A stretch of 64,000 nucleotides of DNA from Marsupella aquatica (lineage: Eukaryota > Plantae > Marchantiophyta): contig OZ316896.1 of the NCBI GenBank assembly GCA_973895155.1, positions 19,332,754 to 19,396,753 on the forward strand, given 5' to 3'. This document shows, piece after piece, positions 1-64,000 of this stretch (its first letter is position 1; every line of letters begins with the position of its first letter). Under the pieces are notes generated by a model. That model was not told the origin of the DNA. It ran no database searches and saw only the letters and a program-made list of their open reading frames with translations. The position numbers were made by a program, and so were the translations under genes.

Positions 1-51
1 GGTCCATCGAGAAACACTTTACATTTTGGGGGTCTATCAAGTATCTTTCTC
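1..51. mobile_element. Right-hand terminus of a Mutator-type MITE, cut by the window edge
   Basis: GGGGGTCTATCAAGTATCTTTCTC resembles the right TIR (GGGGTCTACTAAGCATATCTCTC) of the TSD-flanked element at 25006-25183. The left end is not visible. Confidence 0.4.
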
Positions 52-780
52 CTACTCAGAAACATAGTCTAACTTTAAATTGATAGAGGTTACTTGGTTG
101 ATAAATTTTACTCAAAAACCCTTCATTTTCAGTCACAGCGCAGCTCTAAGACCTCTAATAGACACAGTATTTGTAATATAATAATTCATACATTGTATAG
201 TGCACCATTTATTTGATTGCACCATCACAATATTGACAGCAAATGTTGAATTTGGTAATGTAGCACGAGGAAAAATGACCCATGACAACAAATATGGAAT
301 TCTATATTTCTATATAATGAATAATGATAGCACAAGGACAAGAGACAAATGACTACACATATTGAATTTTTACAATGATAGCACAGTCAAGGACAAATGA
401 CAAATGACCAATGACAATAAATATATATAACTCTAGAATAATTGTACAAGGACAAGAGATGCACCACATGATTGACTTTTAAAGGGGGCTTTACATCAAT
501 GATGGTACAACAAATGATAGCCACTTTCCAGATTTTGCTTTGGGAGAGAAGATCCCAAAGGCAAGAAACCCAATAAAAAAGAGAAAACAAGAAAACTACC
601 AAAAAATGGGGAAGTCCCCCACAATAGCTAAAGAACTCAGGGGTATAGATCACCAAACTTAAAAAGCTTGGTAGCTTCACAGTAAACTGCATAGGGGGGT
701 TTTGAAGAAGAGTTTTACTAGAGGCCCTAAAGCCAACCCAACCTTGGACCCACAAAGAACAGTGGATACCTGAGCCCCGA

Positions 781-1262
781 TTGGGGCTAGTAATTAATAA
801 AATTGAGAGACTATAGCAAGGCAAGGAAGCTCAAGCTCTTCCAGGTGAATTGGAGAGGGCTCCATTTTAGTTTTACAAGATATTGAGAGTCTGGATACCT
901 GACTGGGCACCCAGCTATAGTAAAGCCACACAGTTCATTTTAAGGCCCCAGATTTAATGTAAAAGTGCATGAAATGAAGACCATGCTCCTGGTCTCGTAG
1001 CCGCCGTTACAATATGCTTGTGAGTGGGAAGGGCAGTGGGAGCTTCTTGGTAGCAAATGCACAAGAATTCACAAAAAGGAGACACTCTTTGGGGCTAGTA
1101 ATTCAACACTGATGGAGAGACTATAACAAGACAGTAAAAACAAATCCAGTACAAAAGCAGAGAAGCTTGAGTTTCAGGGTGATTGACTGGTCCATTTTGG
1201 TTATATATGAAATTGAAAGCTGATACCAGAATGGACAACCAGTTATAGTCAACAACTACTAC
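781..1262 (+). repeat. Diverged direct duplication (~308-bp offset)
   Basis: TTGGGGCTAGTAATT...GAGAGACTATA...TCCATTTT...CCAG(C/T)TATAGT occurs at 781-930 and again at 1089-1260. Confidence 0.6.
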
Positions 1263-1359
1263 AATAGTTTCCATTCATTATAATAATACAGATGCAGAGA
1301 GGAGAAAGGATTCCCCCTTATTTACATGTTATCTCTATTATTATCAAGGAACATATGAT

Positions 1360-2605
1360 CAGGCAAGTGTGTACATAATCTGAAACAATAGCATAGTAAC
1401 AACAATCTGAAACAATAGCAAGGTAACCACAATTAGAAACAATAGCAAGGTAACTACAATATGAAACAGTAGCAACGTGAACACAATCCGAAACAAGAGT
1501 AAGGTAACCCTAAGTGTGTACACAATCCAAAATAATAGCATAGTAACAACAATTTGAGAAAATAGCCCGGTAACCACAATCTGAAACAATAGCAAGGTAA
1601 TCACAATACGAAACAATAGCAACGCAAACACAATCCGAAACAAGAGTACATTAATCCTAATTGTGCACACAATCTGAAACAATAGCATAGTGACAACAAC
1701 CAGAAACAATAGCAACTAAAGGTAACCACAATACGAAACAATAGCAACGTAAACACAATCCAAAACAAGAGTAAGGTAACCCTAAGTGTGTACACAATCC
1801 GAAACAATAGCACAGTAACAACAATCTGAAACAATAGCAAGGTAACCACAATCAGAAACAATAGCAAGGTAACCACAATAAGAAACAATAGCAACGCAAA
1901 CACAATCCGAAACAAGAGTACATTAATCCTAATTGTGCACACAATCTGAAACAATAGCATAGTGACAACAACCAGAAACAATAGCAACTAAAGGTAACCA
2001 CAATACAAAACAATAGCAACGTAAACACAATCCAAAACAAGAGTAAGGTAACCCTAAGTGTGTACACAATCCGAAACAAATATAGCACAGTAACAACAAT
2101 CTGAAACAATAGCAAGGTAACCACAATCAGAAACAATAGCAAGGTAACCACAATAAGAAACAGTAGCACAGTAACAACAATCTGACACAATAGCAAGGTA
2201 ACCACAATCCAAAACAATAGCGAGGTAACCACAATACTAAACAATAGCAACGTAAACACAATCCAAAACAAGAGTAAGGTAACCCTAAGTGTGCACACAA
2301 TCCAAAACAATAGCAAGGTAACCACAATCAGAAACAATAGCAAGGTGACCACAATTCGAAACAATAGCAAGGTAACCACAATACAAAACAATAGCACAGT
2401 AGTAACAATCTGAAACAATAGCAAGGTAACCACAATAAGAAACAGAAGCAACTTAAACACAATCCAAAACAAGAGTAAGGTAACCCTCAGTGTGTACACA
2501 ATCCGAAACAACAGGAAGATAACCACAATCCGAAACAACAGGAAGATAACCACAATCCGAAACAACAGCAAGGTAACCACAATACGAGACAAGAGTAAGG
2601 TAAAC
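1360..2605 (+). repeat. 27-bp minisatellite with a 272-bp higher-order repeat
   Basis: Unit GAAACAATAGCAAGGTAACCACAATCA (e.g. 1855, 1882). The variant block AACGCAAACACAATCCGAAACAAGAGTACATTAATCC recurs at 1621 and 1893. Confidence 0.95.
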
Positions 2606-2890
2606 ACCATCCCATACACAATATAGTTAATTAACAAAAAATGCAAGACAAAAGCATGGAAACTCGAGCTTGATGGGTAAACACTATCCGATACACAATA
2701 TAGTTAATTAACAAAATGCGCAGGGAAACTCGAGCTTGATGGGTAAACACTATCCGATACACAATATAGTTAATTAACAAATTGCGAGACATCAGCAGGG
2801 AAACTCGAGCTTGATGGGTAAACATGATCCGATACACAATATAGTTAATTAACAAAATGCGAGACCAAAGCAGGGAAGCTCGAGCTCGAT
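2600..2890 (+). repeat. Four copies of a 66-77-bp tandem repeat
   Basis: ATATAGTTAATTAACAA at 2621, 2698, 2764 and 2839, each followed by GGAA(A/G)CTCGAGCT(T/C)GATGGG. Confidence 0.92.
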
Positions 2891-3058
2891 GGGAATGACG
2901 GGGGACGTTCACTAGTCACTACAGTAGAGGTCGGGAGAACAAAACACGGAGGGAAGCGGGACGGAAATTGCGCATGGAAGCTGTGAGGCAAGCGACACGG
3001 CGTGTGGGGCGAATCTGAGGTGGGTGCCAGTCACCCAGAACAACAGCAATGCACCCAC

Positions 3059-3432
3059 CCACACACACACATACACACACACACATGTTTTGAGCGAGAA
3101 ACGAGGGAGAGAGGCGAACACGAGGCAACAGCTACAGTCGTAGCGGTGGTAGAGTGGCGCTCTGGAGTCCGTTACAGTGCTTCATGTCGTCTCCATTCGG
3201 CTCAATTGGGATCTCGTCACTTCTCTCGCTGTACTGTTTGGGAGATTGCATTTCTCTCTCGGCGAGAGAGAGGGACTGAGGGAGATTGAGAGAGGGACTG
3301 AGAGAGAGAGAGAGAGAGAGAGCTAGGCCGGTTGTGAGTGAGGGAGGGGGCACAGCTCACCGCAAAGCATCCGAGAGGCCGGGAGGGAAGGAGTGAGGGA
3401 AGGAGAGCAGAGGAGGAGGAGGAGGAGGAGGA
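3059..3432 (+). repeat. (AC)n, (AG)n and (GGA)n microsatellites in the probable promoter/5' UTR of the GH116 gene
   Basis: Simple repeats at ~3059-3085, ~3299-3321 and ~3411-3432 within a purine-rich tract. The promoter/UTR role is inferred. Confidence 0.8.
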
Positions 3433-6400
3433 GCTTTAGAGGACGGAGTGAAGTGTGTTCCAATGGTGGCTGGTTGTGATGACGAGGAGTAGTAGGAAAG
3501 TTGTTTCTTCCCGAACGATAGGCGTTTGTGCCGTGATGGTAGCGGAGAAGAAAGCATGAGAATTGGGAGCAGAGCCGAGCCGAGCGGCAGCAGGAGGTGG
3601 TGGGTTGCGTTTTGTGGGGGATGGGCGGCTGATGAGATCGAGAGAGTTAAAGCCGGCCTCAAGACAGTCAATTGCCTGCAGGCTCTGGGATTATGCAGCT
3701 TGAGTTGGTGGAGGAGGCCGGCCTTCTATTCAGGGCGTCGATTGCTTGCCTCGAGCTTGATTAGAAGCTCAAGAGAAGACATGTCAATTGGATTCCCGGA
3801 TACTTAGTGTGGAAATACTCTCCCGGATGTTGTTGTTTGGAGATGGCATCACCGTCTTCTTCTTAGATCGTTTATTCGGATAAGTTTAGACGCTGGGAGG
3901 ACGAACAGCTGGGAGCTGTTCGATTGATTCATGGGTACAGGATTTCTCGTGGGCGGAGCGCATCGGCCGTGTTGGGGATCGTCAGATAGAAAACGTTAGG
4001 GTTGGAGAAAGGCGTCTGCATGCGGCAAAGTTAGCGTTACGGTTGATTAGAGTGGGGACGGTCAGAGAAAGCACAATGACAGGACTAGGATTAGGTGGGT
4101 TGCACACGCCAAAGATCTTCCACTGCCGAAGGCCCTCATGGCCTTTGAACGACTTTGTACACAAGCCCACCATGGCATTGGTAATCTCTCCGTCATTTAT
4201 GGGTCCACCTTTTTCGCCAATGTTACATTTTCTTTTGTTGTTGGGGTTGTAGTCCAATGTTCCCGCTTTCTCTGCATCGCATCCGCTCCCCGAGCTTCTC
4301 ATATACCCAATGCCGACTGCGGGATGCAAGACTGGCTTTTGATTCCTAGGCTGGTACTGCCCCACCTTTTCTCCCTTGCCGTCAATTTCATTGGAGAACT
4401 TCTCCATCCACCCTCTTCTGCCGTTACGTTATATTCCAATACTTCGAATTCTCTTATGAACATTTCGGGATGAATATTAAAGGACTCGTCTAGCTTGGCA
4501 AGCGTGAGAAAGGCCTCTCTTTGCCTCTCTAATGAAGCCAAATTCTTCTCTTGGAGCCGTTCTATTCCACCCAAATGCGTTGGGTGGCTGAACCTTCGTG
4601 TGCAACGAATACGTTGAACACTAATTTATCTCCTTTGTCGCTGTCAGTTTAGTTGTTTCTTCTTCTGTTGCCAGGTTCTCTTCATTGGAACGTGTATGGT
4701 CCTCTCTTTCTGTCTACGTCTGTTCTGGTCTCCGCCATCTCTTTTGTTCTCCTCTATATCACCCTAGTGTCTTATGATGGAGCAGCCCGCGATTAGTGTT
4801 CTCGCTGTAGGTTTGAGTACCTCTCATCTGGCAACGTCCGTAGCGAGTTCAGTTGGATCTCTCATCTAGACCAGGTAAGTCCCTTCCATCACTGAATTCC
4901 AGGAAAGTCTATGTTGCAGATAGGATCGGAATTTCTCCCTTCTGTCAACTGCCCGCCAGCCGTGCGCAGAGGGATCGGTGCGGGCTTGGATTCCTTTGGC
5001 TCTAACTTGTAGGGAGATTTCCTCCCTGGGGACGAGAGTTCCCTAGGACTGTCGCTGGCCTGATCGAGTTGCTCTTCTCGAGTCCATTCCCTCGTCGCAG
5101 CGTCCCTTTCCCAACCCACCTTGCCCCCCCCCCCCACAACACACAGGCATAGCCTGCCGTCTCAGGTGGTCAGGATGGTGCGAGTGAGGCTTTCGTGCCC
5201 TAATGAATCTTAGAAGGTTTCTTGTACTGTCGACCAAACCATCAGCGCTCGAATTGCGGACATTTGTTGGCTTTTGATAGGACTGGTTCTTTAGCTGCCT
5301 AGAGCAGCATTAGCCCCCGAATTGCTGGCTATCTGTGGGCGTTTCGTCATATGGCGATGTTTACGGGTACGAAGAGCAGGAATTCATGATCTTGAAGGGA
5401 GGAGCTGTATACTAGGTAGCTTTCTGAGATGTGGAGTACCTGTAGACTTCAGCGAGGAGAGAAAGCGGCTGTTTCTGCAGATTGGGTCCCCTCACTTCGT
5501 AAGATCACCAGGAAGCTGAGAGTCCCGCCGATGAACTGTCTCGAGTGAGGAAGCTGGGAAGGAGATGATTCACGGAGACGAGCGCTACTGAGTGATCGCT
5601 GTACTAGGAGTAAGGTTTAGCTGCAGGCCTTCCGAGCAGTTGGCATGACATGTTTGACACTATTACAGCTGACCAAATGATGGGGGCCGCGAATGTTTTG
5701 AAGAGATCTTTGGCAGGGAGACGAAATGGAAATGAATCTGTTTGAACTCCACCAGATGCTATGTACATTGCTGGTAGGCATGTAAGGTTGTGTGGTTCTT
5801 GCAGCGCCGGGTGGACAGACATCAGGAACGTTTCGTTGCCATCGATGGATAGATAGACGGGGCTGCTTTCTATGATGATGGGTCGGGCCCCTTCCTATGT
5901 TTCCGCTATCAGCACTTACAATTATGCGGCTATGTTAGAGGTTGCCGGAGGAATAATACCTTTTTTCTGCATGTAGAGATTGATCTGTCTAGTTCCGTAG
6001 TGGCTTTGGCAGGTCTCAGGAGATTGATTTGGGAAGGCCTAGGGTTTCCTCAGCTGTTGCCGATTCCTTTTCCCGCTGGGCTGGTCGACACCTTTTCGTT
6101 GTGTGGTCTGCAAATTGATGTTCGGTCATGCGAAGACTTTTAGACTATCAACACCCTTTCTGAACGTGTCGATTGACATCTGGTTCTATCGTAGATTCTG
6201 GTAAAGGTCATTTTGGGAGGACCTTCCCTTAGCCACAGCCATCTCCTTCTTGCTGTGACGTGTCCAGCACCGGGGCCTTGCATTCTATGCAGCCTGTCTC
6301 CCCCTGAGGCTTACTCGTTAAGCTACTGCAGTTGCACATGAGACTCTCCTGGCTCCTTGGCCTGGAACAGCCGTGGAACTGAGAAGGAAGAATGTTTGAA

Positions 6401-6552
6401 CTGAAAAGTCTAAGTGCACGCCGTGGACGCTTCAGTGGCGCGTCAACACAGAAAGAATGAACAGGAAAGTGATACTTCTGGATCCTGAAGGGGGTTTGTC
6501 GAGAGGAAGGTGACAGCCAATGACCATAAGGAGAGGAGGAACGAATTGCTGA

Positions 6553-9500
6553 ATGGGAATCGAAGAGTGTGTAACACATGAGGCACCAACTAATAGTGAT
6601 GTTCTCGATGTATGTGATCAGTTGGACCAAGACCCCGGAGCTCCCCCAAAGCAAGCATGGAGACGCAAGCTCAATTGCAGTGCCGGTATTTTGAAGGAGT
6701 TCAGTGTCACGTTCATGGAGGCTATGAAAATGGTAAAGTATCTGCTAGTGGGTTCCTAAGTAGAATTTTTGAAACTGAAAAATGAAAGTAGGTTGGTTGT
6801 CGGCTACAGGGGATTCCTCCGAATATATTTTGTTCAGCCTAGAGGCGAGTGTTCCACGGATGATTTTTAGTGATCCTACGCGTCCTAACTGGAAATTCGG
6901 AGGCTTGATTAGTCTGTTTGACCTAGTCAACGGCTGTAGTTAACAAGATATTAGTGGAGGCGTCCATTGTTGTTGGGGTAGTTCATCTTTCGAAAGGGGT
7001 ACTCACGTGTTTGTGCTCCTGCAGTTGGGACTGGGGCTGCGAATGTGGGTGTATATTAGATCGGAGCGTGCACAAGGACGAGTAAGTACTGGCTTACCTC
7101 TCCTGCGTTTTTCTAAAGAAACTTGTGCGTCAGGATTTTTGTCTGCAATTTTTGGCAGAGTTTGCCTTCAGGTCGGGTACCAGGGCCTTACAAGTTGTTC
7201 TTGACAGGTCCCACCAATTGACCCGTTCAACAAGGACCCAACGAGGCCCTCAGCTTGTCATGGGGTACCACTCGGCGGAATGGGGTCAGTGCCATCTTTA
7301 ACCTTTAAACTTCCAGTTGATTCCTCTTTACTTACTCCAGTTGAAATTGCCCAGAGGAGGTGGAGTATATCTACTAATTGCACTTGATGATGGAATTGCC
7401 GTCCATAGTATACTGTCATGGTGTTTTTATCGTAGCAGTAATGGCTCTATGCGCTGGACATTCCCTGGTCAAACGGGGTTGAAACAGAATGTCGATGCCT
7501 CTGACGAAATAATGACGTTTTGTTGCAGAGGTGGTAGCATTGGTAGAGGCTTCAGAGGCGAATTCAGGCGGTGGCAGTTGCTGCCAGGAGTATGCGAGGA
7601 AGCTCCTCAGCTTGCCAATCAGTTTTCTGTAAGTCTGCCTTCGTAGATGATGCTTGAACACGGTGTATGATGTGAAGACAGTTTCCCTCGCGCAATGAAT
7701 ATCAGACTGCTAGTACTGAATGTAGAAATCGGGCTCTTAACTTGGTTTGACAGGTTTTCGTCACTCGAAAAAAGGACAATGGAACGAGGAAGCAGATATC
7801 CTCAGTTCTGACGCCTGGCCCTCCTGAAAATCTCGGGTGAGTTGTGGTGATGAGGATTTAGCGTTCTATTTACGGCGAGATGTATAAATATGAATTTTAC
7901 ACTCTGCAACTACTCGTGCTCGTCGCTGAGTGACCTTGTCTTACAGGGCCACAGGCGATGAATGTGGTATCGGTTCGTGGGATTGGAACCTTGACGGGGC
8001 ACATTCAACTTACCATGCACTCTTTCCTCGAGCTTGGACAATCTACGACGGTAAGTGCCAGTCTTGATCAGGGTCTTGCGTGCGGTCTGTTGTCACCCAA
8101 AATTTGATTGGCCTTAACGTCTGGTATCGAAGGCCCATAGAAGTGAGGCCTGGCCGGGAGGCAATATAACGCTTTGCACGGTGTGAAGTGATTTTTGGTG
8201 AAATTTTATTTCCTGGAGAGATTAGGTACATGCAACTTGTTTTAATCGGTGATTCAGTTTAAGGCCAATTGTTATTTCATCTGGTGTTGTCAAGATTCTG
8301 ATAGCGTTTGTTCAACTTCACTTGCAGGTGAACCCGATTCAGATTTGAGAATCTCATGTCGTCAAGTATCACCTTTTATACCGCACAACTACAAAGATAG
8401 CAGTCTCCCATCGTGCATCTTCTCCTACACTGTAAGATGGGCTCGAGCACTTGTTCTGCTTTGTTTTGGTGAAGAGGTCTAAGTTACACAGTCGGATTAA
8501 TTGCTTGACTATTTGACCTGTTCTGGAACAAGGCTTACGCTTGTTTTTTCCTTAGGTGGTCAACACCGGGAAAGAGGATGCAGAAGTGAGCCTTGTGTTC
8601 ACCTGGGCGGTGAGTCTCCCCCAACATTACTTGGTTTTGGCCACATAACTTCCTGTCTCTAGAACTTTCTTGTAGTTGATATTAATGATGAGTCAATCTT
8701 TCCCCAGCTTGGCTGGCATAAACTTTTAAAATGTACCAGTTCCCTTCAAACATATTCTTTATATGCTTTATGCATACCAGCTGAGATAGACAGGTCCTAG
8801 TTTTTGTACACTCTTTTAATATTCTTGTCCTCATGCGTTGTGCAGAACTCTATCGGTGGTACCTCCGGCTGTAGCGGGGGCCACTTCAACGAACCTTTTT
8901 CGTAAGCTTCCCTTCTGAGTTTGTCCCATGATTTGTGAAGCGTCACTGAAAAGAGAACATTCTATTGTGGATGTTTTATTTGGCATTCGTCTCCCACGGC
9001 AAACTATGCACTTTTTAAAAATTAATGGAGTTCCTGAATTTGTGAGGAGTTTGAAGTTGAACGTTATTCAATGTTTCCCAGATTGTCGTCTTGACCTCAG
9101 GTACGGGTGGGGGCCTTTGATCTCCAGAAATCAGTCAGAAATTAGGCTTGAATTTTCGCTTGTTCTGATTTCAGGGAAGATGATGGAGTGAGAGGTGTGC
9201 GACTTCATCACAAGTAAGAACCCCGTTCTATTGCATCCAAATTGAGCTTGTTTTTGGGATGTGATAAAGAAGATAAAAGCAAATTGATGCATCTGCGAGC
9301 TGGCTTTTTTCGAACTTAATATCGGTCTTACTATCATTCCTTCCTACTCTTTGCAGGACGAAGGGAAATACACCGGTAACTTTTGCAATTGCGGCTCGGC
9401 AAACCCCAGGCGTGACTGTGACTGTTTGTCCCAACTTTGCCCTGAGTAAGAAAGGTGGTGATTACACTGCTAAGGATATGTGGATGGAAATGAAGAAGGT

Positions 9501-12500
9501 GAGGCATTCTTAAGAGGAAAAAGACTCGCGTTCCTGGGTACACTTCTGTCCAGAGCTTCACTTCTAGTTTTTCTTAGTCTCATTGCTTGTCAGTCACTTT
9601 CCTCTCTACTCTTCAAGGTACAAATAGACCAGCCGGGGAAATGCTTTCAAAGGGGAAACAATTCCGGGGCTGTGTTCAAATCAGCTGTTTAATTGAGATG
9701 TGAAAGTCTGAGCTCCAAACGTTTGGAAACGCTGACTAAGTTTCTGCCGTTGATGTACTGTAGGATGGAATTTTCAATGAAACTCAGTGGGCCTCAACAC
9801 CCATGGCTCCCTCTCCTACGGGTGAGGAAATTGCAGCTGCAGTCTCAGCCAACGTTATCATCCCACACGGTGAAAAGAGAAATATTGTGTTCTCTCTAGC
9901 CTGGGATGCTCCGCAGGTCAAATTTACCAAAGGGAGGTCATACAACAGGTACCTCATTTTTACCTGTGCTTGACTTCTTTTATGCCCGTTACCGTGAAAC
10001 CTTTTGGTGTTTTGACTATTCAATTCTCGTAGCGTTTCGTTATTCAACTTTTGACAGGGCGTACCATGGTCTTTATTGCAGGCGTTATACTCAGTATTAT
10101 GGAACCACAGGGACTGCAGCATCTGTGCTTGCTCATGACGCTCTTCTTGGTACACTCTTTAAACCCTGCTAAGAGTGACTCCTTCGTTGTTTGACGTGGT
10201 GGCGTCCGTTGTTTGACGAGGGATGATTGCTGAGCTTGCTGTTGGGGCCTTGCCTTGACATATGATAGTCGGTACCTGAGTTGAAGTTTCTACTCGTTTC
10301 AGATGACAACGTTGTAGTGTTTGCATTTGAGCATAGCTTGCAATCGTCGATAAGGATTACTGGAAGCCATATTTTCCAAATCAGGGAATCTTTAGGAAGG
10401 AGGTATAGCAGTGTCTTACGAAAAGTAGAGCAGCTCTAAAGTTGTGCTAAACCTCCCTCATTATTACTAATACGTTCTCTTTTCTACAGATTATCGCAAG
10501 TGGGAGATGGATATTGAAGCATGGCAACGTCCTATCCTTAGGGATGAAAAATTACCGGAGTGGTGTGTACATATTTCCTTTCTTATTCTGTACCTGGACG
10601 TTTGAAGCAGTAATTTGTGTTTTTCTGTATATGTCACAGCAAAATTCGGTGTATTGCAGGTAGATGAGTTGAGACTACACGTTAGCCTGACCCTATTCTT
10701 GGTTGAACTCCTACTTGTTGCTGTAGGTATCGGGTCACCCTATTTAATGAACTCTACTATCTGGTCGCTGGAGGCACTGTTTGGACAGGTGAGCTAGTTT
10801 TTGTGCCTTCTCCTGGAACAGTTCGTCCTCGCTTAAATTCTTATCGTGAGTTTCTATGATTTGGTCCGAGCTCACATGCAAATTTTAGCATTTGAACGAA
10901 GAAATATATGTAACGAAAGCGCAAGAATGAAGCAGATAAGGCATCTATCGAAGGTGACACTTTCACTTGGTCCCATCTTAAAATACCACTGGTCAAATAA
11001 TATTCAGGACTTCTAAAGGCTATTTATTTATACTGCTGGTCTTTTTTCAGATGGTGGTCCTGCTCTGCAAGGGCGAGGGGATATCTCAGTCCCGGGTTCA
11101 CCAGAGTCCTTTTTGTCTACAGTTGGACAATCTGAGAGTAATAGTGACGATGACAGTACGTATATGTCAATGTCAAGAGACGCTAGTGACCTGACAGAGA
11201 AATCGTTCCCTCCGCAGCGATCTGTCAACAGAGCGAGTAGTAGTCTAGGTGAAAAGAGCTTTCGGTATATAGGAGTGTCAGAGTATGGTGATCGTGTGCA
11301 TCCGGATATTGGCGAGCATCCAGACATTGGTGAGGGGACCGAGATGTCCGTGCGAAGCGATGATACTAGTGCAAAAATCCTTCGGACCTTGAAAGCTCAG
11401 CTGCCGCATGACAAAGGAGGGAAACTAGCCTTCCCCCTTGCCGGTGTGTCTCTCCTTCAAAAAGGGGAGGAAAATGTGGGCCAGTTCCTTTACTTAGAAG
11501 GGGTGGAGTATATTATGTGGAATACCTATGATGTGCATTTCTATGCCTCTTTCGCTCTTCTCTCACTTTTTCCCAAGCTTGAGCTGGCAATTCAGAGGGA
11601 CTTTGCTGCAGCTACGCTGTCTCATATTCCTGAAAGGGTGAAGTATTTAGCCGAAGGGAACCTGGGCCCCAGGAAGGTATTTGGTGCAGTTCCGCATGAT
11701 CTTGGTACTCATGATCCGTGGATAGAATTGAATGCTTATAACATCCATGACACAAGCAAGTGGAAGGATCTCAACCCGAAGTTTGTTTTACAGGTTCGTG
11801 TATAACATCAAGTTTCTCTTTAGCATCCTGTCTCTGCTATGAAAGCTAGCTTTAAAGGCATGCAGCTCCATCACACCTGCCCGTGCTTCGGGGAGAAACT
11901 TTCTTTCAGACATCTTCTGTGTAAATGTAATGACGTGTATGCTGGAAGTCTGGGAACCTTCTAAGCAATTGTTGTGGTTGACCAGGTATACAGAGACTGT
12001 GTAGCAACTGGAGACAAGGTCTTTGCCAAGGCTGTATGGCCAGCTGTGTATGCAGCCATGGCCTATATGGACCAGTTTGACAGGGACCGTGATGGATTAA
12101 TAGAGAATGACGGGTTTCCTGACCAAACGTATGATACTTGGTCGGTTCATGGGGTTAGTGCCTATTGTGGAGGCCTCTGGTGTGCTGCTCTTCAAGCAGC
12201 TTCTGCCATGGCTAGCATGGTTGAAGATCACAATGCGGCAGACTATTTTCAAACAAAGTTTGTTCAAGCAAGAGACCGATATGAGATGCTGTTGTGGAAT
12301 GGTTCTTACTTTAACTACGACAGTGGAAGCGCTAGCAACAGCAATTCTATACAGGCTGACCAGTTGGCAGGGCAATGGTATTCCTGGGCTTCTGGGCTAC
12401 CTCCTGTTTTCGATGATTACAAAGTTCGTAGTGCATTAAAAAAGGTATACGACTTCAATGTCATGAAAGTCAGTGGTGGAAGAAGAGGTGCTATAAATGG

Positions 12501-13095
12501 GATGCGTCCAAATGGTAAGGCCGATGAAACGTGTATGCAATCACGAGAAATATGGACTGGTGTGACTTATGCGGCAGCAGCAGTCATGATTCAGGAGGGT
12601 ATGATTGACCAGGCGTTCACTACTGCTGAAGGTATTTTTCAAGGTGGCTGGTCAGATTACGGGTAAGTCCTCCTCCCATTAGGGACTCCTTGATTGGTGA
12701 CAGTTAAGAGCATAATTTGAGATTCATTAAATCTTGTTTTAATTCCTTCGCTACAGACTATCTTGGCTTGTTGTTTCTAGTGATGATAACGTGGTTTGCT
12801 TCACGATTGCAGATATTGGTTTCAAACACCAGAGGCATGGGCATTGGATGGATCATATAGGTCTCTTACGTATATGAGGCCTCTTGCCATCTGGGCCATG
12901 CAGTGGGCATTGTATCCTCCCAAATGCATTGCGGAAGCTCCTCGGATCCCGGCCATGGAGAGGGGCCTTATCCATCGGCATGCTGGTTTCTCCTCTCTGG
13001 CTGACAGTTTGAAGCATGTCCCCAGACCACAATTAGACTTCAGCAAACTAAATAGCATATGTAGTTATTTGCTCGATTGTCTGCGCCGGACTTGA
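6553..13095 (+). CDS. GBA2: Non-lysosomal glucosylceramidase (GH116, GBA2 family), 18 coding exons
   Basis: GT-AG exons, approximately: 6553-6732, 7025-7081, 7208-7284, 7529-7628, 7754-7836, 7947-8050, 8328-8431, 8556-8609, 8846-8901, 9175-9213, 9357-9498, 9764-9948, 10082-10149, 10490-10562, 10727-10788, 11051-11793, 11986-12662, 12813-13095. Hallmark motifs: [118 protein letters not shown]. Confidence 0.94.
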
Positions 13096-13777
13096 TAGTA
13101 ATTTAGCCGATTTTCATTCTTTCATTCACAAACGTTATTATTCAGGAGTCATTCATATTGTATGTACATTGCTCAAATGAGCACCACTATTCTTTACGGA
13201 ACTTGTATAATTAGACTGCCCTCTTGCTTGGGCAAGCAGAAAAAGATTATGCTCTCGCGTGCTTCACTACCACGAGGCAGCTATTCAGAAATACCTAGTG
13301 TGCCACCACACCTGTCGCAAAGCAAAAAACTGTTGATGTTGATCTCCTCTTGGAGTACATACATCGTGCTACTACTGTATTACCTATCACCTTTATGCTC
13401 ATGACCCTGTTTTATGAGATCTAGATTCGAAAGAATCCACCGAGTTTCCTCTGTTTTGCATCTCTCTCTAGCAAAATCCCTACCGTAGTTCAGGAGTCAT
13501 CTTTCAGAAATTCTTTAATCCCGCAAGTGGAAACAGAAGCCCTTATGGACCGCATTAGACTGAAATAAAGTCATTGACCTCCTCTGTCACGCCGGTGAAG
13601 TCTCTTTGACAAATCAATACCTAACCATTGCAGAGAGAGTCCAGGTATATGGAGGACTGGCTAGAGATAGCTCCAGAGTATGTGCATCTATCGTGCATGT
13701 CTACGTTGATTTCATGCTGCATATTTCTTAGCTGACTTGTGTCTTTCTTTTCTTGCAGGCTTAAACCTGATGTCAGC

Positions 13778-14571
13778 ATGAGCTTCAATGTTTGTTTCTG
13801 TTCCTGCAAAGGGAATGAAAGTAATATGAATTGCCAGCAGCCCCGAAAAGTCATAGGTCCCAGAACGAATGTACAGAAAGAATGTAAGAAGAGAAAGAAG
13901 GGAAAGGTAGAAGAGAAAGAAGAGAAGAAACAAGAGTAATATGAATTGCGAGCTGTCCCAAGGAATCACAGGTCCCAAAACGTATGAACTGAAGGATCGA
14001 ATCAAGAGAAAATTGCAGAGATCGGAAGTGAATGAATTTATAAATGGGTTTGAAAAGTCTTGCTTCACCAAATTTCTAAACGTCATACATTCTATTCTAT
14101 AAAGAACCAGAATTGGATATATACTCGTTCTATACAACATGTATGGACCATAACTTGCTATCTAGCGCCAATGGCTCTTCCAAGCCAGCACCATTTAAAC
14201 AGATAATGAACTGTGTTTGCCACGCCTATGTCAGAAAACTGTGCTTGTTTTAGTTGAAGGTGTGCAATATCACACATTCCAGCATCGTTTGAACATGGAA
14301 TGAAAAGCCATTGCCTATTGGATTGAACCCGGTTTATATTTCTAACTTGCACAAGATGGATTGGTATGAGACGATCAAAAATGGATCTCTGGAGCCATAT
14401 CCTCATTCCGTTCTTAATGTTCGTAACCTCGGGCACTTAGATATGCTCTAACGAGAAGAGACTCGCCTTGAACATGGGCCTTGAACACTTCTACAGTCGA
14501 TCTACAACATGACTTACTGGCAGCCTCTCAGTCCTAGACGAACCTTTGTTCATCTTCTCCCAGTACCTTAA
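13778..14571 (+). pseudogene. Decayed ORF of unknown identity, probably TE-derived
   Basis: One frame runs ~14098-14571 with only four internal stops (TAG, TGA, TAA, TGA), all explicable by C>T change. An upstream part has a duplicated SNMNC...GP peptide (13820 and 13935). No recognisable domain. Confidence 0.3.
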
Positions 14572-15258
14572 TTCTCCGGCCCTTCTCTAATTTCTTTCTT
14601 GCACGAAGCTATAGAAAGTGGATGATTATGAATCAAAAGAATGTGATGTTGAATACTGTGTAGCACTACAACGTTCGTAATTGGGGTTTCCCTAGAGGTC
14701 GAGTCTCCTTAGTAGAAGAGGAACTAACTACATTCAAAACTGATGATCCAAAACTGCCTTGCACAGCAGACGGGTTGCACTTGATAACAGCCCACGAGGG
14801 GTATATTACAAAGTCAAAGTCGTCCTGCCTGCTAACAATAAATGAGCAGAATTTCCGTCCCTACTACACAAGGCAAGGCAAACCGATTTTTAGACTAGAG
14901 TTTGCCTGGTTAAGTGTGAACCGAAAAGAATGCACGATAAATAACACGTAGTCCATTCCAAAATGTTCGTTCAGGTTCCCTGGCGATCATTCGATGTGTT
15001 CAAAATCGTAGGGTCAAAATTCAGCGACAGCTCCCGAGACAACCAAAGACTTGCAGAGTATCGATGTACTTTCGATTTGGACTTTCAGTAGCAGGAGCAT
15101 TGATGACAACTTGATTTCTGAGATCGGAGGAGATGGTTTGATTCAAGAGAAGCTAGACCTCGACTGGACTGGTCTCAGTGAGACCCAGCTGAGGAACATA
15201 CTCAAAATGCCAAGGAAGACAAAACGGCAGGGGTTCTGTGAAAGGGCGATTTAACAGA

Positions 15259-16335
15259 ATACTCGTCGCCAAGATATATGAGGAGTGACTGTCGGAGACG
15301 GAGTTGCGTGCACTTTCGATAAACTACCTTAACACTGGGTTCTGAAAATCATGAGCACTGGAAACACTATCCGAACATGGAGGGGCGAAGATGGAACCTA
15401 ACCTTACACAAGCAGCTTTCCTTTGGAATTTGCCACATGTGAAACTAACACTTACACTGAACAGTTGCAGTGCAGAATTCTCATGACAGAGTTAAAGAAA
15501 TTCCCAAAACTCGTCTGTCATTCAACAGTGCAATAATAAATCTATGTATGTCCCCATAAGGAGGGAAATACTCGATCTAGAGCAGAGTCAGAAAAACTAC
15601 TCTACCCCATGTCGTTAGATTTGGAGTGATCGAATCTCCCCTCAGTAAAATACTGTCGAGAGTAGTAGGACTCTAGAGAATGGGCACTTCCAATTAATTT
15701 TCTTAAATCTACCAGTCCCACGACGAGGGATTGATCGATCTCGTTCGATGGAGAAACTTACAAGAGGGATTGATCAATCTTGTTCGATGGAGAAACGTAC
15801 AGGAGGAATTGATCAATCTTATTCGATGGATGAACGTACAAGAGGAATTGATCATTCTTATTCGATGAGGAATCTTACAAGAGGAATTTCTTAAATCTAC
15901 CAGTCCCACGATGAGGGATTGATCAATCTCGTTTGATGGAGCAACTTACAAGAGGGATTGATCAATCTTTTTCGATGGAGAAATTTACAAGAGGGATTGA
16001 TCAATCTTGCTCGATGAAGAAACTGACAAGAGGGATTGATCAATGTTGCCTCGATGGAGAAACTTAGAAGTGGAGACGGGCTGACATTATGCGATGCTTG
16101 CCTGGCAGCACAACAATATGCCACGTTAGAGGCGAGACAGGTGGGAGCTGGAGAAGGTAACGTGTGGCACGGAATGATGACATGGGTGGTCCACTTTCCT
16201 TGACCAAGCCTTTACAAGACGTCCTGAGCTGGCCTATTGCTTCCTTTCGTGAGATTATAATTGGATCCTAGAATGTAATGAGTGGAAGGATCTAGTTAGG
16301 TTTCCTGGACTTGGGGCCAGGTATGGTGTCTACCA
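15259..16335 (-). mobile_element. Probable LTR (~1.06 kb) plus primer-binding site of a truncated LTR retrotransposon
   Basis: On the minus strand it starts TGGTAGACACC (16335), ends ...CTCCTCA (15279) and is followed by TATATCT-TGGCGACGAGT (PBS-like). It contains a 39-bp tandem array. No partner LTR or gag/pol was seen. Confidence 0.4.
15700..16065 (+). repeat. 39-bp tandem array (~8-9 units) with a 188-bp higher-order duplication
   Basis: Unit GAGGGATTGATCAATCTCGTTCGATGGAGAAACTTACAA (15725, 15764...). TTCTTAAATCTACCAGTCCCACG occurs at 15700 and 15888. Confidence 0.92.
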
Positions 16336-18399
16336 ATCCCACATGACAAGCAATAAGCCCAAGTAAAAGCTGATGTAGAGTATTTATTTTGTCCACAATT
16401 TTAGACCCCTCTAGAGGTGTCCAAACATTCCAAAATTTTGGCTCCTTCTTTGGCAAGATTTGTATTTAGTGAAATTTATTCCAAAAGATTTTTGGTCCCG
16501 GGTCTGTAGGTGGAAGGAGGACTTGGGAAACAAATGTAACTCTTGCCACAGACTCTTGTAAAGCCATCCTAACCATAGATCACCCATTTGTCCTCGTTAA
16601 CCAAGCCATGGAATTTTTTTCTTGATGCTAAAGCCACCAATTGCAACCTTAAGAGCCCTAGTTGACTAAACAAGCATTTGGGGAAATCAAAATTTGCCAC
16701 GTCATCAATTTACATCTCATAATGATAAACATATGGTCTACGGAATATTTATGATCATAAATATCTGGAATGTGCAAGGGCCGAATAATCATATTGAGTC
16801 TTAGATGATACAATAATCATATTGTATATTAGAAGGAAGAATTGCTGTTTCTGGTCTAGAGAGACAGAGAGAGCATTAAAAAGTTGGTCCCTTTGTATAT
16901 AAAAAGTGTGTATATTTGAATTAAGACTCTTTGTGACAGGCAAACAAAAACCGCTCTTAATATTTACTGGTTTCATGGTGGGCTGTGTACCCCAATTTGC
17001 ACATCCAAATGTGACAATAGAGGGTGCACACTGAGTGATTTTAACAAAACATTGTATTTATATGGTATGGAGTGATGTCATACACTATGTATTGCCATAT
17101 TTTGATGTGCAATCACTGGCAGTGCTGGACCAGTATGCTTATATGGCCTCCCACATGTCTCCCCAACACATGGTTCCAGATACTCATTTGCACTAATAAT
17201 GACCCATCTTGGGGCCATTACTATATAGTGCCCAGCACAAAAAATAAGCTCATTTCAGCTCCACCAATGGCTGACTGCACTCTGCACTATTATTTTGCAA
17301 TGTAGCACACAAATCGAGTGAACCAGACGAATTTCGAAGAATCTGCACAAAGTCCTTTGTCCCTCCACAATTTCTATGTGGACACGCGTCAGAGGAAGGG
17401 CAAGACACCAAACCTGCTCGGTTTGGGCTGACAGGTTTCGAGAATAAAACTTTCCATGCAGAGCAAAATTATGCCATGGAGGGGGGCATAACTTGTAGGA
17501 CAGCCCAATTGTGAGGCCCACATAATTGGCCAGAATTGTCTCCTATCCTAAGTTTTCATGGAGTGGATGTCGTCTTCTCACTCTTATTGGGTCTCTGGCC
17601 TTTTGGGTTGTGTCTTAGGGTCACTTTACAAGATGGGTGCGACAATTTAGTCCTTTTTTTTCCCAGGATCGAATCAATCACGACCGTTGTTTCAGCCTGC
17701 CCAGGGGCTCCTTGCTTTAGAAGACTGGCACTGCAAGTTGAGCTACGGGAATGACCTAACCTGCATTCTGGTATGGATCAGCTTGGGCCAGCCGGCTTGG
17801 GACTCTCATCTGGGTGCTAGACTATTGGACCTCCGGAGGTGCAAAAATGGGGAGGCAGCTTTCTCCTAGGATTCCTGCCTTGGTCTGGTCTAGAGTCCTA
17901 CCGTACACAAAAAGTAGGGCTCTGTTTCAGCCCTGGTAGAAAACACTCAAATTGCCGCACCCGTGTTGTAAAGTGGCCCTTATATTATTTGATTGTGGAT
18001 AGTGGATGCATGTGCCCGCCCAATCAAAGACAAAAGTGTTACCATCGAGACCATCAAGAGTTTGGAGGTACATTGCTTCTGGTCAACTCGTTGCTGTTTG
18101 TACTGTGAACCGTGTATAACTGCAATGTTGATAAGTGCAGCATGAACTGTGGATTGGTGCAAGCCAGCTATGCAGTCCTGTGGTATTACAAAGATTTTCT
18201 TTGTAATGCACCCAAAAAAATGCAATTTGCATAAGTGCAATTTGACCCTTACTAAACCACTAAATATTGACACTAAAGGACAAATATAAGTGCATTTGTG
18301 TTGGTAAGTGTACAAATGCATTTATCAAGTTACTGCAATGTAAACATAAGAAGCATTTATTAATAATTGCAACAAACAACTACATAAGCTAATTTCATG

Positions 18400-18708
18400 C
18401 TGGGGGTTCACTTCTATGGAATGGACTATTTAAATGGGTGTTAAGGAAGATTTACAAAGTTTGGTGGAAGAACACATAAACCATGTTTTATTGACTAGTG
18501 AACTTTAAAGAACACATAGATCTATTTAATGATAAAAAATATTTTCTTTAAAGTTTTTAGGGGTTTTTTAATAAAAAATGACAAAATTAAAAAAAAAAAG
18601 TTTTTGCAAAAAAATATTTTTCACTTATAAGTTAGGAGGGTCAAACGTTAAAACGTTGCACGTGATGTATGGCCTTCTATATAGTGACCCCCCCCCCCCC
18701 CCCAAGAG
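18400..18708. mobile_element. MITE family A, copy 1 (8-bp TSD ATTTCATG)
   Basis: Ends CTGGGGGTTCACT... and ...GCACGTGATG...TATAGTGACCCC(n)AAGAG. TSD at 18392-18399 and 18709-18716. Confidence 0.8.
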
Positions 18709-19310
18709 ATTTCATGCACTCGTCCAGTTCAAATGTGCAATGACTTTACTGGCATCCAACTATATAGAGTGTTTTTCTCTATGTGCACACTCTCAAAAAG
18801 AAGCATCCGGTGTGCACTACATGTGGTTTGCACTACATGATAAGTGCAAACTTGTATGATTATGCACTTATAAATAAGAGTGCACTCTTTGTTAGTGAGC
18901 TGTTTCATGACTCACAACCCAAATTGTACATGACTACCCTAACGTAGGTGTCCTAGTTCATGTGTGCATTTGTTACTCTACTAGAAAAGGGCACGCACTC
19001 ATCAGTAAATGCCATTGGATGGGATTGTGCGCTCACCAATAACACTTATCAAGTATTTTCAAGTTTCAGTCACACTTTCACACTCAAGGCAAGGGGTGTG
19101 TAGGGTATGTGTGTGCGGTGTAGTGGTGGAAGTACCGGTTACTCTTGAGCTCCTGGTTGTTTGTTTTGGGGTAGCCCTCTGGCTTTTTGTGAAATCATGT
19201 GGCTACCCTACAATTGCATGTTCCCAAATAGATCATCTATCCGCAGTTGGATAAAGAAGACAGACAGCTATTAATATAGTTAAAAAATTGCCAAAATATA
19301 CATTTCGAAG

Positions 19311-19780
19311 GAAAATCTCATTAATCTTCAAAAACTGCGCTATTTTGAGCTACAAACTCCTCTAATCGACTTCTGACACTCTGAAGAATCCGATCTCGCC
19401 GTGTTCTAAGGAACAAATTGCTCATTTCTCTTCATGGAAGGGACGCAGAGTTGCTAGAGCTTCGCGGTGGCAGGAAGTTGTAATTGGATTAGGCCATAGC
19501 GGACTGGGGAACCGTGTGGAGGAAAGGAAGGAATTTCAGAAGAACGGTGAAAATCTCACTAATCTTCAGAATCTTCGCTGATTTGAACTACAAACTCTAA
19601 TTCGACCTCTGACACTCTCAAGAATCGGATCTCATTGCTCATTCGTTTTCATGGGAGCGACGCAGAGTTGATAGAGCTTCACGGTGGCGGGAATTTGCAA
19701 TTTGTTGAGGCCATAGCGGACTGCAGTTTGGGCGACGATCCGGAGGGCTGTGTGGAGGAAACAATTTTAGAAGAACGGTG
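19311..19780 (+). repeat. Diverged ~238-bp tandem duplication upstream of the TauE gene
   Basis: GAAAATCTCA(T/C)TAATCTTCA...CTACAAACTC...GACGCAGAGTTG...AGGCCATAGCGGACTG at 19311 and again at 19549. Confidence 0.85.
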
Positions 19781-20104
19781 CAAATCACAGTATTGCAAGC
19801 GTTTCCTGGAACTGAGGGCAAGGATCCTAGAGGAAGAGAGGTGTTCACTGTGCTGGGGACTCAAAACTATGGATCCCTGGGAGAGTACTGTGTAGAGCAA
19901 GGAGAGGTTGGATTTTCTAGGCCAGTCAGGCCACTCTTCGGCTCAAGTCATGGACTACATGCAAGGTCATTAGAGACGGAGTATCAGTCCACGTATGCCA
20001 AATTCACATCAATAGAGCACAGAGAGGGAGTAACAGAGAGGGAGTAAGAAAGAGTGATCGAAGGGGAAAGTTGTTAGATTGTACTGGGTTTCCATTGGAA
20101 CAGC

Positions 20105-23100
20105 ATGGCTTTGCAATGCGAAAGACCATCCAGGATTGTGGGTCGTCAGGTGGCCTTCTACAGCATAATCATATCTGGCATGGTAATCCTGCTCTTCGCA
20201 TCAGCAGCCGCTGGAGAACCCTTCTCGCGTCCATTGACTTCGCGAAAGCAGATTGAACTTGAGAAGGATGGGGAGAAGTTTCAGCTGAAGGATTGGGTCA
20301 GCCACTATGGGGAGAGCACGTGGAATGCCCTTACCTCTCAAGTGATCAGATTCGGAAGTTCAGAAGATTATACCTGGCCAGATCTCAAGTTTGGAGCGAG
20401 AACAATCTCCGCAATCGTCCTGGCTGCTTTGGCTGCAGCTTTGTGCTCTGCTGCAGGGCTGGGTGGAGGCATCCTCTTTGTACCTCTCCTGCAGCTGGTC
20501 CTCCGATTTGACTCCAAGACCTCTGTAGCCATGTCAAATTTCATGATGTTTGGTGGGACCACAGCCGGCGTGGCCCTCAACCTCATGCGAGATCATCCCA
20601 ATGAGTTCAACAAACCGCTTGTGGATTTTGACATTGCTCTACTCTTGCAGCCCAACATGCTCTTGGGGATCAGCATTGGCGTGCTTCTCAACGACATGCT
20701 TCCCTCCTGGTTGATCACAGCTTTTCTCGTGGGCATGCTTGTTTACGTGTCATATAGCACCACGAAGAGTGGATTGTTGCGCTGGGAGAGCGAGACTCAA
20801 CTGGCCGAGGCCAAAAGGAACCCTAAGAAGAAGTCTCTCAGGCGATCCAATACTGAATCCGAGAAGGCTCTCACTCACCAACTGCTGGGTTTCTATAGAT
20901 CCGTTTCGTCTCGCTATCCTGTGAAAACGATCCTGGCCTTGGTGTTTGTTTGGCTGGCCTTGTTCTTCTTGCAAATTTTGAGAGGTGGCTACGGAAGGCA
21001 GGTGAGCACTCTTTGAATTAAACTGCAATGCTCTTTTGTAAATGGGTTTTTTAGTGTATCTGAAGTATGTCAGCTTCTACTTTTGGAACTGTAAGACATT
21101 ACCAGAACAAGAGAAGAGTTAATCCTATCACAGTCAAATCCCATTAGATTGTCCAGCTTTTGACCTTCGCGCGTTCATGATGTTGGACTGTTCCTCACAT
21201 CCAATACAGTACAGATCAGGTTGTCATGGAGGAGTTTATAACTCCAATTATGCAACAATGGGCACCTTAGTAACTCCAGGGAGATGTGGGAGAAGAATGA
21301 AAATAAGTATATGAGCACGTAAACAAGCATTCAATAGAAGATAGAGTTTTGGCGGGTGTCTGGATCGGTATAACTGAATTTATATCAGTAGATGAGAAAT
21401 CCCAGTATCTTACAGTCATTGCATTGCAGAAATGAAAGGAATAATTCAACCGTGCAAGGGCCTTGAGCAATACCGTCTGAAAACATAGAAAGCAGATCAT
21501 TCCTAATGATAAGCATAGTTGAAAAGTAGAAGGCCTGGATAAACAATCTTTCGGTCAGTAACAAATCGTTAATGTTTCTCTTTCTTCATGATTTCTTAAG
21601 TGACGACGGCATATGGGACCCTGTTTTGCATGGAAATTGACACGCTGAAGATGATAGTTGTGCATAATGTGCAGCACGCTCGCCTAATTATACAGTCTGG
21701 AAGATGGACTTATCGTTTCTGGACCTTGACTGGTTTTTGGAACAGGGTCTGCTTAATGTTACGCAATGTGGAGTTAGCTACTGGGTTCTCACTGCCAGTC
21801 AAGTGCCTGTTACTTTTGGAGTGACCGCCTGGAATATTTGGCATTTGCGTGCAGCAGCTGCTGAAGCAGCAGAAGCTGGCACATCAGATAGTCAGGTAAA
21901 TCCTTGAGGACGTCTTCAATATTATATGTGAAAGCAATTAGCCCAGATATAAGTCTCAGGTTCAACTTCGAACGATTATTTTATTTGATTCAATTATATA
22001 CGACTGTAGGATTAGACGAATGGAAATTCTGAAGCAGAGGATTTGTCATTACGTAGTTATGTCTTTGCGGACATTGATCAGTTAAGTAAAGGTTGCAAGT
22101 AGGTTTTAGTCTCGATTTTTCTCCTTTTGAAAGTGCCATTGCTTTAGCAGTGTTACTGCTTCGTTTTGCTGTCAGAATCTTATGCGCACTGGAACGTGAT
22201 TGTGGGTATGTTACTTGTTGGAAACTCCTTCTTGTGTAAAGAGGCTTTTCAATGTCAGATCTGTCATGTCCTTGCCAAGGCGGTGACAGATCCAATAATC
22301 AACTCGCTTATTTTCTTTGAATTGACAGGACCAAGGCTTTACACTGGGCCCCAAAGAAAGTGCCTTCTTTTCAGGAATTGCAGTGCTAGCAGGACTGGTG
22401 GCAGGAATGTTGGGTATAGGAGGAGCCTTGATAATAAACCCCTTACTTCTGTCATTCGGTGTACTCCCTCAGGTTCGTTTCTTTCATCCTCTTTAAAACT
22501 TTGCCTCGGGGACCGGAGTTGTTTGGATTGATCTATTGATGAGCTGCACCAAGTTGGCAGCTTACTGGACGTTTCAGCTAAATCTTGAAAGATTTTACTT
22601 TGGGCAGGCAGTTTAATGTCGTATATGATGGTATATACTCAGATGAGGATGGTGTGTAGGTCAGGACCAGTCAGTCAAGCTTGAAGATGGAAGTTTCTGA
22701 CGACGAGAACAGGGGATGTTGAGGTTTTAGGGATAGTAGCCCATCTTTGGAGTTTAAGAGTAGTATTAATCTGTATCACGCCTACCGAGTATCTAACGTA
22801 AGTCTGCAACTGGTATTAATTGCAGGTGACAACAGCAACAACCCTCTTTATGATGTTCTTCTCCTCCTCCATGTCCGCAGCTCAGTATTGGCTCATGGGT
22901 CGCATCCCTATTGGATATGCTCTCATTGCTGCTCTGATCTGTGCCGTTTCATCAGCATTGGGAATCGCTGGCTTGCAAAAGGTTGTCCACAGATATGGAC
23001 GGCCCTCCTTGATAGTATTTGTCATAGCTGGCGTATTGGGATTTAGTGCTATTCTAATGGGTACATACGGAACCCTAGACTTTTGGAACCAGTTGAAGTC

Positions 23101-23134
23101 TGGGGCGGACATGGGCTTCAGTAATCCATGCTAA
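20105..23134 (+). CDS. Sulfite exporter TauE/SafE family membrane protein, 4 exons
   Basis: Exons ~20105-21001, 21746-21895, 22329-22472, 22826-23134 (GT-AG). Motifs SAAGLGGGILFVP, VDFDIALLLQPNMLLGISIGV, AGMLGIGG, PQVTTAT..FMMFFSSSMS..QY, GRPSLIVF, and C-terminal MGFSNPC. Confidence 0.92.
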
Positions 23135-24320
23135 CATTATTGTCAGTGTAGCACCAGTTCAAATGATCGGATAGGATACGAACTATGTGCTGGTGGTGAG
23201 ATAGGAGTGTTCCTTGTATCCACCATTGTATTTTTTCTCAGAACTGTAATGATAAAGCATAAGAAGAGAACACAAACGTGGATCTTTTCTACTGCTGAAC
23301 GCCGAGAGCACACAGAGACCTGCCTTGACCGCCAAGAATTTAATGTTTTCTTTGACAAGCTTATGTACCTCAAAAGAGTGAAGTTCAAGCCACATGGAAC
23401 CTGCAATCCAGATTATTCGCTTTCCGCAGTGCAATCGACTTCGCTTTCTTGCATTACATTAATCTCGTTGGAGGTCAACTTGCGGATTGTCACGTGTGTT
23501 TTCGAACTTGGACATCAGGTTTTTAATAATTGTCTCTCTGCTTGTGGGAAGCCTGAGAGGCGGCATACCGACGTTGAGAAATTTTCGTGTATCGAGCTTT
23601 ACACCTCAGCTCGAACACTAGTGAGACAATGGAGTGCCTCGCCCATGAGCGAGGAAGCTGTCGATAAGAGTTACCTCAAAATAATGTTCCATTTGTTTAG
23701 AATAACACACAATTCAATAGCTACAAAAATCTTCGATGTAAAATGCTTCGTCTCGGTATGGTTGATTCTCCGGTTTGCAAAACATACAACCAAAGATCTC
23801 AGCTAAGTCTTTACTTCATCCACTTTGAAAATTGCCACGAATTTCAGTCATGTGAATGCTAGAATCAGGTTTGATTGAACTCCACCTCAATCCGATGGAG
23901 GGGACAGGACCCAATTGTTGTCCTAGACTGACTCTCACAGAGGACGAGATGTACTGCCCACCTCACTACAGCAACTTAGTTCGATGCAAATCGAGAGATT
24001 CGAGCTGAGAGAACAGAATGTTAGGGCCATCTTGCATCTGAAGTCACCGAGAAATAGTCTCTCAATTCAGGAGTAAGGATGGCAACAGTACAGTTCTTAA
24101 TTTTTGGTGCTTCATGGAGAAAAGAATGCAGAGTCCAAATTGGGCTTGGATGATTATCAAACTTCTCTTCTATTTTACTTGAAATAGTATCACTGTAACA
24201 AATAGAAAATTTCTAGGCCTTCAAGTGTGTGAATCCCTTGTTACAAGTGGATTATAAGCAACAATAGCCCCATAAAACTTGAGCATAAGTCATCATTTTT
24301 GGGACATTATGACCCATAAT

Positions 24321-24612
24321 CTAGGAGTTCTCATATATTTACACCCAAACAGTACATCATGGGCAATGAAATGTAGAGTCATCTTATTGATTATTAGAAA
24401 ATACTTAAATTTTGTTGTCATAGATCATTAGAGTTTATTAAATCCAATTTTGAGTCTTATCAGAAAACATAGAGTCTTCTAAGATAATGCTTGGAATATT
24501 ATTAATAGAGATACAAAGTTTAATATTTTCTCTTAAAGTGTTTGAGCCTTCAAAACTTTGCAGGTGACCTTGGGGGGGGAGTGGTGACGGCTCCATATAG
24601 TGATACCCCAAC
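24321..24612. mobile_element. MITE family A, copy 2 (decayed; TSD CCCATAAT/CCCATAAC)
   Basis: Internal homology to 41206-41502 (TAAATCCAATTTTGAG, TTGGAATATT), right end TATAGTGATACCCCAAC, 7/8 TSD match at 24313-24320 and 24613-24620. Confidence 0.72.
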
Positions 24613-25005
24613 CCCATAACGTTGTTCAATACCCCCTTACTAACATTTTGAATACTTAGGATGGCTTTAAAAACAAGTCCAGGACGGGGTCCAGGGCATT
24701 GGTGACTATTCCTACCAGCCGGGCCTACCAGAGCAAAATGGCAGTACACTTTTTTTTCTAGACTCCAGAATCCCTTGAATGAAGGAGCAAAACTTTGGAA
24801 ATGTTTGGACCACCTCTCTATGTGGTTTAAAATTGACAAACTAAGCACTCCAAAACAGCCCACTGGTTGCCATGTAGGATAGGTAAACACCACGTCTGAA
24901 TGGGGCCCCAAGTTCTTGTAAAGCCAACTGGAATCATTTCCGCTGAATATGCAGTCCAGACTTACACTCGGAGGGAATAAAAAAGAAACAATGGGGACCC
25001 AGGTC

Positions 25006-25183
25006 GAGGTATTTGCTTGATCAACCCCCAAAATGAAACTTGTTACTTGATCGACCCCCTGAGGTCTATCAACGGTTCAGATCTGAGATAGGAAGGTCCA
25101 TCAACGGTCCAGATTGGAGAAAAGTATAGAGGGGATTGATTAAGCAAAATTTTCCAGAAGGGGGTCTACTAAGCATATCTCTC
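25006..25183. mobile_element. Mutator-type MITE (178 bp, 9-bp TSD ACCCAGGTC)
   Basis: Imperfect TIRs GAGGTATTTGCTTGATCAACCCC / GGGGTCTACTAAGCATATCTCTC. Perfect 9-bp TSD at 24997-25005 and 25184-25192. Confidence 0.82.
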
Positions 25184-28100
25184 ACCCAGGTCTTGTGAAT
25201 TGGCACTCAAGTTTTTGTAAAGCCCATGACAACCATTTCCACTCATTACATGTTATAGATTTAATCTTAGACTAACTAAACAGAAACATTCAATGGGGCA
25301 CCTTGTCTTGTGAAGCTACCCCTAGTCCTACCTCTCACTTTCTAAAGCACTCACTTACCCAAAAGTACTTTTATGGTGACATCTTGGTAACAGGGCGTAA
25401 ACCCCTCCCGTAATGTTCTCTTTGTATTTCTATGACGGTTTATGAGTCATAACCTCCCTGCCACCCTGGCCTAAGGGCTATAAAATTTGGTCACTGTGGC
25501 TAGCCAACCTTGAAGGTTATCCAATCTGAGGCTCAATTTTCAGATCAAAATATGACAAAACTATGCTTGGGCCCATGTGCGCGGGGGGGGGGGGGGGGTG
25601 TTTATGCTCATGAATCCATGGCCATTCGTGGGCCATGGTTGCCACCCCCTCTGGCTCACCACCCTAGAGCATTATATCACACAAACCCCTTGGGGCCATG
25701 GGTTACCCTACACGAACATTTTCTGAATTATCGCTGAAGCAGATTCTTTAATATTGTCCAAATTGAACCCCTACTTGGTTTTGGTAGAGAGAAATAGCAC
25801 ATAGGGGAGGGATTCTTTAAAAAATGATTAATTATGATGTGGTCCCCTATTATAGATGCTCCATGGTAGCTCACGGACCTACAGGTGGTCCAATCTTTAA
25901 AATTAGGCCCCTAACCAAGGCTATGTGGTCACAATGGGTTGACCACATAGAATTCAGACTGTTTTGACAATATGTTCCAAACAAATGTCATGGGGCCATT
26001 TTTGGGCCCTCATCACAATAGTGAACTAAAGTTCAGCCAATAATTGGGGAAGAGAAGCCATTAGACCAGGAATTGGATGCTTGGATGGACTGAGCACCTG
26101 AACTTCTCATCCAGGAGAGACACTACACACTAGACAGTAAGGAGAAAGGGCAAAATGTATTGGTGTGCCTAGTTCACTGGGATTTTGGAAGTATTCTAAC
26201 TGACATTTAACCATACTAGCATGAAGGGTGAAATGACTAGCAACGCGCATTCACATGATCAAGGTGATGAACATACTAACCACATCTTGTTAAACCACAA
26301 CTCCTGGTACTTAAAGAGTTTTGAGACTGTACGGCCATAAAGGGACATGAAAGTTTAGTGAAAGAAAGTATCGAGCAAGAGGGAGAGGAGGAAGCATCAG
26401 AACTCATTGCTTTTTATTTTGGAAAATATGTACTCATTTTTGAAATGGAAAACACCAGGCCATAGATCTCCTTGAGATCTTTCATTTGCGCCGTAGATTG
26501 CCTTTTAATGTGGATGGACAAGATTTTTATTAGCAAAATACAATGAACAATATAGATTTCAGCAGAGACCAAATCGACGGCCAGGAAGGCTTCGATTTGT
26601 TTTATTTCTCATTTGAAAACTATTCAACCATTTTTAAACCGGAAAAAACCCATCCCTAGATTCCATTGAATCTCATCGGTCCACTTTAATGGGCGACCTA
26701 TGGCTAAGTTATCAATTTAAAAACTTCGGGGGAGGCAGCATTCAACTGCCCCGTAATAAAACACTACCCCAAATGGCGCAGCCATTGCCACATGAGGCCC
26801 CATCCCCGGCCCTATCTTATCGTTTACTGCCCCATATCTTTCTATTTCAATAAAATGCTACACCAAATGGCCCAGCTATTGCTACAGGAACCCCAAAGTT
26901 CGCATGCCTTCAATCACAGTTTTCCAGATTTTTGCATTTGCTCCTTATTTTAACAAACATGGTTAAAATGTTTGTTAGTTGAGCCCCTGACTGGACTTTC
27001 CTTACAAAAGCTGAAGATAGACTTACACAACCTTTGTGGGAGTTCCCATAAATCTTGAGTTATGGGGATAACTATACTTATAATTGAGCTCTCAGACGAC
27101 GCCATATGAGAAGAAAGCTATAGCAAAGCATACCTCCCAGAAATGAACACCAGTGGATTCCCCAAACAAAGTCACCCATAAATTGGTAAACAATGGCAAA
27201 TTAGAGGCAGATCATCAGCACTTTGTCTTGCTATCAATTACACTACCTTAAGAAACCATACCCACAAAAGAATTTGAGATAAATCGACAATTATTAAAGA
27301 GCTATCAGTAGTGCAGAAATATCGGTGCTTTTGCTGGAGAACTTTCCGTCAAATTATAATTCTCACTTTTGGTGGATGTTACCTCACTCATCGATCAAAT
27401 AACGTCATCTTTGAATTTTAACTTAATCATTAGTCACAATAATATCTCCACTTTTCGAGAGAAGCCTTGGTTACTCATTTCTTAAATCACAACCAATTAC
27501 AGTGGAACCTCACCAATACATACACTTGAGGCAGAACGGAAGGTCTGCACTCTTTTATAGCCATTCATTCACTTAAATTGGTATCATAATCCCAGCCCTC
27601 CTATCACAATTCTTTCAATTTCATTGAAAAGCGCCTCTGATTATTTTCTATCTAAAGATACCCACATTTGTGATCAACCCCCCTTTATCTGCGCTGACTT
27701 CTTCAACATCTGCCGGAAAATTATTGCCTATCGCCAATTCCTCAATTATGCCTCAGACTCCTCTCTAATGTGTCCGTTTCCTCGTAGAGTTCACAAATGT
27801 TCCCTTGTGACTTTGATCTTTCTCCCGTTGGTTCAGATTTACTCAATCGCTCCCCAATCGCAGATCACCTGGTGACTGAGAGATCCTTCTGTACATTTGA
27901 GCGCGCAACTTTGAGGGCTCCCTAATTGTGGATGAAATCGACAATCAAATGACAAAAGACACGAAGCAAAAAGTAAGATAAATTATGACTGGGAAGCTGG
28001 AAGCTACAATGAACTCGATTGGTTTTCAGCTCTCCTTTACTCGGCATCGTAATTTCTGTGACTGAGTTTCTTCTAGAGTCCAGCAACTGAGAAACTGTCA

Positions 28101-28883
28101 TGTTCCACAATGATGAGAATCTCTGGATGATTCAGTTTCTTGGACTGAAAGATAGCCGCCGTCAAACTCGGAAATACTAGCTATCTGATTCTCGGTGATG
28201 AAAGAGAAGTACCTTAGAAATTGAATCAAAATGCGTCGTCTACAAACTGAGTTGCAACTTACACGCAAGGAGGTTGAGATCCTAAAAGCAAACTAAGAAT
28301 GAAAAAAGTATGATAGCTTGAATCGCTCGAGAAGAAAGACAACCGTGAGACAAACGAGAAAAATGGATCAGACCATACTGTCTTACCATTGAATATATGT
28401 ATCGACTGAATGGGTGTCATGTTAACCAAAAAATTGGGAAAGTCAAAATCTCCCAAGATAACGAAGAAATTGGGCATCAGGACGTAACCCACTACGCTAC
28501 AATGACTGTTCAAGATCTCGAAAGTCTGGCCCTGGATTTGTAGTACTACGTTGTCGAATCTAATACAGGTACTTTTATGAATGGTTACCAAAAGATCTGT
28601 TGTACACTAGGAAAGCTTTTCCGCCTATACTTCTCGACATGGAGAGAGATCCTGGGTCCGATCGAGAAATCTCATCTACTTGAAATGGACAGTTGTGAGT
28701 TTATGGGTGTTCACCAAATGTCGTGCGCCGCCGAGCATTGTTGCCCGGATTAATTTCTCAATCACTGGAGGCTTGGGCTCATTGTGATAGCGGTTGTCCA
28801 GTTCAAGATGGATGGATCCACTGAGTAAATAAAGAATTCTTACAAATTTAAAACCCTGTCGGTGGATAGTTGTGGATCATAGT

Positions 28884-29408
28884 TTAAAAGCATATAGGGC
28901 ACCTCGTTAGCCCATTCTCGTTGCAGTGGGCACAGCGGACGGTGATGTTTTCGTCGTCGACCACCTTGCAGCTGCCTCTACAATGGGAGCAGGGAACGAA
29001 GCGAAATCCGCCACAACCGTGGCACCGCTCGCAGGACGTTTGAATGGGCAATGTCTGGAGAAGCTTGGGTAGAACGCCATCTTCATGCAGCAGAGACACC
29101 TCCTCCGGTCCACCGATGTAGCGACCCTTGATGAACAACCTCGGCAGCGGCACGGGCTTGGAGCTGTTAAGAAGATCGTTCAGCTCTCGCCTGAAGTCTG
29201 CGTGCATGGACACGTCTCTCTCATCCACTTTGAAGCGAAGCGCCTCTAGGATGTGTTTCATGCGGCTGCAATTGTCGAAGGTCTTTCTGATGCCACGCAG
29301 GCTGGTGTGGTATAGCACGACTCGCTGTTCTCCTCCGGGGGGGCACCTCTTCTCGAATTTCTCAAGTGGGTCCTGCAGGCTCCTCTCGAAATCGGGCTCG
29401 AAATCCAT
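28884..29408 (-). CDS. Glutaredoxin-like domain protein with C-terminal CxxC repeats (plant GRX-like / GRXCR type)
   Basis: CPPGGEQRVVLYHTSLRGIRKTFDNC, ERDVSMH..FR.EL, LPRLFIKGRYIGG.EEV, C..CGG.RFVPC..C.GSCK, RC..CNENGL.RCP.C. First in-frame ATG is at 29408; an upstream exon cannot be excluded. Confidence 0.9.
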   Translation of the reverse strand: MDFEPDFERSLQDPLEKFEKRCPPGGEQRVVLYHTSLRGIRKTFDNCSRMKHILEALRFKVDERDVSMHADFRRELNDLLNSSKPVPLPRLFIKGRYIGGPEEVSLLHEDGVLPKLLQTLPIQTSCERCHGCGGFRFVPCSHCRGSCKVVDDENITVRCAHCNENGLTRCPICF

Positions 29409-30979
29409 CCTGCAGCGAATTGAGCCAAGCGAAGTGAAGCGATCCTCCGCCAACAACCCGGCATACACGGAATAGTGATCCTCAACATTTCATCATGAGC
29501 TTTTCATCAATGTGTGATGCCATTTTGGGGACCGACAGACGATCGATCTGGATTGATGCTGTGCAAGTATCCTCTACCGTCCTCCAATCATACCTTGGCA
29601 TAGTACCCTAAATTTATTTCCTTCATACTATATTACCACTACTCCACTCCCGACTCCACTACGAGAATGGCTCGCATTAGCCGAAAGATGCCGTGCTTTG
29701 GCGGTACAGTGCTTGAACGACAGGTTTTACTCGGGAGGCAAGATACTACAGGAGCCGGTAACTATACCCATTCAACTAGCTGCAGGCCATATTGTCGCCT
29801 TGGTGGTCGGCTGATGATGAAGGATAGCAGGGCACAGGGCACCTATTGAGCCCTAGAGCATTGGCCTTTGGGACAAGCCTACTAGGGGACCGGCTCTAGA
29901 AAGAGAGAGGCTTGACGTCTGGTTGAGTATCTTGAGTCAGATACGTACCAACAGCAGTCGGTGAGGATATTGCCGAATTTTGATTACTGGAATCTAATCG
30001 GTCCTGGGATTCCACAATACTCACGATCTTTGGTTTGCATTCTTGCGGTGCTGTACTACTGATGCACCGGACTAGTACGAGAAGAACAGTCTTTCTTGTC
30101 CACTGTTGTGCAGCATGTTTCGCTCTTGGAGGAGGAGACAGATCGAACGATTTCTTGGCAATATTAGTTGTGCTGTTGAGATCGCTCAAGAAAGTGAGGT
30201 TCCAGCTCACGGATGTTCGTTTCTCGTATGATCCACTAGCGAGAGGGCGTTTTCTTGGCCTGAGATGATGTTGGCTGGAAAATCGAGACCAGGCATCCAG
30301 TTTTTTCAATCCACTGTGGGATGTCATGTGCTGTGCTGTTTTGCTTTGTTTTTGTTTATGAGTGAACACTCCACACTTTGTTGTTTTTCAGAAGCATAGG
30401 GCACAATTGAGCACATGATACACAGCAGCCTTCTTGTCCTTCCTGTTTTTAAAATTTACCCAACGTGGCGTCTAGCTCTGGAAGGAGGGAGTAACGTTGC
30501 ATTAAGGAACGGTATTTAGTTAGTTCAACTGATGTTCTAATTGACGATAGTGTTGTAATTTTTTGGTATCATTTTACAAATGTATCACGATTTCATATAT
30601 AGTTTGAGACCACAAGTTCACTAAAGTAACTAGGGGACCATCTACAAGAAATATGGTATATGTGTAAATTTATACAAGAAAAACAATGGTAGTATTGTAG
30701 ATTTAAACATTTTTACTGCTAGTGTATTTTAAAGCTGTTAGCTAGTTATTCAAGACGGACAGTGCTGTACAGTACTGTCTGGCTAACTCTCTCCCACTGT
30801 GGATTTACTAGTGGCAAATGGTAGAGATTTTTTCATGTTTTAGCCTCAGTATCATTAGCCAGTCTATCTTTAAGTTACAGTAGGTTCTAGCACTTTTTGC
30901 CACAAACTGGTTGATTCAGAGCCAGCCGCAACTTAAACCAATAGCCAGCAAAAGGGACAACAAGATACCACACAAGGGA

Positions 30980-32164
30980 GAGATATATGCTTGATGGGCT
31001 CTTTGGTGAACTTTCTTACTTGATGGGCCCCTATGAAACTTTTTTTAATTTAATAGGCCCTTACTAAACTTTTTTTTAATCTAATAGGCCCTCTCTTAAT
31101 GAGCCGTACTCAATCTTCTTATGAGGTGCCATCTTCTTATGAGGTGCCAAACTGTGTAGTTGACCACAACCGGGTTCTAAATAGGGTGGGGGTGGGTTTA
31201 GCCATGACGACATATTGCATTATGTATTTGTGTGTTGTGAGGGGTTTAGGTTGTCGCCGCTACCTGACAATCATCGCTCTTTGATTCTTTGTGTTGTGGG
31301 AAGGAAGCGCTCAGGTTTTGTTGATGCCTGGGCTTTTGTCAATGTTTGGGTTTTGTCGATACCTTCAGGTTGTTGATTGAAGACCAGTGCCTAGTGCCCA
31401 GTGACAAAAAATGAGTGCCCAATGGCCAGTGATAGAAAAAGTGCTTGTGGAAGTACTAAGATCATAACAACTGCACGTACATGTGCTCCAAACTGATAGA
31501 CTTTGCATATAAAAAATGTCAAGAAAACCCTCTGTGGAGCACATGAAAGTAAGCCCCATGACTACCCCATGGTATAGTACAAATTCAAATCTGAAGACAT
31601 AATCTATATTGTCTTTACTTCACAGTTTATGTAGTGTCAGTGGTTCAAATCCGAAGACATAACCCATATTGTCTTTACTTTGCAGTTTGGGTAGCAGCGG
31701 CCGCAAATTCTGTAGTTCCTCTATATAATGGTGTCGTTTGCCCATTTTGTTCAACCATGCAAGGTCGGGTGCAGTTGGTCATTGCATCAAGAAAACATTG
31801 GTTATAGTGACTTCTACAAGAACAATTGACACAGAAAGTGAAGCAGGGGTCTCACTATATGGAGGCCCTCCTCATCACCTGCAACATTTTTAAGTCCCGA
31901 ACCCCCTAAAATGTAAGATTTTTATTTTTATTTTTAACCCCTATTAACCTAGAATATTTTTGGAATATTCCAAAATTTGATTAAAAAAACTCTAATGTTC
32001 TTATAAATCTCAAAATCGGATTTAAAAGACCTTATTGTACTTTTGAGAAAATTCTTAAGTCTTCCTGTAGAATCAATAAATTGACCCTATCCTTCATTGC
32101 ACGTGATGTGCCATTTTTGTGGAAGTGAAACCACCGAGGAGAGGGCCCATCAAACATATATCTC
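30980..32164. mobile_element. Non-autonomous Mutator-type element (9-bp TSD) carrying a nested MITE
   Basis: TIR GAGATATATGCTTGATGGGC / GCCCATCAAACATATATCTC. Flanks CACAAGGGA (30971-30979) and CATGAGGGA (32165-32173) are both derivable from CACGAGGGA by CpG decay. It also has subterminal TGATGGGCCC/TAATAGGCCC repeats and internal 18-bp and 60-bp tandem duplications. Confidence 0.75.
31846..32138 (-). mobile_element. MITE family A, copy 3 (inverted relative to 41206-41502)
   Basis: Aligns end to end with the reverse complement of 41206-41498. The left terminus is eroded and no TSD is evident. Confidence 0.82.
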
Positions 32165-32683
32165 CATGAGGGACCAAGAACAAAAACACCATCTCCAAAC
32201 CCAAGGAGCCTCCTCAATATGGAGGTTTGTTTGGAGTGCATGTGATAACACACTTATAGGAATTTGAGTATGGTGTTAACTCCCATTTTCATTAATAAAT
32301 TTACTTTTTTCCTGGGTACTCAACTCTTGTATAACAGGTAGGGGTCTAAATTTTTAGATGGACCAAAAAATTGGCTATAAGAAATATTAAAATGAAAAAA
32401 ACCTGGGATTTCCACTTTTTAGTTTTAGTTTTTTTATTGTAAACTTTGTTCCATGATCTTAGGTTGCAGTTGTAACTCTAGAGTATGATATAATGGTAGA
32501 CACCATTTTTTAAACTAGCTACTTGCTTTCTATTGTTTTTATTTATTTTAAATTTTAATTAATTTTTTAAAAATCTTATTCCAAGGAGAACCAGAGAAAG
32601 AACAAAAACCTGCATGGCAGGAGAAGGCAAGAAAGAACAAGAGCAATTAAAGTGGATGAGAATTTCTCTGTGTTAAAATATAA

Positions 32684-34200
32684 TATGGATAACCAACTCA
32701 ATATCACGTTATGGAATATATCTGGCTTATGTGACCCAAACCTTAAAATCATAATACGTAAATGGATTCTTGATCTGCATCTTCCTCTGCACATTCTTAT
32801 CCTACTCAAACTAAAGGCTGATGATTTCTGTCTTATCTCTGCCCTCTCATTCATTCTCCCTCACTATAGAACTCTCATCGCCCATCCGGTAGCTGGTAAG
32901 GGAGGTGCGGCAATTATTATTCACCCCTCACTCCAAGTAGAAGCTCATGGTATTTTTCCTCACAGCTGTTCAATATGGGCTCACATAGTGAGTGATTTAG
33001 GTAATTATGGCATAGTCGGCCTTTATGCATCTAACGACAGCGCAATACGCAAATATCTATGGGAAGATCTCTTGACTTTTTTGCCTAGTAGGAATTGGAT
33101 AATTGCTGGCGATTTTAATATGACTGAGAAACCTATTGATTCAGCGGCTGGTCTCTCTTCTTTGCTTTCTGGATCTGAATTGGCTACTTGAGGTGCTCTT
33201 AAGACCCGCCCTGACTTATCTGATGTGTTCAAACTTGTTAGTAAAATCTCTGGATCCTGATTCACATGGAGACGTGACACTATTAATGGTATCCTCCAAT
33301 CTCGCCTAGATCAATTCTACCTGAGTAACAAAGGCGCATGGATAGACCAGGTAATATCCCTATCTCATCATCATGATCGGCCGTTGTCTGCTCACTGCCT
33401 AGGCTTTTTTTGCATTATTAATTCACAATCCAATGTCTCTAGCACATTAGTCAGATCCTCATATTTTAAGGCTAACTCGTGGGTCCTGCGGAATGAGCAA
33501 AACATGGCTTTACTGGAACAGGCCTGGACAAGTCACTTGTCATACACTAGTGACTCCAAATTAGCCGGGGGGTTCACCTTATGAAATTGTTGTATACCAT
33601 GTGCGAACGCCCCTATTTAATCACTCTCTCAAAAAGGAATAGGAAGCTCAAAAAACCCATCAATCATTTATTGACACATGGCAAGCAATGAATCATGTGA
33701 TGACAAGTGACACTTTTGAATTGTTCCCCCCTTACTTACTTCCTCGCTACTTCTAAGTACTTCCCTAAAATGAATGGGAAAATGAATAAAATGCCCCTTA
33801 CTTCGTTCGAACATGATGTCAACATTTGTGGAAGTGACCCCCCCCCCCAAAAAAAAATTAGCTTTTTACCTGGCCAGCAAGCAATTTTGTAGTAAGTACA
33901 AGACCATACAAAACCAAAAAACCAGCAAACAAATAACTACAGAGAATCTATGGAAGAAAGTCCTCTCTTTGCGTTCCACATCAGATCAGAATAATAATAG
34001 GAACACCCTATCTGAGCTATGTCAAGCAGAGTCAGTCCTCCGTGACTCAGAGTTCCAAGAAGCCATAGACTTACGTAAGAAGTCAAGGATTAGATGGTTG
34101 GGTCTAGGAGATGCTTCCACAAAAGTTTTTTTCAATATAGTTAGAATTCAGCAGCAACGAGCATTCATTCCAAACTTACAAGTAGCTAACGAATCAGTAG
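32684..34200 (+). pseudogene. L1-clade LINE ORF2 fragment (APE endonuclease plus linker; no RT), interrupted by a MITE
   Basis: WNISGL, GKGGAAIII, GLYAS, WIIAGDFN, FTW..., SRLD.FY, LS(A)H, then RKKSRIRWLGLGDASTKVFF. It has in-frame stops and is truncated before the RT domain. Confidence 0.85.
33566..33854. mobile_element. MITE family A-related copy 4 (8-bp TSD AAATTAGC), inserted in the LINE
   Basis: Ends CGGGGGGTTCACC... and ...CTTCGTTCGAACATGATGTC...GTGGAAGTGACCCC(n). TSD at 33558-33565 and 33855-33862. Confidence 0.8.
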
Positions 34201-35039
34201 TTAATGATGGTGTCCACTTTTTGGTTTTTGGAGTCATATAAGAATTTTGATTTTCTTTCTTTTTCACATAAAATTAACAAATATTTCTAAAGTTGTCAAA
34301 CTTTTTTACTAATTTATAAATAAAAAAAATCCTATAATGCTGGCTAGCTAGTATGGTTGTAGACCCCTATATTAAAAAAACTATATAATTTGGTTTTCAT
34401 CTAGTTCTTCAACATCAAAACATCTTCATGTTTTTTTTTAAAGTTACATTTTTGTATTCGTTTAGTTAGAGCCACAAAAATTTAGTAAACTAAAATGAAC
34501 CACACATGGTCAATTGCATATTAGGCCATTATAAGAAATTAAAAACTTGCCTTATAAAAAGAGGAGCTGTCAACCCAATTTTTTTTAATTCCTTGTAAAA
34601 GTTTTATATCCAAATGACCATGGAAAGTTTAAGTTTCAAGTTGTACTCTCAACTCATGGTAATATGTATAGAGAGACCTAACTGTAAAAACATGCCAAAC
34701 TTGTTTTGATGCAAAAAAATCATGTGAAACTTTTTGTTAATACAGGATAACCAGCCAAACTAGGTTACATTTTGGGTTCAATTTTAAGAAAAAAAAATTA
34801 TTTTTTTAATGAAATTTATACCTGAATTTCAAGGATTGTTTTAATCTCATGTGGAAAAAGAGGAAACCAAGAATATTAAAAAGTTAAAACCAGTGTTTTA
34901 TTACAACATAGTACTCATTTGGAGCTATCAGGATTTCAATCAACAGAGGGATCGGAGTTAGTCAGAACACCCTATCATGTCACATCACTATATTCATTAA
35001 AACTGTACTTTTAAAAGTCCATAAGATGAACCCTAAAGT

Positions 35040-35150
35040 TATTTTTTTCAGGCCAAATTTCTATTAAAGGATTCCCAAAAGCTAATTTTTTCCAGCCCAA
35101 ATATACACTTTTGAACGCCCAAATTTATTTTTTTTCACTCAAATGTTTAA
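35040..35150 (+). repeat. Left subterminal CCAAAT repeats of the CACTA-ended element
   Basis: GGCCAAATTT, CCCAAAA, GCCCAAAT, GCCCAAATTT, CTCAAAT at ~21-22-bp spacing. A matching array lies at 58505-58690. Confidence 0.6.
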
Positions 35151-35446
35151 TAATAACTTAAATCATACATTTTAATTAATTTAAAAATTAGAGTAAATTT
35201 AATTTAGTCCAAAAATCAGAGGCCAATACCACTCAGACCATCTATAAATTAAAAAATATAGATGGTCATAAATCAAGGGTCAAAATGAGATTGACCCACT
35301 ATATAATTATTAAATTGTCCAGTCTAGTGAGAGAGCCTCACACTAAGCATATCCTAATTATTTACTTTATCCTACATGTTCAAAACATATCCTTTGACAT
35401 AATATGAATGTACAATTCAGGGTAGGCACTAGAGCAACCCTATCTC

Positions 35447-35656
35447 TTAATGATCAAGACAAAACTCATTTGAACAAGAAAGTCTGCTTCCTGATTTATC
35501 ATAGCGGATGTCACGGTTGCAAGTATCTCTCGCATGGTGGTTCTTAAACTTATTGGTGAGATCCCTAGTTCTGAGAACTTTCCAAATAAAATGCCTTCTA
35601 TTTTGTGTATGAGGACCAGAATAGTTGTCTCCAAGTATTACGTTTGCAGTTTCTTC
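35447..35656 (-). pseudogene. Displaced 3' end (69 codons plus stop) of the cargo gene's phosphatase exon
   Basis: The open frame EETANVILGDNYSGPHTQNRRHFIWKVLRTRD...CSNEFCLDH* joins in frame to ...ETWTTDEI (46797) once the insert and one GATCTCAT copy are removed. Confidence 0.8.
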
Positions 35657-36762
35657 GATCTCATCCCTGGGCCCTCACTCCTTGTATATTATACAATCAT
35701 ACCTGTGAGCCTCCCCTACACACGTACCCCTTCTTATTAATTTTTCTCCTATAGAGATTATCCTTGTTTTTTTTATAAAAAACCAAACATTTACTCTTAT
35801 TAAAATATCTTCAGTGTATTACAAAAGTGAGTTTTGAGCAATAATAATTATTCTTCATATATTACAATTTGTATTGAGCGATAATGCTTAACGCTGCCGG
35901 GTATGCTGCAATCTTTATATATGTAATCGAGTATGTAACTGGAGAGTTTTTTTGAAGACCAAGTTACCACTGGTCATGTATGTATATAACCGCTCTATAA
36001 AGGAGATGAAAATGGTAAGTCTTTATAAATCTAAAGACTGATATTGAATCAGCTATTGAATCAGCTAACCCCGCAGCTAACCTAAGACAATACAAACCTA
36101 AGACTCCTGCCCACTATCATGCCTTCCAATGCTGGTCTGCTTCATAAGTGAATAGTCACTTATGTGTACAGGCCATTCTGCTTGCCAAAAAATATGATTG
36201 TAAAAATGGGAAGGGACAATTGCAGGCAAATCATATGATTTTCGAACAGAGATCACACTCCATAGCCCCTCCACACTTGCCTCTACTTCAGGAATCACAA
36301 CATCTATGATTCCTAAACCACAACCTCCAGAACTCTCCTTAGCTATCTCCTTGTTGCTCCACTCTTCTTTGCTGTAATCAGGGCTGCCTTTCCCCTGTGC
36401 CTTCCTTGACTTTGGAACTCTGGAATAAACCACAACAGCTGCTGCAGTTGTCAGACCTCCAGTACCGGGTCTGCTTCTCCTCCTGCTCAGTCTAGAGCGT
36501 TTCTTCATCACTGTTGTCCCCACCTTAGTCATCTCGAAGTCTCCAATACACCTGATCCACAAATGGACCAACACCATGAATGAGTATTATATTGAATACA
36601 ACCAGATCTACAAGGTTTACAGATAACATATCAGAATACGCTTAGGATGTTTTCAAATCTTAACTTGCTACCTTCGCTCCTCTGGAGAATGTGTTACCCC
36701 GGTGTGTAACTGATGAATGATAAACATTAGGCATGGAGTGTACCTGCCCCAAATACAGGTCA

Positions 36763-39700
36763 TCATTCTATGTTGTTCTTTACAAAATTGTCGAGGGCAG
36801 TCACATCATCTGGAGGCAACTTAAAAATAGTTGGATAGAGAGGATCCACTGTAAAACTCACAGTTGATATGACACAGTCCAAGTCAATGGTCTATGGATC
36901 ACACATATTATAAGCAAATTTGTTCCTACTAGACCCAACCGGTGTAAACCAATTGAACACTACTTGACATGCAGCTTCGGAACCAGGTCTATCAAGTAGA
37001 TCCAAAGGTTCTCTAGATCTGCAAACACTGTTACCATACTTTCGGTGGATGCTTTGCACCCTGCCAATCCACCAAACATACTTTGGCCCATATGCAGAAC
37101 GTACACACTGCTACCGGATCTCCTCTTGGCTTCTTTGGATTGGTCACATTTTGTTTTGATTTCCTTCCACCTGCTTTCCCTTTGGATGCTTTTGCTACGG
37201 CCTCTGAGTTTCGAGTTGCCCTGACCTCATGTTGTGTTTCATCAAGGAAGAAAACACCACAGTCAGTGCCCACTGTCATGAACATAGTTGGTACACCCTC
37301 TCTATAGTTGGGTTTGTCCACTAAATTATTGAAGTACACACTCTGTTTCACACGAGTCAATCGGTCCTTACTCAAGTGGGGGTTTCCAATCAGCTGGCTG
37401 ACCAATGTACTTTTGTAGATCTGTCGCTCTTGAAAACACACAGTTGGCTTCACTTGCTTAATTGGTGCACCATACAACAAGTCTGAATGCATGATATTCA
37501 TTGTTGCATACAATTCGGAGGCAGCTTCCTCTACATGAGCGTCTACGTAACGGACAGACATCCCAGGGAAGGAACTCTCAGTCTCAGTCTCAGCGCCAGC
37601 TACAATCCCCAGGGTGGTAACAATAGGTGAAGCTTCCAAAATCATTGTATCAATCTCAGTGACAGTTTGAGGTTGGGCTTCACCATTCAAAGCAGGTCGC
37701 ACATCTCGAATGTCCAAAGTATCTCGTACATCTACAAGTGTATCCACATTGATGTCACGTACACCATCCACCAGACTTCACCCCTTTTGACTCAACTTTC
37801 CACGGTGAGTTCCACCATAGCTTATCCTTGCAAGATGTTGAAGGATTCATTTCCAGCTCAGTTGCAGCACATTGTGCCAAACTTAATCCCTCCTGCAATG
37901 CAACCACGATTGCTGCATTTGTCTCTATCCCTGTATAATCTGTCTGATCTGGACAGACATGAACTGCCTCTGAATCTAATTGAAGATCCATCCAAATGTT
38001 CGAATGCTTTTTGTGGCTCTTTCCAGCACCCATCAATCCCTCTGATACATCCATTGCAGCCAATCTGTTAAGATTAGTGGCACACTCCACTAATTCTGAC
38101 AAGTCATAGCTTCGCTCACGACCGTTCATGCCCCCTACTTTTGAGAAGAATTGCTCACACGCATCTGAGCCAGTCAACTCTAGAGGCACTGGAAGATGCT
38201 TGAAGTGGTCTCGGAATTGGATTATCAACAGAACTATAAAATAGACTGACATTTGAACATCAAGAAAGGTTTGCATAGGGATACAGTTCCGCATGAAAGT
38301 AATTGGTTGTGTATTCCCCCCTACAGTATGGTTCCCATGGAAGCACCATAGGCGCCACAGTCTGAAGAAGAAACCCACCTTCCCACAAAGTACAACCCTC
38401 TCCCGTAGAGTGAGCCGAGGGTTCATGAATATATCCAGATAATCTCCACATATACGAACAAACACCTCAGTTCCAAGTGCGAGCTCCACCCTTGCATCCT
38501 TCCGCAGATGCAACATCCTCAGCGTAGAACCCGCCTTACGACTACAAATCCTTTGTGCACTAGCCCAATTTTGCCTATCATTTCGTGTTACATCATCATG
38601 GTTCAGCCCATGAAGGTCATGGTCATATAAACCTAACAGGAGTCTCAGATGACTCAGGTTGGCCACTTGAGTCCCCAGTTTCAATATCTGAGCTGAAGAA
38701 TCCAATGGGTTCACTAACTTCTTCCCATTGTGGATATAGTCTTGGTCATGTAGCCCAACAGCGTGGGTCAATGGCCCATCACCTGTCATAGAGTGGCTCA
38801 ATTTCCAGCCTTCCCACCCAAGGCTAAATCTTGGCCCTGCCTTCTGACAGCCAGTATAGTCCTCCAACATTAACTTCCTCCTGCGTGCATCACCGTCACT
38901 TGCATGGCCGAGTAAAGGCCCCACACTCTCCAGACAATGAGTGTTCCACAATGACTCCAGGATATCCCACTGCTCTCTAACCCAAGGAGCTTTAAATCTA
39001 TTACATGTACCTGTAGCTAGTATAAGCAACCGTGGGAATCCCTCTGCAAGGGGATTGACTACTATACAACGAGCCATCTGCCCTACCACATTGTTGTCAA
39101 AAGCATCAACGATGATGTGGAAGCCAAGTTCTCCTTCGCCCACTTCTATCTCCCACCCAACAAGGCATACATGCTCTGTTTGGGTGCCGCAAAACCCAAT
39201 CATGGTGTCATGTTTTGGCAGCCACCTGCAAGAAACCAAAACTGAGTTCTTGGTTTCCAGATGGAGCCTACATAATAGTTGAAACAGAGATAAAGGTGAA
39301 ACTAGGATCCAACACCATGACATGACTAACATCATGCGTGAGGGCCTGAAGTACAACATCATGCATGAGGGCCTGAAGAAAGTACCTTACTGTTTTTTTG
39401 ACAGTGGTCTCATCTTCTGCCAAATAACAGGGAACTGGCCCTTTGATGTTGAGTCTCTCTTTCAGTTTGGAGTACACTTGAGAGACAAACATAAATTGTT
39501 CAGCATGGATTCCTGCTCGGAATACTGCCATCCCTCTTCTGTCCCGTTGAAGGGTGTTTATGCTTGGCCCTATCCCATTACTTGCAAGGCAGTCAACAAC
39601 ACGTCGACCACCATGCAAGAAGAGTGTTTGGCAGAGAAGCTTTGTTCCAGCCTTGAACCTATATCCCTCCTTTGTCGTATTCAAGTTTGAAGCTATATCA

Positions 39701-41825
39701 GATAACATATCCCACAATGCACCTCTCCCACCAAATGCACCCTTCCTGTGCGCAAGGACTATGGACTGACAAAACTTAAGGATAGATTCCTTATTGGGGC
39801 CTTGATAGTCAAGATAAACTTCCTTTATACTAGGGATCCGAGACTTCAGCATCAACAGTTTGTGACTTAGATATTTCTGCAACTTCCTCTCTCTCAAAAT
39901 TTGGTTTCTGTATACTTTAGCTTGGTTTTGGACCTCAGGAATTGTGAGGCAACCTAGCCGCCTGCCCTTGCCAGTCCCTCTCTCTCCTCTTTTCTCATAG
40001 GCCTTGACCTCTCTTGCTACCCGAAGTCTGAAGTCCTTCATGTTCTTAATGGAATAACACTTGGAACACGTCAAATCATCAAACCCGCCCCCCAACTGTG
40101 ACATTCGACTACATTCTTTATGCCTGAAAAGGCCCTTGATCTCACAAGCTTCTTCACTATACATACAGAACACCTCTGCCATTACTAGGGGCTCTGCATA
40201 CCACGCACCACCCACTTTCACCTGGTCGTGTAGGTGACTTTTGATAGGCCTAAGTTCTGACCCTACTTCTATCTCATCCCGCCACAGACCCCAACACAAC
40301 AATGACAAATTATCGAAAGTACCTCTATCATCATCTCGTGCTGACATCCTTGACGAGCTGCTTGATGCACCTGCAGTCGAGGTGCGAGTCAAGAACCCCT
40401 GAATTTTTCTCTGTTTCTTATCCCTCCCGTCCACAGTACGGGGTCTGCCAGGGCGCCCTGACAAAACTGGCTCATTTCTTGTAGGCCTCTGACTTTTGGC
40501 CACATAATCAAGATGGATCAAGCCAGTACAATGGCTTGTCAGATTAGCCTCCAAGTTTCGTTGTTTGGGTACCAAAGTCAAATGGTGAAGACAAAAATTG
40601 CAGAACAGTTTCAAAGTCTGGAACTCCACTGGTTCCTTATGGACATCCCCCTCGACTATAAACGTCTCGCGACCAACTGTCTGCAACTTGTTGACCTTTG
40701 CTACAATCTTCAAATGCTCGTCAAGTATGGCTCTATCAGTCAAAGTATTTGACTGCGCCCTCCTTGCAATCTCCACATGCCCAACTTTCTCACTCCTGTT
40801 CCTAGCCACCCGAGCTGCATGCTTTGATGATCGCAAATGCGAATTTTTGAAGTTGGTAAATGCATTATTGATGGATGATTTATCCATCAATGTACCTTTT
40901 GCTAGCCCTTCCACCCGCTTGTCACACTCACAACACTCGATATGCCCCCAGGGCATGTTGTCTTTGTCCCAAGTTCTCACTTTCCACTTGTGGTCAGCAC
41001 ATTTAATGGATTCCATGTGAGTCTTCAACTTATCCGCAGATGCTTCCCATACTGCCTTTAAAGTATTGCTCATAAGAGTGGACATGAATGTGACTTGTTG
41101 TTCAGGCTCTGGCAAGGGGCAACCAGAGTGTGGATCAGCTTCCACTGGAGGCTCCTCATTCATGGGAAAATCGGCATCATCACTCTCTGGCAATGAAAGG
41201 CCATTCTCGGGGGTTTCACTTCCACAAAAATGGGATATCACGTGCGACGAAGTATAGGGTCATTTTATTGGTTCAAAAAGAAGACTTAAGAATTTTCTGA
41301 GAAGAACAATAGGGTCTTTTAAATCCAATTTTGAGACTTATAAGAACATTAGGGTCCTTATAACCAAAATTTTGGAATATTCCAAGAATATTCCAACTTT
41401 ATAGGGGTTGAAAAAATAAATTTTTTTCTTACATTTTAGGGGGTCCAAGGCCTAAAAACGTCGCAGGTGATGGGGAGGCATCCGTATAGTGAGACCCCCG
41501 AGAGGCCATTGGAAGCATTGCTACTCCCGAGGGCTTGCCCTGCGCCTCCAGGGTCTACGTGCACCAATGGGGTTGGAGGCTCCAAGGCATTTTTGGGAAT
41601 GATAACAAGCTTTCCCCCACAATCCTCCAAAAGATTGCAGATCTCCCATTTCTCCGGCATCCGAGTGGCGAGATTGACATCAATAAAGTGGAAGTCAAAA
41701 TCGAGTAGTGCCTCCAACTTCAGTCGGGCATCAGCATACGATTCCCCTGCTTTGTAACTATATGACGATATAGGTTTCCTTTCCCCACCTTCTTTGTCTA
41801 CTTGAAACAAAGTGGCAGGCGGCAT
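36763..41825 (-). pseudogene. P-element/THAP9-like DDE transposase with N-terminal Zn fingers and AT-hook; disrupted
   Basis: Motifs LAEDET...VRW.PKHD..IGFCG (joined by GT-AG intron 39385-39226), HASDGDARRR, DQDYIHNGKKLVNPL, DRQNWASA, GSDACEQFFS. Two CxxC...HxxxxxH fingers and GRPGRPR. Lesions: MITE at 41206-41502, frameshifts at ~37775 and ~37080, in-frame stop at ~36893. Confidence 0.75.
41206..41502. mobile_element. MITE family A, copy 5 (297 bp; 8-bp TSD AGGCCATT), inside the P-like transposase
   Basis: Ends CTCGGGGGTTTCACT / AGTGAGACCCCCGAG. TSD at 41198-41205 and 41503-41510. Removal fuses ...SSNASNGL to SLPESDDADF... in frame. Confidence 0.92.
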
Positions 41826-41859
41826 TCTCTCACCCTTTACTGACAACCTATCCACCTCT

Positions 41860-44800
41860 CATGGGCCTGCGCACAGTCCACATGACAAAGGGAGCATCAA
41901 CATAGGGATTGCTCAAAATAGGATAGGTTCATTTCATTCTAACCACATATTCACCCAAAATGCAACTTTCTTGGGTGGCATGGCGCAACACCACACAATG
42001 TGGACATCATGTGCACCAATTCTTCTACTAGAGACAGGTTACAAAGATGTTAGGCAGATTGATGATTGTTGGCCAATGCGGGAAACAAGCAACCTGGCCT
42101 ATTAGAATGGGCCAACATCCAAAGGAAGTCTATGGAGGGCCTGCGTGCGACAGGTATTAATCTGATAGTTTAAACAAACCGCCCCAATTCTCATTTCAAC
42201 TCGATCAGTGGCAAGTGGATCCCTGAGCTCATTGATAACATCTTGGATGTCATCAAGAAGGAAGTGGTACTCATTCAAGCCACACGGAAAAATGAATATG
42301 GCTTTCGCCCGAGCAACAATGAGACTGTAGAATGTGATCCAGCCTTTTGACCTCTGCCGAAAGGCCTCCAAAGCCATGCCAATTGCATTCTGTTGACTAC
42401 ATATAAGACAGGCTGGATCTTTACCGTTGCTTGTTGAAGGCAATGGAATTGTGTGAGAGAGATAGAAAGGAGGACAGAAATTCATGATATCAAAGCAAAG
42501 TAGGCTACCAAGATTGGTTATAAGGCAATATTAAGCAACCCACACGTGGAGACCGCATCCACTGGACCAATCCCACGAGAGCCTTGCCCCATCCCGACCA
42601 TTTCTCGTTAGGATTGGCTGGTTACAGATCCATTGCTGCTTTCTCCGACATGTGTCGGGTGGGAAGGGCGTACCCTTTGCATGCAAGGACTCCAGATTCA
42701 GCGTAAGCACAAGAGGGACAGGGATCTGCACATGGCCATTTCAGCTTGCCCAAGTTTAGCTTGTCCCAATTCAGCTTGTCCCATATGTGCTTGGTCCATG
42801 TACAGTCGGGGCCAGGCCCACACTCCAATCCTTCTCCTCCACAGTTGTGAGGGCCACAACAGACTATACATGACTTAAGGGGCTGACAGCAATGACAAGT
42901 GACAACCATGGACACAATAATGACAGGCTCTAATCACACACTCCCCCAGGCAACCTGCTTCGAAATTACAAGGAGCGCTGGACTGCCAGCGGCTAAATCC
43001 AGCAGTCGCCAATGGGGGCATGACTTCCCCATGGTCTCCTTGAACTCGATGGGCCCTGCAAATTAAACGAGTCCTACATGTACAAAAAAATGACAAAACT
43101 GAAATGACATCTTACCTGAGCAAGATACAAAGCCCTGTGCATTAGCAACTTAAAACATATGAACTATATAAGAAGCGGTAAATAATGGAGCACAATTGAA
43201 AGAACCACAAAGTCCAGAATATGTACATACCTTGGACTAGAGTTTTTGGACCTCTGATAGAATGGTCCGCCAAGTAATGCAGCTTGAGGGGGCCGGGCCG
43301 GTAGCAGCTGCGTTGGGCACAAGTTGGTATGTTGCATGATAATGTTCAAACGTTAGCTCAGACATTTCAAAAAACCAATGATGCAGGGGTCATAACACAC
43401 AACAACATTTTGTTTTGAACACGATGGCAAAAAGGAAATGACTACCTTCCTAGTTGGGGGATAGCAGTTGCCTTGTACCACACCTCCGTCAATACCCCTC
43501 CTTCAATACCAAACTCTCGTCCACTGGACATCACCGCTACCACAAGATCCATTTCCAAAAAGAGCGTTAGTTGACAGTCTTTGAAAGGCCACCAGCATAT
43601 GTATGTGTTCGTGCCATGCCTTTGGGTCATATGGCAGAATAGTCATCATCGAATCCCTTAAAAGAAACTCAGACTGCCAGGGCCGAGGCTGACATACAAA
43701 TACATAATATACTGATGATATATAGGTGATACAAAAATTAGTGTTGGCATCCGCTCATACACTCTTACAAAATGACCATTCAAGAGGTCATGTGAACTGC
43801 TAACTTGGCTATCATCCCTGCACAAACTAATCTCCTGCGTAGACTAACAATCTGTGCAATTTAACCTCCCTATGCATGTACCTACTCGCCATCTTGAAGC
43901 TCTACAAGGCCTAACACAAAAGGGTCCGTGTTCTAGAGCTGACACACTTTCCAGGCCCTCTTTTTTGCAAAAACCTCATTGTACTTAACGTCCGCGTCTG
44001 GATCTACATCACATGCTGGACACCGAGCATCCAAAGCATGTACACATCCTGCACCAACAGTGATCTGAACACCATTCATCGTCTGAGTGAACATAATGGA
44101 CTGTGGATCGACATACTTTTCCCACATGGTTTGGCGGGTCATACGGGATGGACGATTAGAACCAAACATAATGCCAATAGGCCAAGTCCCTCTCAACATG
44201 CCTAATGCCTTTAGCTTACGTCGCAACCTCACTGCTTTCTCATAGAGAAGGCCTACAGATTGGCTTTGGGTGGTTACCATGGTGTCTTTTGCACCGTTAC
44301 CTCCGTAGAAGGCAAAGACAGAGGGTCTGAAAATCAAGCCTACCAAAGCTGGTCCACACGACAAATCCTCCTGCAACAACATTGTCCGGTGTGTCACTCA
44401 CTGTACTATAAAAATGGACAAACTGAGCATCACAAATTGCAAACAGAGCGAATGTTTCAGGGATTTGGCTAACTTACTTGGCCTCTAGAAATCGACAAAA
44501 CTTCCCGCTCCCACAACTTCGTGTGGAGCTTTGGATTTGTTACATCAAAGCTCCTTGAGATCCACCTCTCCCCAACCTTGATGATTCACCTAAAGTTTGC
44601 TGCAGAATTTTGGGCAATGGTAGCCATCCCAGATTAAAATTTGTTTATCAAACTCAACTGCACAAACTGCAAATGAATACCTTGCGGCCTTAACCCTTGA
44701 CGCAATACAAGTGACCAAGGAAGTTCATTCCTGATTGGTGCGTACCTCAGTCTCCTTTGTCCACTGATCCTCTGGTCGTGACCCGGGTCCTCAAAGCTGA

Positions 44801-45450
44801 ATCTTCCAACCTCCACTCTGCTCAACTAAGCCCGATGGATGATCACTGCAGCTGCTTACAAATGTCTGCGACCAAACCAGGAAAAGCGTTACTTACAGAC
44901 CAACACCCTAGCCAGTGAAGGAGCTACAAATGGAGTCCAAAAAGTGGTGGAAGATTAAGTATGAGAGCAGACCTAAGGCAATAGCAGAAGGCAAGTCAGA
45001 GCAGAATAAAATAAGACATAGGAAGCCGGGGAGGAATCAGAAGAGCGATGGCAAGCGCTTCAACCTAAGTGCAGAAATTAAGAGCTTAAGAAGTCCTAGA
45101 GACGGTTGCTAAAGGAACTCAAGAGCAATTGCAACATCCGAGGCAATGCCATTTGGCGATATATAGTGAATGCAATATCGTCAACCAAGAAATGCAGTTC
45201 ACTTGAGGGACTGTCACTACATTCAGGACTACATCGCGTGGGTTTTGTTCAGTCTAATGCAGGGAGAGGGTTACCTTGTTGCACCAAACCGGAAGGTGAT
45301 CGCTCCTTAGCCTTCCAGGGGGTATCCTTCGATGATATCTGAAAAGGCCCACAGGCATCAGCTAAAAGCACGTAAACTCTACATCCATCCTTCCATTGAA
45401 AAACTCTCTCAACATTGAAAACCAGATGGCTTACCGTGCTCAATTGATGT
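41860..45450 (-). pseudogene. Decayed multi-exon accessory gene(s) of the P-like element, function unknown
   Basis: Coding-like Cys/Trp-rich fragments (42102-42485, 42875-43096, 43933-44397, 45249-45443). Minus-strand GTAAG donors near 43115, 44477, 44895 and 45434. Internally similar peptides HFLLDDI/HFLVDDI and LGECVIR/LGEYVVR. Confidence 0.35.
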
Positions 45451-46796
45451 GTCCACTCCCAGAAGAGTCAACACGCAACACTGAAGCTTTCACTATCTCC
45501 TTCGATCACTGGGTTTCTCAAAAATGATCTGTAAGCAAAACATCTCCACAATGAAGCACTCAAGCTGGCAGCGTTTGCAAATCCAATGAAATGTCACTCA
45601 TGTCGATCGCATCAAGATCTTAAGGATAGTCACAATGACTTAGAACAATCCATTGAAATCCAGCCAAATGCATTGGCAGTCAAAGGCACGTAAATCCTAC
45701 AAATCACAATGCAGTGGCGTGCAAATCCGCAAGTTGGCACAGTTACAGCCAAATCCAGGAAACATTGAGGCAACACATAGAACATTGAAGACATAACCGG
45801 GGAGATAACAATGCATGCCAAAAATGTGGAAGGTTCACAGAGCATTTGAGTGGGTGAGATTGAGACGACCTTGACAATCGCAATGTCGGGGAAGACCTTC
45901 CAAACTAAGGACCTTCAAAGCCAGCACTCAGCGATGCTGGGCAAGAGCAAGAACAGGCAAACGAGGGCCAACAATGTAGGATGCGGATCGACAATGGTGG
46001 ACAAGGCCAAAGCAGCAATGGCGGACGAGGAGCAGCAATGGCAGACAAGGAGCAGCGATGGCAGAGGATCAATGATGGTGGACGAGCAGCGATGGCAGTC
46101 GAGCAACGATGGCGGCCGAGCAGCGATGGTGGACGAGCCAGGAGCAAGCAGAAGGCATCAGGGAGCGGGAGCACGAGTGGGAGCGCGAGGCGAGGTGAGA
46201 CCGAGCGCAAAGGAAGAATGAGGAGCAGGGGTACGAGGGGGGGCTGACCCCGGGCGGTGACGGTCTCACGACTAAACCCTAAACCTTAGGGTTCATAACG
46301 TAGGCGAGGCCATGGATCGCCGATTCAATGGCTTCGATTCGCTCTCCCTCTAATCCAACGGTTTGAGTCATCCCCGATGTGTTTTCTTAAATTCCCCGCC
46401 AAAACCCCCACCACTCCACACACCTGGTCCATCCCCATTGCCCCGGGATCGCCCCCAATCCTCCCTTCAAAACTTTTCTAGCTTAGCATAGCCAGTATTA
46501 ACATTTTAATTTATGAAGGAGATATGGATACTGTAAGGATAATACACGTGTACCAATTATAATTTGACACGTGTACCAATAATATGATGCCGCGTGTCGC
46601 TACCTATTGATTTACCCTTCCACAAGTAAGCAGGATGACATTTCAAGGGGTCTTACGAAATTACAAAGTGGTTTCAGTATATATGCGGTGGTTGCGGAAT
46701 TGTAAGCAAATTATAAAAATTACCGCCGAAGGGATAAAAATGACCCTTGAACGGTTCTCACGTCCTCCCCGTATTAGAAAGGAGGGGGGCCCAGGG

Positions 46797-49700
46797 GATC
46801 TCATCCGTGGTCCACGTCTCCAGTGGTGGGTAATGCTGCACCTCGTTCTTTCCGTCCCAAGGAATCTCTTCAGGAGTCACATCCAAGATGGTTCCAAACT
46901 CCTTATGGATACAACGACAATCTCCCCACTTCTGTTCCAAAAGAGCATAGATGGCAGCATGATCCTCCTTGCTTGTTAATAAATTGAAAACAGACCACTT
47001 TGGATTGTTGACAGTGATATAATGTTGAACGCAGTAAGCCTTTCTCAATTTGCAAAGATACGGCCATAATATCTCGGGCAAAAATGTGTCATTTGAAGCT
47101 GTGTGAGTAAATGGATTTGGAAACAATCCATTCACGTCATAATTCAAAAATGCCTTCAATGGAGAATCATCAATAAGAACTATATTAGAAGCATCATATT
47201 TTTCTGGAAAACGGTCCCAAATGGTTTGCAAATTCTTCAGAAGTAAATTGGCCTTCCCATCTGTTATATCTGGCCTTTGGATGCAACTATCAAAGGTATC
47301 TTCTTGAGTAAAGACAAACTTGAACTTCTGTCGCTCCTCCTCAGTGAAAATCAACTCCATTAAGTCCATTGTTTTTGGCCTCCTTGCACAGGTCCAAATT
47401 GCGACGTCAAAAACCATGAAAGCTGCATATAGAAATTTGTGGAGGTATGGGCGCTCCACATACATGAAATTAAACCCTCCACGTCTCCCCCAGTGCACAC
47501 CACGTAAACTTGTCTGATTTTGCCATGGTCCTGAGCTTCTGGTCTTAATGCAATCCCAACAAATCTTGTTAAGGTCAAGAACCAAGAGCTTTCGCCCGAT
47601 CGGAGAGTGTAGTATTGGAGTGAATTCTGGAAACATTAAAATAAGCCCTTAGTCAATGCGACTCAAAGTTTAAACAATTACTACGGAGGAAAACTCTCAA
47701 AATTTGAAATCAAACAAACTTTGTTATAGCATTTGAAGTAGAGAAGAACGACCCTGGGGCGACCCTCCTAGAAAAACATTAATTACATTCACTTGCCATT
47801 TTTTAGATCCAAAGTATACCTGGGTCAAACCCTTCCTCCACAGCAACGCTTTCCGAGGGAATGCCAACAAAATCCTTTGAGGAAGGAGATTCTACGACGG
47901 AACTTTGATCTGTAAAAAAGTATATTATTACAAAGATAAAGCTTAGATTGTCATTAAAATACCAAGAACCAAAGAAAGGGCTAATACTTTCCAATGCTAA
48001 AATGCCCAAATTCATCTATTGTTTGATCACCTAGAACACTCTGTATCTCGGAATTGATACCACTGGGAAGTTGCTCTTCAAAGGATGGGGGTGCAAAAAC
48101 TGGGCTCAGTCTCAAGTTCAGTTTTTTGTAATCTGATTTTGCCATTATCTTTGGAGCATCGTCTAGTGATTATATCATTCCAACCTTTGGTCCATTTCTC
48201 CATATAAAATGAGTTGCAGGACGGACTGTTTTCATATATCTAGTCCTGCCGATCTTGGATCCAAAATTTTGTGAAAATGATAATACTACGGGGCTTCCTG
48301 TAGAAGCACTTGTAAAAACCAATTTAGTCTCTGATGAGCAATATAGAGGAGACAGGGGAGGATTTGAAGCACCCGCCTTCTCTTCTTCATTTGCAGCGGT
48401 CTCAGGTACTTGACGATCATCCTCCTTTGCAAGCGCAATGTCTGACATTTCTCCCAATTCTACTGCGTCAATATTGCCTAGACCATCTGTGGTTGCCTTC
48501 CAATGTGCGTCCGATGTGGACGATGTAAGATCTGGGTCCGATTGGTGCATCCAATTCTCTACACCGGCAAAGGGATTTCTTGGTGGGTCGCCCTCAGGTC
48601 GACCCACAACATCGGCCAACCCCACACCAAAGTAGGGAATACCTACCACTTGTGTTCCACGTTCATCCAAATTTCGGGTGACCCTGTCGTCTGTGTCGTG
48701 ACCCAATTCTCCTTCCTCAATATCATCTTCACCCTGGTCTACGCCTTCTTTGGCACCAACATGCTCGAAAACCCCATCTCGGGCTCTACCAAATTTGGAA
48801 CCGCCCATCCGGTCACTCATTATGGAAGGAACTTTCTCGCAGAGAACCCTTCCATATGCCTGAGTGAAATCATATTCATCCTCAGTGTCTGAATACGCAA
48901 AGCATTCTCTGAAACACAACAATGACACCTTCATAACCTGTCCTCCCGAGAAAAAGTCAAGTATAGTCTCCCCTTCAGCCGAAAAAAATTCGATAATACT
49001 CTGCAGCATACATTTTGGCTTAGCGTGAATATTCACAAAGCCACCTCTACTTCCCCACCATCTCAAACATGGGAGCCTTTCGTAAGAAATCTCCAATGTG
49101 GAATGCCAAAGTTGACTCAGTCTCTGTCTCCTTACTTGTCTTACTCTTATTCTTATCTCGCTTCTCCGTCTTGTCTTCCACTTGGAAATCAGGGTCGATC
49201 GCCGAATTGTAAGAAAATTGGCAATTAAATCCAGGCCTGAACACTTGCTTCCAATCAAATTTCTCCTCAGTGGTGATTCCTGCAAAGATCCACAATGTAT
49301 TGCAGTAATGCAATAATTTCAGCATCGGTCCAAACATGTTGTCGGAGCCTACTGAAGTCAACAATGGCAAGAGGACACAAAGGCGAAGGCTCTTGTAGCA
49401 TTTCCGGCACGGTCGTCTTCATCAAATTCTCACTAAAAAATGTCAAGAAAGGCTCCGTGCAAGAACGACCAATCCCACCAAATTCTTTACAATACAACCC
49501 ATCTAGTCTGACCATCAGACTTTGTGGGAAACTCTCCTTGACCACATTCTTCTTCAATGAATTGTTGAGGTAAACCTCACCCGCTGCTCTCCTCAATTTT
49601 GTCATCTCAAGCTCAGATTTCAAGGAAGGCAACAATATCACCAGAGACTCCCAAGATGTGCCAACAGGAAACTTCTCACGATACTTTTCCATGAAATAGC

Positions 49701-52700
49701 CAATAATGACTGTTCTCAATTTGGACATTATCTTGATTGTAAGGGCCAAGTCTCCCATTGCGACAAGCTCTGATTTGTTGGTGATATCCTTCTTCAGCAA
49801 GACACGCTCCTCTTCAACGTCCTTCAAGATCTCAATTATTTGTTTGCTACTAATCTCTCCTTCAAAGCATCGAAAGGTACCGGGAGTGATCAATTTTGGG
49901 GGTCTTGGCCCTCCATACCCACCAGCCCCGTCTTGGAGCTTCCCACTCAACCATTTTGCACACACGTTTCGCCATAATTCAAAGAGCTCATCTTCGGCAA
50001 AAAGTAACCAATAAATGCTCTTTAGGCTTGACTTCCCCATTGTAACCTTTGCCAGGGCAAACCAATCCTGCATATCCAATGGACTTGACATTAGTTTCAG
50101 GGTACAATGCATATGTTAGAAAATTTATACCTATATTTGAAACAGGCTAAGCCGCCTCGCCCCAAGGGCATGGCGAACCTCTACATCTAACCGCAATTGA
50201 CTGAAACGGAACTAGGGAATTATTCTTAGAGAGACTAGTCTAGGTTGCCTCGCCTTGAGGGCGAGGCAAACATTTGCTTTAATCTTCTAACCAAGGAAAA
50301 CAAGAAAAGGCAACCTCGCCCTTGGGGTGAGGCAAACCTCTACCATTGACAATCTTTAAACAAAGCGGATCAAGAATAGTTTGCGTTGCTCCAACATGTA
50401 CCTGATAGTTTTTCCTGTCTGTATTTTGATTGGTCCCAATCCCTGGACGCGGCGGTTTCCCGCACTCCTCAAACTGCCTTCGTGCATGAACAATAGTCTC
50501 TAAAAAACAAGACTTAAATTGCATAGTATCATTGACAGCATTCGATAAACTTGAATGCTCAACCAAAATTGTCTTCGGAGTGAGGTCAGATAGGATCCTT
50601 GCTTCCTATACTTTAGTTTGTTGGCAAGATCTGTCAGCTTGGCGTCAGTCTCGGCCCACCCTTGGATCCATTGGGCAGCTCTTGCAGAATGCTGGCCACT
50701 GATGGCAAGGAATTGGATCTCATGCTTCTTCACACCAATCAAAAACTCTTTCCTATCCTGAGGTGTGTTGTCATAATGAAGCAACTGTTTAGTGCTCTCG
50801 CGATACGGAATCAAATCAGCAACTTGTGGTTCCTGTCCAGGGTTTTTCATCATAGACTTTGATATCTCCATTGCATGCGAAAGATTGAACATTCGATATA
50901 CAAAAACGGCCGATGGCGGATTAATACTTTTTACAGGAATATCAAAAACTTCGCGGATGCCAAAAGTATAATACTACTCAATATTACGCAAAACCTCTTG
51001 GCCTTTGAGCACATCATCTTCTGTGGGTCCTTCTGTCGGACACATATCATCCTCTGGATGCAAGACAAAGTTTGAAGTCGACCCTGACATTGGTTTTGAT
51101 TTCGCAACCTTTGCCTTCTTTGTCTACTTTTTTTGGGGGCCCTCATCATCTTCATTTTTTTTAGCCATCTTCTTACGGCGTGAACTCCCAGATTGTTTCT
51201 CTTGTTGAACAACCGGCTCTTGAAGCTTTCATTTCTTCTCTGTCTTTGATTGCACACTTCTTTCCACTGTCTTCTTTCTCTCCTTTGCCTTATGCTTTGC
51301 TTCTTTTTTCTTCATCTCTGAAATCCACGTCCGGCACGCGGCCTCTTGAAACTCTGGACAAAAAATGAAACTCTTGTCGATTGCTTGCTCGTATGAAAAA
51401 TGTGCCTTCTCAATCATCCTTTGAACTATCCAAGTAGACGGAGGGTCCACACTGTCCGCATTGTCATGCATGTGCTTCTTTACGTAGAGAAATCCAAACA
51501 CTAGGTCAACTCCACTTATTTGAGAACACGTCTTCTCAAACATCTGATCAATTGTTACTCCATCTAGGAAGAATCCCATATCAGCTACGCTTATCTCCAA
51601 TCGAGCCATCCACTCAACATTCAGTAAAGTCGAGTAGAGTTTTATTGGCACCAGAAGTCTCATCCACTGAGATTTCTCATTGGACTCAACAATAATCGTT
51701 GCATTGCGGTTGTTGTCCGTGTTCACAAGGACGACTGGACCTAGAGTAACAATTGTCTTATGGTCATTCAATTGACTCGTGAGGTCCTTAAAACAAATCA
51801 AGAGACTGCCTTCCGCCGACTCCCCAACTTCTAGTGCCCATCTAAATCCTGGAGTATCTTGGTCAGGGAAAACAAAGTCCTTGATATCCTCGTCCATAAT
51901 ATTTAACTCCGGCTTCTCAAGATTTTTTCCTGGTAAGAAACATTGAAAACAAAATGGTCAACATCATATTTTTAACATTGACATGTGGAAAACTTTCAAG
52001 GTGCCTCGCCCTTGGGGCGAGGCGACAAATAGAAGATTGCAAAATCTTCTTTGCTCCTAGTGCAATTAGCCCTGCCACCTCATCCAAGCAATCAAACATT
52101 ATTTAGGAATGCAGACGACATCGCCTCACCCCAAGGGTGAGGCAACTTCTAGGAAAGCAAACAACATTTAGGAATGCAGACAACATCGCCTCGCCCCAAG
52201 GGTGAGGCAACTTCTGGGAAAGCAGACAACATTTAGGAATGCAGAGGACATCGCCTCGCCCCAAGGGCGAGGCAACTTCTGGGAAAGCAGACAACATTTA
52301 GGAATGTAGAGGACATCGCCTCGCCCCAAGGGCGAGGCAACTTCTGGGAATGCAGACAACATTTAGGAATGCAGATAACATTGCCTCGCCCTAAGGGCGA
52401 GGCAACTTCTGGGAATGCAGAGTACATTTTAGGAATGCAGATGACATCGCCTCGCCCCAAGAGCGAGGCAAAAAATAGAATATAGCTAAAGATCCTTTAT
52501 TAATGTAAGATACAAGGTCCAATACACCTTCGGAGCAACAAGAAATCTAGAATGAAGTAGACGTCGCCTCAACCTTGGGGCGAGGCGACTGCAAAGGAAT
52601 ATAGAAATTTTCCTAATAAGAAGTTTGAAATCCAAATTAAAGTAAAGTTTCCTCGCCCTTAGGGCGAGGCAAGAAGTTGAAGCAGGTGGTGCCTTACGTG

Positions 52701-52866
52701 GAAAAGTGAACTGGGCTTTCTTTGACGCCTCCAACGCATTGTTAACCAATTTTTGGACATCCGGGTCTTCAGGGTCATATTCATACAGAGAGTTATAATT
52801 GAAGTTCAATGACTCTTGAGAACTGGCGGAGGTGGTGGAAGCTTCAGAACTGGAGGAAGTAGACAT
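46797..52866 (-). pseudogene. Cargo gene: ParB/Srx-like + beta-class amino-DNA-methyltransferase-like + FCP1/NIF HAD phosphatase-like fusion (~1620 aa reconstructed)
   Basis: Phase-compatible GT-AG exons 52866-52698, 51929-50402, 50067-48031, 47909-47820, 47626-46797 (+35656-35447). ParB-like VFDIPVKSINPP...YRMFN...EISKSM...FLAISGQHSARA. MTase-like VNIHAKP..LQSIIEFFSAEGETILDFFSGG. Phosphatase-like KLLVLDLN, ERPYLHKFL, VAIWT, LKNL..IW, VLIDDSPLK. Several premature stops and frameshifts. Confidence 0.72.
52101..52470. repeat. 65-bp tandem array (~5.7 units) with palindromic core GCCTCGCCC-CAA-GGGCGAGGC
   Basis: ATTTAGGAAT at 52101, 52166, 52231, 52296, 52361 and ~52427. Solo copies of the core at ~50153, 50246, 50313, 52002, 52565, 52651, 53001 and 53025. 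Confidence 0.95.
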
Positions 52867-53966
52867 TGTAAGGGGCGAGTGAGATTTAAGATGACATGTG
52901 GCAGCAATGGAGATTGCCACAAGCTGCAAGAGGGCACTAACAGGCAAACAATGATCGAGGGAGCGACCCAAAAGGGAAGGGAGCAAGGCGGAAATAAAAG
53001 CCTTAGAGCGAGGCGGAAAAAAATCCCAAGAGCGAGGCAAGAGGCAGGCAAGGAAATGAGGCCTCAAGCGCAAGGCCTGCCTTCCTATACCCCCTGCGAG
53101 CAAGGAGTCCGAGGAGGCAAGGATCCGAGAGGGTACGGAGGCATCAATGCGCGCCAATGATGGAGACCCTCCTCGCTGCATGTGATCGTGAGTCACCGAT
53201 GGTGTGACCACTCACGACCACTCGCGACTCACCTACCAATTTTAAACTTCCGAGCTGTCAGCGGTGTGTGCTCGCAACTCACCTATCACTCGTGAGTGAT
53301 TGGCTGACACCCTATCCGATGTCTACTTGTGTGCTGGGTGCGTGCCTCATCCACCCGTGCCCGATCTTTGGTGTCCACTCGTGTGCTGGGTAATGTGTGG
53401 GCTTTTTGCCTCTCAAACTGAGTATAGACTTCCCACAATCCATTTTTTTGGTTCATTGTCATTTAGACAGTGATTGGTACGATCACTGACTCTCCTCTGT
53501 CCGAGTGCCTTGTTTAGGTCCGTATGGTTGAATGCAAGGTTTAGTAAGGGCACTGGTGAGCACTGTGGTGCTAAGAGTTACAATGCTGGCATCCAAGGTA
53601 CCCATTTAGCTTGTACAAGGGTGGGCAGAGATATATTGCGGAGCAGGTTAGTGATTTTATTTATTTATCTTAGAAGTACTAGCTCAACTACATCTAATTC
53701 AATACCTTTAAGCCAAACCTAGATTAAGATTTACACATTAGGTTCTAGATCATATATTTTACTCATTTCTAGACCTTTATCCACAGTCTAGCATGTGTAG
53801 AACTTACTATACCCCTTTATGTGATTACTAACATAGTTTCTAGAAGTGGGTCGGAATTATTTCATGCCGACCTGACTATGTCATCTTAACTAGCATTTTA
53901 AACTGGTATATAAAAGCATAAGCAAGATAGTTTCACAAATAGTTTTGACATAATTTCAACTTAATA

Positions 53967-54295
53967 GTTGGAGTAGGGTCGAAATAATTCCGACCCAACT
54001 TGTCAATGTTTAGTCAATTAAATCATTTTAAGACATATTGTTGGAGGAGGGTCGAAATAATTCCGATCCGACTTGTAAATGTTTAGTCAATTCAATCATT
54101 TTAAGACATATTGTTGGAGGAGGGTCGAAATAATTCCAACCCAACTTGTAAATGTTTAGTCAATTCAATCATTTCAAGACATATTGTTGGAGGAGGGTCG
54201 AAATAATTCCGACCCGACTTGTAAATGTTTAGTCAATTCAATCATTTCAAGACATAATGTTGGAGGAGGGTCGAAATAATTCCGACCCAACTTGA
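53967..54295. repeat. 73-bp tandem array (~4.5 units) with palindromic core GGGTCG-AAATAATTC-CGACCC
   Basis: GTCGAAATAA at 53978, 54051, 54124, 54197 and 54270. An inverted partial copy lies at ~53848. Confidence 0.95.
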
Positions 54296-54420
54296 ATGTA
54301 TTTAGGGTTTAGAGTGATTTTACAATATTTTTTGGAGGAGAGTCCAGATTTTGAAACATGATTGTAACATGGGGAACTTAACAATTTCTAACTTTATTTG
54401 AATACAGATAGTCCGCTATC

Positions 54421-57400
54421 ATGATCAATTTTACACGAGGGGATGAAGTGTCATTGGTGATCGATGGATTTGAAACGGCAATTGGGATAGTTCAAAAGGT
54501 TGACCCCCAGGATACTATACAGAACATTTGTCTAGTGGATAATCGAATTGGGGTATTGATCGAAAAGTGTTTTAATGGATCGCGTCAACTTCCATTTCCT
54601 TCGCCCAAATTTTCTACATTGGCTGAGGCAATTGACTCCTGCGTGATTTGGGATTGTGCATTGGCATACTTGAGGTCATCAACTCAGCGCCGAAGAATCA
54701 ATGTCGATGATTTCTCTTTGGCTGGAGATGCTGGAAATGATAAATCCAAAATTGATGCAAGGGTTGAAGAGGACGTGTTCAAGGAAGGAGATGAAGTTCA
54801 GATGTTCATTTTTGATCAGTTGGTTGCAAATGGAGTTGTTTTCAAGACAAATCCGATGGATATTTGTCATACTGAAACACTCGGGGTTGGTCGCATCAGT
54901 ATAAGAATATCTGATATTGTTAAGGGAAATCAAAAATTGCCATACTCGCACCCTGGAGCTGATACAATAGAAGAGGCCTTGCATACCTGGGTTATCTGGG
55001 ATGTTGCGCATGTTTCTAGAAAGGGCACTCTACGAGATTTTGGCGTGTTTGGTAGTTCAAATATTTTCAATGATCTTCCATTAAAAGATTTTACACTACG
55101 TTCCAACTGGATGGCGGAGGAGGTTGATTTGTATGACGCTTCTCGTTATCGGAAGGTTGCAACAGGTGTTATCACGGTCCCATTTGAAACAGGTGCCGTT
55201 GACGATGAACTTCTTAATTGGTGTAGATCATGTTGGTGTTGCTGTTGTGAATATCAATGAACCCGGATTATTTCCAAATATCCGTGTTGGTACCCCTGGC
55301 TTGGTGAGGTGGGAAATCAAATCCCTTCTATTGATTTCGTCTCAAAGGTTTCTTGGGGATATCCTTGAGGAAGTTTCAGAGAAGTGGATGGAGTCGGGTC
55401 AAACTAAGGGCGATCCGGATTCAGATGGTGATGGTAAACCTACAAAAAGACCATACAATTTCATTAGGAGGACAAAAGTTGATCTTGAGGAGAAGAAGAA
55501 AAGGCATTTGGAGTTGAGGGCACTTTTGAAAATTAACGAGGAGTCCATTGATTCCATCCAAAGAGAAGGTTGTTGCAAGCTAAAGTGTTGCTTGAACATG
55601 CCCAGGGAGGACTTAGAGGCAATGAGGAGGGAATACCATGGAATGTCAAGTGACAACAAAACAAGTCACATCTTTAGTCTCTTTGGGTGTAGAGAGGAGC
55701 AAGTCAAGAGAAAGGGATTTTTTGTTCTAAAGGGACGTGTGGTTTGTAAAGATGCATTTATTAAAATGCATGGGTTCAGTACAACAAAGTACTATGACTA
55801 CAAAAATCAATACGAAGCTGGTTGCACAATTGGTTTCCATGGAAATCAGGGACAACGGAAGACACGATCAAGCACTTTGCACGCTCGCGCCTTGTTGGAG
55901 TCCATTTTAATCCAAAATGGGGAACCAATGCCACATCTTCCCTATGGTGGGTCCAACGGCACTGACACTATTGAATATCGGCTCTCATCTTGTTTTACTA
56001 AGAAGGAGATTTTCTAAGAGGTGTTTACCAAGATGGAATTAGATGGGTTTGCTAAGGTTACTGAAGTTACTATGTACAACATCTGGAAAAACTCATTTGA
56101 TAATTTTGACTTTCACAAGGGAAGTGCATTTGCCAAGTGCACATTTTGCACTGAGTTCAAAGATCAATTGATGCGGGAGAAGAGAAAAAAAGAGCGTGCA
56201 GAGATTGAAGAGAAAAGAGCGCGACATCTTCGTGAACAATGTCAAGAAGATATGTTTACTATGCTCATAGGGTTCTTGCAAAGAAGGATCCTCAAAACTA
56301 TCTTTGCATTATTCACGATAAGATGGATCAAGCCAAGACTTGGATCCCCAGGTTGGTCCCCACTCCAAAATCCCTCTCTGGTAGTGGTCAGCCTTTGCCT
56401 ATTGCTCTTACTGGGATGTTAACCCATGGAAGAGATCCTGGAGTGTATGCACATTTCAGTTTGACTGGACTTTGGCTTGGAGATGCAGACTTTACCGTGA
56501 CATCTTTGGCCAAATGCCTCCAAGATTTGGAAGATTACACAGGAGACAAAACTGGAGACCTTCTTGAGGGATTGAATTGGAATGCAACTAGGCCAATATT
56601 TCAGTCCCTTCTAGACTTTGAAGCATTTCTGGCCGGTTACTTGGAACCCAAAAATGTTTCAATTGTTCGATTTCAAGGCATTGAAGATGGTCAGGAGACT
56701 AAAAAGTCAAGCACAGTGGATGTTGGTTCTAAGGATGATCCTGAGACTACTAGGGGCTCTTTCAAGCCCTTACCAAGGCACCTAACGTTGCAGATGGACA
56801 ATTCAGGGAAAGATAACAAAAATCAATATGTGATGGCATTTTGCACTGAGCTTGTTAGCAGGGGGTGTTTGAAACTGTGCAAATGGCATTCCTCATGGTT
56901 GGCCACACCCATGAAGACGTGGATGCATTATTTTCTCAAGTATCCAAACAGGTCAGATACAAAGAGGTTGCTACCCTCTTGGGGTTGATGGCTGAGGTTT
57001 GGGAGTGTGAAAGCATTCATCCTGTACCACGATTGATTCAAGAGGTTGCATCTTACAAGGAGTATTTGAAAACTTTCCAGGTGAAAGAGATAGAAGGTCA
57101 CTCAAAACCAGTGGCATTTCTTTTCTCCATGAGGGATAATGTGCCAGTGTATCAATATAAAGCACATGTCAAGCAACCTTGGCTTCCGGCAATGGGGAGG
57201 TCCATTTGGAGAACTGATCCCATCACAAATGCGCTCATTTTACCGGAAGGCCAACCATTTGCAAAACCTATATCTGGGGATGTACAAAAGAAGGCTGGAG
57301 AAATCATCCCATTCCTTAATCGCTATATTGATTTCTTGAAGAAAAGTTGTAAGGATGAGACCGCTGCAGCATATAAAGAGAGATTTCCTCTGGTCAAATA

Positions 57401-58139
57401 TTGGAAGAATCTTGTGCAAGCACTGTCCGAGGAACTTACAATAGAAGGGGAGGGGGAAAGACATTTGCCATTGACAATTGATTTTTGGCCAAAGACTAAC
57501 CATGGCACAGGTTACAAGATGATTTTGGGGACATCTCAACCGTCAAGTGAACCTTCTCAAAATCCAGAGATGATGGACCTTCAAAATGAGTACATGGAAG
57601 AGATGGAAGATCAAGCTGCACCCTTTGTTGGTGCACGACAAGAGCGAGAACCTGCACGTTGGATTCCTCTACAAGATATTCAAGAAGGTCACTTTGTATT
57701 TTTACGTCCAGAGGATGAATGGGAACAGGAAAATGGCAAAGGGCGTTTCTGGTTGGTTCGAGCTTTGGGTGGTGTGGATCCAAACCATGAGGTTCCCTCA
57801 ACAGATTTGCAACATATTGAAGGGTCTTCTTCAACGTCTGTTGAGAGCATTCCTCTTAGGAATGCTCCTATGTTCCAAGTACAATGGTGGAGGCCTAAAC
57901 ATGGTAAGCATGATGCAAAGGATGATGTTCGATATGAACGTTGCTTTCAAACCACTAAGACTTGGGAGCTGGATCCTGGGTTTGACAATGTTACTCAAAG
58001 TTGGCAGTTTGCAAATTCTGCAATGTATGGGTTTAAGTCAGGTGCTAAAGAACAAAATATTATGGATAGAGGTTTGACAATTACTAAGAATGTTTTGAAA
58101 ACTCTCAAAATTTACATGGAAGGTATAATTGATGAGTAG
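54421..58139 (+). pseudogene. Transposase of the CACTA-ended element (DUF7869/Sola1-like DDD core with three N-terminal tandem domains), ~1240 aa, disrupted
   Basis: IIHDKMDQ, LTLQMDNSGKDNKN and FLMVGHTHEDVDALFS acidic-triad motifs; CCKLKC, VCK and KCTFC Cys clusters. Three N-terminal repeats of GDEV...VA.G.V...LG...I...LP.P...T..EA....VIWD. Frameshifts at ~55215, ~56238 and ~56865; stop at 56015-56017. Confidence 0.82.
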
Positions 58140-58504
58140 ATTGATAGAACTCGTAGGTTACAAGTCTCCACTCAAATGACTTGTGATTAAGAGGGTCGAG
58201 TTGATTTCCATGCGTTTGTCTAAAGTGAGAGAACAAGACAATCAAATTAATACTCTATGATCTCTCAAAGTTATTGAATGGACTTTCTTATAATTATTAT
58301 TTTATTTGTCTTAGTATATTTTAATTCTAGAAAATGATGCCATTTCATTCCTTCTAGTAGGTTGGATATCATCCTAGTTAACTTTGTCTAGACAGTATAG
58401 TCATTCCATTGTATTGGTGCTTAGTTAGATATCTTACTCAAGCTAAATGTTTTGAATATAGATGCTATCCAAGCTTATATGTTATTACTAGATTCTATCT
58501 ATTT

Positions 58505-58690
58505 TCCAACCAAATGAACACTTTTATCACCCAAATGTTTTTTAATATCATCCAATTTAATATTTTATTTTCCCAAAATTTCATTTTTTTATCCCCAAAT
58601 TTACATTTAATGATGCTTGAATTTTCATTTTTCATCTTCCAAATTTACAATTTTCATGCCTAAAACTATGTTTTTAAATCGCCAAATTTC
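58505..58690 (+). repeat. Right subterminal CCAAAT repeats of the CACTA-ended element
   Basis: ACCAAAT, CCCAAAT, TCCAATT, CCCAAAA, CCCCAAAT, TCCAAAT and GCCAAAT at ~21-22-bp spacing. Confidence 0.6.
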
Positions 58691-60495
58691 CCTATATCCT
58701 TTATAATTTCAGTTTTAATGAATATAGTGATTCACACCCAATAATATATATCACAGTATACCAACAACATACTTAAACCATCCAGGAGTTTCATAAATTA
58801 TAGACTTTCAAAACATTATCTATTTATTTATTTTATCACTAATTTTATTTATTATTTATTTCACTTCTGTGACTTCAAATGAGAATTAGATTTTAATTTT
58901 CTATTTTACCTAGAGCTTAGCTTTGGAACACATCAACAAGCCTATGTGTTATGAAACACTCCTACCATATGCCTAGATGATTTAGTGGTACAAAATATAT
59001 AACAAATAGAGAAAAGAAATGCTGCTATAAGGAAACAAAGGGTCATTTATTTGAATGCAACTCTCTTGGCTGCATGGAAGTAGACATGTGAGTGCTAAAT
59101 CTTGCATAAAAATCTGGAGCACTATCTATATTGGCCACCTTTCTACCATCATGATGGTTGCAATCAAAAGTTGTGGAGTTTGCATGCTCAAATTGATATT
59201 CATGTAAAATAAAGTCAAGGACAAAAGCAATATTTTATGGCTTATACTTGCCCAATGGTGGGGTTCAATATAGTAGGGTGCAAAATAATATACTTAAATT
59301 ATCAAGAAAAACTTTTCTAAAAAAACTTGATAGGCACCCATGGAGACCTATTTTGGTAACTATCAACTCTTCTTGTATAGTGCTTTGATGTTGTGTTGCT
59401 AGTTGTTGCTATGTCTTGCTAGATGTGGCTTTTTTCTGTGAGCATTCATTTGATGCATTAATGTTGATGAGTGCCAATCAACCAATAGTTCATCTACATT
59501 AGGCTTAAACATCATACTCTTGCTAGAATAACTTTTTATGGTGGAATAGACGTATCTCACAATGAAATGGTATATATCGCATACTATGTTGTATATTAAC
59601 TGCAAAAATGTAATGTTGGGTGTAATGTATATCCCTCAAATGTGAGGATGAGGGGGGGGGGGATGATGTAGTTATTTATGAATATATGATTCTATTGCCT
59701 CACAGTTGCGAAACTTTTAACTCACGAAGCCTTCCCTTTGGCTTTTTCTATCTGCTTTCACTGATTGTTCCTATCATTTTCACGCTTTTATTTCATAATT
59801 GTTTCAGCTAGGTTTTCCATCAAACATTTATATTTCTTATTGCATATGATCATGTTGTTTGAGTCTCACCTGAGTCTCTAATGTCTACTTTGATGGGTCA
59901 ATTTTCTATTGTAAAAAGAAAATACTGTGATCCCGACTGTGATTCCCCATCCGATCTTTAAGCCCTACTCAAAATTTCAATTTATATTTGAAAACTTCTC
60001 ATCTAGCAAAATGCCTACAAGGCTCGTTTGAGGAATGATTGGCTACAATGGGATTATGACTCCATAATTATTACAGAAGCTTTATATTGAGACAAAGCAT
60101 ATCATTCCAATTGTCAAAAAGAGTCATAAGCTTGTTGCCATTCTGATGCTAAGAAAGGCCTTTGATCTAGTTCACACAATTTATGCATAGTGAAAACGTC
60201 CGGTCTATTGCATTGGCAACTTCCTAGGGAACATGCATCTTTGACCACTAGGGTTAAACCACTTGTTTTGCCATACTATTTGTTACAGACCAAAATTTTA
60301 TGATGCTTTCCTCCTCAAGGTGACCACCTTCGATCTGGTCTTCTGGGTTTTCAATGCCCCCTTGGAAAGCTGCCTGGCTGTTTCATTCTATATATGCCAT
60401 CACACTTACAGATCAGGCTATAATCTTTCAAGACTAAAATTGTACGCACCTGGTCCAGGGGTTGTCATAAAAGTGCGACTCAGAGGTTGTTGCTT

Positions 60496-61437
60496 TTAGA
60501 CAAAAAACTTCAAAGTATGGAAACGATTCATTTTCACAACAATCATCAAGTCATCAACATCCTCTATCCAAGGGTGTCTGCGCAGCTGATCAGCTGTCCA
60601 TCTCAATTTTGGTTCTTTGATGAGACATTTGCTCACGAAATCGTGAGCATGCGGTTTATCCTCCCATCCATTTTTGGGAATTTCCACAGTGAGGTTGGAA
60701 GATGCTTGAGGTCCTTGATATTTGTTTTCTCCCAACCCTGAATTGCTGGAATGATGTAATCGTGCTTGTCGTCCCATGAGCATCTCACACACCAAGCAAC
60801 CCACAGAAAAAACATCCATGGGAGGGCCCCATTCTGGCTGATTTGAGAAGCTTTCTGGAACTTTTTGTTGATCTCTTAGACGCACATAATGGTATTGAAT
60901 CCATTGGGGAGTTTTGAGTTTAGAGTCCCAGCTGAGCCCTAAATCACAAAGTTTTACCCTTTGATTACCAACTAAAACATTTGATCCATTGATGTTACCG
61001 TGGACAACCCCAATTGCATGCATAAATGAAATTGCATGGAGAAGGTCTCGTGTATACGCCTTGCAAACAGCTTCTGATAACTTTTGTGTCAGCAGCAATC
61101 GATTAAGATCCCCTTTGGGCATGTATTCTAGGAGAAGGTTCATTGTTCGTTTGTCCCCAAACTCTTTCACATGATCAGAGATTGATGTCCCAAAAAACTG
61201 GATGATTTGTGGACATTTGGAGAGACGTTCCAACATCTTCCTCTCATTTGTGAGGCAATATAGGGCTTTGGTATTGTCCATAGGTACAGACTTGACGGCA
61301 ATTTTTTGCTTGTCAACGCTGTCATGGTCAATCCCTTCAAAAATTGTGCTAGATGCTCCATGATAAATCAATCTGCCCCTTGACCAATTTCTCACTTGTT
61401 GAACAACCTCTTTACCTTTGATTGCGAGAATAGGCAT
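60496..61437 (-). CDS. Intronless MAP3K-like Ser/Thr kinase-fold protein, probable pseudokinase
   Basis: WSRGRLI, IAVKS, NE..ML..L..CPQIIQFFG, NLLLEYMPKGDL, YTRDLL, VKLCDLG, DVFSVGCLVCEML.G, DFVSKCL...P..RWTADQL..HPWI. The catalytic loop reads HGNINGSN. Confidence 0.85.
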   Translation of the reverse strand: MPILAIKGKEVVQQVRNWSRGRLIYHGASSTIFEGIDHDSVDKQKIAVKSVPMDNTKALYCLTNERKMLERLSKCPQIIQFFGTSISDHVKEFGDKRTMNLLLEYMPKGDLNRLLLTQKLSEAVCKAYTRDLLHAISFMHAIGVVHGNINGSNVLVGNQRVKLCDLGLSWDSKLKTPQWIQYHYVRLRDQQKVPESFSNQPEWGPPMDVFSVGCLVCEMLMGRQARLHHSSNSGLGENKYQGPQASSNLTVEIPKNGWEDKPHAHDFVSKCLIKEPKLRWTADQLRRHPWIEDVDDLMIVVKMNRFHTLKFFV

Positions 61438-64000
61438 AGCAAGAAACAATTTGATTTGCTTTGCTGTACATGGTTACCCTAATTGATGAACATCAAACTA
61501 TGAAAACTGGAGTAATCTTACTTGTGCCCTGCATCTGAGAAGGAAATTAAGAAATCATGCAAAGATTTTTGCTTACACTCCAATGCCTTCCACCTGATTG
61601 TCCTACTTGCATGGAACAGAACTTACAGGGTTGTTGAATTAGTGTATGGGGCAAACTGTAGCCACTTGGTAACCTCCTGCTGGGTTTGGTTAGTGGAGCT
61701 CTCACTGAAATACCACTCAGGAAGGGTGGTGAGTACTTTCCCCCCCAGGGTAGGATTTGAACAATTTAGAGAAGATTAAGGACAAGTCATCCATAAAACT
61801 TTGGATAAGTATTTGATGTGAAGGGAGGGTGAGCCGCCCAAGAGCCACACAAATTAAACTAAGGTGACACTCGAAGAACAAAGAACAAGACAAACAACAA
61901 ACAACGCAGGCCAATAAGCAAGGGATTGCCTCAGGATGTATATCATGATAACGGTAATGAGCGGCTAACCTGGATGCCACTAAGAATGGTGCTAAGCTGG
62001 GTTGACTAAAATCTAATAGGATTTTGGTCTATCAGCTACAGTGTTCATAAATCAGGATTGGGTGGTGAGTTAAGAAAATCAGTGTGAGAAGATATGGCTT
62101 ACCTAGTCAAAAGTTAGCTATGTAAGAACTGGCAAGGGCAACCTTCTCCTCCAAACAAATTGTTCCTACAATTGTCTGGGTTGGGGCTAATGTGGTGATG
62201 TTCACCAATAGAAAAATAGAAATATTTGTCAATAAAAAAACCACTACGGTCATCCTAGAATAGTTTTATCTAGAAAGGAGAGAACATTATGGTACTATGT
62301 CCAAGTATAGTGACAAAATAATTCATTAATTTTTTTTCAAGAAGGGGACGTGAGGCTTGCCAAAACTGGGGCCAAAACCAAGGATCGAGGAACTCAACTA
62401 CACTACCACTTAGCTTTGGTGTCACTGACTCCAAAGCCGAGCTCCCCTATGGTCCAGGCCTACAGAACAGCCACCCGGTAGGGACTAAGTATGGGGAGAC
62501 TAGAGGGCAAGGAAGCGTTGCACTAGCAATGACGCCCAATGCGCTGAGCTAGTGACGCACGCTAAGGACCTAGACTAGCATTGAGAGCTGGTTGGGTCAT
62601 GGGAAGGACTGAGCTCAGGGTAAACCATCCGGACCCTAGATGTACTTTGAGTTATGAAGGCTTGAGTGAGAGCTCATCTTGGGCCCAAGGCCAAAGAAGT
62701 TGACTTCATGCACAACCCGAGTGTCCAAACCATCGAGTGTCCAAACCATGTACACTCACTGCCTAAACCCTAAGCGAAAGCCAGCCCAACCCTAGATTTT
62801 GGTTCAAATAGAACTTTGAGTTCTTTGTAAAATCTCACTTCCAATTTCTGCGAGGGTTTTGCCCTTGGACCATGGCTACACGGCCTCCTCCCTGTCCCTG
62901 CTGAGGTTTCACGGGTTTAAATTGCGAGACCTCAGTTTTGGAATCTGGCTTTTGAAATTTTTCTTAGTGAGCTGAATGTCGTTTTTAGCAGGTACACTTG
63001 ATGGTATGCGGTTAGCTGTGAAGGTGCATAAGGGACGGATCCCACAAGGGAGTCCCACTCAACGAGAGCTGAACTGGGCCAACTTGGAGGTGATTGTTTG
63101 TCTTTCCTAGGCACCAGCCACAGCTTCGATCGAAATTTGGCTGGTAAACTTTTTCATCTCATCTCATTGTGTGCAGTGGATTATCCACCTTGGTCAGAAC
63201 ATCAGTCTCTCCTTCGCTTACGTGCATTCTCAGGTGTTTTAGTTAGGGCCTTTTCCATTCGAGTGCAGCTGTTAAAAGATGGCATCGCTCTGTCCTAGCT
63301 GTGCTCTGCCGTTTCTGAAGCTAACTTGGAATGCCATACTTGCCGCTCGCATTTCTTTCTAGCTGCAACTTGTGTCTCAGGAATGGTTTTGAGAATGAGG
63401 CTGATCTACGTAGGATGGAATTAATCCCCGATAGCCCCTTCCACCAGTTGCATCACGTTACGCCAAAGTTACAGATATAGGAGGTGATCCAGGCTTGCTG
63501 CTGAAAAAGCAAGGAGGAACACAAAAGAGTGATATGCTGGGTAGATGGAAGACGATCTGAGAAGGTAGGAGGACAGAAGCAGACCCTGAGACTAGAGAAG
63601 ATCTGAAGATGTCGGAGATCCTTGTTTCAGCACTTTCTTCCATTCAAGAGAAGCTCGATGTAACGTTTATGAATATGATGTATGATTTCTCTCACTACGT
63701 GTTCAGGTTGAGCTGTCTCGTTTGGACGTGGTGGCTTTTGGATTTTGGAATTTGGAATTTGTATTTTATTGTTTGTTTTGGTGGGTTTTAAAATATCTTT
63801 GTCAATCTTGTTTTTCATCCAAGCTACAAAATTCTGGAGCAGGTTAGGTCACTTTGTAACACTGATTTTGAGCATGATTGACCTGTTATTTGTTATCTGA
63901 CTTCAATGAAAATCATACTGTCCCTGTTTTCTGATCGAATATCAGCAAATTCTGCCACAGTAGACCTCAACGCTTTCCCCGGGGAGACAGGTGGATCTCT

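What the first reader, a model, noticed from the sequence alone, without database searches (positions are those of the whole stretch)
34986..58729. CACTA-ended element powered by a non-CACTA-type (DUF7869/Sola1-like) transposase
Seen: perfect 20-bp CACTA...TAGTG TIRs, AT flanking both ends (a 2-bp TSD, not the 3 bp usual for plant En/Spm) and subterminal repeat arrays. The only transposase belonging to the element has D-x-MDQ / QMDNxxKDNKN / GHTHEDxD motifs, which I recognise as DUF7869/Sola1-like rather than the TnpD (Transposase_21) core of plant CACTA. Inference: an unclassified large cut-and-paste lineage combining CACTA-like ends with a different DDD enzyme. The AT is palindromic, so it could instead be a 2-bp TIR extension.
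Basis: partly seen in the sequence, partly recalled or inferred. Interest (0 to 1): 0.82.

Follow-up and report, generated by a model that had tools for sequence, protein, structure and literature searches.

The report
Giant dead Sola1-type transposon, liverwort
This is a real 23.7-kb DNA transposon copy with perfect inverted ends and three broken genes in a liverwort-like genome; its cutting enzyme is likely of the known Sola1 kind, and its "CACTA" ends are probably a coincidence two bases inside the true ends.

Summary
The element is real. Its ends match perfectly for 22 bp, not 20: ATCACTATATTCATTAAAACTG at 34984-35005 and 58710-58731. In four public runs, contigs of other copies share the sequence up to and including the AT on both sides. 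The four bases outside the AT are a direct repeat (TCAC/TCAC). The best reading is therefore a 22-bp inverted repeat with a 4-bp target duplication, not CACTA ends with a 2-bp duplication.

A 701-nt contig in two runs joins the left and right flanks without the element, so a diverged empty site exists.

The transposase gene (54421-58136, +) matches Pfam DUF7869 and no CACTA, Mirage or Chapaev family. It keeps all three acidic motifs but has three frameshifts and one stop. A modelled intact relative has an integrase/transposase-like RNase H core. The closest relatives are liverwort proteins.

One (36769-41259, -) is predicted to fold like the Drosophila P element transposase. The other (47996-50524, -) resembles a DNA methylase and recalls the giant Sola1-1 element of Ectocarpus.

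Verdict: a new member of a known kind, probably Sola1. I could not check the Sola1 assignment against Repbase.

The parts
34980..34983 (.). Left copy of the likely 4-bp target-site duplication, TCAC
   Evidence: Read directly. It is identical to 58732-58735. It lies outside the unit shared with other copies, whose alignments start at 34984.
34984..35005 (+). Left terminal inverted repeat, 22 bp perfect (ATCACTATATTCATTAAAACTG); CACTA is at its bases 3-7
   Evidence: Other copies' contigs begin aligning at 34984: X2 record 2, X3 record 14, X4 record 19, and 7 X2 contigs with unlike sequence before 34984.
35006..35200 (+). Left subterminal repeat zone with CCAAAT(T/A)T motifs at 35053, 35097 and 35119
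36769..41259 (-). P-element-type transposase-like gene, about 1500 codons, with three frame changes (near 39382/39257, 37765 and 37098)
   Evidence: tblastn of relatives is colinear over this span. There are 88 relatives, mostly from liverworts plus a fern. The model of 37755-39386 has pLDDT 83.3, and its best Foldseek PDB match is the Drosophila P element transposase 6pe2_A, E 3.2e-07, prob 1.00. The ESM Atlas gives P transposase clusters at 0.94.
46761..47648 (-). Open frame with an NIF (CTD-phosphatase-like) domain; the usual DxDxT site reads DLNKI
   Evidence: Pfam PF03031, E 2.7e-16. Translation. The DxDxT motif is recalled, not taken from a call.
47996..50524 (-). DNA-methylase-like accessory gene, broken by frame changes near 49288 and 49081, with part of the relatives' middle missing
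   Evidence: tblastn of P0181 (818 aa, Calypogeia fissa) and P0182 (901 aa). Pfam N6_N4_Mtase scores E 0.003 in the window and 6.5e-05 and 6.3e-05 in the relatives, all below the curated cut-off.
52101..52471 (.). Tandem array of a 65-bp unit, 5.7 copies, each holding a GCCTCGCCC....GGGCGAGGC palindrome; further copies of the palindrome lie between 50150 and 52672
53967..54294 (.). Tandem array of a 73-bp unit, 4.5 copies, just upstream of the transposase start
54421..58136 (+). DUF7869 (Sola1-type) transposase pseudogene without introns: frameshifts near 55214, 56239 and 56859-56874, and a stop at 56015-56017
   Evidence: Colinear with P0162 (1230 aa, residues 1-1228) and P0008 (1250 aa) in four frame pieces. 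Pfam DUF7869. The motifs are kept.
58500..58709 (+). Right subterminal repeat zone with CCAAAT motifs at 58510, 58531, 58595, 58639 and 58682
58710..58731 (-). Right terminal inverted repeat, 22 bp perfect
   Evidence: Other copies' contigs stop aligning at 58731 (12 contigs over four runs) or at 58732 (8 contigs); none is listed at 58729.
58732..58735 (.). Right copy of the likely 4-bp target-site duplication, TCAC

Best explanation
This is a dead 23,748-bp copy (34984-58731) of a repeated cut-and-paste DNA transposon of a liverwort-like genome, which likely belongs to the Sola1 group and likely made a 4-bp target duplication (TCAC).

Shown:
- perfect 22-bp inverted ends;
- subterminal CCAAAT arrays;
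- many other copies that share the ends, AT included;
- a contig that joins the two flanks without the element;
- a DUF7869 transposase gene that keeps its three acidic motifs but is broken by three frameshifts and a stop.

Predicted: the enzyme has an RNase H-like DDD core. Beta-1 carries the D of IIHDKMDQ, beta-4 ends in the D of QxDN, and the helix after beta-5 starts with HEDVD. A winged-helix domain and small beta-barrel repeats of the TNP1/En/Spm (Transposase_23) type precede the core.

Inferred:
- An intact enzyme from another copy would bind the ends, perhaps reading the CCAAAT arrays through its front repeats. It would cut at ATCACTA and paste the element into a 4-bp staggered target.
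- This copy, with all three large genes broken, could move only in trans.
- The element carries a methylase-like gene, as the giant Sola1-1 of Ectocarpus does. Its usual DPPY site reads DFSR, so it is probably not an active methylase.
- It also carries a P-element-type transposase gene. Whether that gene is a passenger of the family or an old nested insertion is open.
For: Ends.

Repeated family and boundaries:
- Summed contig depth rises from 13-97 in the flank to 1,536-22,318 at bin 34976-35009.
- It falls from 903-9,554 at bin 58720-58746 to 0-41 in the next bin.
- Other copies' alignments start at 34984 and end at 58731 or 58732.

Target duplication: TCAC lies at 34980-34983 and 58732-58735. 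At that boundary, lengths 1-3 and 5 do not match. By my estimate, not a call, the chance of any direct repeat of 4 or more bases is about 0.006.

Empty site: a 701-nt contig (depth 33 in X4, 38.7 in X5) lies with its letters 1-381 on 34526-34910 and its letters 505-701 on 58800-58992.

Enzyme:
- Pfam DUF7869 is the only family that passes its cut-off in the catalytic half.
- 397 relatives have E up to 0.001.
- The motifs are conserved from liverworts to lancelet and mussel.
- The model of P0010 matches integrase and Mos1-type cores over residues 518-761, at Z 8.3-7.2 and rmsd 3.0-3.7 over 128-167 residues.

Front repeats: Transposase_23 passes its cut-off in P0022 (29.6 bits) and P0162 (23.4 bits), and is weak in the window (E 0.22).

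Linkage in another species: the methylase-like P0181 (CAM6082376.1) and the DUF7869 fragment P0171 (CAM6082370.1) lie on the same 66.6-Mb Calypogeia fissa record, six accession numbers apart.

Printed parallels: Sola1 insertion preference for AWWT/AWDT tetranucleotides, called a hallmark of Sola1 (PMC3845634 passages). The 21.5-kb Sola1-1_Ec32 has a 4-bp duplication and an opposite-strand ParB-methylase gene (PMC12477816 passages and supplement row).
Against: - The 4-bp duplication rests on this one copy. No other copy could be read at both ends, and the middle 123 letters of the empty-site contig were not shown.
- TCAC does not fit the AWWT/AWDT preference printed for insect Sola1.
- A strict AT target with a 2-bp duplication would also explain why all copies share the AT.
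- The step 'DUF7869 = Sola1' was not tested against any Repbase Sola1 protein.
- Foldseek gave no PDB match at E up to 0.001 for the 1101-residue model, and the tool calls Z near 8 middling.
- No ParB domain was detected, and the methylase match is below Pfam's cut-off.
- A second transposase gene inside leaves room for doubt about which enzyme serves these ends.
Confidence: 0.68

Rival explanations
1. One reading: the element ends exactly at CACTA...TAGTG, always inserts at AT and duplicates it (2 bp). It would then represent an unclassified lineage with CACTA-like ends and a DUF7869 enzyme.
For: AT lies on both sides. All other copies listed share the AT, as a strict AT target would also give. 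The element has CACTA-style subterminal arrays, and relatives carry a TNP1/En/Spm-type domain.
Against: TCAC directly repeated just outside the AT would then be a coincidence, with a chance of about 0.004-0.006 by my estimate. The AT completes a palindromic 22-bp repeat. A 4-bp duplication is what print gives for Sola1. No CMC family of Pfam matches.
Confidence: 0.1
2. The 22-bp ends belong to the P-element-type transposase at 36769-41259, and the DUF7869 gene is the passenger or a nested element.
For: The P-type gene is large and lies 1.8 kb from the left end, pointing outwards. Its family is abundant in liverworts. No separate ends were found around it.
Against: No 8-bp duplication, the length I recall for P elements, flanks the element. 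The DUF7869 gene also lies next to an end, 595 bp from the right one. The methylase-like gene is linked to a DUF7869 fragment in Calypogeia fissa. The four closest P-type clusters examined hold no named Calypogeia member. In Riccia sorocarpa the locus tags of the two gene kinds are 17 or more apart.
Confidence: 0.06
3. The enzyme is a very diverged member of the CACTA-Mirage-Chapaev (CMC) or KDZ group, so that the CACTA-like ends are inherited rather than coincidental.
For: CACTA sits near the ends, there are subterminal arrays, and the front of the protein has a cysteine cluster and a TNP1/En/Spm-type domain.
Against: In the proteins scanned at E up to 1-10 there was no match to Transposase_21, DUF1258, DUF1280, KDZ or Plavaka. 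PMC3985635 passages equate the first three with CACTA, Mirage and Chapaev. The 3-bp duplication is absent.
Confidence: 0.06

Closest known systems
Sola1-1_Ec32, the giant Sola-1 transposon of Ectocarpus (PMC12477816; passages and one supplement row read)
   Same: Length over 20 kb (21.5 kb there, 23.7 kb here). A 4-bp target duplication. A transposase gene and, on the opposite strand, a large gene with a DNA-methylase part. Many family copies have a pseudogenised transposase and are thought to move in trans.
   Different: The termini there are AACCG...CGGTT with a 282-bp imperfect repeat; here they are a 22-bp perfect ATCACTA.... The ParB domain reported there was not detected here, and the methylase match here is below Pfam's cut-off with DFSR in place of DPPY. 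The host here is a land plant. This element also holds a P-type transposase gene. I could not compare the proteins themselves.
Sola1 transposons in general (Bao et al. 2009, not held; quoted in PMC3845634), with Repbase Sola1-1_PPa named (that PPa means Physcomitrella patens is my recall)
   Same: Inverted ends, a 4-bp duplication, a DDD-type enzyme, and a patchy spread over animals, fungi, algae and a moss.
   Different: TCAC does not fit the printed AWWT/AWDT preference. The enzyme here has TNP1/En/Spm-type front repeats. Membership could not be tested against a Repbase sequence.
Plant CACTA (En/Spm) elements
   Same: The letters CACTA near the ends, subterminal repeat arrays, large size, and a Transposase_23 (TNP1/En/Spm) domain in close relatives of the enzyme.
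   Different: CACTA is offset by two bases. There is no 3-bp duplication and no Transposase_21 core.
Drosophila P element transposase (PDB 6pe2, 6p5a), for the second gene only
   Same: Predicted fold: E 3.2e-07, prob 1.00, TM 0.47/0.56 over 439 columns.
   Different: Only 11% identity. No Pfam P-element family matches. No 8-bp duplication or inverted ends were found around the gene.

Membership tests
Plant CACTA / En-Spm (CMC superfamily) | Element ends exactly with 5'-CACTA...TAGTG-3' | tested here: inconclusive
   CACTA is at bases 3-7 of the unit shared by other copies, which runs from 34984 to 58731. A fixed AT target would give the same picture, but the TCAC repeat outside the AT argues against that.
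Plant CACTA / En-Spm (CMC superfamily) | 3-bp target-site duplication | tested here: not met
   With ends at CACTA the 3-bp flanks are CAT and ATT. With ends at ATCACTA they are CAC and TCA.
Plant CACTA / En-Spm (CMC superfamily) | TnpD-type core (Pfam Transposase_21; Mirage DUF1258; Chapaev DUF1280, as equated in PMC3985635) | tested here: not met
   None of these matched at E up to 10 in the five window pieces of the transposase gene. None matched at E up to 1-5 in the 15 relatives scanned.
Plant CACTA / En-Spm (CMC superfamily) | Subterminal repeat arrays and a TNP1/TnpA-type protein domain | tested here: met
   CCAAAT arrays lie at both ends. Transposase_23 is above its cut-off in 2 of the 16 family proteins scanned (P0022, P0162) and weak in 2 (P0038, window P0001).
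Sola1 | 4-bp target-site duplication | tested here: met
   TCAC/TCAC lies just outside the 22-bp ends, in this one copy only. The printed AWWT/AWDT preference is not matched.
Sola1 | Transposase groups with Repbase Sola1 proteins | not testable with these tools
No Repbase sequence is at hand. Pfam DUF7869 matches. No held paper contains 'DUF7869'.
Sola1 | RNase H-like core with three conserved acidic residues (DDD) | tested here: met
   The motifs are conserved in every row of the 21-row alignment that covers them, except N for D in P0029 and the out-of-frame tail of window piece P0003 at the third motif. The strands and helix carrying them are in the model. The core matches integrase and Mos1-type domains at Z 8.3-7.2. 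Z is middling, and Foldseek gave nothing at E up to 0.001.
Giant Sola1 with ParB-methylase accessory gene (Sola1-1_Ec32 type) | [quoted passage not shown] | tested here: inconclusive
   An opposite-strand gene is present. N6_N4_Mtase matches only its C-terminal part and stays below the cut-off (E 0.003; 6.5e-05 and 6.3e-05 in relatives). No ParB family appeared at E up to 5.
P superfamily (second gene, 36769-41259) | Fold of the P element transposase | tested here: met
   The model has pLDDT 83.3. It matches 6pe2_A and 6p5a_A at E 3.2e-07 and 3.6e-07; the next match, Hermes, is at 0.025.
P superfamily (second gene, 36769-41259) | Own inverted ends with a 7-9 bp duplication around the gene | tested here: not met
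   Scripts over left ends 35006-36770 and right ends 41260-46000/46500 found none in the strict search. The loose search found one weak pair, and I estimate about 1.3 by chance.

The most novel reading that the evidence does not exclude
Liverworts hold a giant Sola1-type transposon family that is a true chimera. Its DDD enzyme has taken over the subterminal-repeat-reading front domain of plant CACTA elements (TNP1/En/Spm type). The element also carries, as fixed cargo, a second transposase of the P-element type and a catalytically dead methylase-like protein. It would be one mobile element with two unrelated transposases.
Probability: 0.25. Interest if true: 0.65.

Novelty: new member of a known kind. 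Interest (0 to 1): 0.42.

Why it matters
- Letters such as CACTA near an end are not enough to class a transposon. The boundary has to be set from other copies, and here that moves it by two bases and changes the duplication from 2 to 4 bp.
- Giant Sola-1 elements with a methylase-type accessory gene are in print for a brown alga, with similar proteins reported from green and red algal transposons. This finding would place them in land plants.
- It points to two little-described repeat gene families of liverworts: a DUF7869 enzyme with TNP1-type front repeats, and a P-element-type transposase without any Pfam match. Both matter for annotating bryophyte and fern genomes.

Tried and rejected
- The window's own genome is not held, so copies could not be collected genome-wide.
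- A scan of metagenome contigs with the 20-nt end gave one locus (L001). It shares nothing else with the window and is a chance match.
- Earlier findings by sequence and by place gave nothing.
- Bao et al. 2009 and Yuan & Wessler 2011 are not held.
- The supplements of PMC3985635 gave only false 'sola' hits, and one file was not searchable.
- 'DUF7869' occurs in no held paper.
- The ISAzo13 lead, a weak hit of P0152 at E 0.048, led to no useful paper.
- A search for 'Sola1' alone was swamped by an antibody clone name.
- A search for Sola in bryophyte papers found nothing useful.
- Sequence searches of the PDB with P0006, P0008 and both family profiles gave nothing meaningful.
- Foldseek with the 1101-residue transposase model gave no match at E up to 0.001.
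- P0159 (51232-51957) has no relative of near length.
- Pfam on 50 small frames of 41.4-53.7 kb added only the NIF and weak methylase hits.
- No nested ends were found around the P-type gene.
- The central 123 letters of the empty-site contig were not shown by either laying. Both layings are used, so the exact empty-site sequence stays unread.

Full report

The 20-bp inverted ends are at the stated coordinates. They are the only two matches in the window at up to three mismatches, with none expected in 100 shuffles. With the flanking AT, the perfect repeat is 22 bp (ATCACTATATTCATTAAAACTG), and similarity continues to 32 nt at 91%.

Subterminal repeats are present. CCAAAT occurs three times in the first 420 bp and five times in the last 430 bp, against 0.70 per kb in the window. 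All eight copies are on the + strand, so the two arrays are direct with respect to each other, not inverted.

The quoted protein motifs are there. Pfam DUF7869 matches the two frame pieces at E 3.9e-15 and 7.8e-22.

**2. Where does the element end?**

No genome is held for this window, so I used public runs. Five runs hold the left junction. I laid four of them on each junction at 80% likeness.

- At the left, summed contig depth rises from 13-97 in the last flank bin to 1,536-22,318 in bin 34976-35009. The tool warns that this is not a copy number.
- Contigs of other copies begin to align at 34984: X2 record 2, X3 record 14 and X4 record 19. Seven X2 contigs carry unlike sequence before 34984, with agreement 0.49.
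- At the right, depth falls from 903-9,554 in bin 58720-58746 to 0-41 in the next bin.
- Loose ends lie behind 58731 in 5, 1, 3 and 3 contigs of the four runs, and behind 58732 in 3, 3 and 2 contigs. Single contigs lie at 58734 and 58735. None is listed at 58729.

So the unit shared by the family includes the AT on both sides.

Immediately outside that unit, the flanks read TCAC on the left (34980-34983) and TCAC on the right (58732-58735). Lengths 1-3 and 5 do not match at this boundary. By my estimate, the chance of a direct repeat of four or more bases there is about 0.006.

A strict AT target with a 2-bp duplication would also explain the shared AT, but it would leave TCAC/TCAC as a coincidence. 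I therefore read the element as 34984-58731, with 22-bp ends and a 4-bp duplication. This rests on a single copy.

**3. Is it an insertion?**

The junction contigs of X2 (474 nt) and X4 (472 nt) match the window without a difference, so the insertion is present in both coded organisms.

In X4 and X5 a 701-nt contig lies with its letters 1-381 on 34526-34910, with 33 differences and 24 gap letters. A contig of the same length and the same depths (33 and 38.7) lies with letters 505-701 on 58800-58992. Its 30 letters before that resemble 58762-58799.

I infer that this is one contig that joins the two flanks without the 23.7 kb. That makes it a diverged empty site, either a paralogue or another haplotype. 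Its middle 123 letters were not shown, so it does not settle the duplication length.

**4. The transposase**

The gene runs from 54421 to 58136 on the + strand. It is colinear without gaps with full-length relatives: P0162 (1230 aa, Calypogeia fissa, 42-71% identity by piece) and P0008 (1250 aa). It falls into four frame pieces, with shifts near 55214, 56239 and 56859-56874 and a stop at 56015-56017. It has no introns and is a pseudogene.

A search of 1.84 billion representatives found 397 relatives at E up to 0.001. The named ones are from the liverworts Calypogeia fissa and Riccia sorocarpa, and more distantly from lancelets and mussels. The ESM Atlas gave streptophyte DUF7869 clusters.

The three motifs are I(I/H)DxMD, LQxDNxxx(D/E)NKN and VGHTH(E/T)DxD. 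They hold in every row of the 21-row alignment that covers them, with two exceptions: N for D in P0029, and the out-of-frame tail of window piece P0003 at the third motif.

AlphaFold2 on P0010 gave pLDDT 70.1. It places the motifs on beta-1, at the end of beta-4 and at the start of the helix after beta-5. VIA-align matched residues 518-761 to retroviral integrase cores and to Mos1, Metnase, Sleeping Beauty, IstA and TnsB, at Z 8.3-6.7 and rmsd 3.0-4.6 for the compact core matches (IstA and TnsB align over longer spans, at rmsd 6.2 and 8.6). It also matched a winged-helix domain at 385-471. Foldseek gave nothing at E up to 0.001. The tool rates Z near 8 as middling, but the top rows are consistently this fold.

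**5. What class is it?**

No CMC family of Pfam matched. These are Transposase_21, DUF1258 and DUF1280, which PMC3985635 passages equate with CACTA, Mirage and Chapaev. Neither they nor KDZ or Plavaka appeared in the window pieces at E up to 10, or in 15 relatives at E up to 1-5.

A 4-bp duplication is what print gives for Sola1:
- an AWWT/AWDT tetranucleotide preference, called a hallmark of Sola1 with reference to Bao et al. 2009 (PMC3845634 passages);
- a 4-bp duplication for Sola1-1_Ec32 (PMC12477816 supplement row).

Giant Sola-1 elements with pseudogenised transposases and an opposite-strand ParB-methylase gene are described in Ectocarpus (PMC12477816 passages). That element's best hit is a Repbase entry named Sola1-1_PPa. 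I recall PPa to be the moss Physcomitrella patens.

I could not compare with any Repbase protein. Bao 2009 and Yuan & Wessler 2011 are not held, and no held paper contains 'DUF7869'. The Sola1 assignment is therefore probable, not shown. TCAC also does not fit the AWWT preference.

**6. A CACTA-type domain after all**

The front of the enzyme holds two repeats of about 75 residues. In the close relatives P0162 and P0022 this region passes Pfam's cut-off for Transposase_23 (TNP1/En/Spm transposase) at 23.4 and 29.6 bits. In the window it is weak, at E 0.22. That makes 2 of 16 scanned proteins above the cut-off and 2 weak.

The model shows small beta-barrels there. That this domain reads the CCAAAT arrays is my inference only.

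**7. Other genes inside**

(a) P-type transposase gene, 36769-41259, - strand.
- It is about 1500 codons with three frame changes.
- It has 88 relatives, mostly in Riccia species plus the fern Adiantum, with full-length forms of 1492 aa.
- No Pfam family matches.
- The model of 37755-39386 (pLDDT 83.3) matches the Drosophila P element transposase at E 3.2e-07, prob 1.00, TM 0.47/0.56. The next match, Hermes, is at 0.025. The Atlas agrees.
- I found no inverted ends with a 7-9 bp duplication around it.
- In Riccia the locus tags of the two gene kinds are not adjacent.
- Whether it is cargo or an old nested element stays open.

(b) Methylase-like gene, 47996-50524, - strand.
- It is colinear with P0181 (818 aa, Calypogeia fissa) and P0182 (901 aa), and it is broken.
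- Only the C-terminal part matches N6_N4_Mtase, and below the cut-off.
- Where I would expect DPPY (recalled), the relatives read DFSR.
- No ParB family was seen.
- P0181 and a DUF7869 fragment lie six accession numbers apart on one Calypogeia record. This supports linkage of the two genes in another species.

(c) An NIF-domain frame at 46761-47648.

(d) Tandem arrays at 52101-52471 (palindrome-bearing 65-bp unit) and 53967-54294 (73-bp unit).

**8. Verdict**

The element and its ends are real, and the enzyme is indeed not of the CACTA type. The '2-bp duplication, CACTA-ended, unclassified lineage' reading is not supported.

It is most likely a dead, trans-mobilised member of a liverwort branch of the Sola1 group. 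It is built like the giant Sola1 of Ectocarpus, with two unusual extras: TNP1-type front repeats and a P-type transposase gene.

Noticed in passing
window 34500-34566: Another repeated sequence ends at about 34566, some 420 bp left of the element. Summed contig depth there is 867-14,043 against 13-60 beside it, and many loose ends lie at 34561 and 34566.
   Followed up: no
window 50150-52672: At least eight copies of a palindrome of the form GCCTCGCCC-NNNN-GGGCGAGGC. Five lie in a 65-bp tandem array at 52101-52471, between the methylase-like gene and the transposase gene. They could be protein binding sites; this is untested.
   Followed up: partly
window 34984-35400 and 58300-58731: The subterminal CCAAAT motifs have the same strand orientation at both ends (8 on +, 0 on -). 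The two ends are therefore not mirror images beyond about 32 bp.
   Followed up: partly
P0010 model, residues about 26-110 and 977-1081: Foldseek rows for Tudor, KOW, BAH and SAWADEE-type small barrels (UHRF1, Spt5, DNMT1 BAH; E 0.08-0.6), and a VIA row at 26-110. The transposase may carry chromatin-reader-like barrels at its front and tail. All scores are weak.
   Followed up: no
window 46761-47648 (-): An NIF/CTD-phosphatase-like open frame (Pfam E 2.7e-16) whose expected DxDxT site (recalled) reads DLNKI. It could be a captured host gene piece or cargo of the element.
   Followed up: no
window 11017-12663, 20078-21013, 28887-29489, 60499-61473: Host-type genes around the element: glycosyl hydrolase 116, TauE/SafE exporter, a GRXCR-type glutaredoxin and a protein kinase. 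The element sits between genes.
   Followed up: no
window 32571-33188 (+): A weak Exo_endo_phos match (E 0.00011, below the cut-off), possibly the endonuclease of a LINE-type retroelement.
   Followed up: no
window 34526-34910 and 58800-58992: Runs X4 and X5 hold, at single-copy-like depth, both the window's version and a version 7-15% different of the flanks. This points to a duplicated region or a second haplotype in that organism.
   Followed up: partly

Follow-up and report, generated by a model that had tools for sequence, protein, structure and literature searches.

Very probably, the 64-kb window (the whole stretch of DNA analyzed) contains a broken 11.1-kb cut-and-paste transposon with an 8-bp TSD, whose family is predicted to have the P fold and is likely an old land-plant lineage, lacking a THAP domain, within the P superfamily. 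The coordinates of the element and its parts are collected in Table 1.

Table 1. Features of the element and its insertion site (window coordinates).
Feature	Position	Strand	Remarks
CACTA-ended host transposon	34986..58729		32-nt TIR match, 2-bp AT TSD
Left TSD copy, 8 bp, GATCTCAT	35657..35664		sequence and empty-site joint
Whole P-superfamily element	35665..46796		11,132 bp; ends and empty-site joint
Left TIR	35665..35683	+	CCCTGGGCCC perfect over 10 bp; 17/19 with one gap (by eye)
Transposase exon 2	36763..39225	-	stop at 36763-36765
Premature stop, codon 1487	36892..36894	-	sense codon in contigs of all 4 runs
4-bp insertion, frameshift	37099..37102		GT-AC-GT context; missing in contigs of all 4 runs
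Second 4-bp insertion, frameshift	37757..37760		GT-AC-GT context
Intron, 160 nt, GT-AG	39226..39385	-	inferred from contiguous homologues
Transposase exon 1, 3' part	39386..41197	-	through first catalytic Asp (D703, 39412-39414)
MITE TSD, 8 bp, AGGCCATT	41198-41205 and 41503-41510
Nested MITE, 297 bp, high-copy	41206..41502		TIR CTCGGGGGTYTCACT
Transposase exon 1, 5' part, from likely start ATG	41503..41825	-	homologue comparison
Long upstream region, minus-strand splice signals	41826..46300	-
Two tandem subterminal ACACGTGT palindromes	46544..46589		23 bp apart
Right TIR	46779..46796	-
Right TSD copy, 8 bp, GATCTCAT	46797..46804

The element ends begin with CCCTGGG, and both strands terminate in ...CAGGG-3', with a 3'-terminal G at each end. 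P elements start with CA, and the preliminary description was right that these ends do not. Its exact 8-bp TSD and GC-rich TIRs also stand, the TSD being backed by an empty-site joint. The terminal pattern is present twice without mismatch in the window, and no more. One pair of an 8-bp TSD and a 10-bp TIR was found in 1 of 20 dinucleotide shuffles, so the end structure alone is only modestly rare. The decisive evidence that the element is real is the empty-site joint. In contigs of two public runs (X1 and X3), the flanks are joined without the element, from 35656 directly to 46797, and this joint skips 11,140 bases, that is, the element plus one TSD. The TSD length is known from this one insertion. 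The palindromes inside the right end are candidate transposase binding sites.

The element sits among plant genes, inside a CACTA host transposon that carries a DUF7869 transposase and a NIF-phosphatase gene. The latter is split by the element, and in silico removal of the element made its 353-aa frame whole again. A TauE gene in the window has its best named match in Calypogeia fissa (73%). This match agrees with the land-plant host assumed earlier and suggests a leafy liverwort.

The transposase gene was modeled at 1,529 codons with one intron, in line with the intron-containing transposase of about 1,500 aa first described. The 5' part of exon 1 shares 42% identity with the beginning of Calypogeia P0277. 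The 3' part encodes, in order, two C2H2/matrin-like zinc-finger modules, an HxxC..CxxC module, a long helix, an HTH, and D703. The intron lies between this first catalytic Asp and the remainder of the RNase H fold. Exon 2 encodes the rest of the RNase H domain (D822, the D(2)H at 874/877, and E1069), a GTP-binding-type insertion domain, and a helical CTD, followed by an acidic linker and a C-terminal β-barrel domain; these domain calls draw on sequence and on the predicted fold of a homologue. All of the motifs reported before (EDET, SDGD, QDxxHxxKKxxN, DRQN, and CExxF) were found. The D of EDET is at 39412-39414, SDGD is at 38895-38897, and the E of ACEQFF is at 38154-38156; QDYIHNGKKLVN and DRQN are also present.

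The preliminary description had given the element about 4 kb of extra exons, which concerns the region upstream of this gene. The splice signals there fit that reading, with 10 strong donor-like motifs on the minus strand versus 2 on the plus strand. The coding part of the claim is not supported; the region has no Pfam match of substance and gave a weak signal in a codon-bias test. Its best ORF (43936-44397) encodes 154 aa of no family. Judged by its sequence, the region is likely a multi-intron leader or a small accessory gene.

For the fold, we used a model of a Riccia homologue, P0005, which is 50% identical to the window protein (pLDDT 85). Foldseek matched it to the Drosophila P transposase 6P5A with an E value of 7e-9 and a TM score of 0.73 on the target. 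In VIA, the Z score was 25.7, with an rmsd of 3.3 Å over 399/442 residues (chain range 144-569). The identity to P transposase is 12-14%. The match covers the HTH, RNase H, and the GTP-binding insertion domain of the predicted model. The next best VIA match had a Z score of 8.5, and RAG1 (Z 8.3), the MULE-like ISCth4 (Z 8.2, rmsd 6.3 Å), and the hAT transposase Hermes (Z 7.8, rmsd 7.2 Å) scored lower still. The P-type assignment proposed at the outset is therefore supported, with the insertion domain present in the predicted fold. The window protein's own N-terminal model matched the HTH of 6P5A weakly (Z 5.8, rmsd 2.8 Å, 71 residues). With a cutoff of E ≤ 0.001, Foldseek returned nothing for it. 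The best rows in VIA were HPF/dsRBD-like (Z up to 7.9), and spliceosomal and TUT4 chains, which we take to be zinc-finger proteins, scored 4.7-5.6; both sets are in the chance range.

These scores also bear on whether the element could belong to hAT, MULE, Zisupton, or Kolobok, which is extremely improbable. The D(2)H/CxxH motif could fit those groups as well, and hAT elements usually have TSDs of 8 bp. For MULEs, 8 bp falls inside the 7-12 bp range (PMC10741241). However, hAT and MULE identities are refuted by fold scores far below that of P and by the absence of their Pfam domains from 10 window ORFs and 86 homologues scanned; a MULE is also expected to have long TIRs, whereas the TIR here is 10 bp. 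Kolobok has a TTAA TSD, and the TSD here is GATCTCAT. Of these four groups, the fold comparison covered hAT and MULE; we know of no solved structure for Kolobok or Zisupton.

Some sequence comparisons point to P as well. The top ESM Atlas match was 0.94, the nearest clusters carry PF21787/21788/21789, and 10/10 best family matches agree. Pfam provided weak bridges through PF21787 in Adiantum P0037 (E 2.6e-4) and PF12017 in the relative P0156 (E 6.4e-5), and a weak match of PF21788 to P0277 residues 898-999 (E 0.13). None of 10 window ORFs matched a transposase family in Pfam, and PDB sequence searches with the core ORF and a 117-row profile gave noise, with no direct P transposase match. In alignment A2, D1 of the catalytic triad is conserved in 75 of the 76 rows with a residue there, D2 in 108/110, and E in 96/97. 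The D and H of D(2)H are present in 113/117 and 116/117 rows (QDYIH in the window protein), and the motif follows strand 253-256 in the P0005 model. A [C/D](2)H motif directly after β5 is a P-superfamily trait (PMC8230255). An Asp precedes the catalytic Glu by three residues in 91/100 rows of A2, which is the spacing of D528/E531 in P transposase, where D528 contacts GTP (PMC7776569). The candidate position for D444 is Asp or Glu in 77/114 rows. Of the eight listed GTP contacts (D528, K385, K400, V401, S409, F443, D444, and N447), at most two were thus mapped, D528 by spacing and perhaps D444. The 3'-terminal G of the transferred strand also contacts GTP in P (PMC7776569).

The Drosophila melanogaster P element (6P5A/6PE2) has in common with our element the 8-bp TSD, the 3'-terminal G, an intron-containing gene, the DDE triad, the D(2)H, and the Asp before the catalytic Glu. 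The HTH, split RNase H, helical insertion domain, and CTD are predicted to follow in the same order. In contrast, our element is larger (11.1 versus 2.9 kb, with a protein of 1,529 versus 751 aa), its TIR is shorter (10 bp perfect and about 19 imperfect, versus 31 bp), its ends start with CC rather than CA, and its D1-D2 spacing is 119 rather than 73. It has an additional C-terminal β-barrel, which found no PDB-profile match and no usable ESM Atlas match; by eye, the model may be BAH/Tudor-like. Instead of a THAP domain, it has the two C2H2/matrin-like fingers and the HxxC..CxxC module. The lack of an obvious THAP domain, noted before, was confirmed by sequence tests: there is no C2CH-F signature in the window protein or in 20/20 long homologues, and no Pfam THAP. 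THAP was also missing from the folds listed for the N-terminal model, which is a weak test alone.

It is unlikely that the element belongs instead to a separate sister group that has the P fold but lies outside the superfamily and needs its own name. The low identity to P transposase, the missing THAP signature and CA ends, the very short TIR, the twofold length of the protein, and its extra barrel would suit such a group, and the family is large by itself (1,336 clusters formed at 50% identity, with E ≤ 0.001, of which Pfam misses nearly all). However, P is matched in domain order, in the D(2)H signature, in TSD length, and in the fold of the insertion domain; the D(2)H-to-E spacing is 195 versus 192 in P; and there are relatives that reach or come near the P-family models of Pfam. 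The THAP domain has been described as confined to animals (PMC7776569), and there are reports of P elements in a protist and in fungi (PMC3698922, PMC5751038). Those elements (Pucciniales, Allomyces, and Trichomonas) place the P superfamily outside animals and presumably have no THAP. Galileo, 1360/Hoppel, and THAP9, compared here by description, have the catalytic signature string, the insertion domain, and a 7-8 bp TSD in common with our element (PMC3698922), but THAP is present in them. Foldback TIRs of great length mark Galileo. Animal P, Galileo, 1360, and THAP9 elements have 5'-CA termini and TIRs of about 31 bp or longer, whereas ours is short. Our verdict is that land plants very probably harbor a new P-superfamily variant without THAP, represented by this element.

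Named plant relatives come from Riccia, Calypogeia, and Adiantum and are annotated as hypothetical proteins. The C. fissa homologue (1,529 aa) is 55% identical end to end. The plant members are deeply diverged, at 35-65% identity, and have in common an N-terminal extension specific to plants. Outside plants, the nearest named relatives, about 30% identical, are a protein of Desmophyllum pertusum, a coral, and "GoldUCD" proteins from EukProt. These (P0108 from Desmophyllum, P0279, and P0297) have the same EDET/SDGD/QDxxHxxKK/DRQN/GSDxxE core and, together with the Riccia, Calypogeia, and Adiantum proteins, the [H/S]xxC..CxxC module and the C-terminal barrel. The non-plant forms measure about 1,030 aa, without the plant extension. 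None of these relatives is labeled P by its source. GingerRoot has a similar distribution in seed-free plants, corals, and other animals but differs in its unrelated integrase-like transposase and 6-bp TSD (PMC6839031).

An IQ-TREE tree of 48 rows (9/48 with an informative source label, no canonical P rows, and an arbitrary root) placed all named plant rows in one 100/100 clade, with the fern outside, and grouped Riccia, Calypogeia, and the window at 100/99. An 11-row clade adjoining the liverworts is, at a guess, mosses. The plant clade mirrors host relationships, which favors old vertical inheritance; on this sequence comparison, liverworts and ferns have likely passed the family down from early land plants onward. 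A recent animal-to-plant transfer (the relatives being cnidarian-like), or contamination, is very unlikely. The coral and EukProt proteins are the closest named relatives outside plants, and seed-plant names are absent from the matches listed. However, the element is surrounded by plant genes, the plant members are too far apart in sequence and share their own extension, and they form one clade with named rows in the order fern/(Riccia, leafy liverworts). The tree therefore disfavors an origin of the plant lineage by horizontal transfer, which had been raised earlier; an ancient transfer may have preceded the bryophyte-fern split.

This copy carries several lesions (Table 1), none of them listed in the preliminary description. 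The nested MITE is missing from the element in contigs of all 4 runs. The insertion at 37757..37760 is probably missing elsewhere too, given 8 gap letters spanning both insertion sites in X1, X3, and X5 contigs. A role as splice donors was considered for the two GTACGT sites and rejected, because homologues code across both and other copies simply do not have the four bases. The element differs by 0.36-0.43% from contigs of X1 and X3. A 99% identical element was also seen in a differently labeled organism, there without the flanking host transposon. Intact copies of the family likely still exist.

By analogy with Drosophila P transposase, we suggest that the N-terminal zinc-finger modules and HTH bind the element ends in place of THAP. 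In this scenario, the DDE RNase H domain (D703/D822/E1069) would be responsible both for cutting the ends and for joining them, with a stagger of 8 bp, and GTP would sit against the 3'-terminal G, held there by the helical insertion domain. Since the TIR is far shorter than the 31 bp of P, this element may depart from P in the 17-nt staggered cut and in the refolding of the ends, and 17-nt staggered end cleavage is doubtful here. This copy inserted in another transposon and decayed afterwards. A fuller account is tentative, and as a whole we think it may well be wrong: an undescribed THAP-independent P branch, maybe with its own name, was present in the land-plant ancestor, was kept in liverworts, mosses, and ferns and lost from seed plants, is common to corals and other marine eukaryotes, and is still active in leafy liverworts, with zinc-finger end binding and a chromatin-reader-like C-terminal barrel for landing in other transposons, and is at present moving between species.

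In reviews of plants, six or seven TIR superfamilies are given, with P not among them (PMC9033089, PMC10741241), and a Pfam screen for P in 1,007 plant genomes found none active (PMC12973397). The earlier statement that P elements are rarely reported in land plants agrees with these two reviews and one survey. With no Pfam match for the window ORFs and 10-bp TIRs, the family would go unseen by such screens. It accounts for many liverwort and fern proteins annotated as "hypothetical", and an intact copy would be a possible tagging tool for liverworts. The family would be a natural setting in which to ask whether P transposition in general has the GTP cofactor and the 17-nt overhang, or whether these are peculiar to the Drosophila/THAP9 branch. 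If our reading is true, the land-plant mobilome gains one more superfamily, and P-type elements would go back to early land plants.

The P-superfamily-like element is real and well bounded. The 8-bp target site duplication (TSD) GATCTCAT lies on each flank, as the preliminary description had claimed, and the terminal inverted repeats (TIRs) are perfect over 10 bp and match at 17 of 19 positions with one gap. By itself this pattern is only suggestive, because one of 20 shuffled windows also gave a comparable pair. Contigs of two public sequencing runs, X1 and X3, contain the joint 35656->46797, leaving out 11,140 bases, precisely the length of the element with one TSD. These empty sites settle the reality of the insertion and confirm the exact duplication. 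Taking the element out brings back a frame of 353 aa that encodes a NIF phosphatase domain. The flanks belong to a CACTA-ended transposon and are covered several times more deeply than the insert in the public contigs; most probably, the empty sites represent further copies of this surrounding repeat and not the locus itself.

The CACTA-ended host is high copy in runs X1 to X3. It carries a methylase-like ORF among its cargo, and separate study may be worthwhile of a DNA methylase that travels on a liverwort transposon. Palindromic repeats of about 28 bp (GCCTCGCCCCAAGGGCGAGGC-like) cluster in both orientations between its divergent genes (50150-52672), and a decayed LINE fragment adjoins it (32571-34241; endonuclease domain, Pfam E 1e-4). 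The genes near the element (GH116, TauE, glutaredoxin, kinase) are of ordinary plant types. Among the seven matches listed for the TauE exon, the best named one is from the leafy liverwort Calypogeia fissa (73%); Riccia fluitans reaches 42%. The host is probably a leafy liverwort. Low-complexity tandem repeats at 1852-2703 yield a 283-aa hydrophobic pseudo-ORF with no family match.

Features of the P-like element and its host transposon (window coordinates)
Feature	Position	Strand	Details
P-like element	35665-46796		11,132 bp; TSD, TIR, empty-site joint
Transposase gene	41825 to 36763	-	1,529 codons; one 160-nt GT-AG intron
4-bp insertion	37757-37760		window copy
4-bp insertion	37099-37102		window copy
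Nested MITE	41206-41502		297 bp; own 8-bp TSD; GC-rich TIR CTCGGGGGTYTCACT
Related MITE copies	31846-32138, 24356-24500, 33785-33844
CACTA-ended host transposon	34986-58729		2-bp AT TSD; ~12.6 kb without insert
DUF7869 transposase (CACTA)	55085-58139	+	frameshifted
N6/N4 DNA-methylase-like cargo ORF (CACTA)	48170-49318	-	Pfam E 0.003
Cargo ORF with ParB-like motif (CACTA)	50500-50973	-	by eye
NIF phosphatase cargo ORF (CACTA)		-

By predicted fold and signature, the element is P-like, as the preliminary description had read it, and its most suitable place is within the P superfamily, outside the THAP-bearing animal families. None of 10 window ORFs matched a transposase family in Pfam, and PDB sequence searches with the transposase core found nothing. 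Homologues touched PF21788, PF21787 or PF12017 weakly (1 of 25 and 4 of 61, one above the cut-off). The family is nevertheless large: searches gave 90 matches among 6,874 candidates, 1,336 cluster representatives, and 226 profile matches, 120 of them listed. Because an intron splits the window core, we predicted the fold of a contiguous Riccia sorocarpa homologue, P0005, which is 50% identical to that core (117-row alignment; pLDDT 85, pTM 0.80). At E<=0.001, Foldseek matched this model to two PDB entries only, both Drosophila P transposase (E 7e-9, TM 0.73 on target). VIA comparison with that enzyme gave Z 25.7 and an rmsd of 3.3 Å over 399 of 442 residues, an alignment that runs from the HTH through RNase H and the insertion domain into the beginning of the C-terminal helical domain (CTD). 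The next best of 48,161 chains had Z 8.5, with RAG1 at 8.3, ISCth4 at 8.2 and Hermes at 7.8, which argues against a hAT- or MULE-type core. The model also predicts the GTP-binding-type insertion domain. With the window's own ORF, P-transposase clusters ranked first in ESM Atlas (0.94). The catalytic and D(2)H residues on which the P-type reading was originally based are near-invariant in the family alignment. Three positions ahead of the catalytic Glu, an Asp is likewise kept in 91 of 100 rows; the matching D528 of P transposase is a GTP contact (PMC7776569). Distant members P0102, P0123, P0157 and P0202 have add-on domains (Tudor PF21743, SAP, a C1-type finger and a weak UCH match).

The window protein differs from P transposase at both ends. 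Its N-terminal 700 residues comprise a small domain, two CxxC...H...H modules that are C2H2/matrin-like by motif, with fold matches at chance level, and an [H/S]xxC..CxxC module present in 18 of 20 long homologues. A long helix follows, then an HTH weakly matching that of P (Z 5.8). Motif search found no THAP signature in the window protein or in 20 of 20 long homologues, as had been anticipated. Beyond the CTD the protein continues through an acidic linker into a beta-rich domain that is conserved but matched nothing in the databases searched. With short TIRs that begin with CC, the ends indeed lack CA. Like P, both element strands end in G, and the 3'-terminal G is the base contacted by GTP in P (PMC7776569).

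The insertion, its 8-bp duplication and the conservation of the catalytic residues are seen directly, and the transposase is predicted to have a P-type fold including the insertion domain. We suggest that the zinc fingers and HTH would bind the element ends, perhaps at the paired subterminal ACACGTGT sites. Cleavage by the DDE residues and then strand transfer would follow, with GTP as a candidate cofactor, and the C-terminal barrel might have a targeting role.

The gene model bears out an intron-containing transposase of about 1,500 aa, with the intron position inferred from contiguous homologues. The window protein aligns end to end with a 1,529-aa Calypogeia protein (55%). Four lesions damage this copy: the nested MITE, two 4-bp insertions and a stop at codon 1487. 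In contigs of all four runs compared, the MITE and the 37099 insertion are absent and a sense codon occupies the stop position. No listed difference marks the 37757 site, but X1, X3 and X5 contigs spanning both insertion sites have eight gap letters. Against the contig pieces listed, the window shows 30 differences in 8,394 bases (X1), 25 in 5,763 (X3) and 94 in 9,102 (X5), many of them of C-to-T type in the window copy. Because the lesions are mostly missing elsewhere and divergence is low, this copy is a recent insertion now in decay, from a family that looks intact in its assembled consensus. Coverage of the element contigs is about 6 to 8 times deeper than that of adjacent unique pieces (X2, X3), a rough hint of a few copies rather than a count.

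The 4-bp insertions are identical, 658 bp apart, in a GT-AC-GT context; the 8-mer GTGTACGT occurs in the window only at these two sites. They resemble the footprints that hairpin-type excision would leave behind as an element with a 2-bp TSD hopped locally; an assembly artefact is the alternative. The nested MITE belongs to a very high-copy family. Because its ends do not begin as hAT ends usually do, another P-like subfamily may mobilise it.

The upstream 4.5 kb, common to other copies, had been described as about 4 kb of extra exons. Donor-like motifs agree with this (10 on the gene's strand versus 2 on the other), but a codon test found no convincing coding signal there. Our best guess is a long spliced leader; a small accessory gene is possible. 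This region contains tandem units of 15 bp (42650-42960) and 17 bp (45969-46155), the former block covered more deeply than the rest and variable in length between copies.

The lineage seems undescribed in land plants. The literature searched contained no report of P elements there; an unpublished bryophyte entry in Repbase is conceivable. Green-algal P elements are present in Repbase. In published surveys, plant TIR superfamilies number six (Table 1 of PMC9033089) or seven (PMC10741241), a Pfam screen of 1,007 plant genomes for 17 superfamilies including P found seven, P not among them (PMC12973397), a liverwort RepeatMasker table gives 0 for Mirage/P/Transib (PMC12130436), and P elements occur in Pucciniales and Allomyces (PMC5751038). 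Related background comes from PMC3698922, PMC8230255, PMC7466625 and PMC6839031.

In run X5, whose organism label (C) names a different organism, the element is ~99% identical, and 35102-35635 and 46850-49500 of the host transposon are almost without cover at 85% likeness. Either a close relative carrying the element or a recent transfer between species could explain this pattern. For deeper history, FastTree was given the window and the 142 proteins covering at least 330 profile positions, out of 315 with a core match; a coral protein below this filter was left out of the trees. IQ-TREE was run on 48 chosen rows, nine with an informative source label, without canonical P rows and with an arbitrary root. 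No seed-plant name appears among the matches listed, but a listing of this kind cannot establish absence. In the IQ-TREE result, a single clade of 27 rows (100/100, stem 0.47) takes in every named plant row. Adiantum sits outside a subset of 23 rows (100/99), within which 11 other rows form the sister of the group made up of Riccia, Calypogeia and the window (100/99). Because this topology follows the host tree where names exist, it favours inheritance of the plant lineage from early land plants.

Follow-up and report, generated by a model that had tools for sequence, protein, structure and literature searches.

A liverwort CACTA transposon with a ParB-fold cargo gene and two palindrome variants as candidate protein-docking sites

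Transposon-encoded ParB-like proteins and the liverwort element

Recognition and de-repression of the element that encodes it has been demonstrated for few transposon proteins (VANC and TnpA). Transposons of red, brown and green algae are known to include accessory genes with a ParB domain, the targets of which are hypothetical. In red-algal EnSpm/Plavaka elements (Bostrychia), ParB-domain PAG3 genes lie beside inverted-repeat arrays, and binding to these has been proposed (10.1101/2025.02.11.637652). The accessory protein of Ectocarpus Sola1-1_Ec32 carries ParB-like and N4/N6-methyltransferase domains, is transcribed opposite to the transposase and is said to resemble green and red algal transposon proteins (PMC12477816). 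The VANC motifs of Arabidopsis VANDAL elements are 8–9-bp, non-palindromic sequences in one orientation and two variants, and both VANC binding and hypomethylation have been shown (PMC5735166). VirB is a case of the ParB/Srx fold serving anti-silencing (PMC10770331), and Marchantia MpDN4MT1 is an active 4mC methyltransferase, encoded by a host gene, that keeps TSPPY (10.1101/2021.02.12.428880).

We analysed a 64-kb stretch of liverwort DNA (the window) that contains an element of this kind. Red-algal transposons are already reported to carry ParB accessory genes together with inverted-repeat arrays (10.1101/2025.02.11.637652), and a brown-algal one a ParB-methyltransferase gene (PMC12477816); the present element represents a variant from a land plant, with a candidate site that is defined. 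It shares with the PAG3 elements, as portrayed in that source, a large EnSpm/CACTA-type architecture, a ParB-domain accessory gene, adjoining inverted-repeat tandem arrays and the same binding hypothesis. However, PAG3 is described as fused to a 2OG oxygenase with the methylase in a separate gene (PAG2), whereas here a single protein combines the ParB domain with a methyltransferase fold lacking motif IV, sites occur within introns as well as along the element, and the element comes from a land plant. The passages on Sola1-1 present the same union of ParB-like and methyltransferase domains in one protein opposite to the transposase, but in another transposon superfamily; the methylase in them is a prediction, and they contain no sequence of a site. 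The protein studied here begins with a PH-like domain and lacks both active-site motifs. As in the account of VANC, motifs occupy the element's non-coding DNA, regulator-gene introns included, tandem units are gained and lost, and there are two variants; unlike the VANC motifs, those studied here are 21-bp palindromes with loops in both orientations, the protein folds are different and the binding is putative.

The host is a DNA transposon of 12,612 bp when the nested element is left out (Table 1). EnSpm/CACTA transposons make target duplications of 2–3 bp; AT is found on both sides of this element, a duplication that is weak evidence at two letters. A separate 22-bp subterminal repeat is present at both ends. 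In a family profile scan of ORF pieces the host transposase matched DUF7869 alone, and no Rfam family was found in the window. The nested element interrupts the phosphatase-like gene, the 3′ end of which resumes left of 35665; read through the insertion point, the frame stays open over 353 codons. Neither palindrome variant (see below) occurs in the nested element at up to 2 half-site mismatches, and it is outside the site system.

Splicing of both introns of the ParB-like cargo gene is predicted from sequence. The intron 1 acceptor falls at the same place in the loose end of a diverged relative; intron 2 is backed by homologues ending at the donor (…YQV, …WKV, …FQV), and the homologue P0027 spans its junction. 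The 3′ end of exon 3 is approximate. In the window copy, exon 2 has three in-frame stops (51231, 51126 and 50976) and a frameshift near 50602; two of these stops and the frameshift are absent from the sister contigs in the rows shown. About 190 bp of the sister contigs is missing from the window copy near 49285–49289, and a frameshift lies near 49053. Liverworts carry the protein family in multiple copies, and every named homologue found is a liverwort protein. No longer homologue of exon 2 was found among 2581 candidates, Atlas searches gave no usable match, and protein scans of metagenome contigs (52 pattern matches) and viral contigs (7 pattern matches) left none confirmed.

Table 1. Features of the host element, in window coordinates
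Feature	Position	Strand	Evidence or remark
Host DNA transposon, CACTA...TAGTG ends	34986..58729	.	terminal inverted repeat 91% over 32 nt
Dispersed type-2 site near left end	35277..35297		both CpGs read as deamination products
Dispersed type-2 site near left end	35420..35440		2 mismatches
Nested 11.1-kb element	35665..46796	.	short inverted ends, 8-bp target duplication GATCTCAT
NIF/HAD phosphatase-like cargo gene	46797..47648	-	PF03031 E 3e-16
Cargo exon 3 (predicted): helical region, beta-class N4/N6-methyltransferase fold without motif IV, acidic tail	48170..50067	-	
Type-2 site inside cargo exon 3, perfect half-sites	48585..48605		type-1-like spacer, rank p 0.0012
Intron 2 (predicted), 3 type-1 palindromes	50068..50401	-	GT..AG ends
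Three solo type-1 sites (50154, 50247, 50313)	50154..50333		
Cargo exon 2 (predicted): PH-like domain, basic linker, ParB/Srx-fold domain (SGQHS)	50402..51929	-	
Intron 1 (predicted), 9 type-1 palindromes	51930..52697	-	GT..AG ends
Solo type-1 site	52003..52023		
65-bp tandem array, 6 type-1 sites (52123, 52188, 52253, 52318, 52383, 52449)	52101..52471		
Two solo type-1 sites (52566, 52650)	52566..52670		
Cargo exon 1, predicted ATG at 52866	52698..52866	-	frames and GT donor
24-bp unit, two right-half type-1 sites upstream of ATG	52981..53038		
73-bp tandem array, 5 type-2 sites, upstream of transposase ORFs	53967..54294		
Broken host-element transposase gene, DUF7869	54412..58139	+	PF25273 E 4e-15 and 8e-22
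Type-2 site inside transposase ORF	55396..55416		type-1-like spacer, rank p 0.0026

Two palindrome variants with a common geometry

The first variant (type-1), GCCTCGCCC-N3-GGGCGAGGC, occurs in the window as 12 full copies at up to 3 mismatches, all within 50154–52670 (chance expectation 0.01; 12 copies reached in 0/100 shuffles). With the two right-half copies of the 24-bp unit at about 52999–53038, this bears out the roughly 14 repeats counted in the first-pass annotation. Six of the full copies make up the 65-bp array, which comprises 5.7 units with 93% matches. At a spacing of N9, 12 of 13 matches in the window lie inside the 12.6-kb host part, and the 51 kb of flanking and nested DNA contains no type-1 site at up to 3 mismatches. 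Nine full copies are in intron 1, three in intron 2 and none in exons. Given that non-coding DNA makes up 26% of the gene span, exon avoidance has a chance of 2e-5 if 8 clusters are taken as independent and of 0.018 if only 3 regions are. The earlier statement that no copy lies in an exon holds for the exact type-1 variant, which is intronic or upstream, but not for its sister variant: one site of that kind, at 48585, is within exon 3, and another, at 55396, is within the transposase ORF.

That sister variant (type-2), overlooked in the earlier work, reads GGGTCG-N9-CGACCC and has the TCG-N9-CGA geometry in common with type-1. Besides its 73-bp array and a degenerate copy at 53848, four dispersed sites lie outside both repeat families, in 10,970 bp with a shuffle mean of 0.093 (four reached in 0/2000 shuffles). 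Every other spacer length from 0 to 20 gave 0–1 such sites, and among 224 half-sites of the same make-up GGGTCG alone reached four. The pattern was set after the data had been seen; these four sites were unused in defining it. An excess so far above chance at a fixed spacing is what would be expected for protein-binding sites. Three of the four dispersed spacers resemble the type-1 spacer (rank p 0.0012, 0.0026 and 0.023; the fourth 0.26). They form only 0–2 of the 3 inner pairs, and two of the four sites are in coding DNA. Because the spacing is fixed and the spacers are poorly paired, the data favour recognition of duplex DNA over hairpins. Two dispersed sites are 290–450 bp from the left element end; near the right end no site was found at up to 2 mismatches. 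At N9, 9 of 10 type-2 matches in the window are inside the 12.6-kb host part. Together the variants, with about two dozen copies, form one 21-bp site family, G[GC][GC]TCG-N9-CGA[GC][GC]C, which within the 64-kb window is confined to the 12.6-kb host element, as two arrays in non-coding DNA of two divergent genes plus dispersed copies.

Sister contigs of 3 organisms keep the sites, and several window mismatches read as consensus there, among them three within the solo type-1 copies of intron 2, at positions 50255, 50313 and 50328. The palindrome is present in sister elements, with units gained or lost between copies: some contigs skip most of the 65-bp array (52032 to 52451), and one run of sister sequence has an extra 24-bp unit upstream of the ATG. 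The window copy differs from the sister contigs by ~1% and is young.

Many CpGs in the palindrome cores had been noted to survive although the neighbouring CDS has C>T-type stops. As a count this stands, with 18 of 24 core CpGs intact; the other six are all changed to TG or CA. As protection it does not: type-1 arm changes affect 6/24 core CpG dinucleotides versus 6/168 other arm bases, a per-base decay ~3.5-fold faster in the cores. The CpG observed/expected ratio was 0.62 and 0.63 for the introns, against 0.70 for exon 2, 0.61 for exon 3 and likewise 0.61 for 3.5–30 kb of flanking DNA, so this comparison does not point to protection either. Protection of the sites was rejected on both grounds, and CpG survival fails as evidence because core CpGs decay faster and the copy is young. 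The decay at the sites indicates that the window copy was likely methylated.

Predicted folds and active-site motifs of the cargo protein

Predictions on homologues give the cargo protein family PH-like, ParB/Srx and beta-class N4/N6-methyltransferase folds. The ParB/Srx fold was assessed on a model of the homologue P0003 (44% identical, pLDDT 81). Its top 10 Foldseek matches are all ParB, Noc or PadC (best E 2.5e-3, none <0.001), and VIA aligned the ParB domain to PadC with Z 8.8 (rmsd 3.4, 100 aligned) and to KorB with Z 8.6 (rmsd 2.8, 94 aligned), values barely above the 7–8 noise band of the tool. The description of the cargo as ParB-like was thus upheld by Foldseek and VIA on a homologue model. 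Helices follow the ParB fold in homologue models; for this region, where ParB proteins have the helix-turn-helix that reads their site, the searches listed no profile or structure match.

ParB–parS, KorB, Noc and VirB, as their sources present them, likewise combine a ParB/Srx fold with multiple palindromic sites. Here, in contrast, the GxxR arginine is absent, the candidate site is 21 bp, and no ParA family member was found among the 20 ORF pieces scanned, from broken genes. At the P motif GxxR, none of 57 motif matches in the cargo family has the arginine and 51 have S; to judge from the fold, GQHS appears to occupy this position. The GxxR arginine is required for ParB nucleotide binding, according to the passages on that motif (10.1101/2025.10.10.680097). 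A CTP-gated sliding clamp is doubtful for the cargo protein because this arginine is absent in 57/57.

The methyltransferase fold was assessed on the Riccia homologue P0087 (residues about 500–760, pLDDT mostly 40–75). Foldseek gave E 5e-6 and VIA Z 13.3 to M.PvuII (rmsd 3.6, 196 aligned). NCBIfam and PHROGs yielded only weak methyltransferase matches, and the window piece of exon 3 matched PF01555 with E 0.003, below the cut-off. SAM-binding motif I of beta-class methyltransferases is of the FxGxG type; in the cargo, D(F/I)FSGG can be aligned with the M.RsrI sequence DFFAGSG if one residue is gapped. Motif IV, [DNS]PP[YFW], is found in 0 of the 13 rows that cover its column (7 of 20 rows are without coverage), where DFSR, DLT(A/V/T/S) or DLI is read in 13/13, and it is absent from all 97 proteins of the homologue set. 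A beta-class fold in a eukaryote is shared with MpDN4MT1 and bdelloid rotifer N4CMT (PDB 8s9n), but MpDN4MT1 is an active host gene and the gene studied here is transposon cargo without motif IV. Since both folds are present and both the GxxR arginine and motif IV are absent, binding of the sites by the cargo protein is likely and their methylation is not. The earlier suggestion of modification sites is not supported, the methyltransferase fold lacking motif IV in 13/13 aligned sequences.

Candidate readers of the sites

With moderate confidence, we suggest that both variants probably serve as docking sites for a dimer of the element's ParB-fold protein on double-stranded DNA, likely without methylation. 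The protein would load as a dimer on each site, and site clusters would concentrate it on its own element family. Arrays may have grown by slippage or unequal exchange and been kept because site density matters. As a whole, a broader scenario is tentative: liverwort CACTA elements may have a phage-derived, ParB/parS-like self-recognition in which a ParB-methyltransferase fusion, having lost the two active-site motifs, acts as a pure reader of a family-specific 21-bp palindrome (outer bases drifting from GGGTCG to GCCTCG, re-amplified in introns), shielding its own family from host silencing independently of VANC and TnpA. If true, a DNA-clamp fold of bacteria or phages has found a new use in the sequence-specific regulation of transposons in eukaryotes; otherwise the palindrome is just an ordinary repeat carried by a dead copy. 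With an explicit 21-bp site, two variants and a multi-copy liverwort family, the ParB-accessory hypothesis can be tested in a lineage of plants that offers a genetic model, the predictions being N9 spacing, TCG cores and no methyl transfer.

Type-2 sites adjoin the transposase gene and one element end, which makes the transposase a possible reader. It is unlikely that the transposase, or a TnpA-like product of its gene, reads the sites and the ParB-fold cargo is a bystander. The type-2 array directly before the transposase ORFs and the two dispersed sites near the left end fit such a role, and TnpA, a product of Spm, binds motifs that occur in clusters, while transposases can also have regulatory roles (10.64898/2026.08.24.746577). 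However, TnpA sites are terminal and non-palindromic (10.64898/2026.08.24.746577), 14 copies here are situated within the cargo gene or immediately ahead of it, 5–8 kb from the right end, which itself has no nearby site, and both ends carry the separate subterminal repeat.

Slightly less likely is a neutral repeat, a GC-rich hairpin copied round introns by slippage and template switching that repairs arms and flips loops. Every full type-1 copy can form a strong hairpin (RNA energies of about –19 to –22 kcal/mol), arrays gain and lose units, and loops are present in both orientations. Two loop pairs have common flanks (52253/52566, p 0.01; 52449/52003, p 0.002), a weak signal with 7 of 112 comparisons below 0.02. 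When metagenome contigs were scanned for the motif, 5 loci emerged, 3 of them independent: one mitochondrial-type, hairpin-rich contig pair (group I intron and tRNA) and two GC-rich single sites. An identical 21-mer exists in unrelated hairpin-rich DNA. We rejected these loci as relatives of the element, to which they have no tblastn or extended blastn similarity. A hAT subterminal relic was a further conceivable origin of the motif; a literature search with a 9-letter piece of it returned nothing relevant. Against a neutral repeat stand the dispersed type-2 sites, which keep an exact N9 in unrelated flanks with poor spacer pairing, two of them in ORFs, a second array of the same geometry with a different inner sequence, and the upstream type-1 copies that retain one half alone.

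It is improbable that the sites are pre-mRNA stems for splicing or self-regulation, or targets of a host transcription factor. The 12 full type-1 copies all lie in introns and are stable as RNA stems, but the window holds no Rfam family, and type-2 sites pair poorly and occur near an element end and in two genes of opposite direction. A further point against is the lack of type-1 sites, at up to 3 mismatches, in the 51 kb of flanking and nested DNA. We regard targets of an active cargo N4/N6-methyltransferase as very improbable: the beta-class fold and the retained motif-I-like D(F/I)FSGG agree with activity, as does the passage reporting Marchantia 4mC enzymes as active with a CG preference (10.1101/2021.02.12.428880), but motif IV is absent from the aligned rows and the 97 proteins alike. 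An independent genome-wide micro-MITE is the least credible origin. In its favour are the two orientations and a single near-match at 23636, outside the element, with a spacer that is shorter by 1 nt; against it are the lack of copies outside the element within the window, five of six solo copies without a target duplication of at least 4 bases (the sixth with an offset AAGTT), and single sister contigs that bridge the sites and exon 1.

The palindromic sites and their host element

The first-pass annotation had described a palindrome repeated about 14 times. This repetition is real: a scan of the window at up to 3 mismatches found 12 full copies of the 21-bp type-1 site, GCCTCGCCC-N3-GGGCGAGGC, against a chance expectation of 0.01 (12 reached in 0 of 100 shuffles), and a further two copies, right half only, precede the cargo ATG. 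The proposed confinement to non-coding DNA stands for the full type-1 copies, all 12 of which lie in predicted introns 1 and 2 of the cargo gene, but not for a second variant, type 2, since two of its four dispersed sites are in coding DNA, one of them in the cargo gene. The two-intron structure is predicted from the DNA and from homologues of the cargo protein. Both introns are bounded by GT..AG; at intron 2, homologues end at the donor and one (P0027) continues across the junction in sequence comparison, and the intron 1 acceptor has a matching position in a diverged relative.

Type 2 (GGGTCGGAAT-N-ATTCCGACCC) equals type 1 in length and shares with it a TCG-N9-CGA geometry. The type-2 pattern was picked after inspecting both arrays; the four dispersed GGGTCG-N9-CGACCC sites, with 2 mismatches allowed, played no part in its definition. 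Over the 10,970 bp of host element minus both repeat families, these four sites compare with a shuffle mean of 0.093 (4 reached in 0 of 2000 shuffles). Spacers other than N9 give 0–1 sites each, and four dispersed sites are reached by 1 of 224 half-sites of equal make-up. The 51,388 bp outside the host element hold one type-2 site. Three of the four dispersed spacers resemble the type-1 spacer (rank P-values 0.0012, 0.0026 and 0.023, with 0.26 for the fourth and 0.65 for the spacer of the array itself); only 0–2 of the 3 inner pairs form. Given the shared geometry, fixed N9, type-1-like spacers and poor inner pairing, the two variants appear to form a single site family, preserved via sequence and spacing and not via pairing. 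The dispersed sites provide the strongest evidence for a putative two-fold symmetric reader of duplex DNA.

The host element carries three genes: NIF-like, cargo and, in the opposite direction, a DUF7869 transposase. An 11.1-kb nested element is inserted within the NIF-phosphatase gene; read through the insertion point, that gene has 353 codons of open frame. With the nested element left out, the host element measures 12,612 bp. Two long nested-element ORFs (543 and 663 aa) have a transposase-like look, matched nothing in a Pfam and NCBIfam comparison, and are perhaps P-element-like; more ORFs, unassigned, lie at 42–46 kb.

Positions of the features in the window
Feature	Position	Remarks
Host element	34986–58729	CACTA at left end, TAGTG at right; inverted ends 91%; 2-bp AT duplication
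Subterminal repeats, 22 bp	35078–35132, 58554–58695	both host-element ends; same orientation, not inverted
Nested element	35665–46796	short inverted ends CCCTGGGCCC; 8-bp target duplication
MITE, 297 bp	41206–41502	in nested element's ORF; 14-bp inverted ends; 8-bp duplication AGGCCATT
Relatives of the MITE	31846–32138, 24356–24500, 33785–33844	first, 84%
NIF/HAD phosphatase-like gene	46797–47648	second cargo of host element
Type-1 sites, all full copies	50154–52670	
65-bp array	52101–52471	six of the type-1 copies
73-bp array	53967–54294	five type-2 copies, before transposase
Dispersed type-2 sites	35277, 35420, 48585, 55396	
Near-match to type-1 site	23636–23655	outside host element; spacer 1 base shorter
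Protein kinase ORF	60496–61473	intronless; immediately right of host element
39-bp tandem array	15699–16070	outside host element; unit contains short palindrome GATTGATCAATC; may be part of another transposon
27-bp satellite	1365–2893	complex; higher-order periods, marked strand asymmetry

Sister copies and CpG decay

Sister contigs were compared with the window over 47600–54400 in four of eight sequencing runs (three coded organisms, three studies), the best-matching of which may be the same sample as the window. The comparison lists 40 of 438 letter differences, 12 of 22 indels and 15 of 18 joints, and absence from these carries no meaning. The window copy is dead because exon 2 has three stops and one frameshift and exon 3 further lesions. 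Among the differences listed, sister contigs have neither the frameshifts nor the stops at 51231 and 50976, and run X1 differs from the window by ~1% (15 letters over 50603–51960). Sister contigs are longer by about 190 bases near 49285, among the indels listed.

Absence of the palindromes from sister elements would have spoken against the first-pass annotation; they are retained in sister contigs of all three organisms. Among the differences listed, sister contigs carry the consensus letter at four type-1 mismatches (50255, 50313, 50328 and 52571), and X1 and a second run, X5, do so at a type-2 mismatch (54067). Among the joints and indels listed, the sequence of some contigs jumps across the greater part of the 65-bp array (52032 to 52451), across the third site of intron 2 (50311 to 50396) or across a single 73-bp unit; upstream, one run carries a unit more. 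Solo sites, exon 1 and upstream DNA occur together on single contigs. With sites kept, units dropped or added and single contigs bridging sites and exon 1, the palindromes are a property of the element family, variable in number as VANDAL repeats are between copies (PMC5735166). In a more diverged subfamily, alignment to the window is confined to exons.

CpG survival in the cores had been read as a sign of protection. This did not hold: 6 of 24 type-1 core CpGs are changed (18 intact), all six to TG or CA, versus 6 of the remaining 168 arm bases (Fisher P-value 0.028, with array copies non-independent). By region, the introns do not exceed the exons in CpG observed/expected. The core CpGs are likely methylated as elsewhere in the region, surviving because the window copy is young.

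The cargo protein and candidate readers of the sites

A search with exon 2 gave 78 homologues (E ≤ 0.001). Calypogeia fissa (47% over exon 3) and Riccia sorocarpa supply the closest named homologues, which makes a liverwort the likely host. One exon-2 homologue, P0079, has an additional weak DUF7869 match (E 1.4e–4), hinting that cargo and transposase may be adjacent, or fused in gene calls, elsewhere. The family is predicted to combine PH-like, ParB/Srx and beta-class N4/N6 methyltransferase folds. In the model of exon-2 homologue P0003 (44% identical, mean pLDDT 81), the N-terminus is PH-like (Z about 5.6, a common arrangement). Its top 10 Foldseek matches for the ParB/Srx fold are all ParB, Noc or PadC (best E 2.5e–3, none < 0.001), with Z of 8.8 to PadC and 8.6 to KorB by VIA; helices downstream make a helix-turn-helix plausible. 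P0087, the Riccia homologue, was modelled at a mean pLDDT of 51 and matches beta-class methyltransferases (E 5e–6; Z 13.3 to M.PvuII), in agreement with a weak PF01555 match in the window.

Both active-site motifs are missing in the aligned cargo family. Where GxxR is presumed to lie, 57/57 motif matches have GQHS or similar, without the arginine needed for nucleotide binding (10.1101/2025.10.10.680097), and we rejected membership in canonical ParB. Motif IV is replaced by DFSR, DLT(A/V/T/S) or DLI in all rows covering the position (13 of 20); membership in active N4/N6 methyltransferases was rejected, and the suggestion of modification sites is not supported. Marchantia 4mC enzymes retain TSPPY (10.1101/2021.02.12.428880), whereas the cargo family lacks motif IV. 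Inactive methylase domains are described in DIRS1 elements, and algal methylases derived from phage ParB-terminase loci (PMC4738411). Ectocarpus Sola1-1 has an accessory gene with the same ParB and N4/N6-methyltransferase pairing (PMC12477816, citing Iyer 2011). Membership in VANC was likewise rejected.

In working, palindromes and cargo protein may resemble a ParB/parS or VANC-type protein-plus-site module. That idea is already in print for red-algal Plavaka (EnSpm) elements, where tandem inverted repeats adjoin ParB-domain PAG3 genes (10.1101/2025.02.11.637652); both systems set inverted-repeat arrays beside a ParB-domain gene in an EnSpm-type element, and ours is a variant of that proposed kind. 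A literature search, with most subscription papers outside its coverage, found no published land-plant case and no earlier description of the 21-bp site.

The site family, its confinement within the window, the change in copy number and the loss of both motifs are established. We lean modestly towards docking of the cargo protein, probably as a dimer, on the palindromes. Through the density of sites close to both promoters, the protein would regulate its own element family, most likely countering silencing, a step of which we are about half as sure; TnpA (10.64898/2026.08.24.746577), the ParB-like antisilencer VirB (PMC10770331) and, by analogy, VANC may serve as working models. Of the two main rivals, binding of the sites by the transposase is unlikely. 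Neutral spread of hairpins is slightly less probable still, its indications being apparent loop flips (weak after 112 comparisons) and an identical 21-mer in unrelated hairpin-rich DNA. The DNA in question, metagenome contigs L001 (1–7578) and L004, is of mitochondrial type, with a group I intron, a tRNA and many GC-rich hairpins, one of which is the type-1 21-mer.
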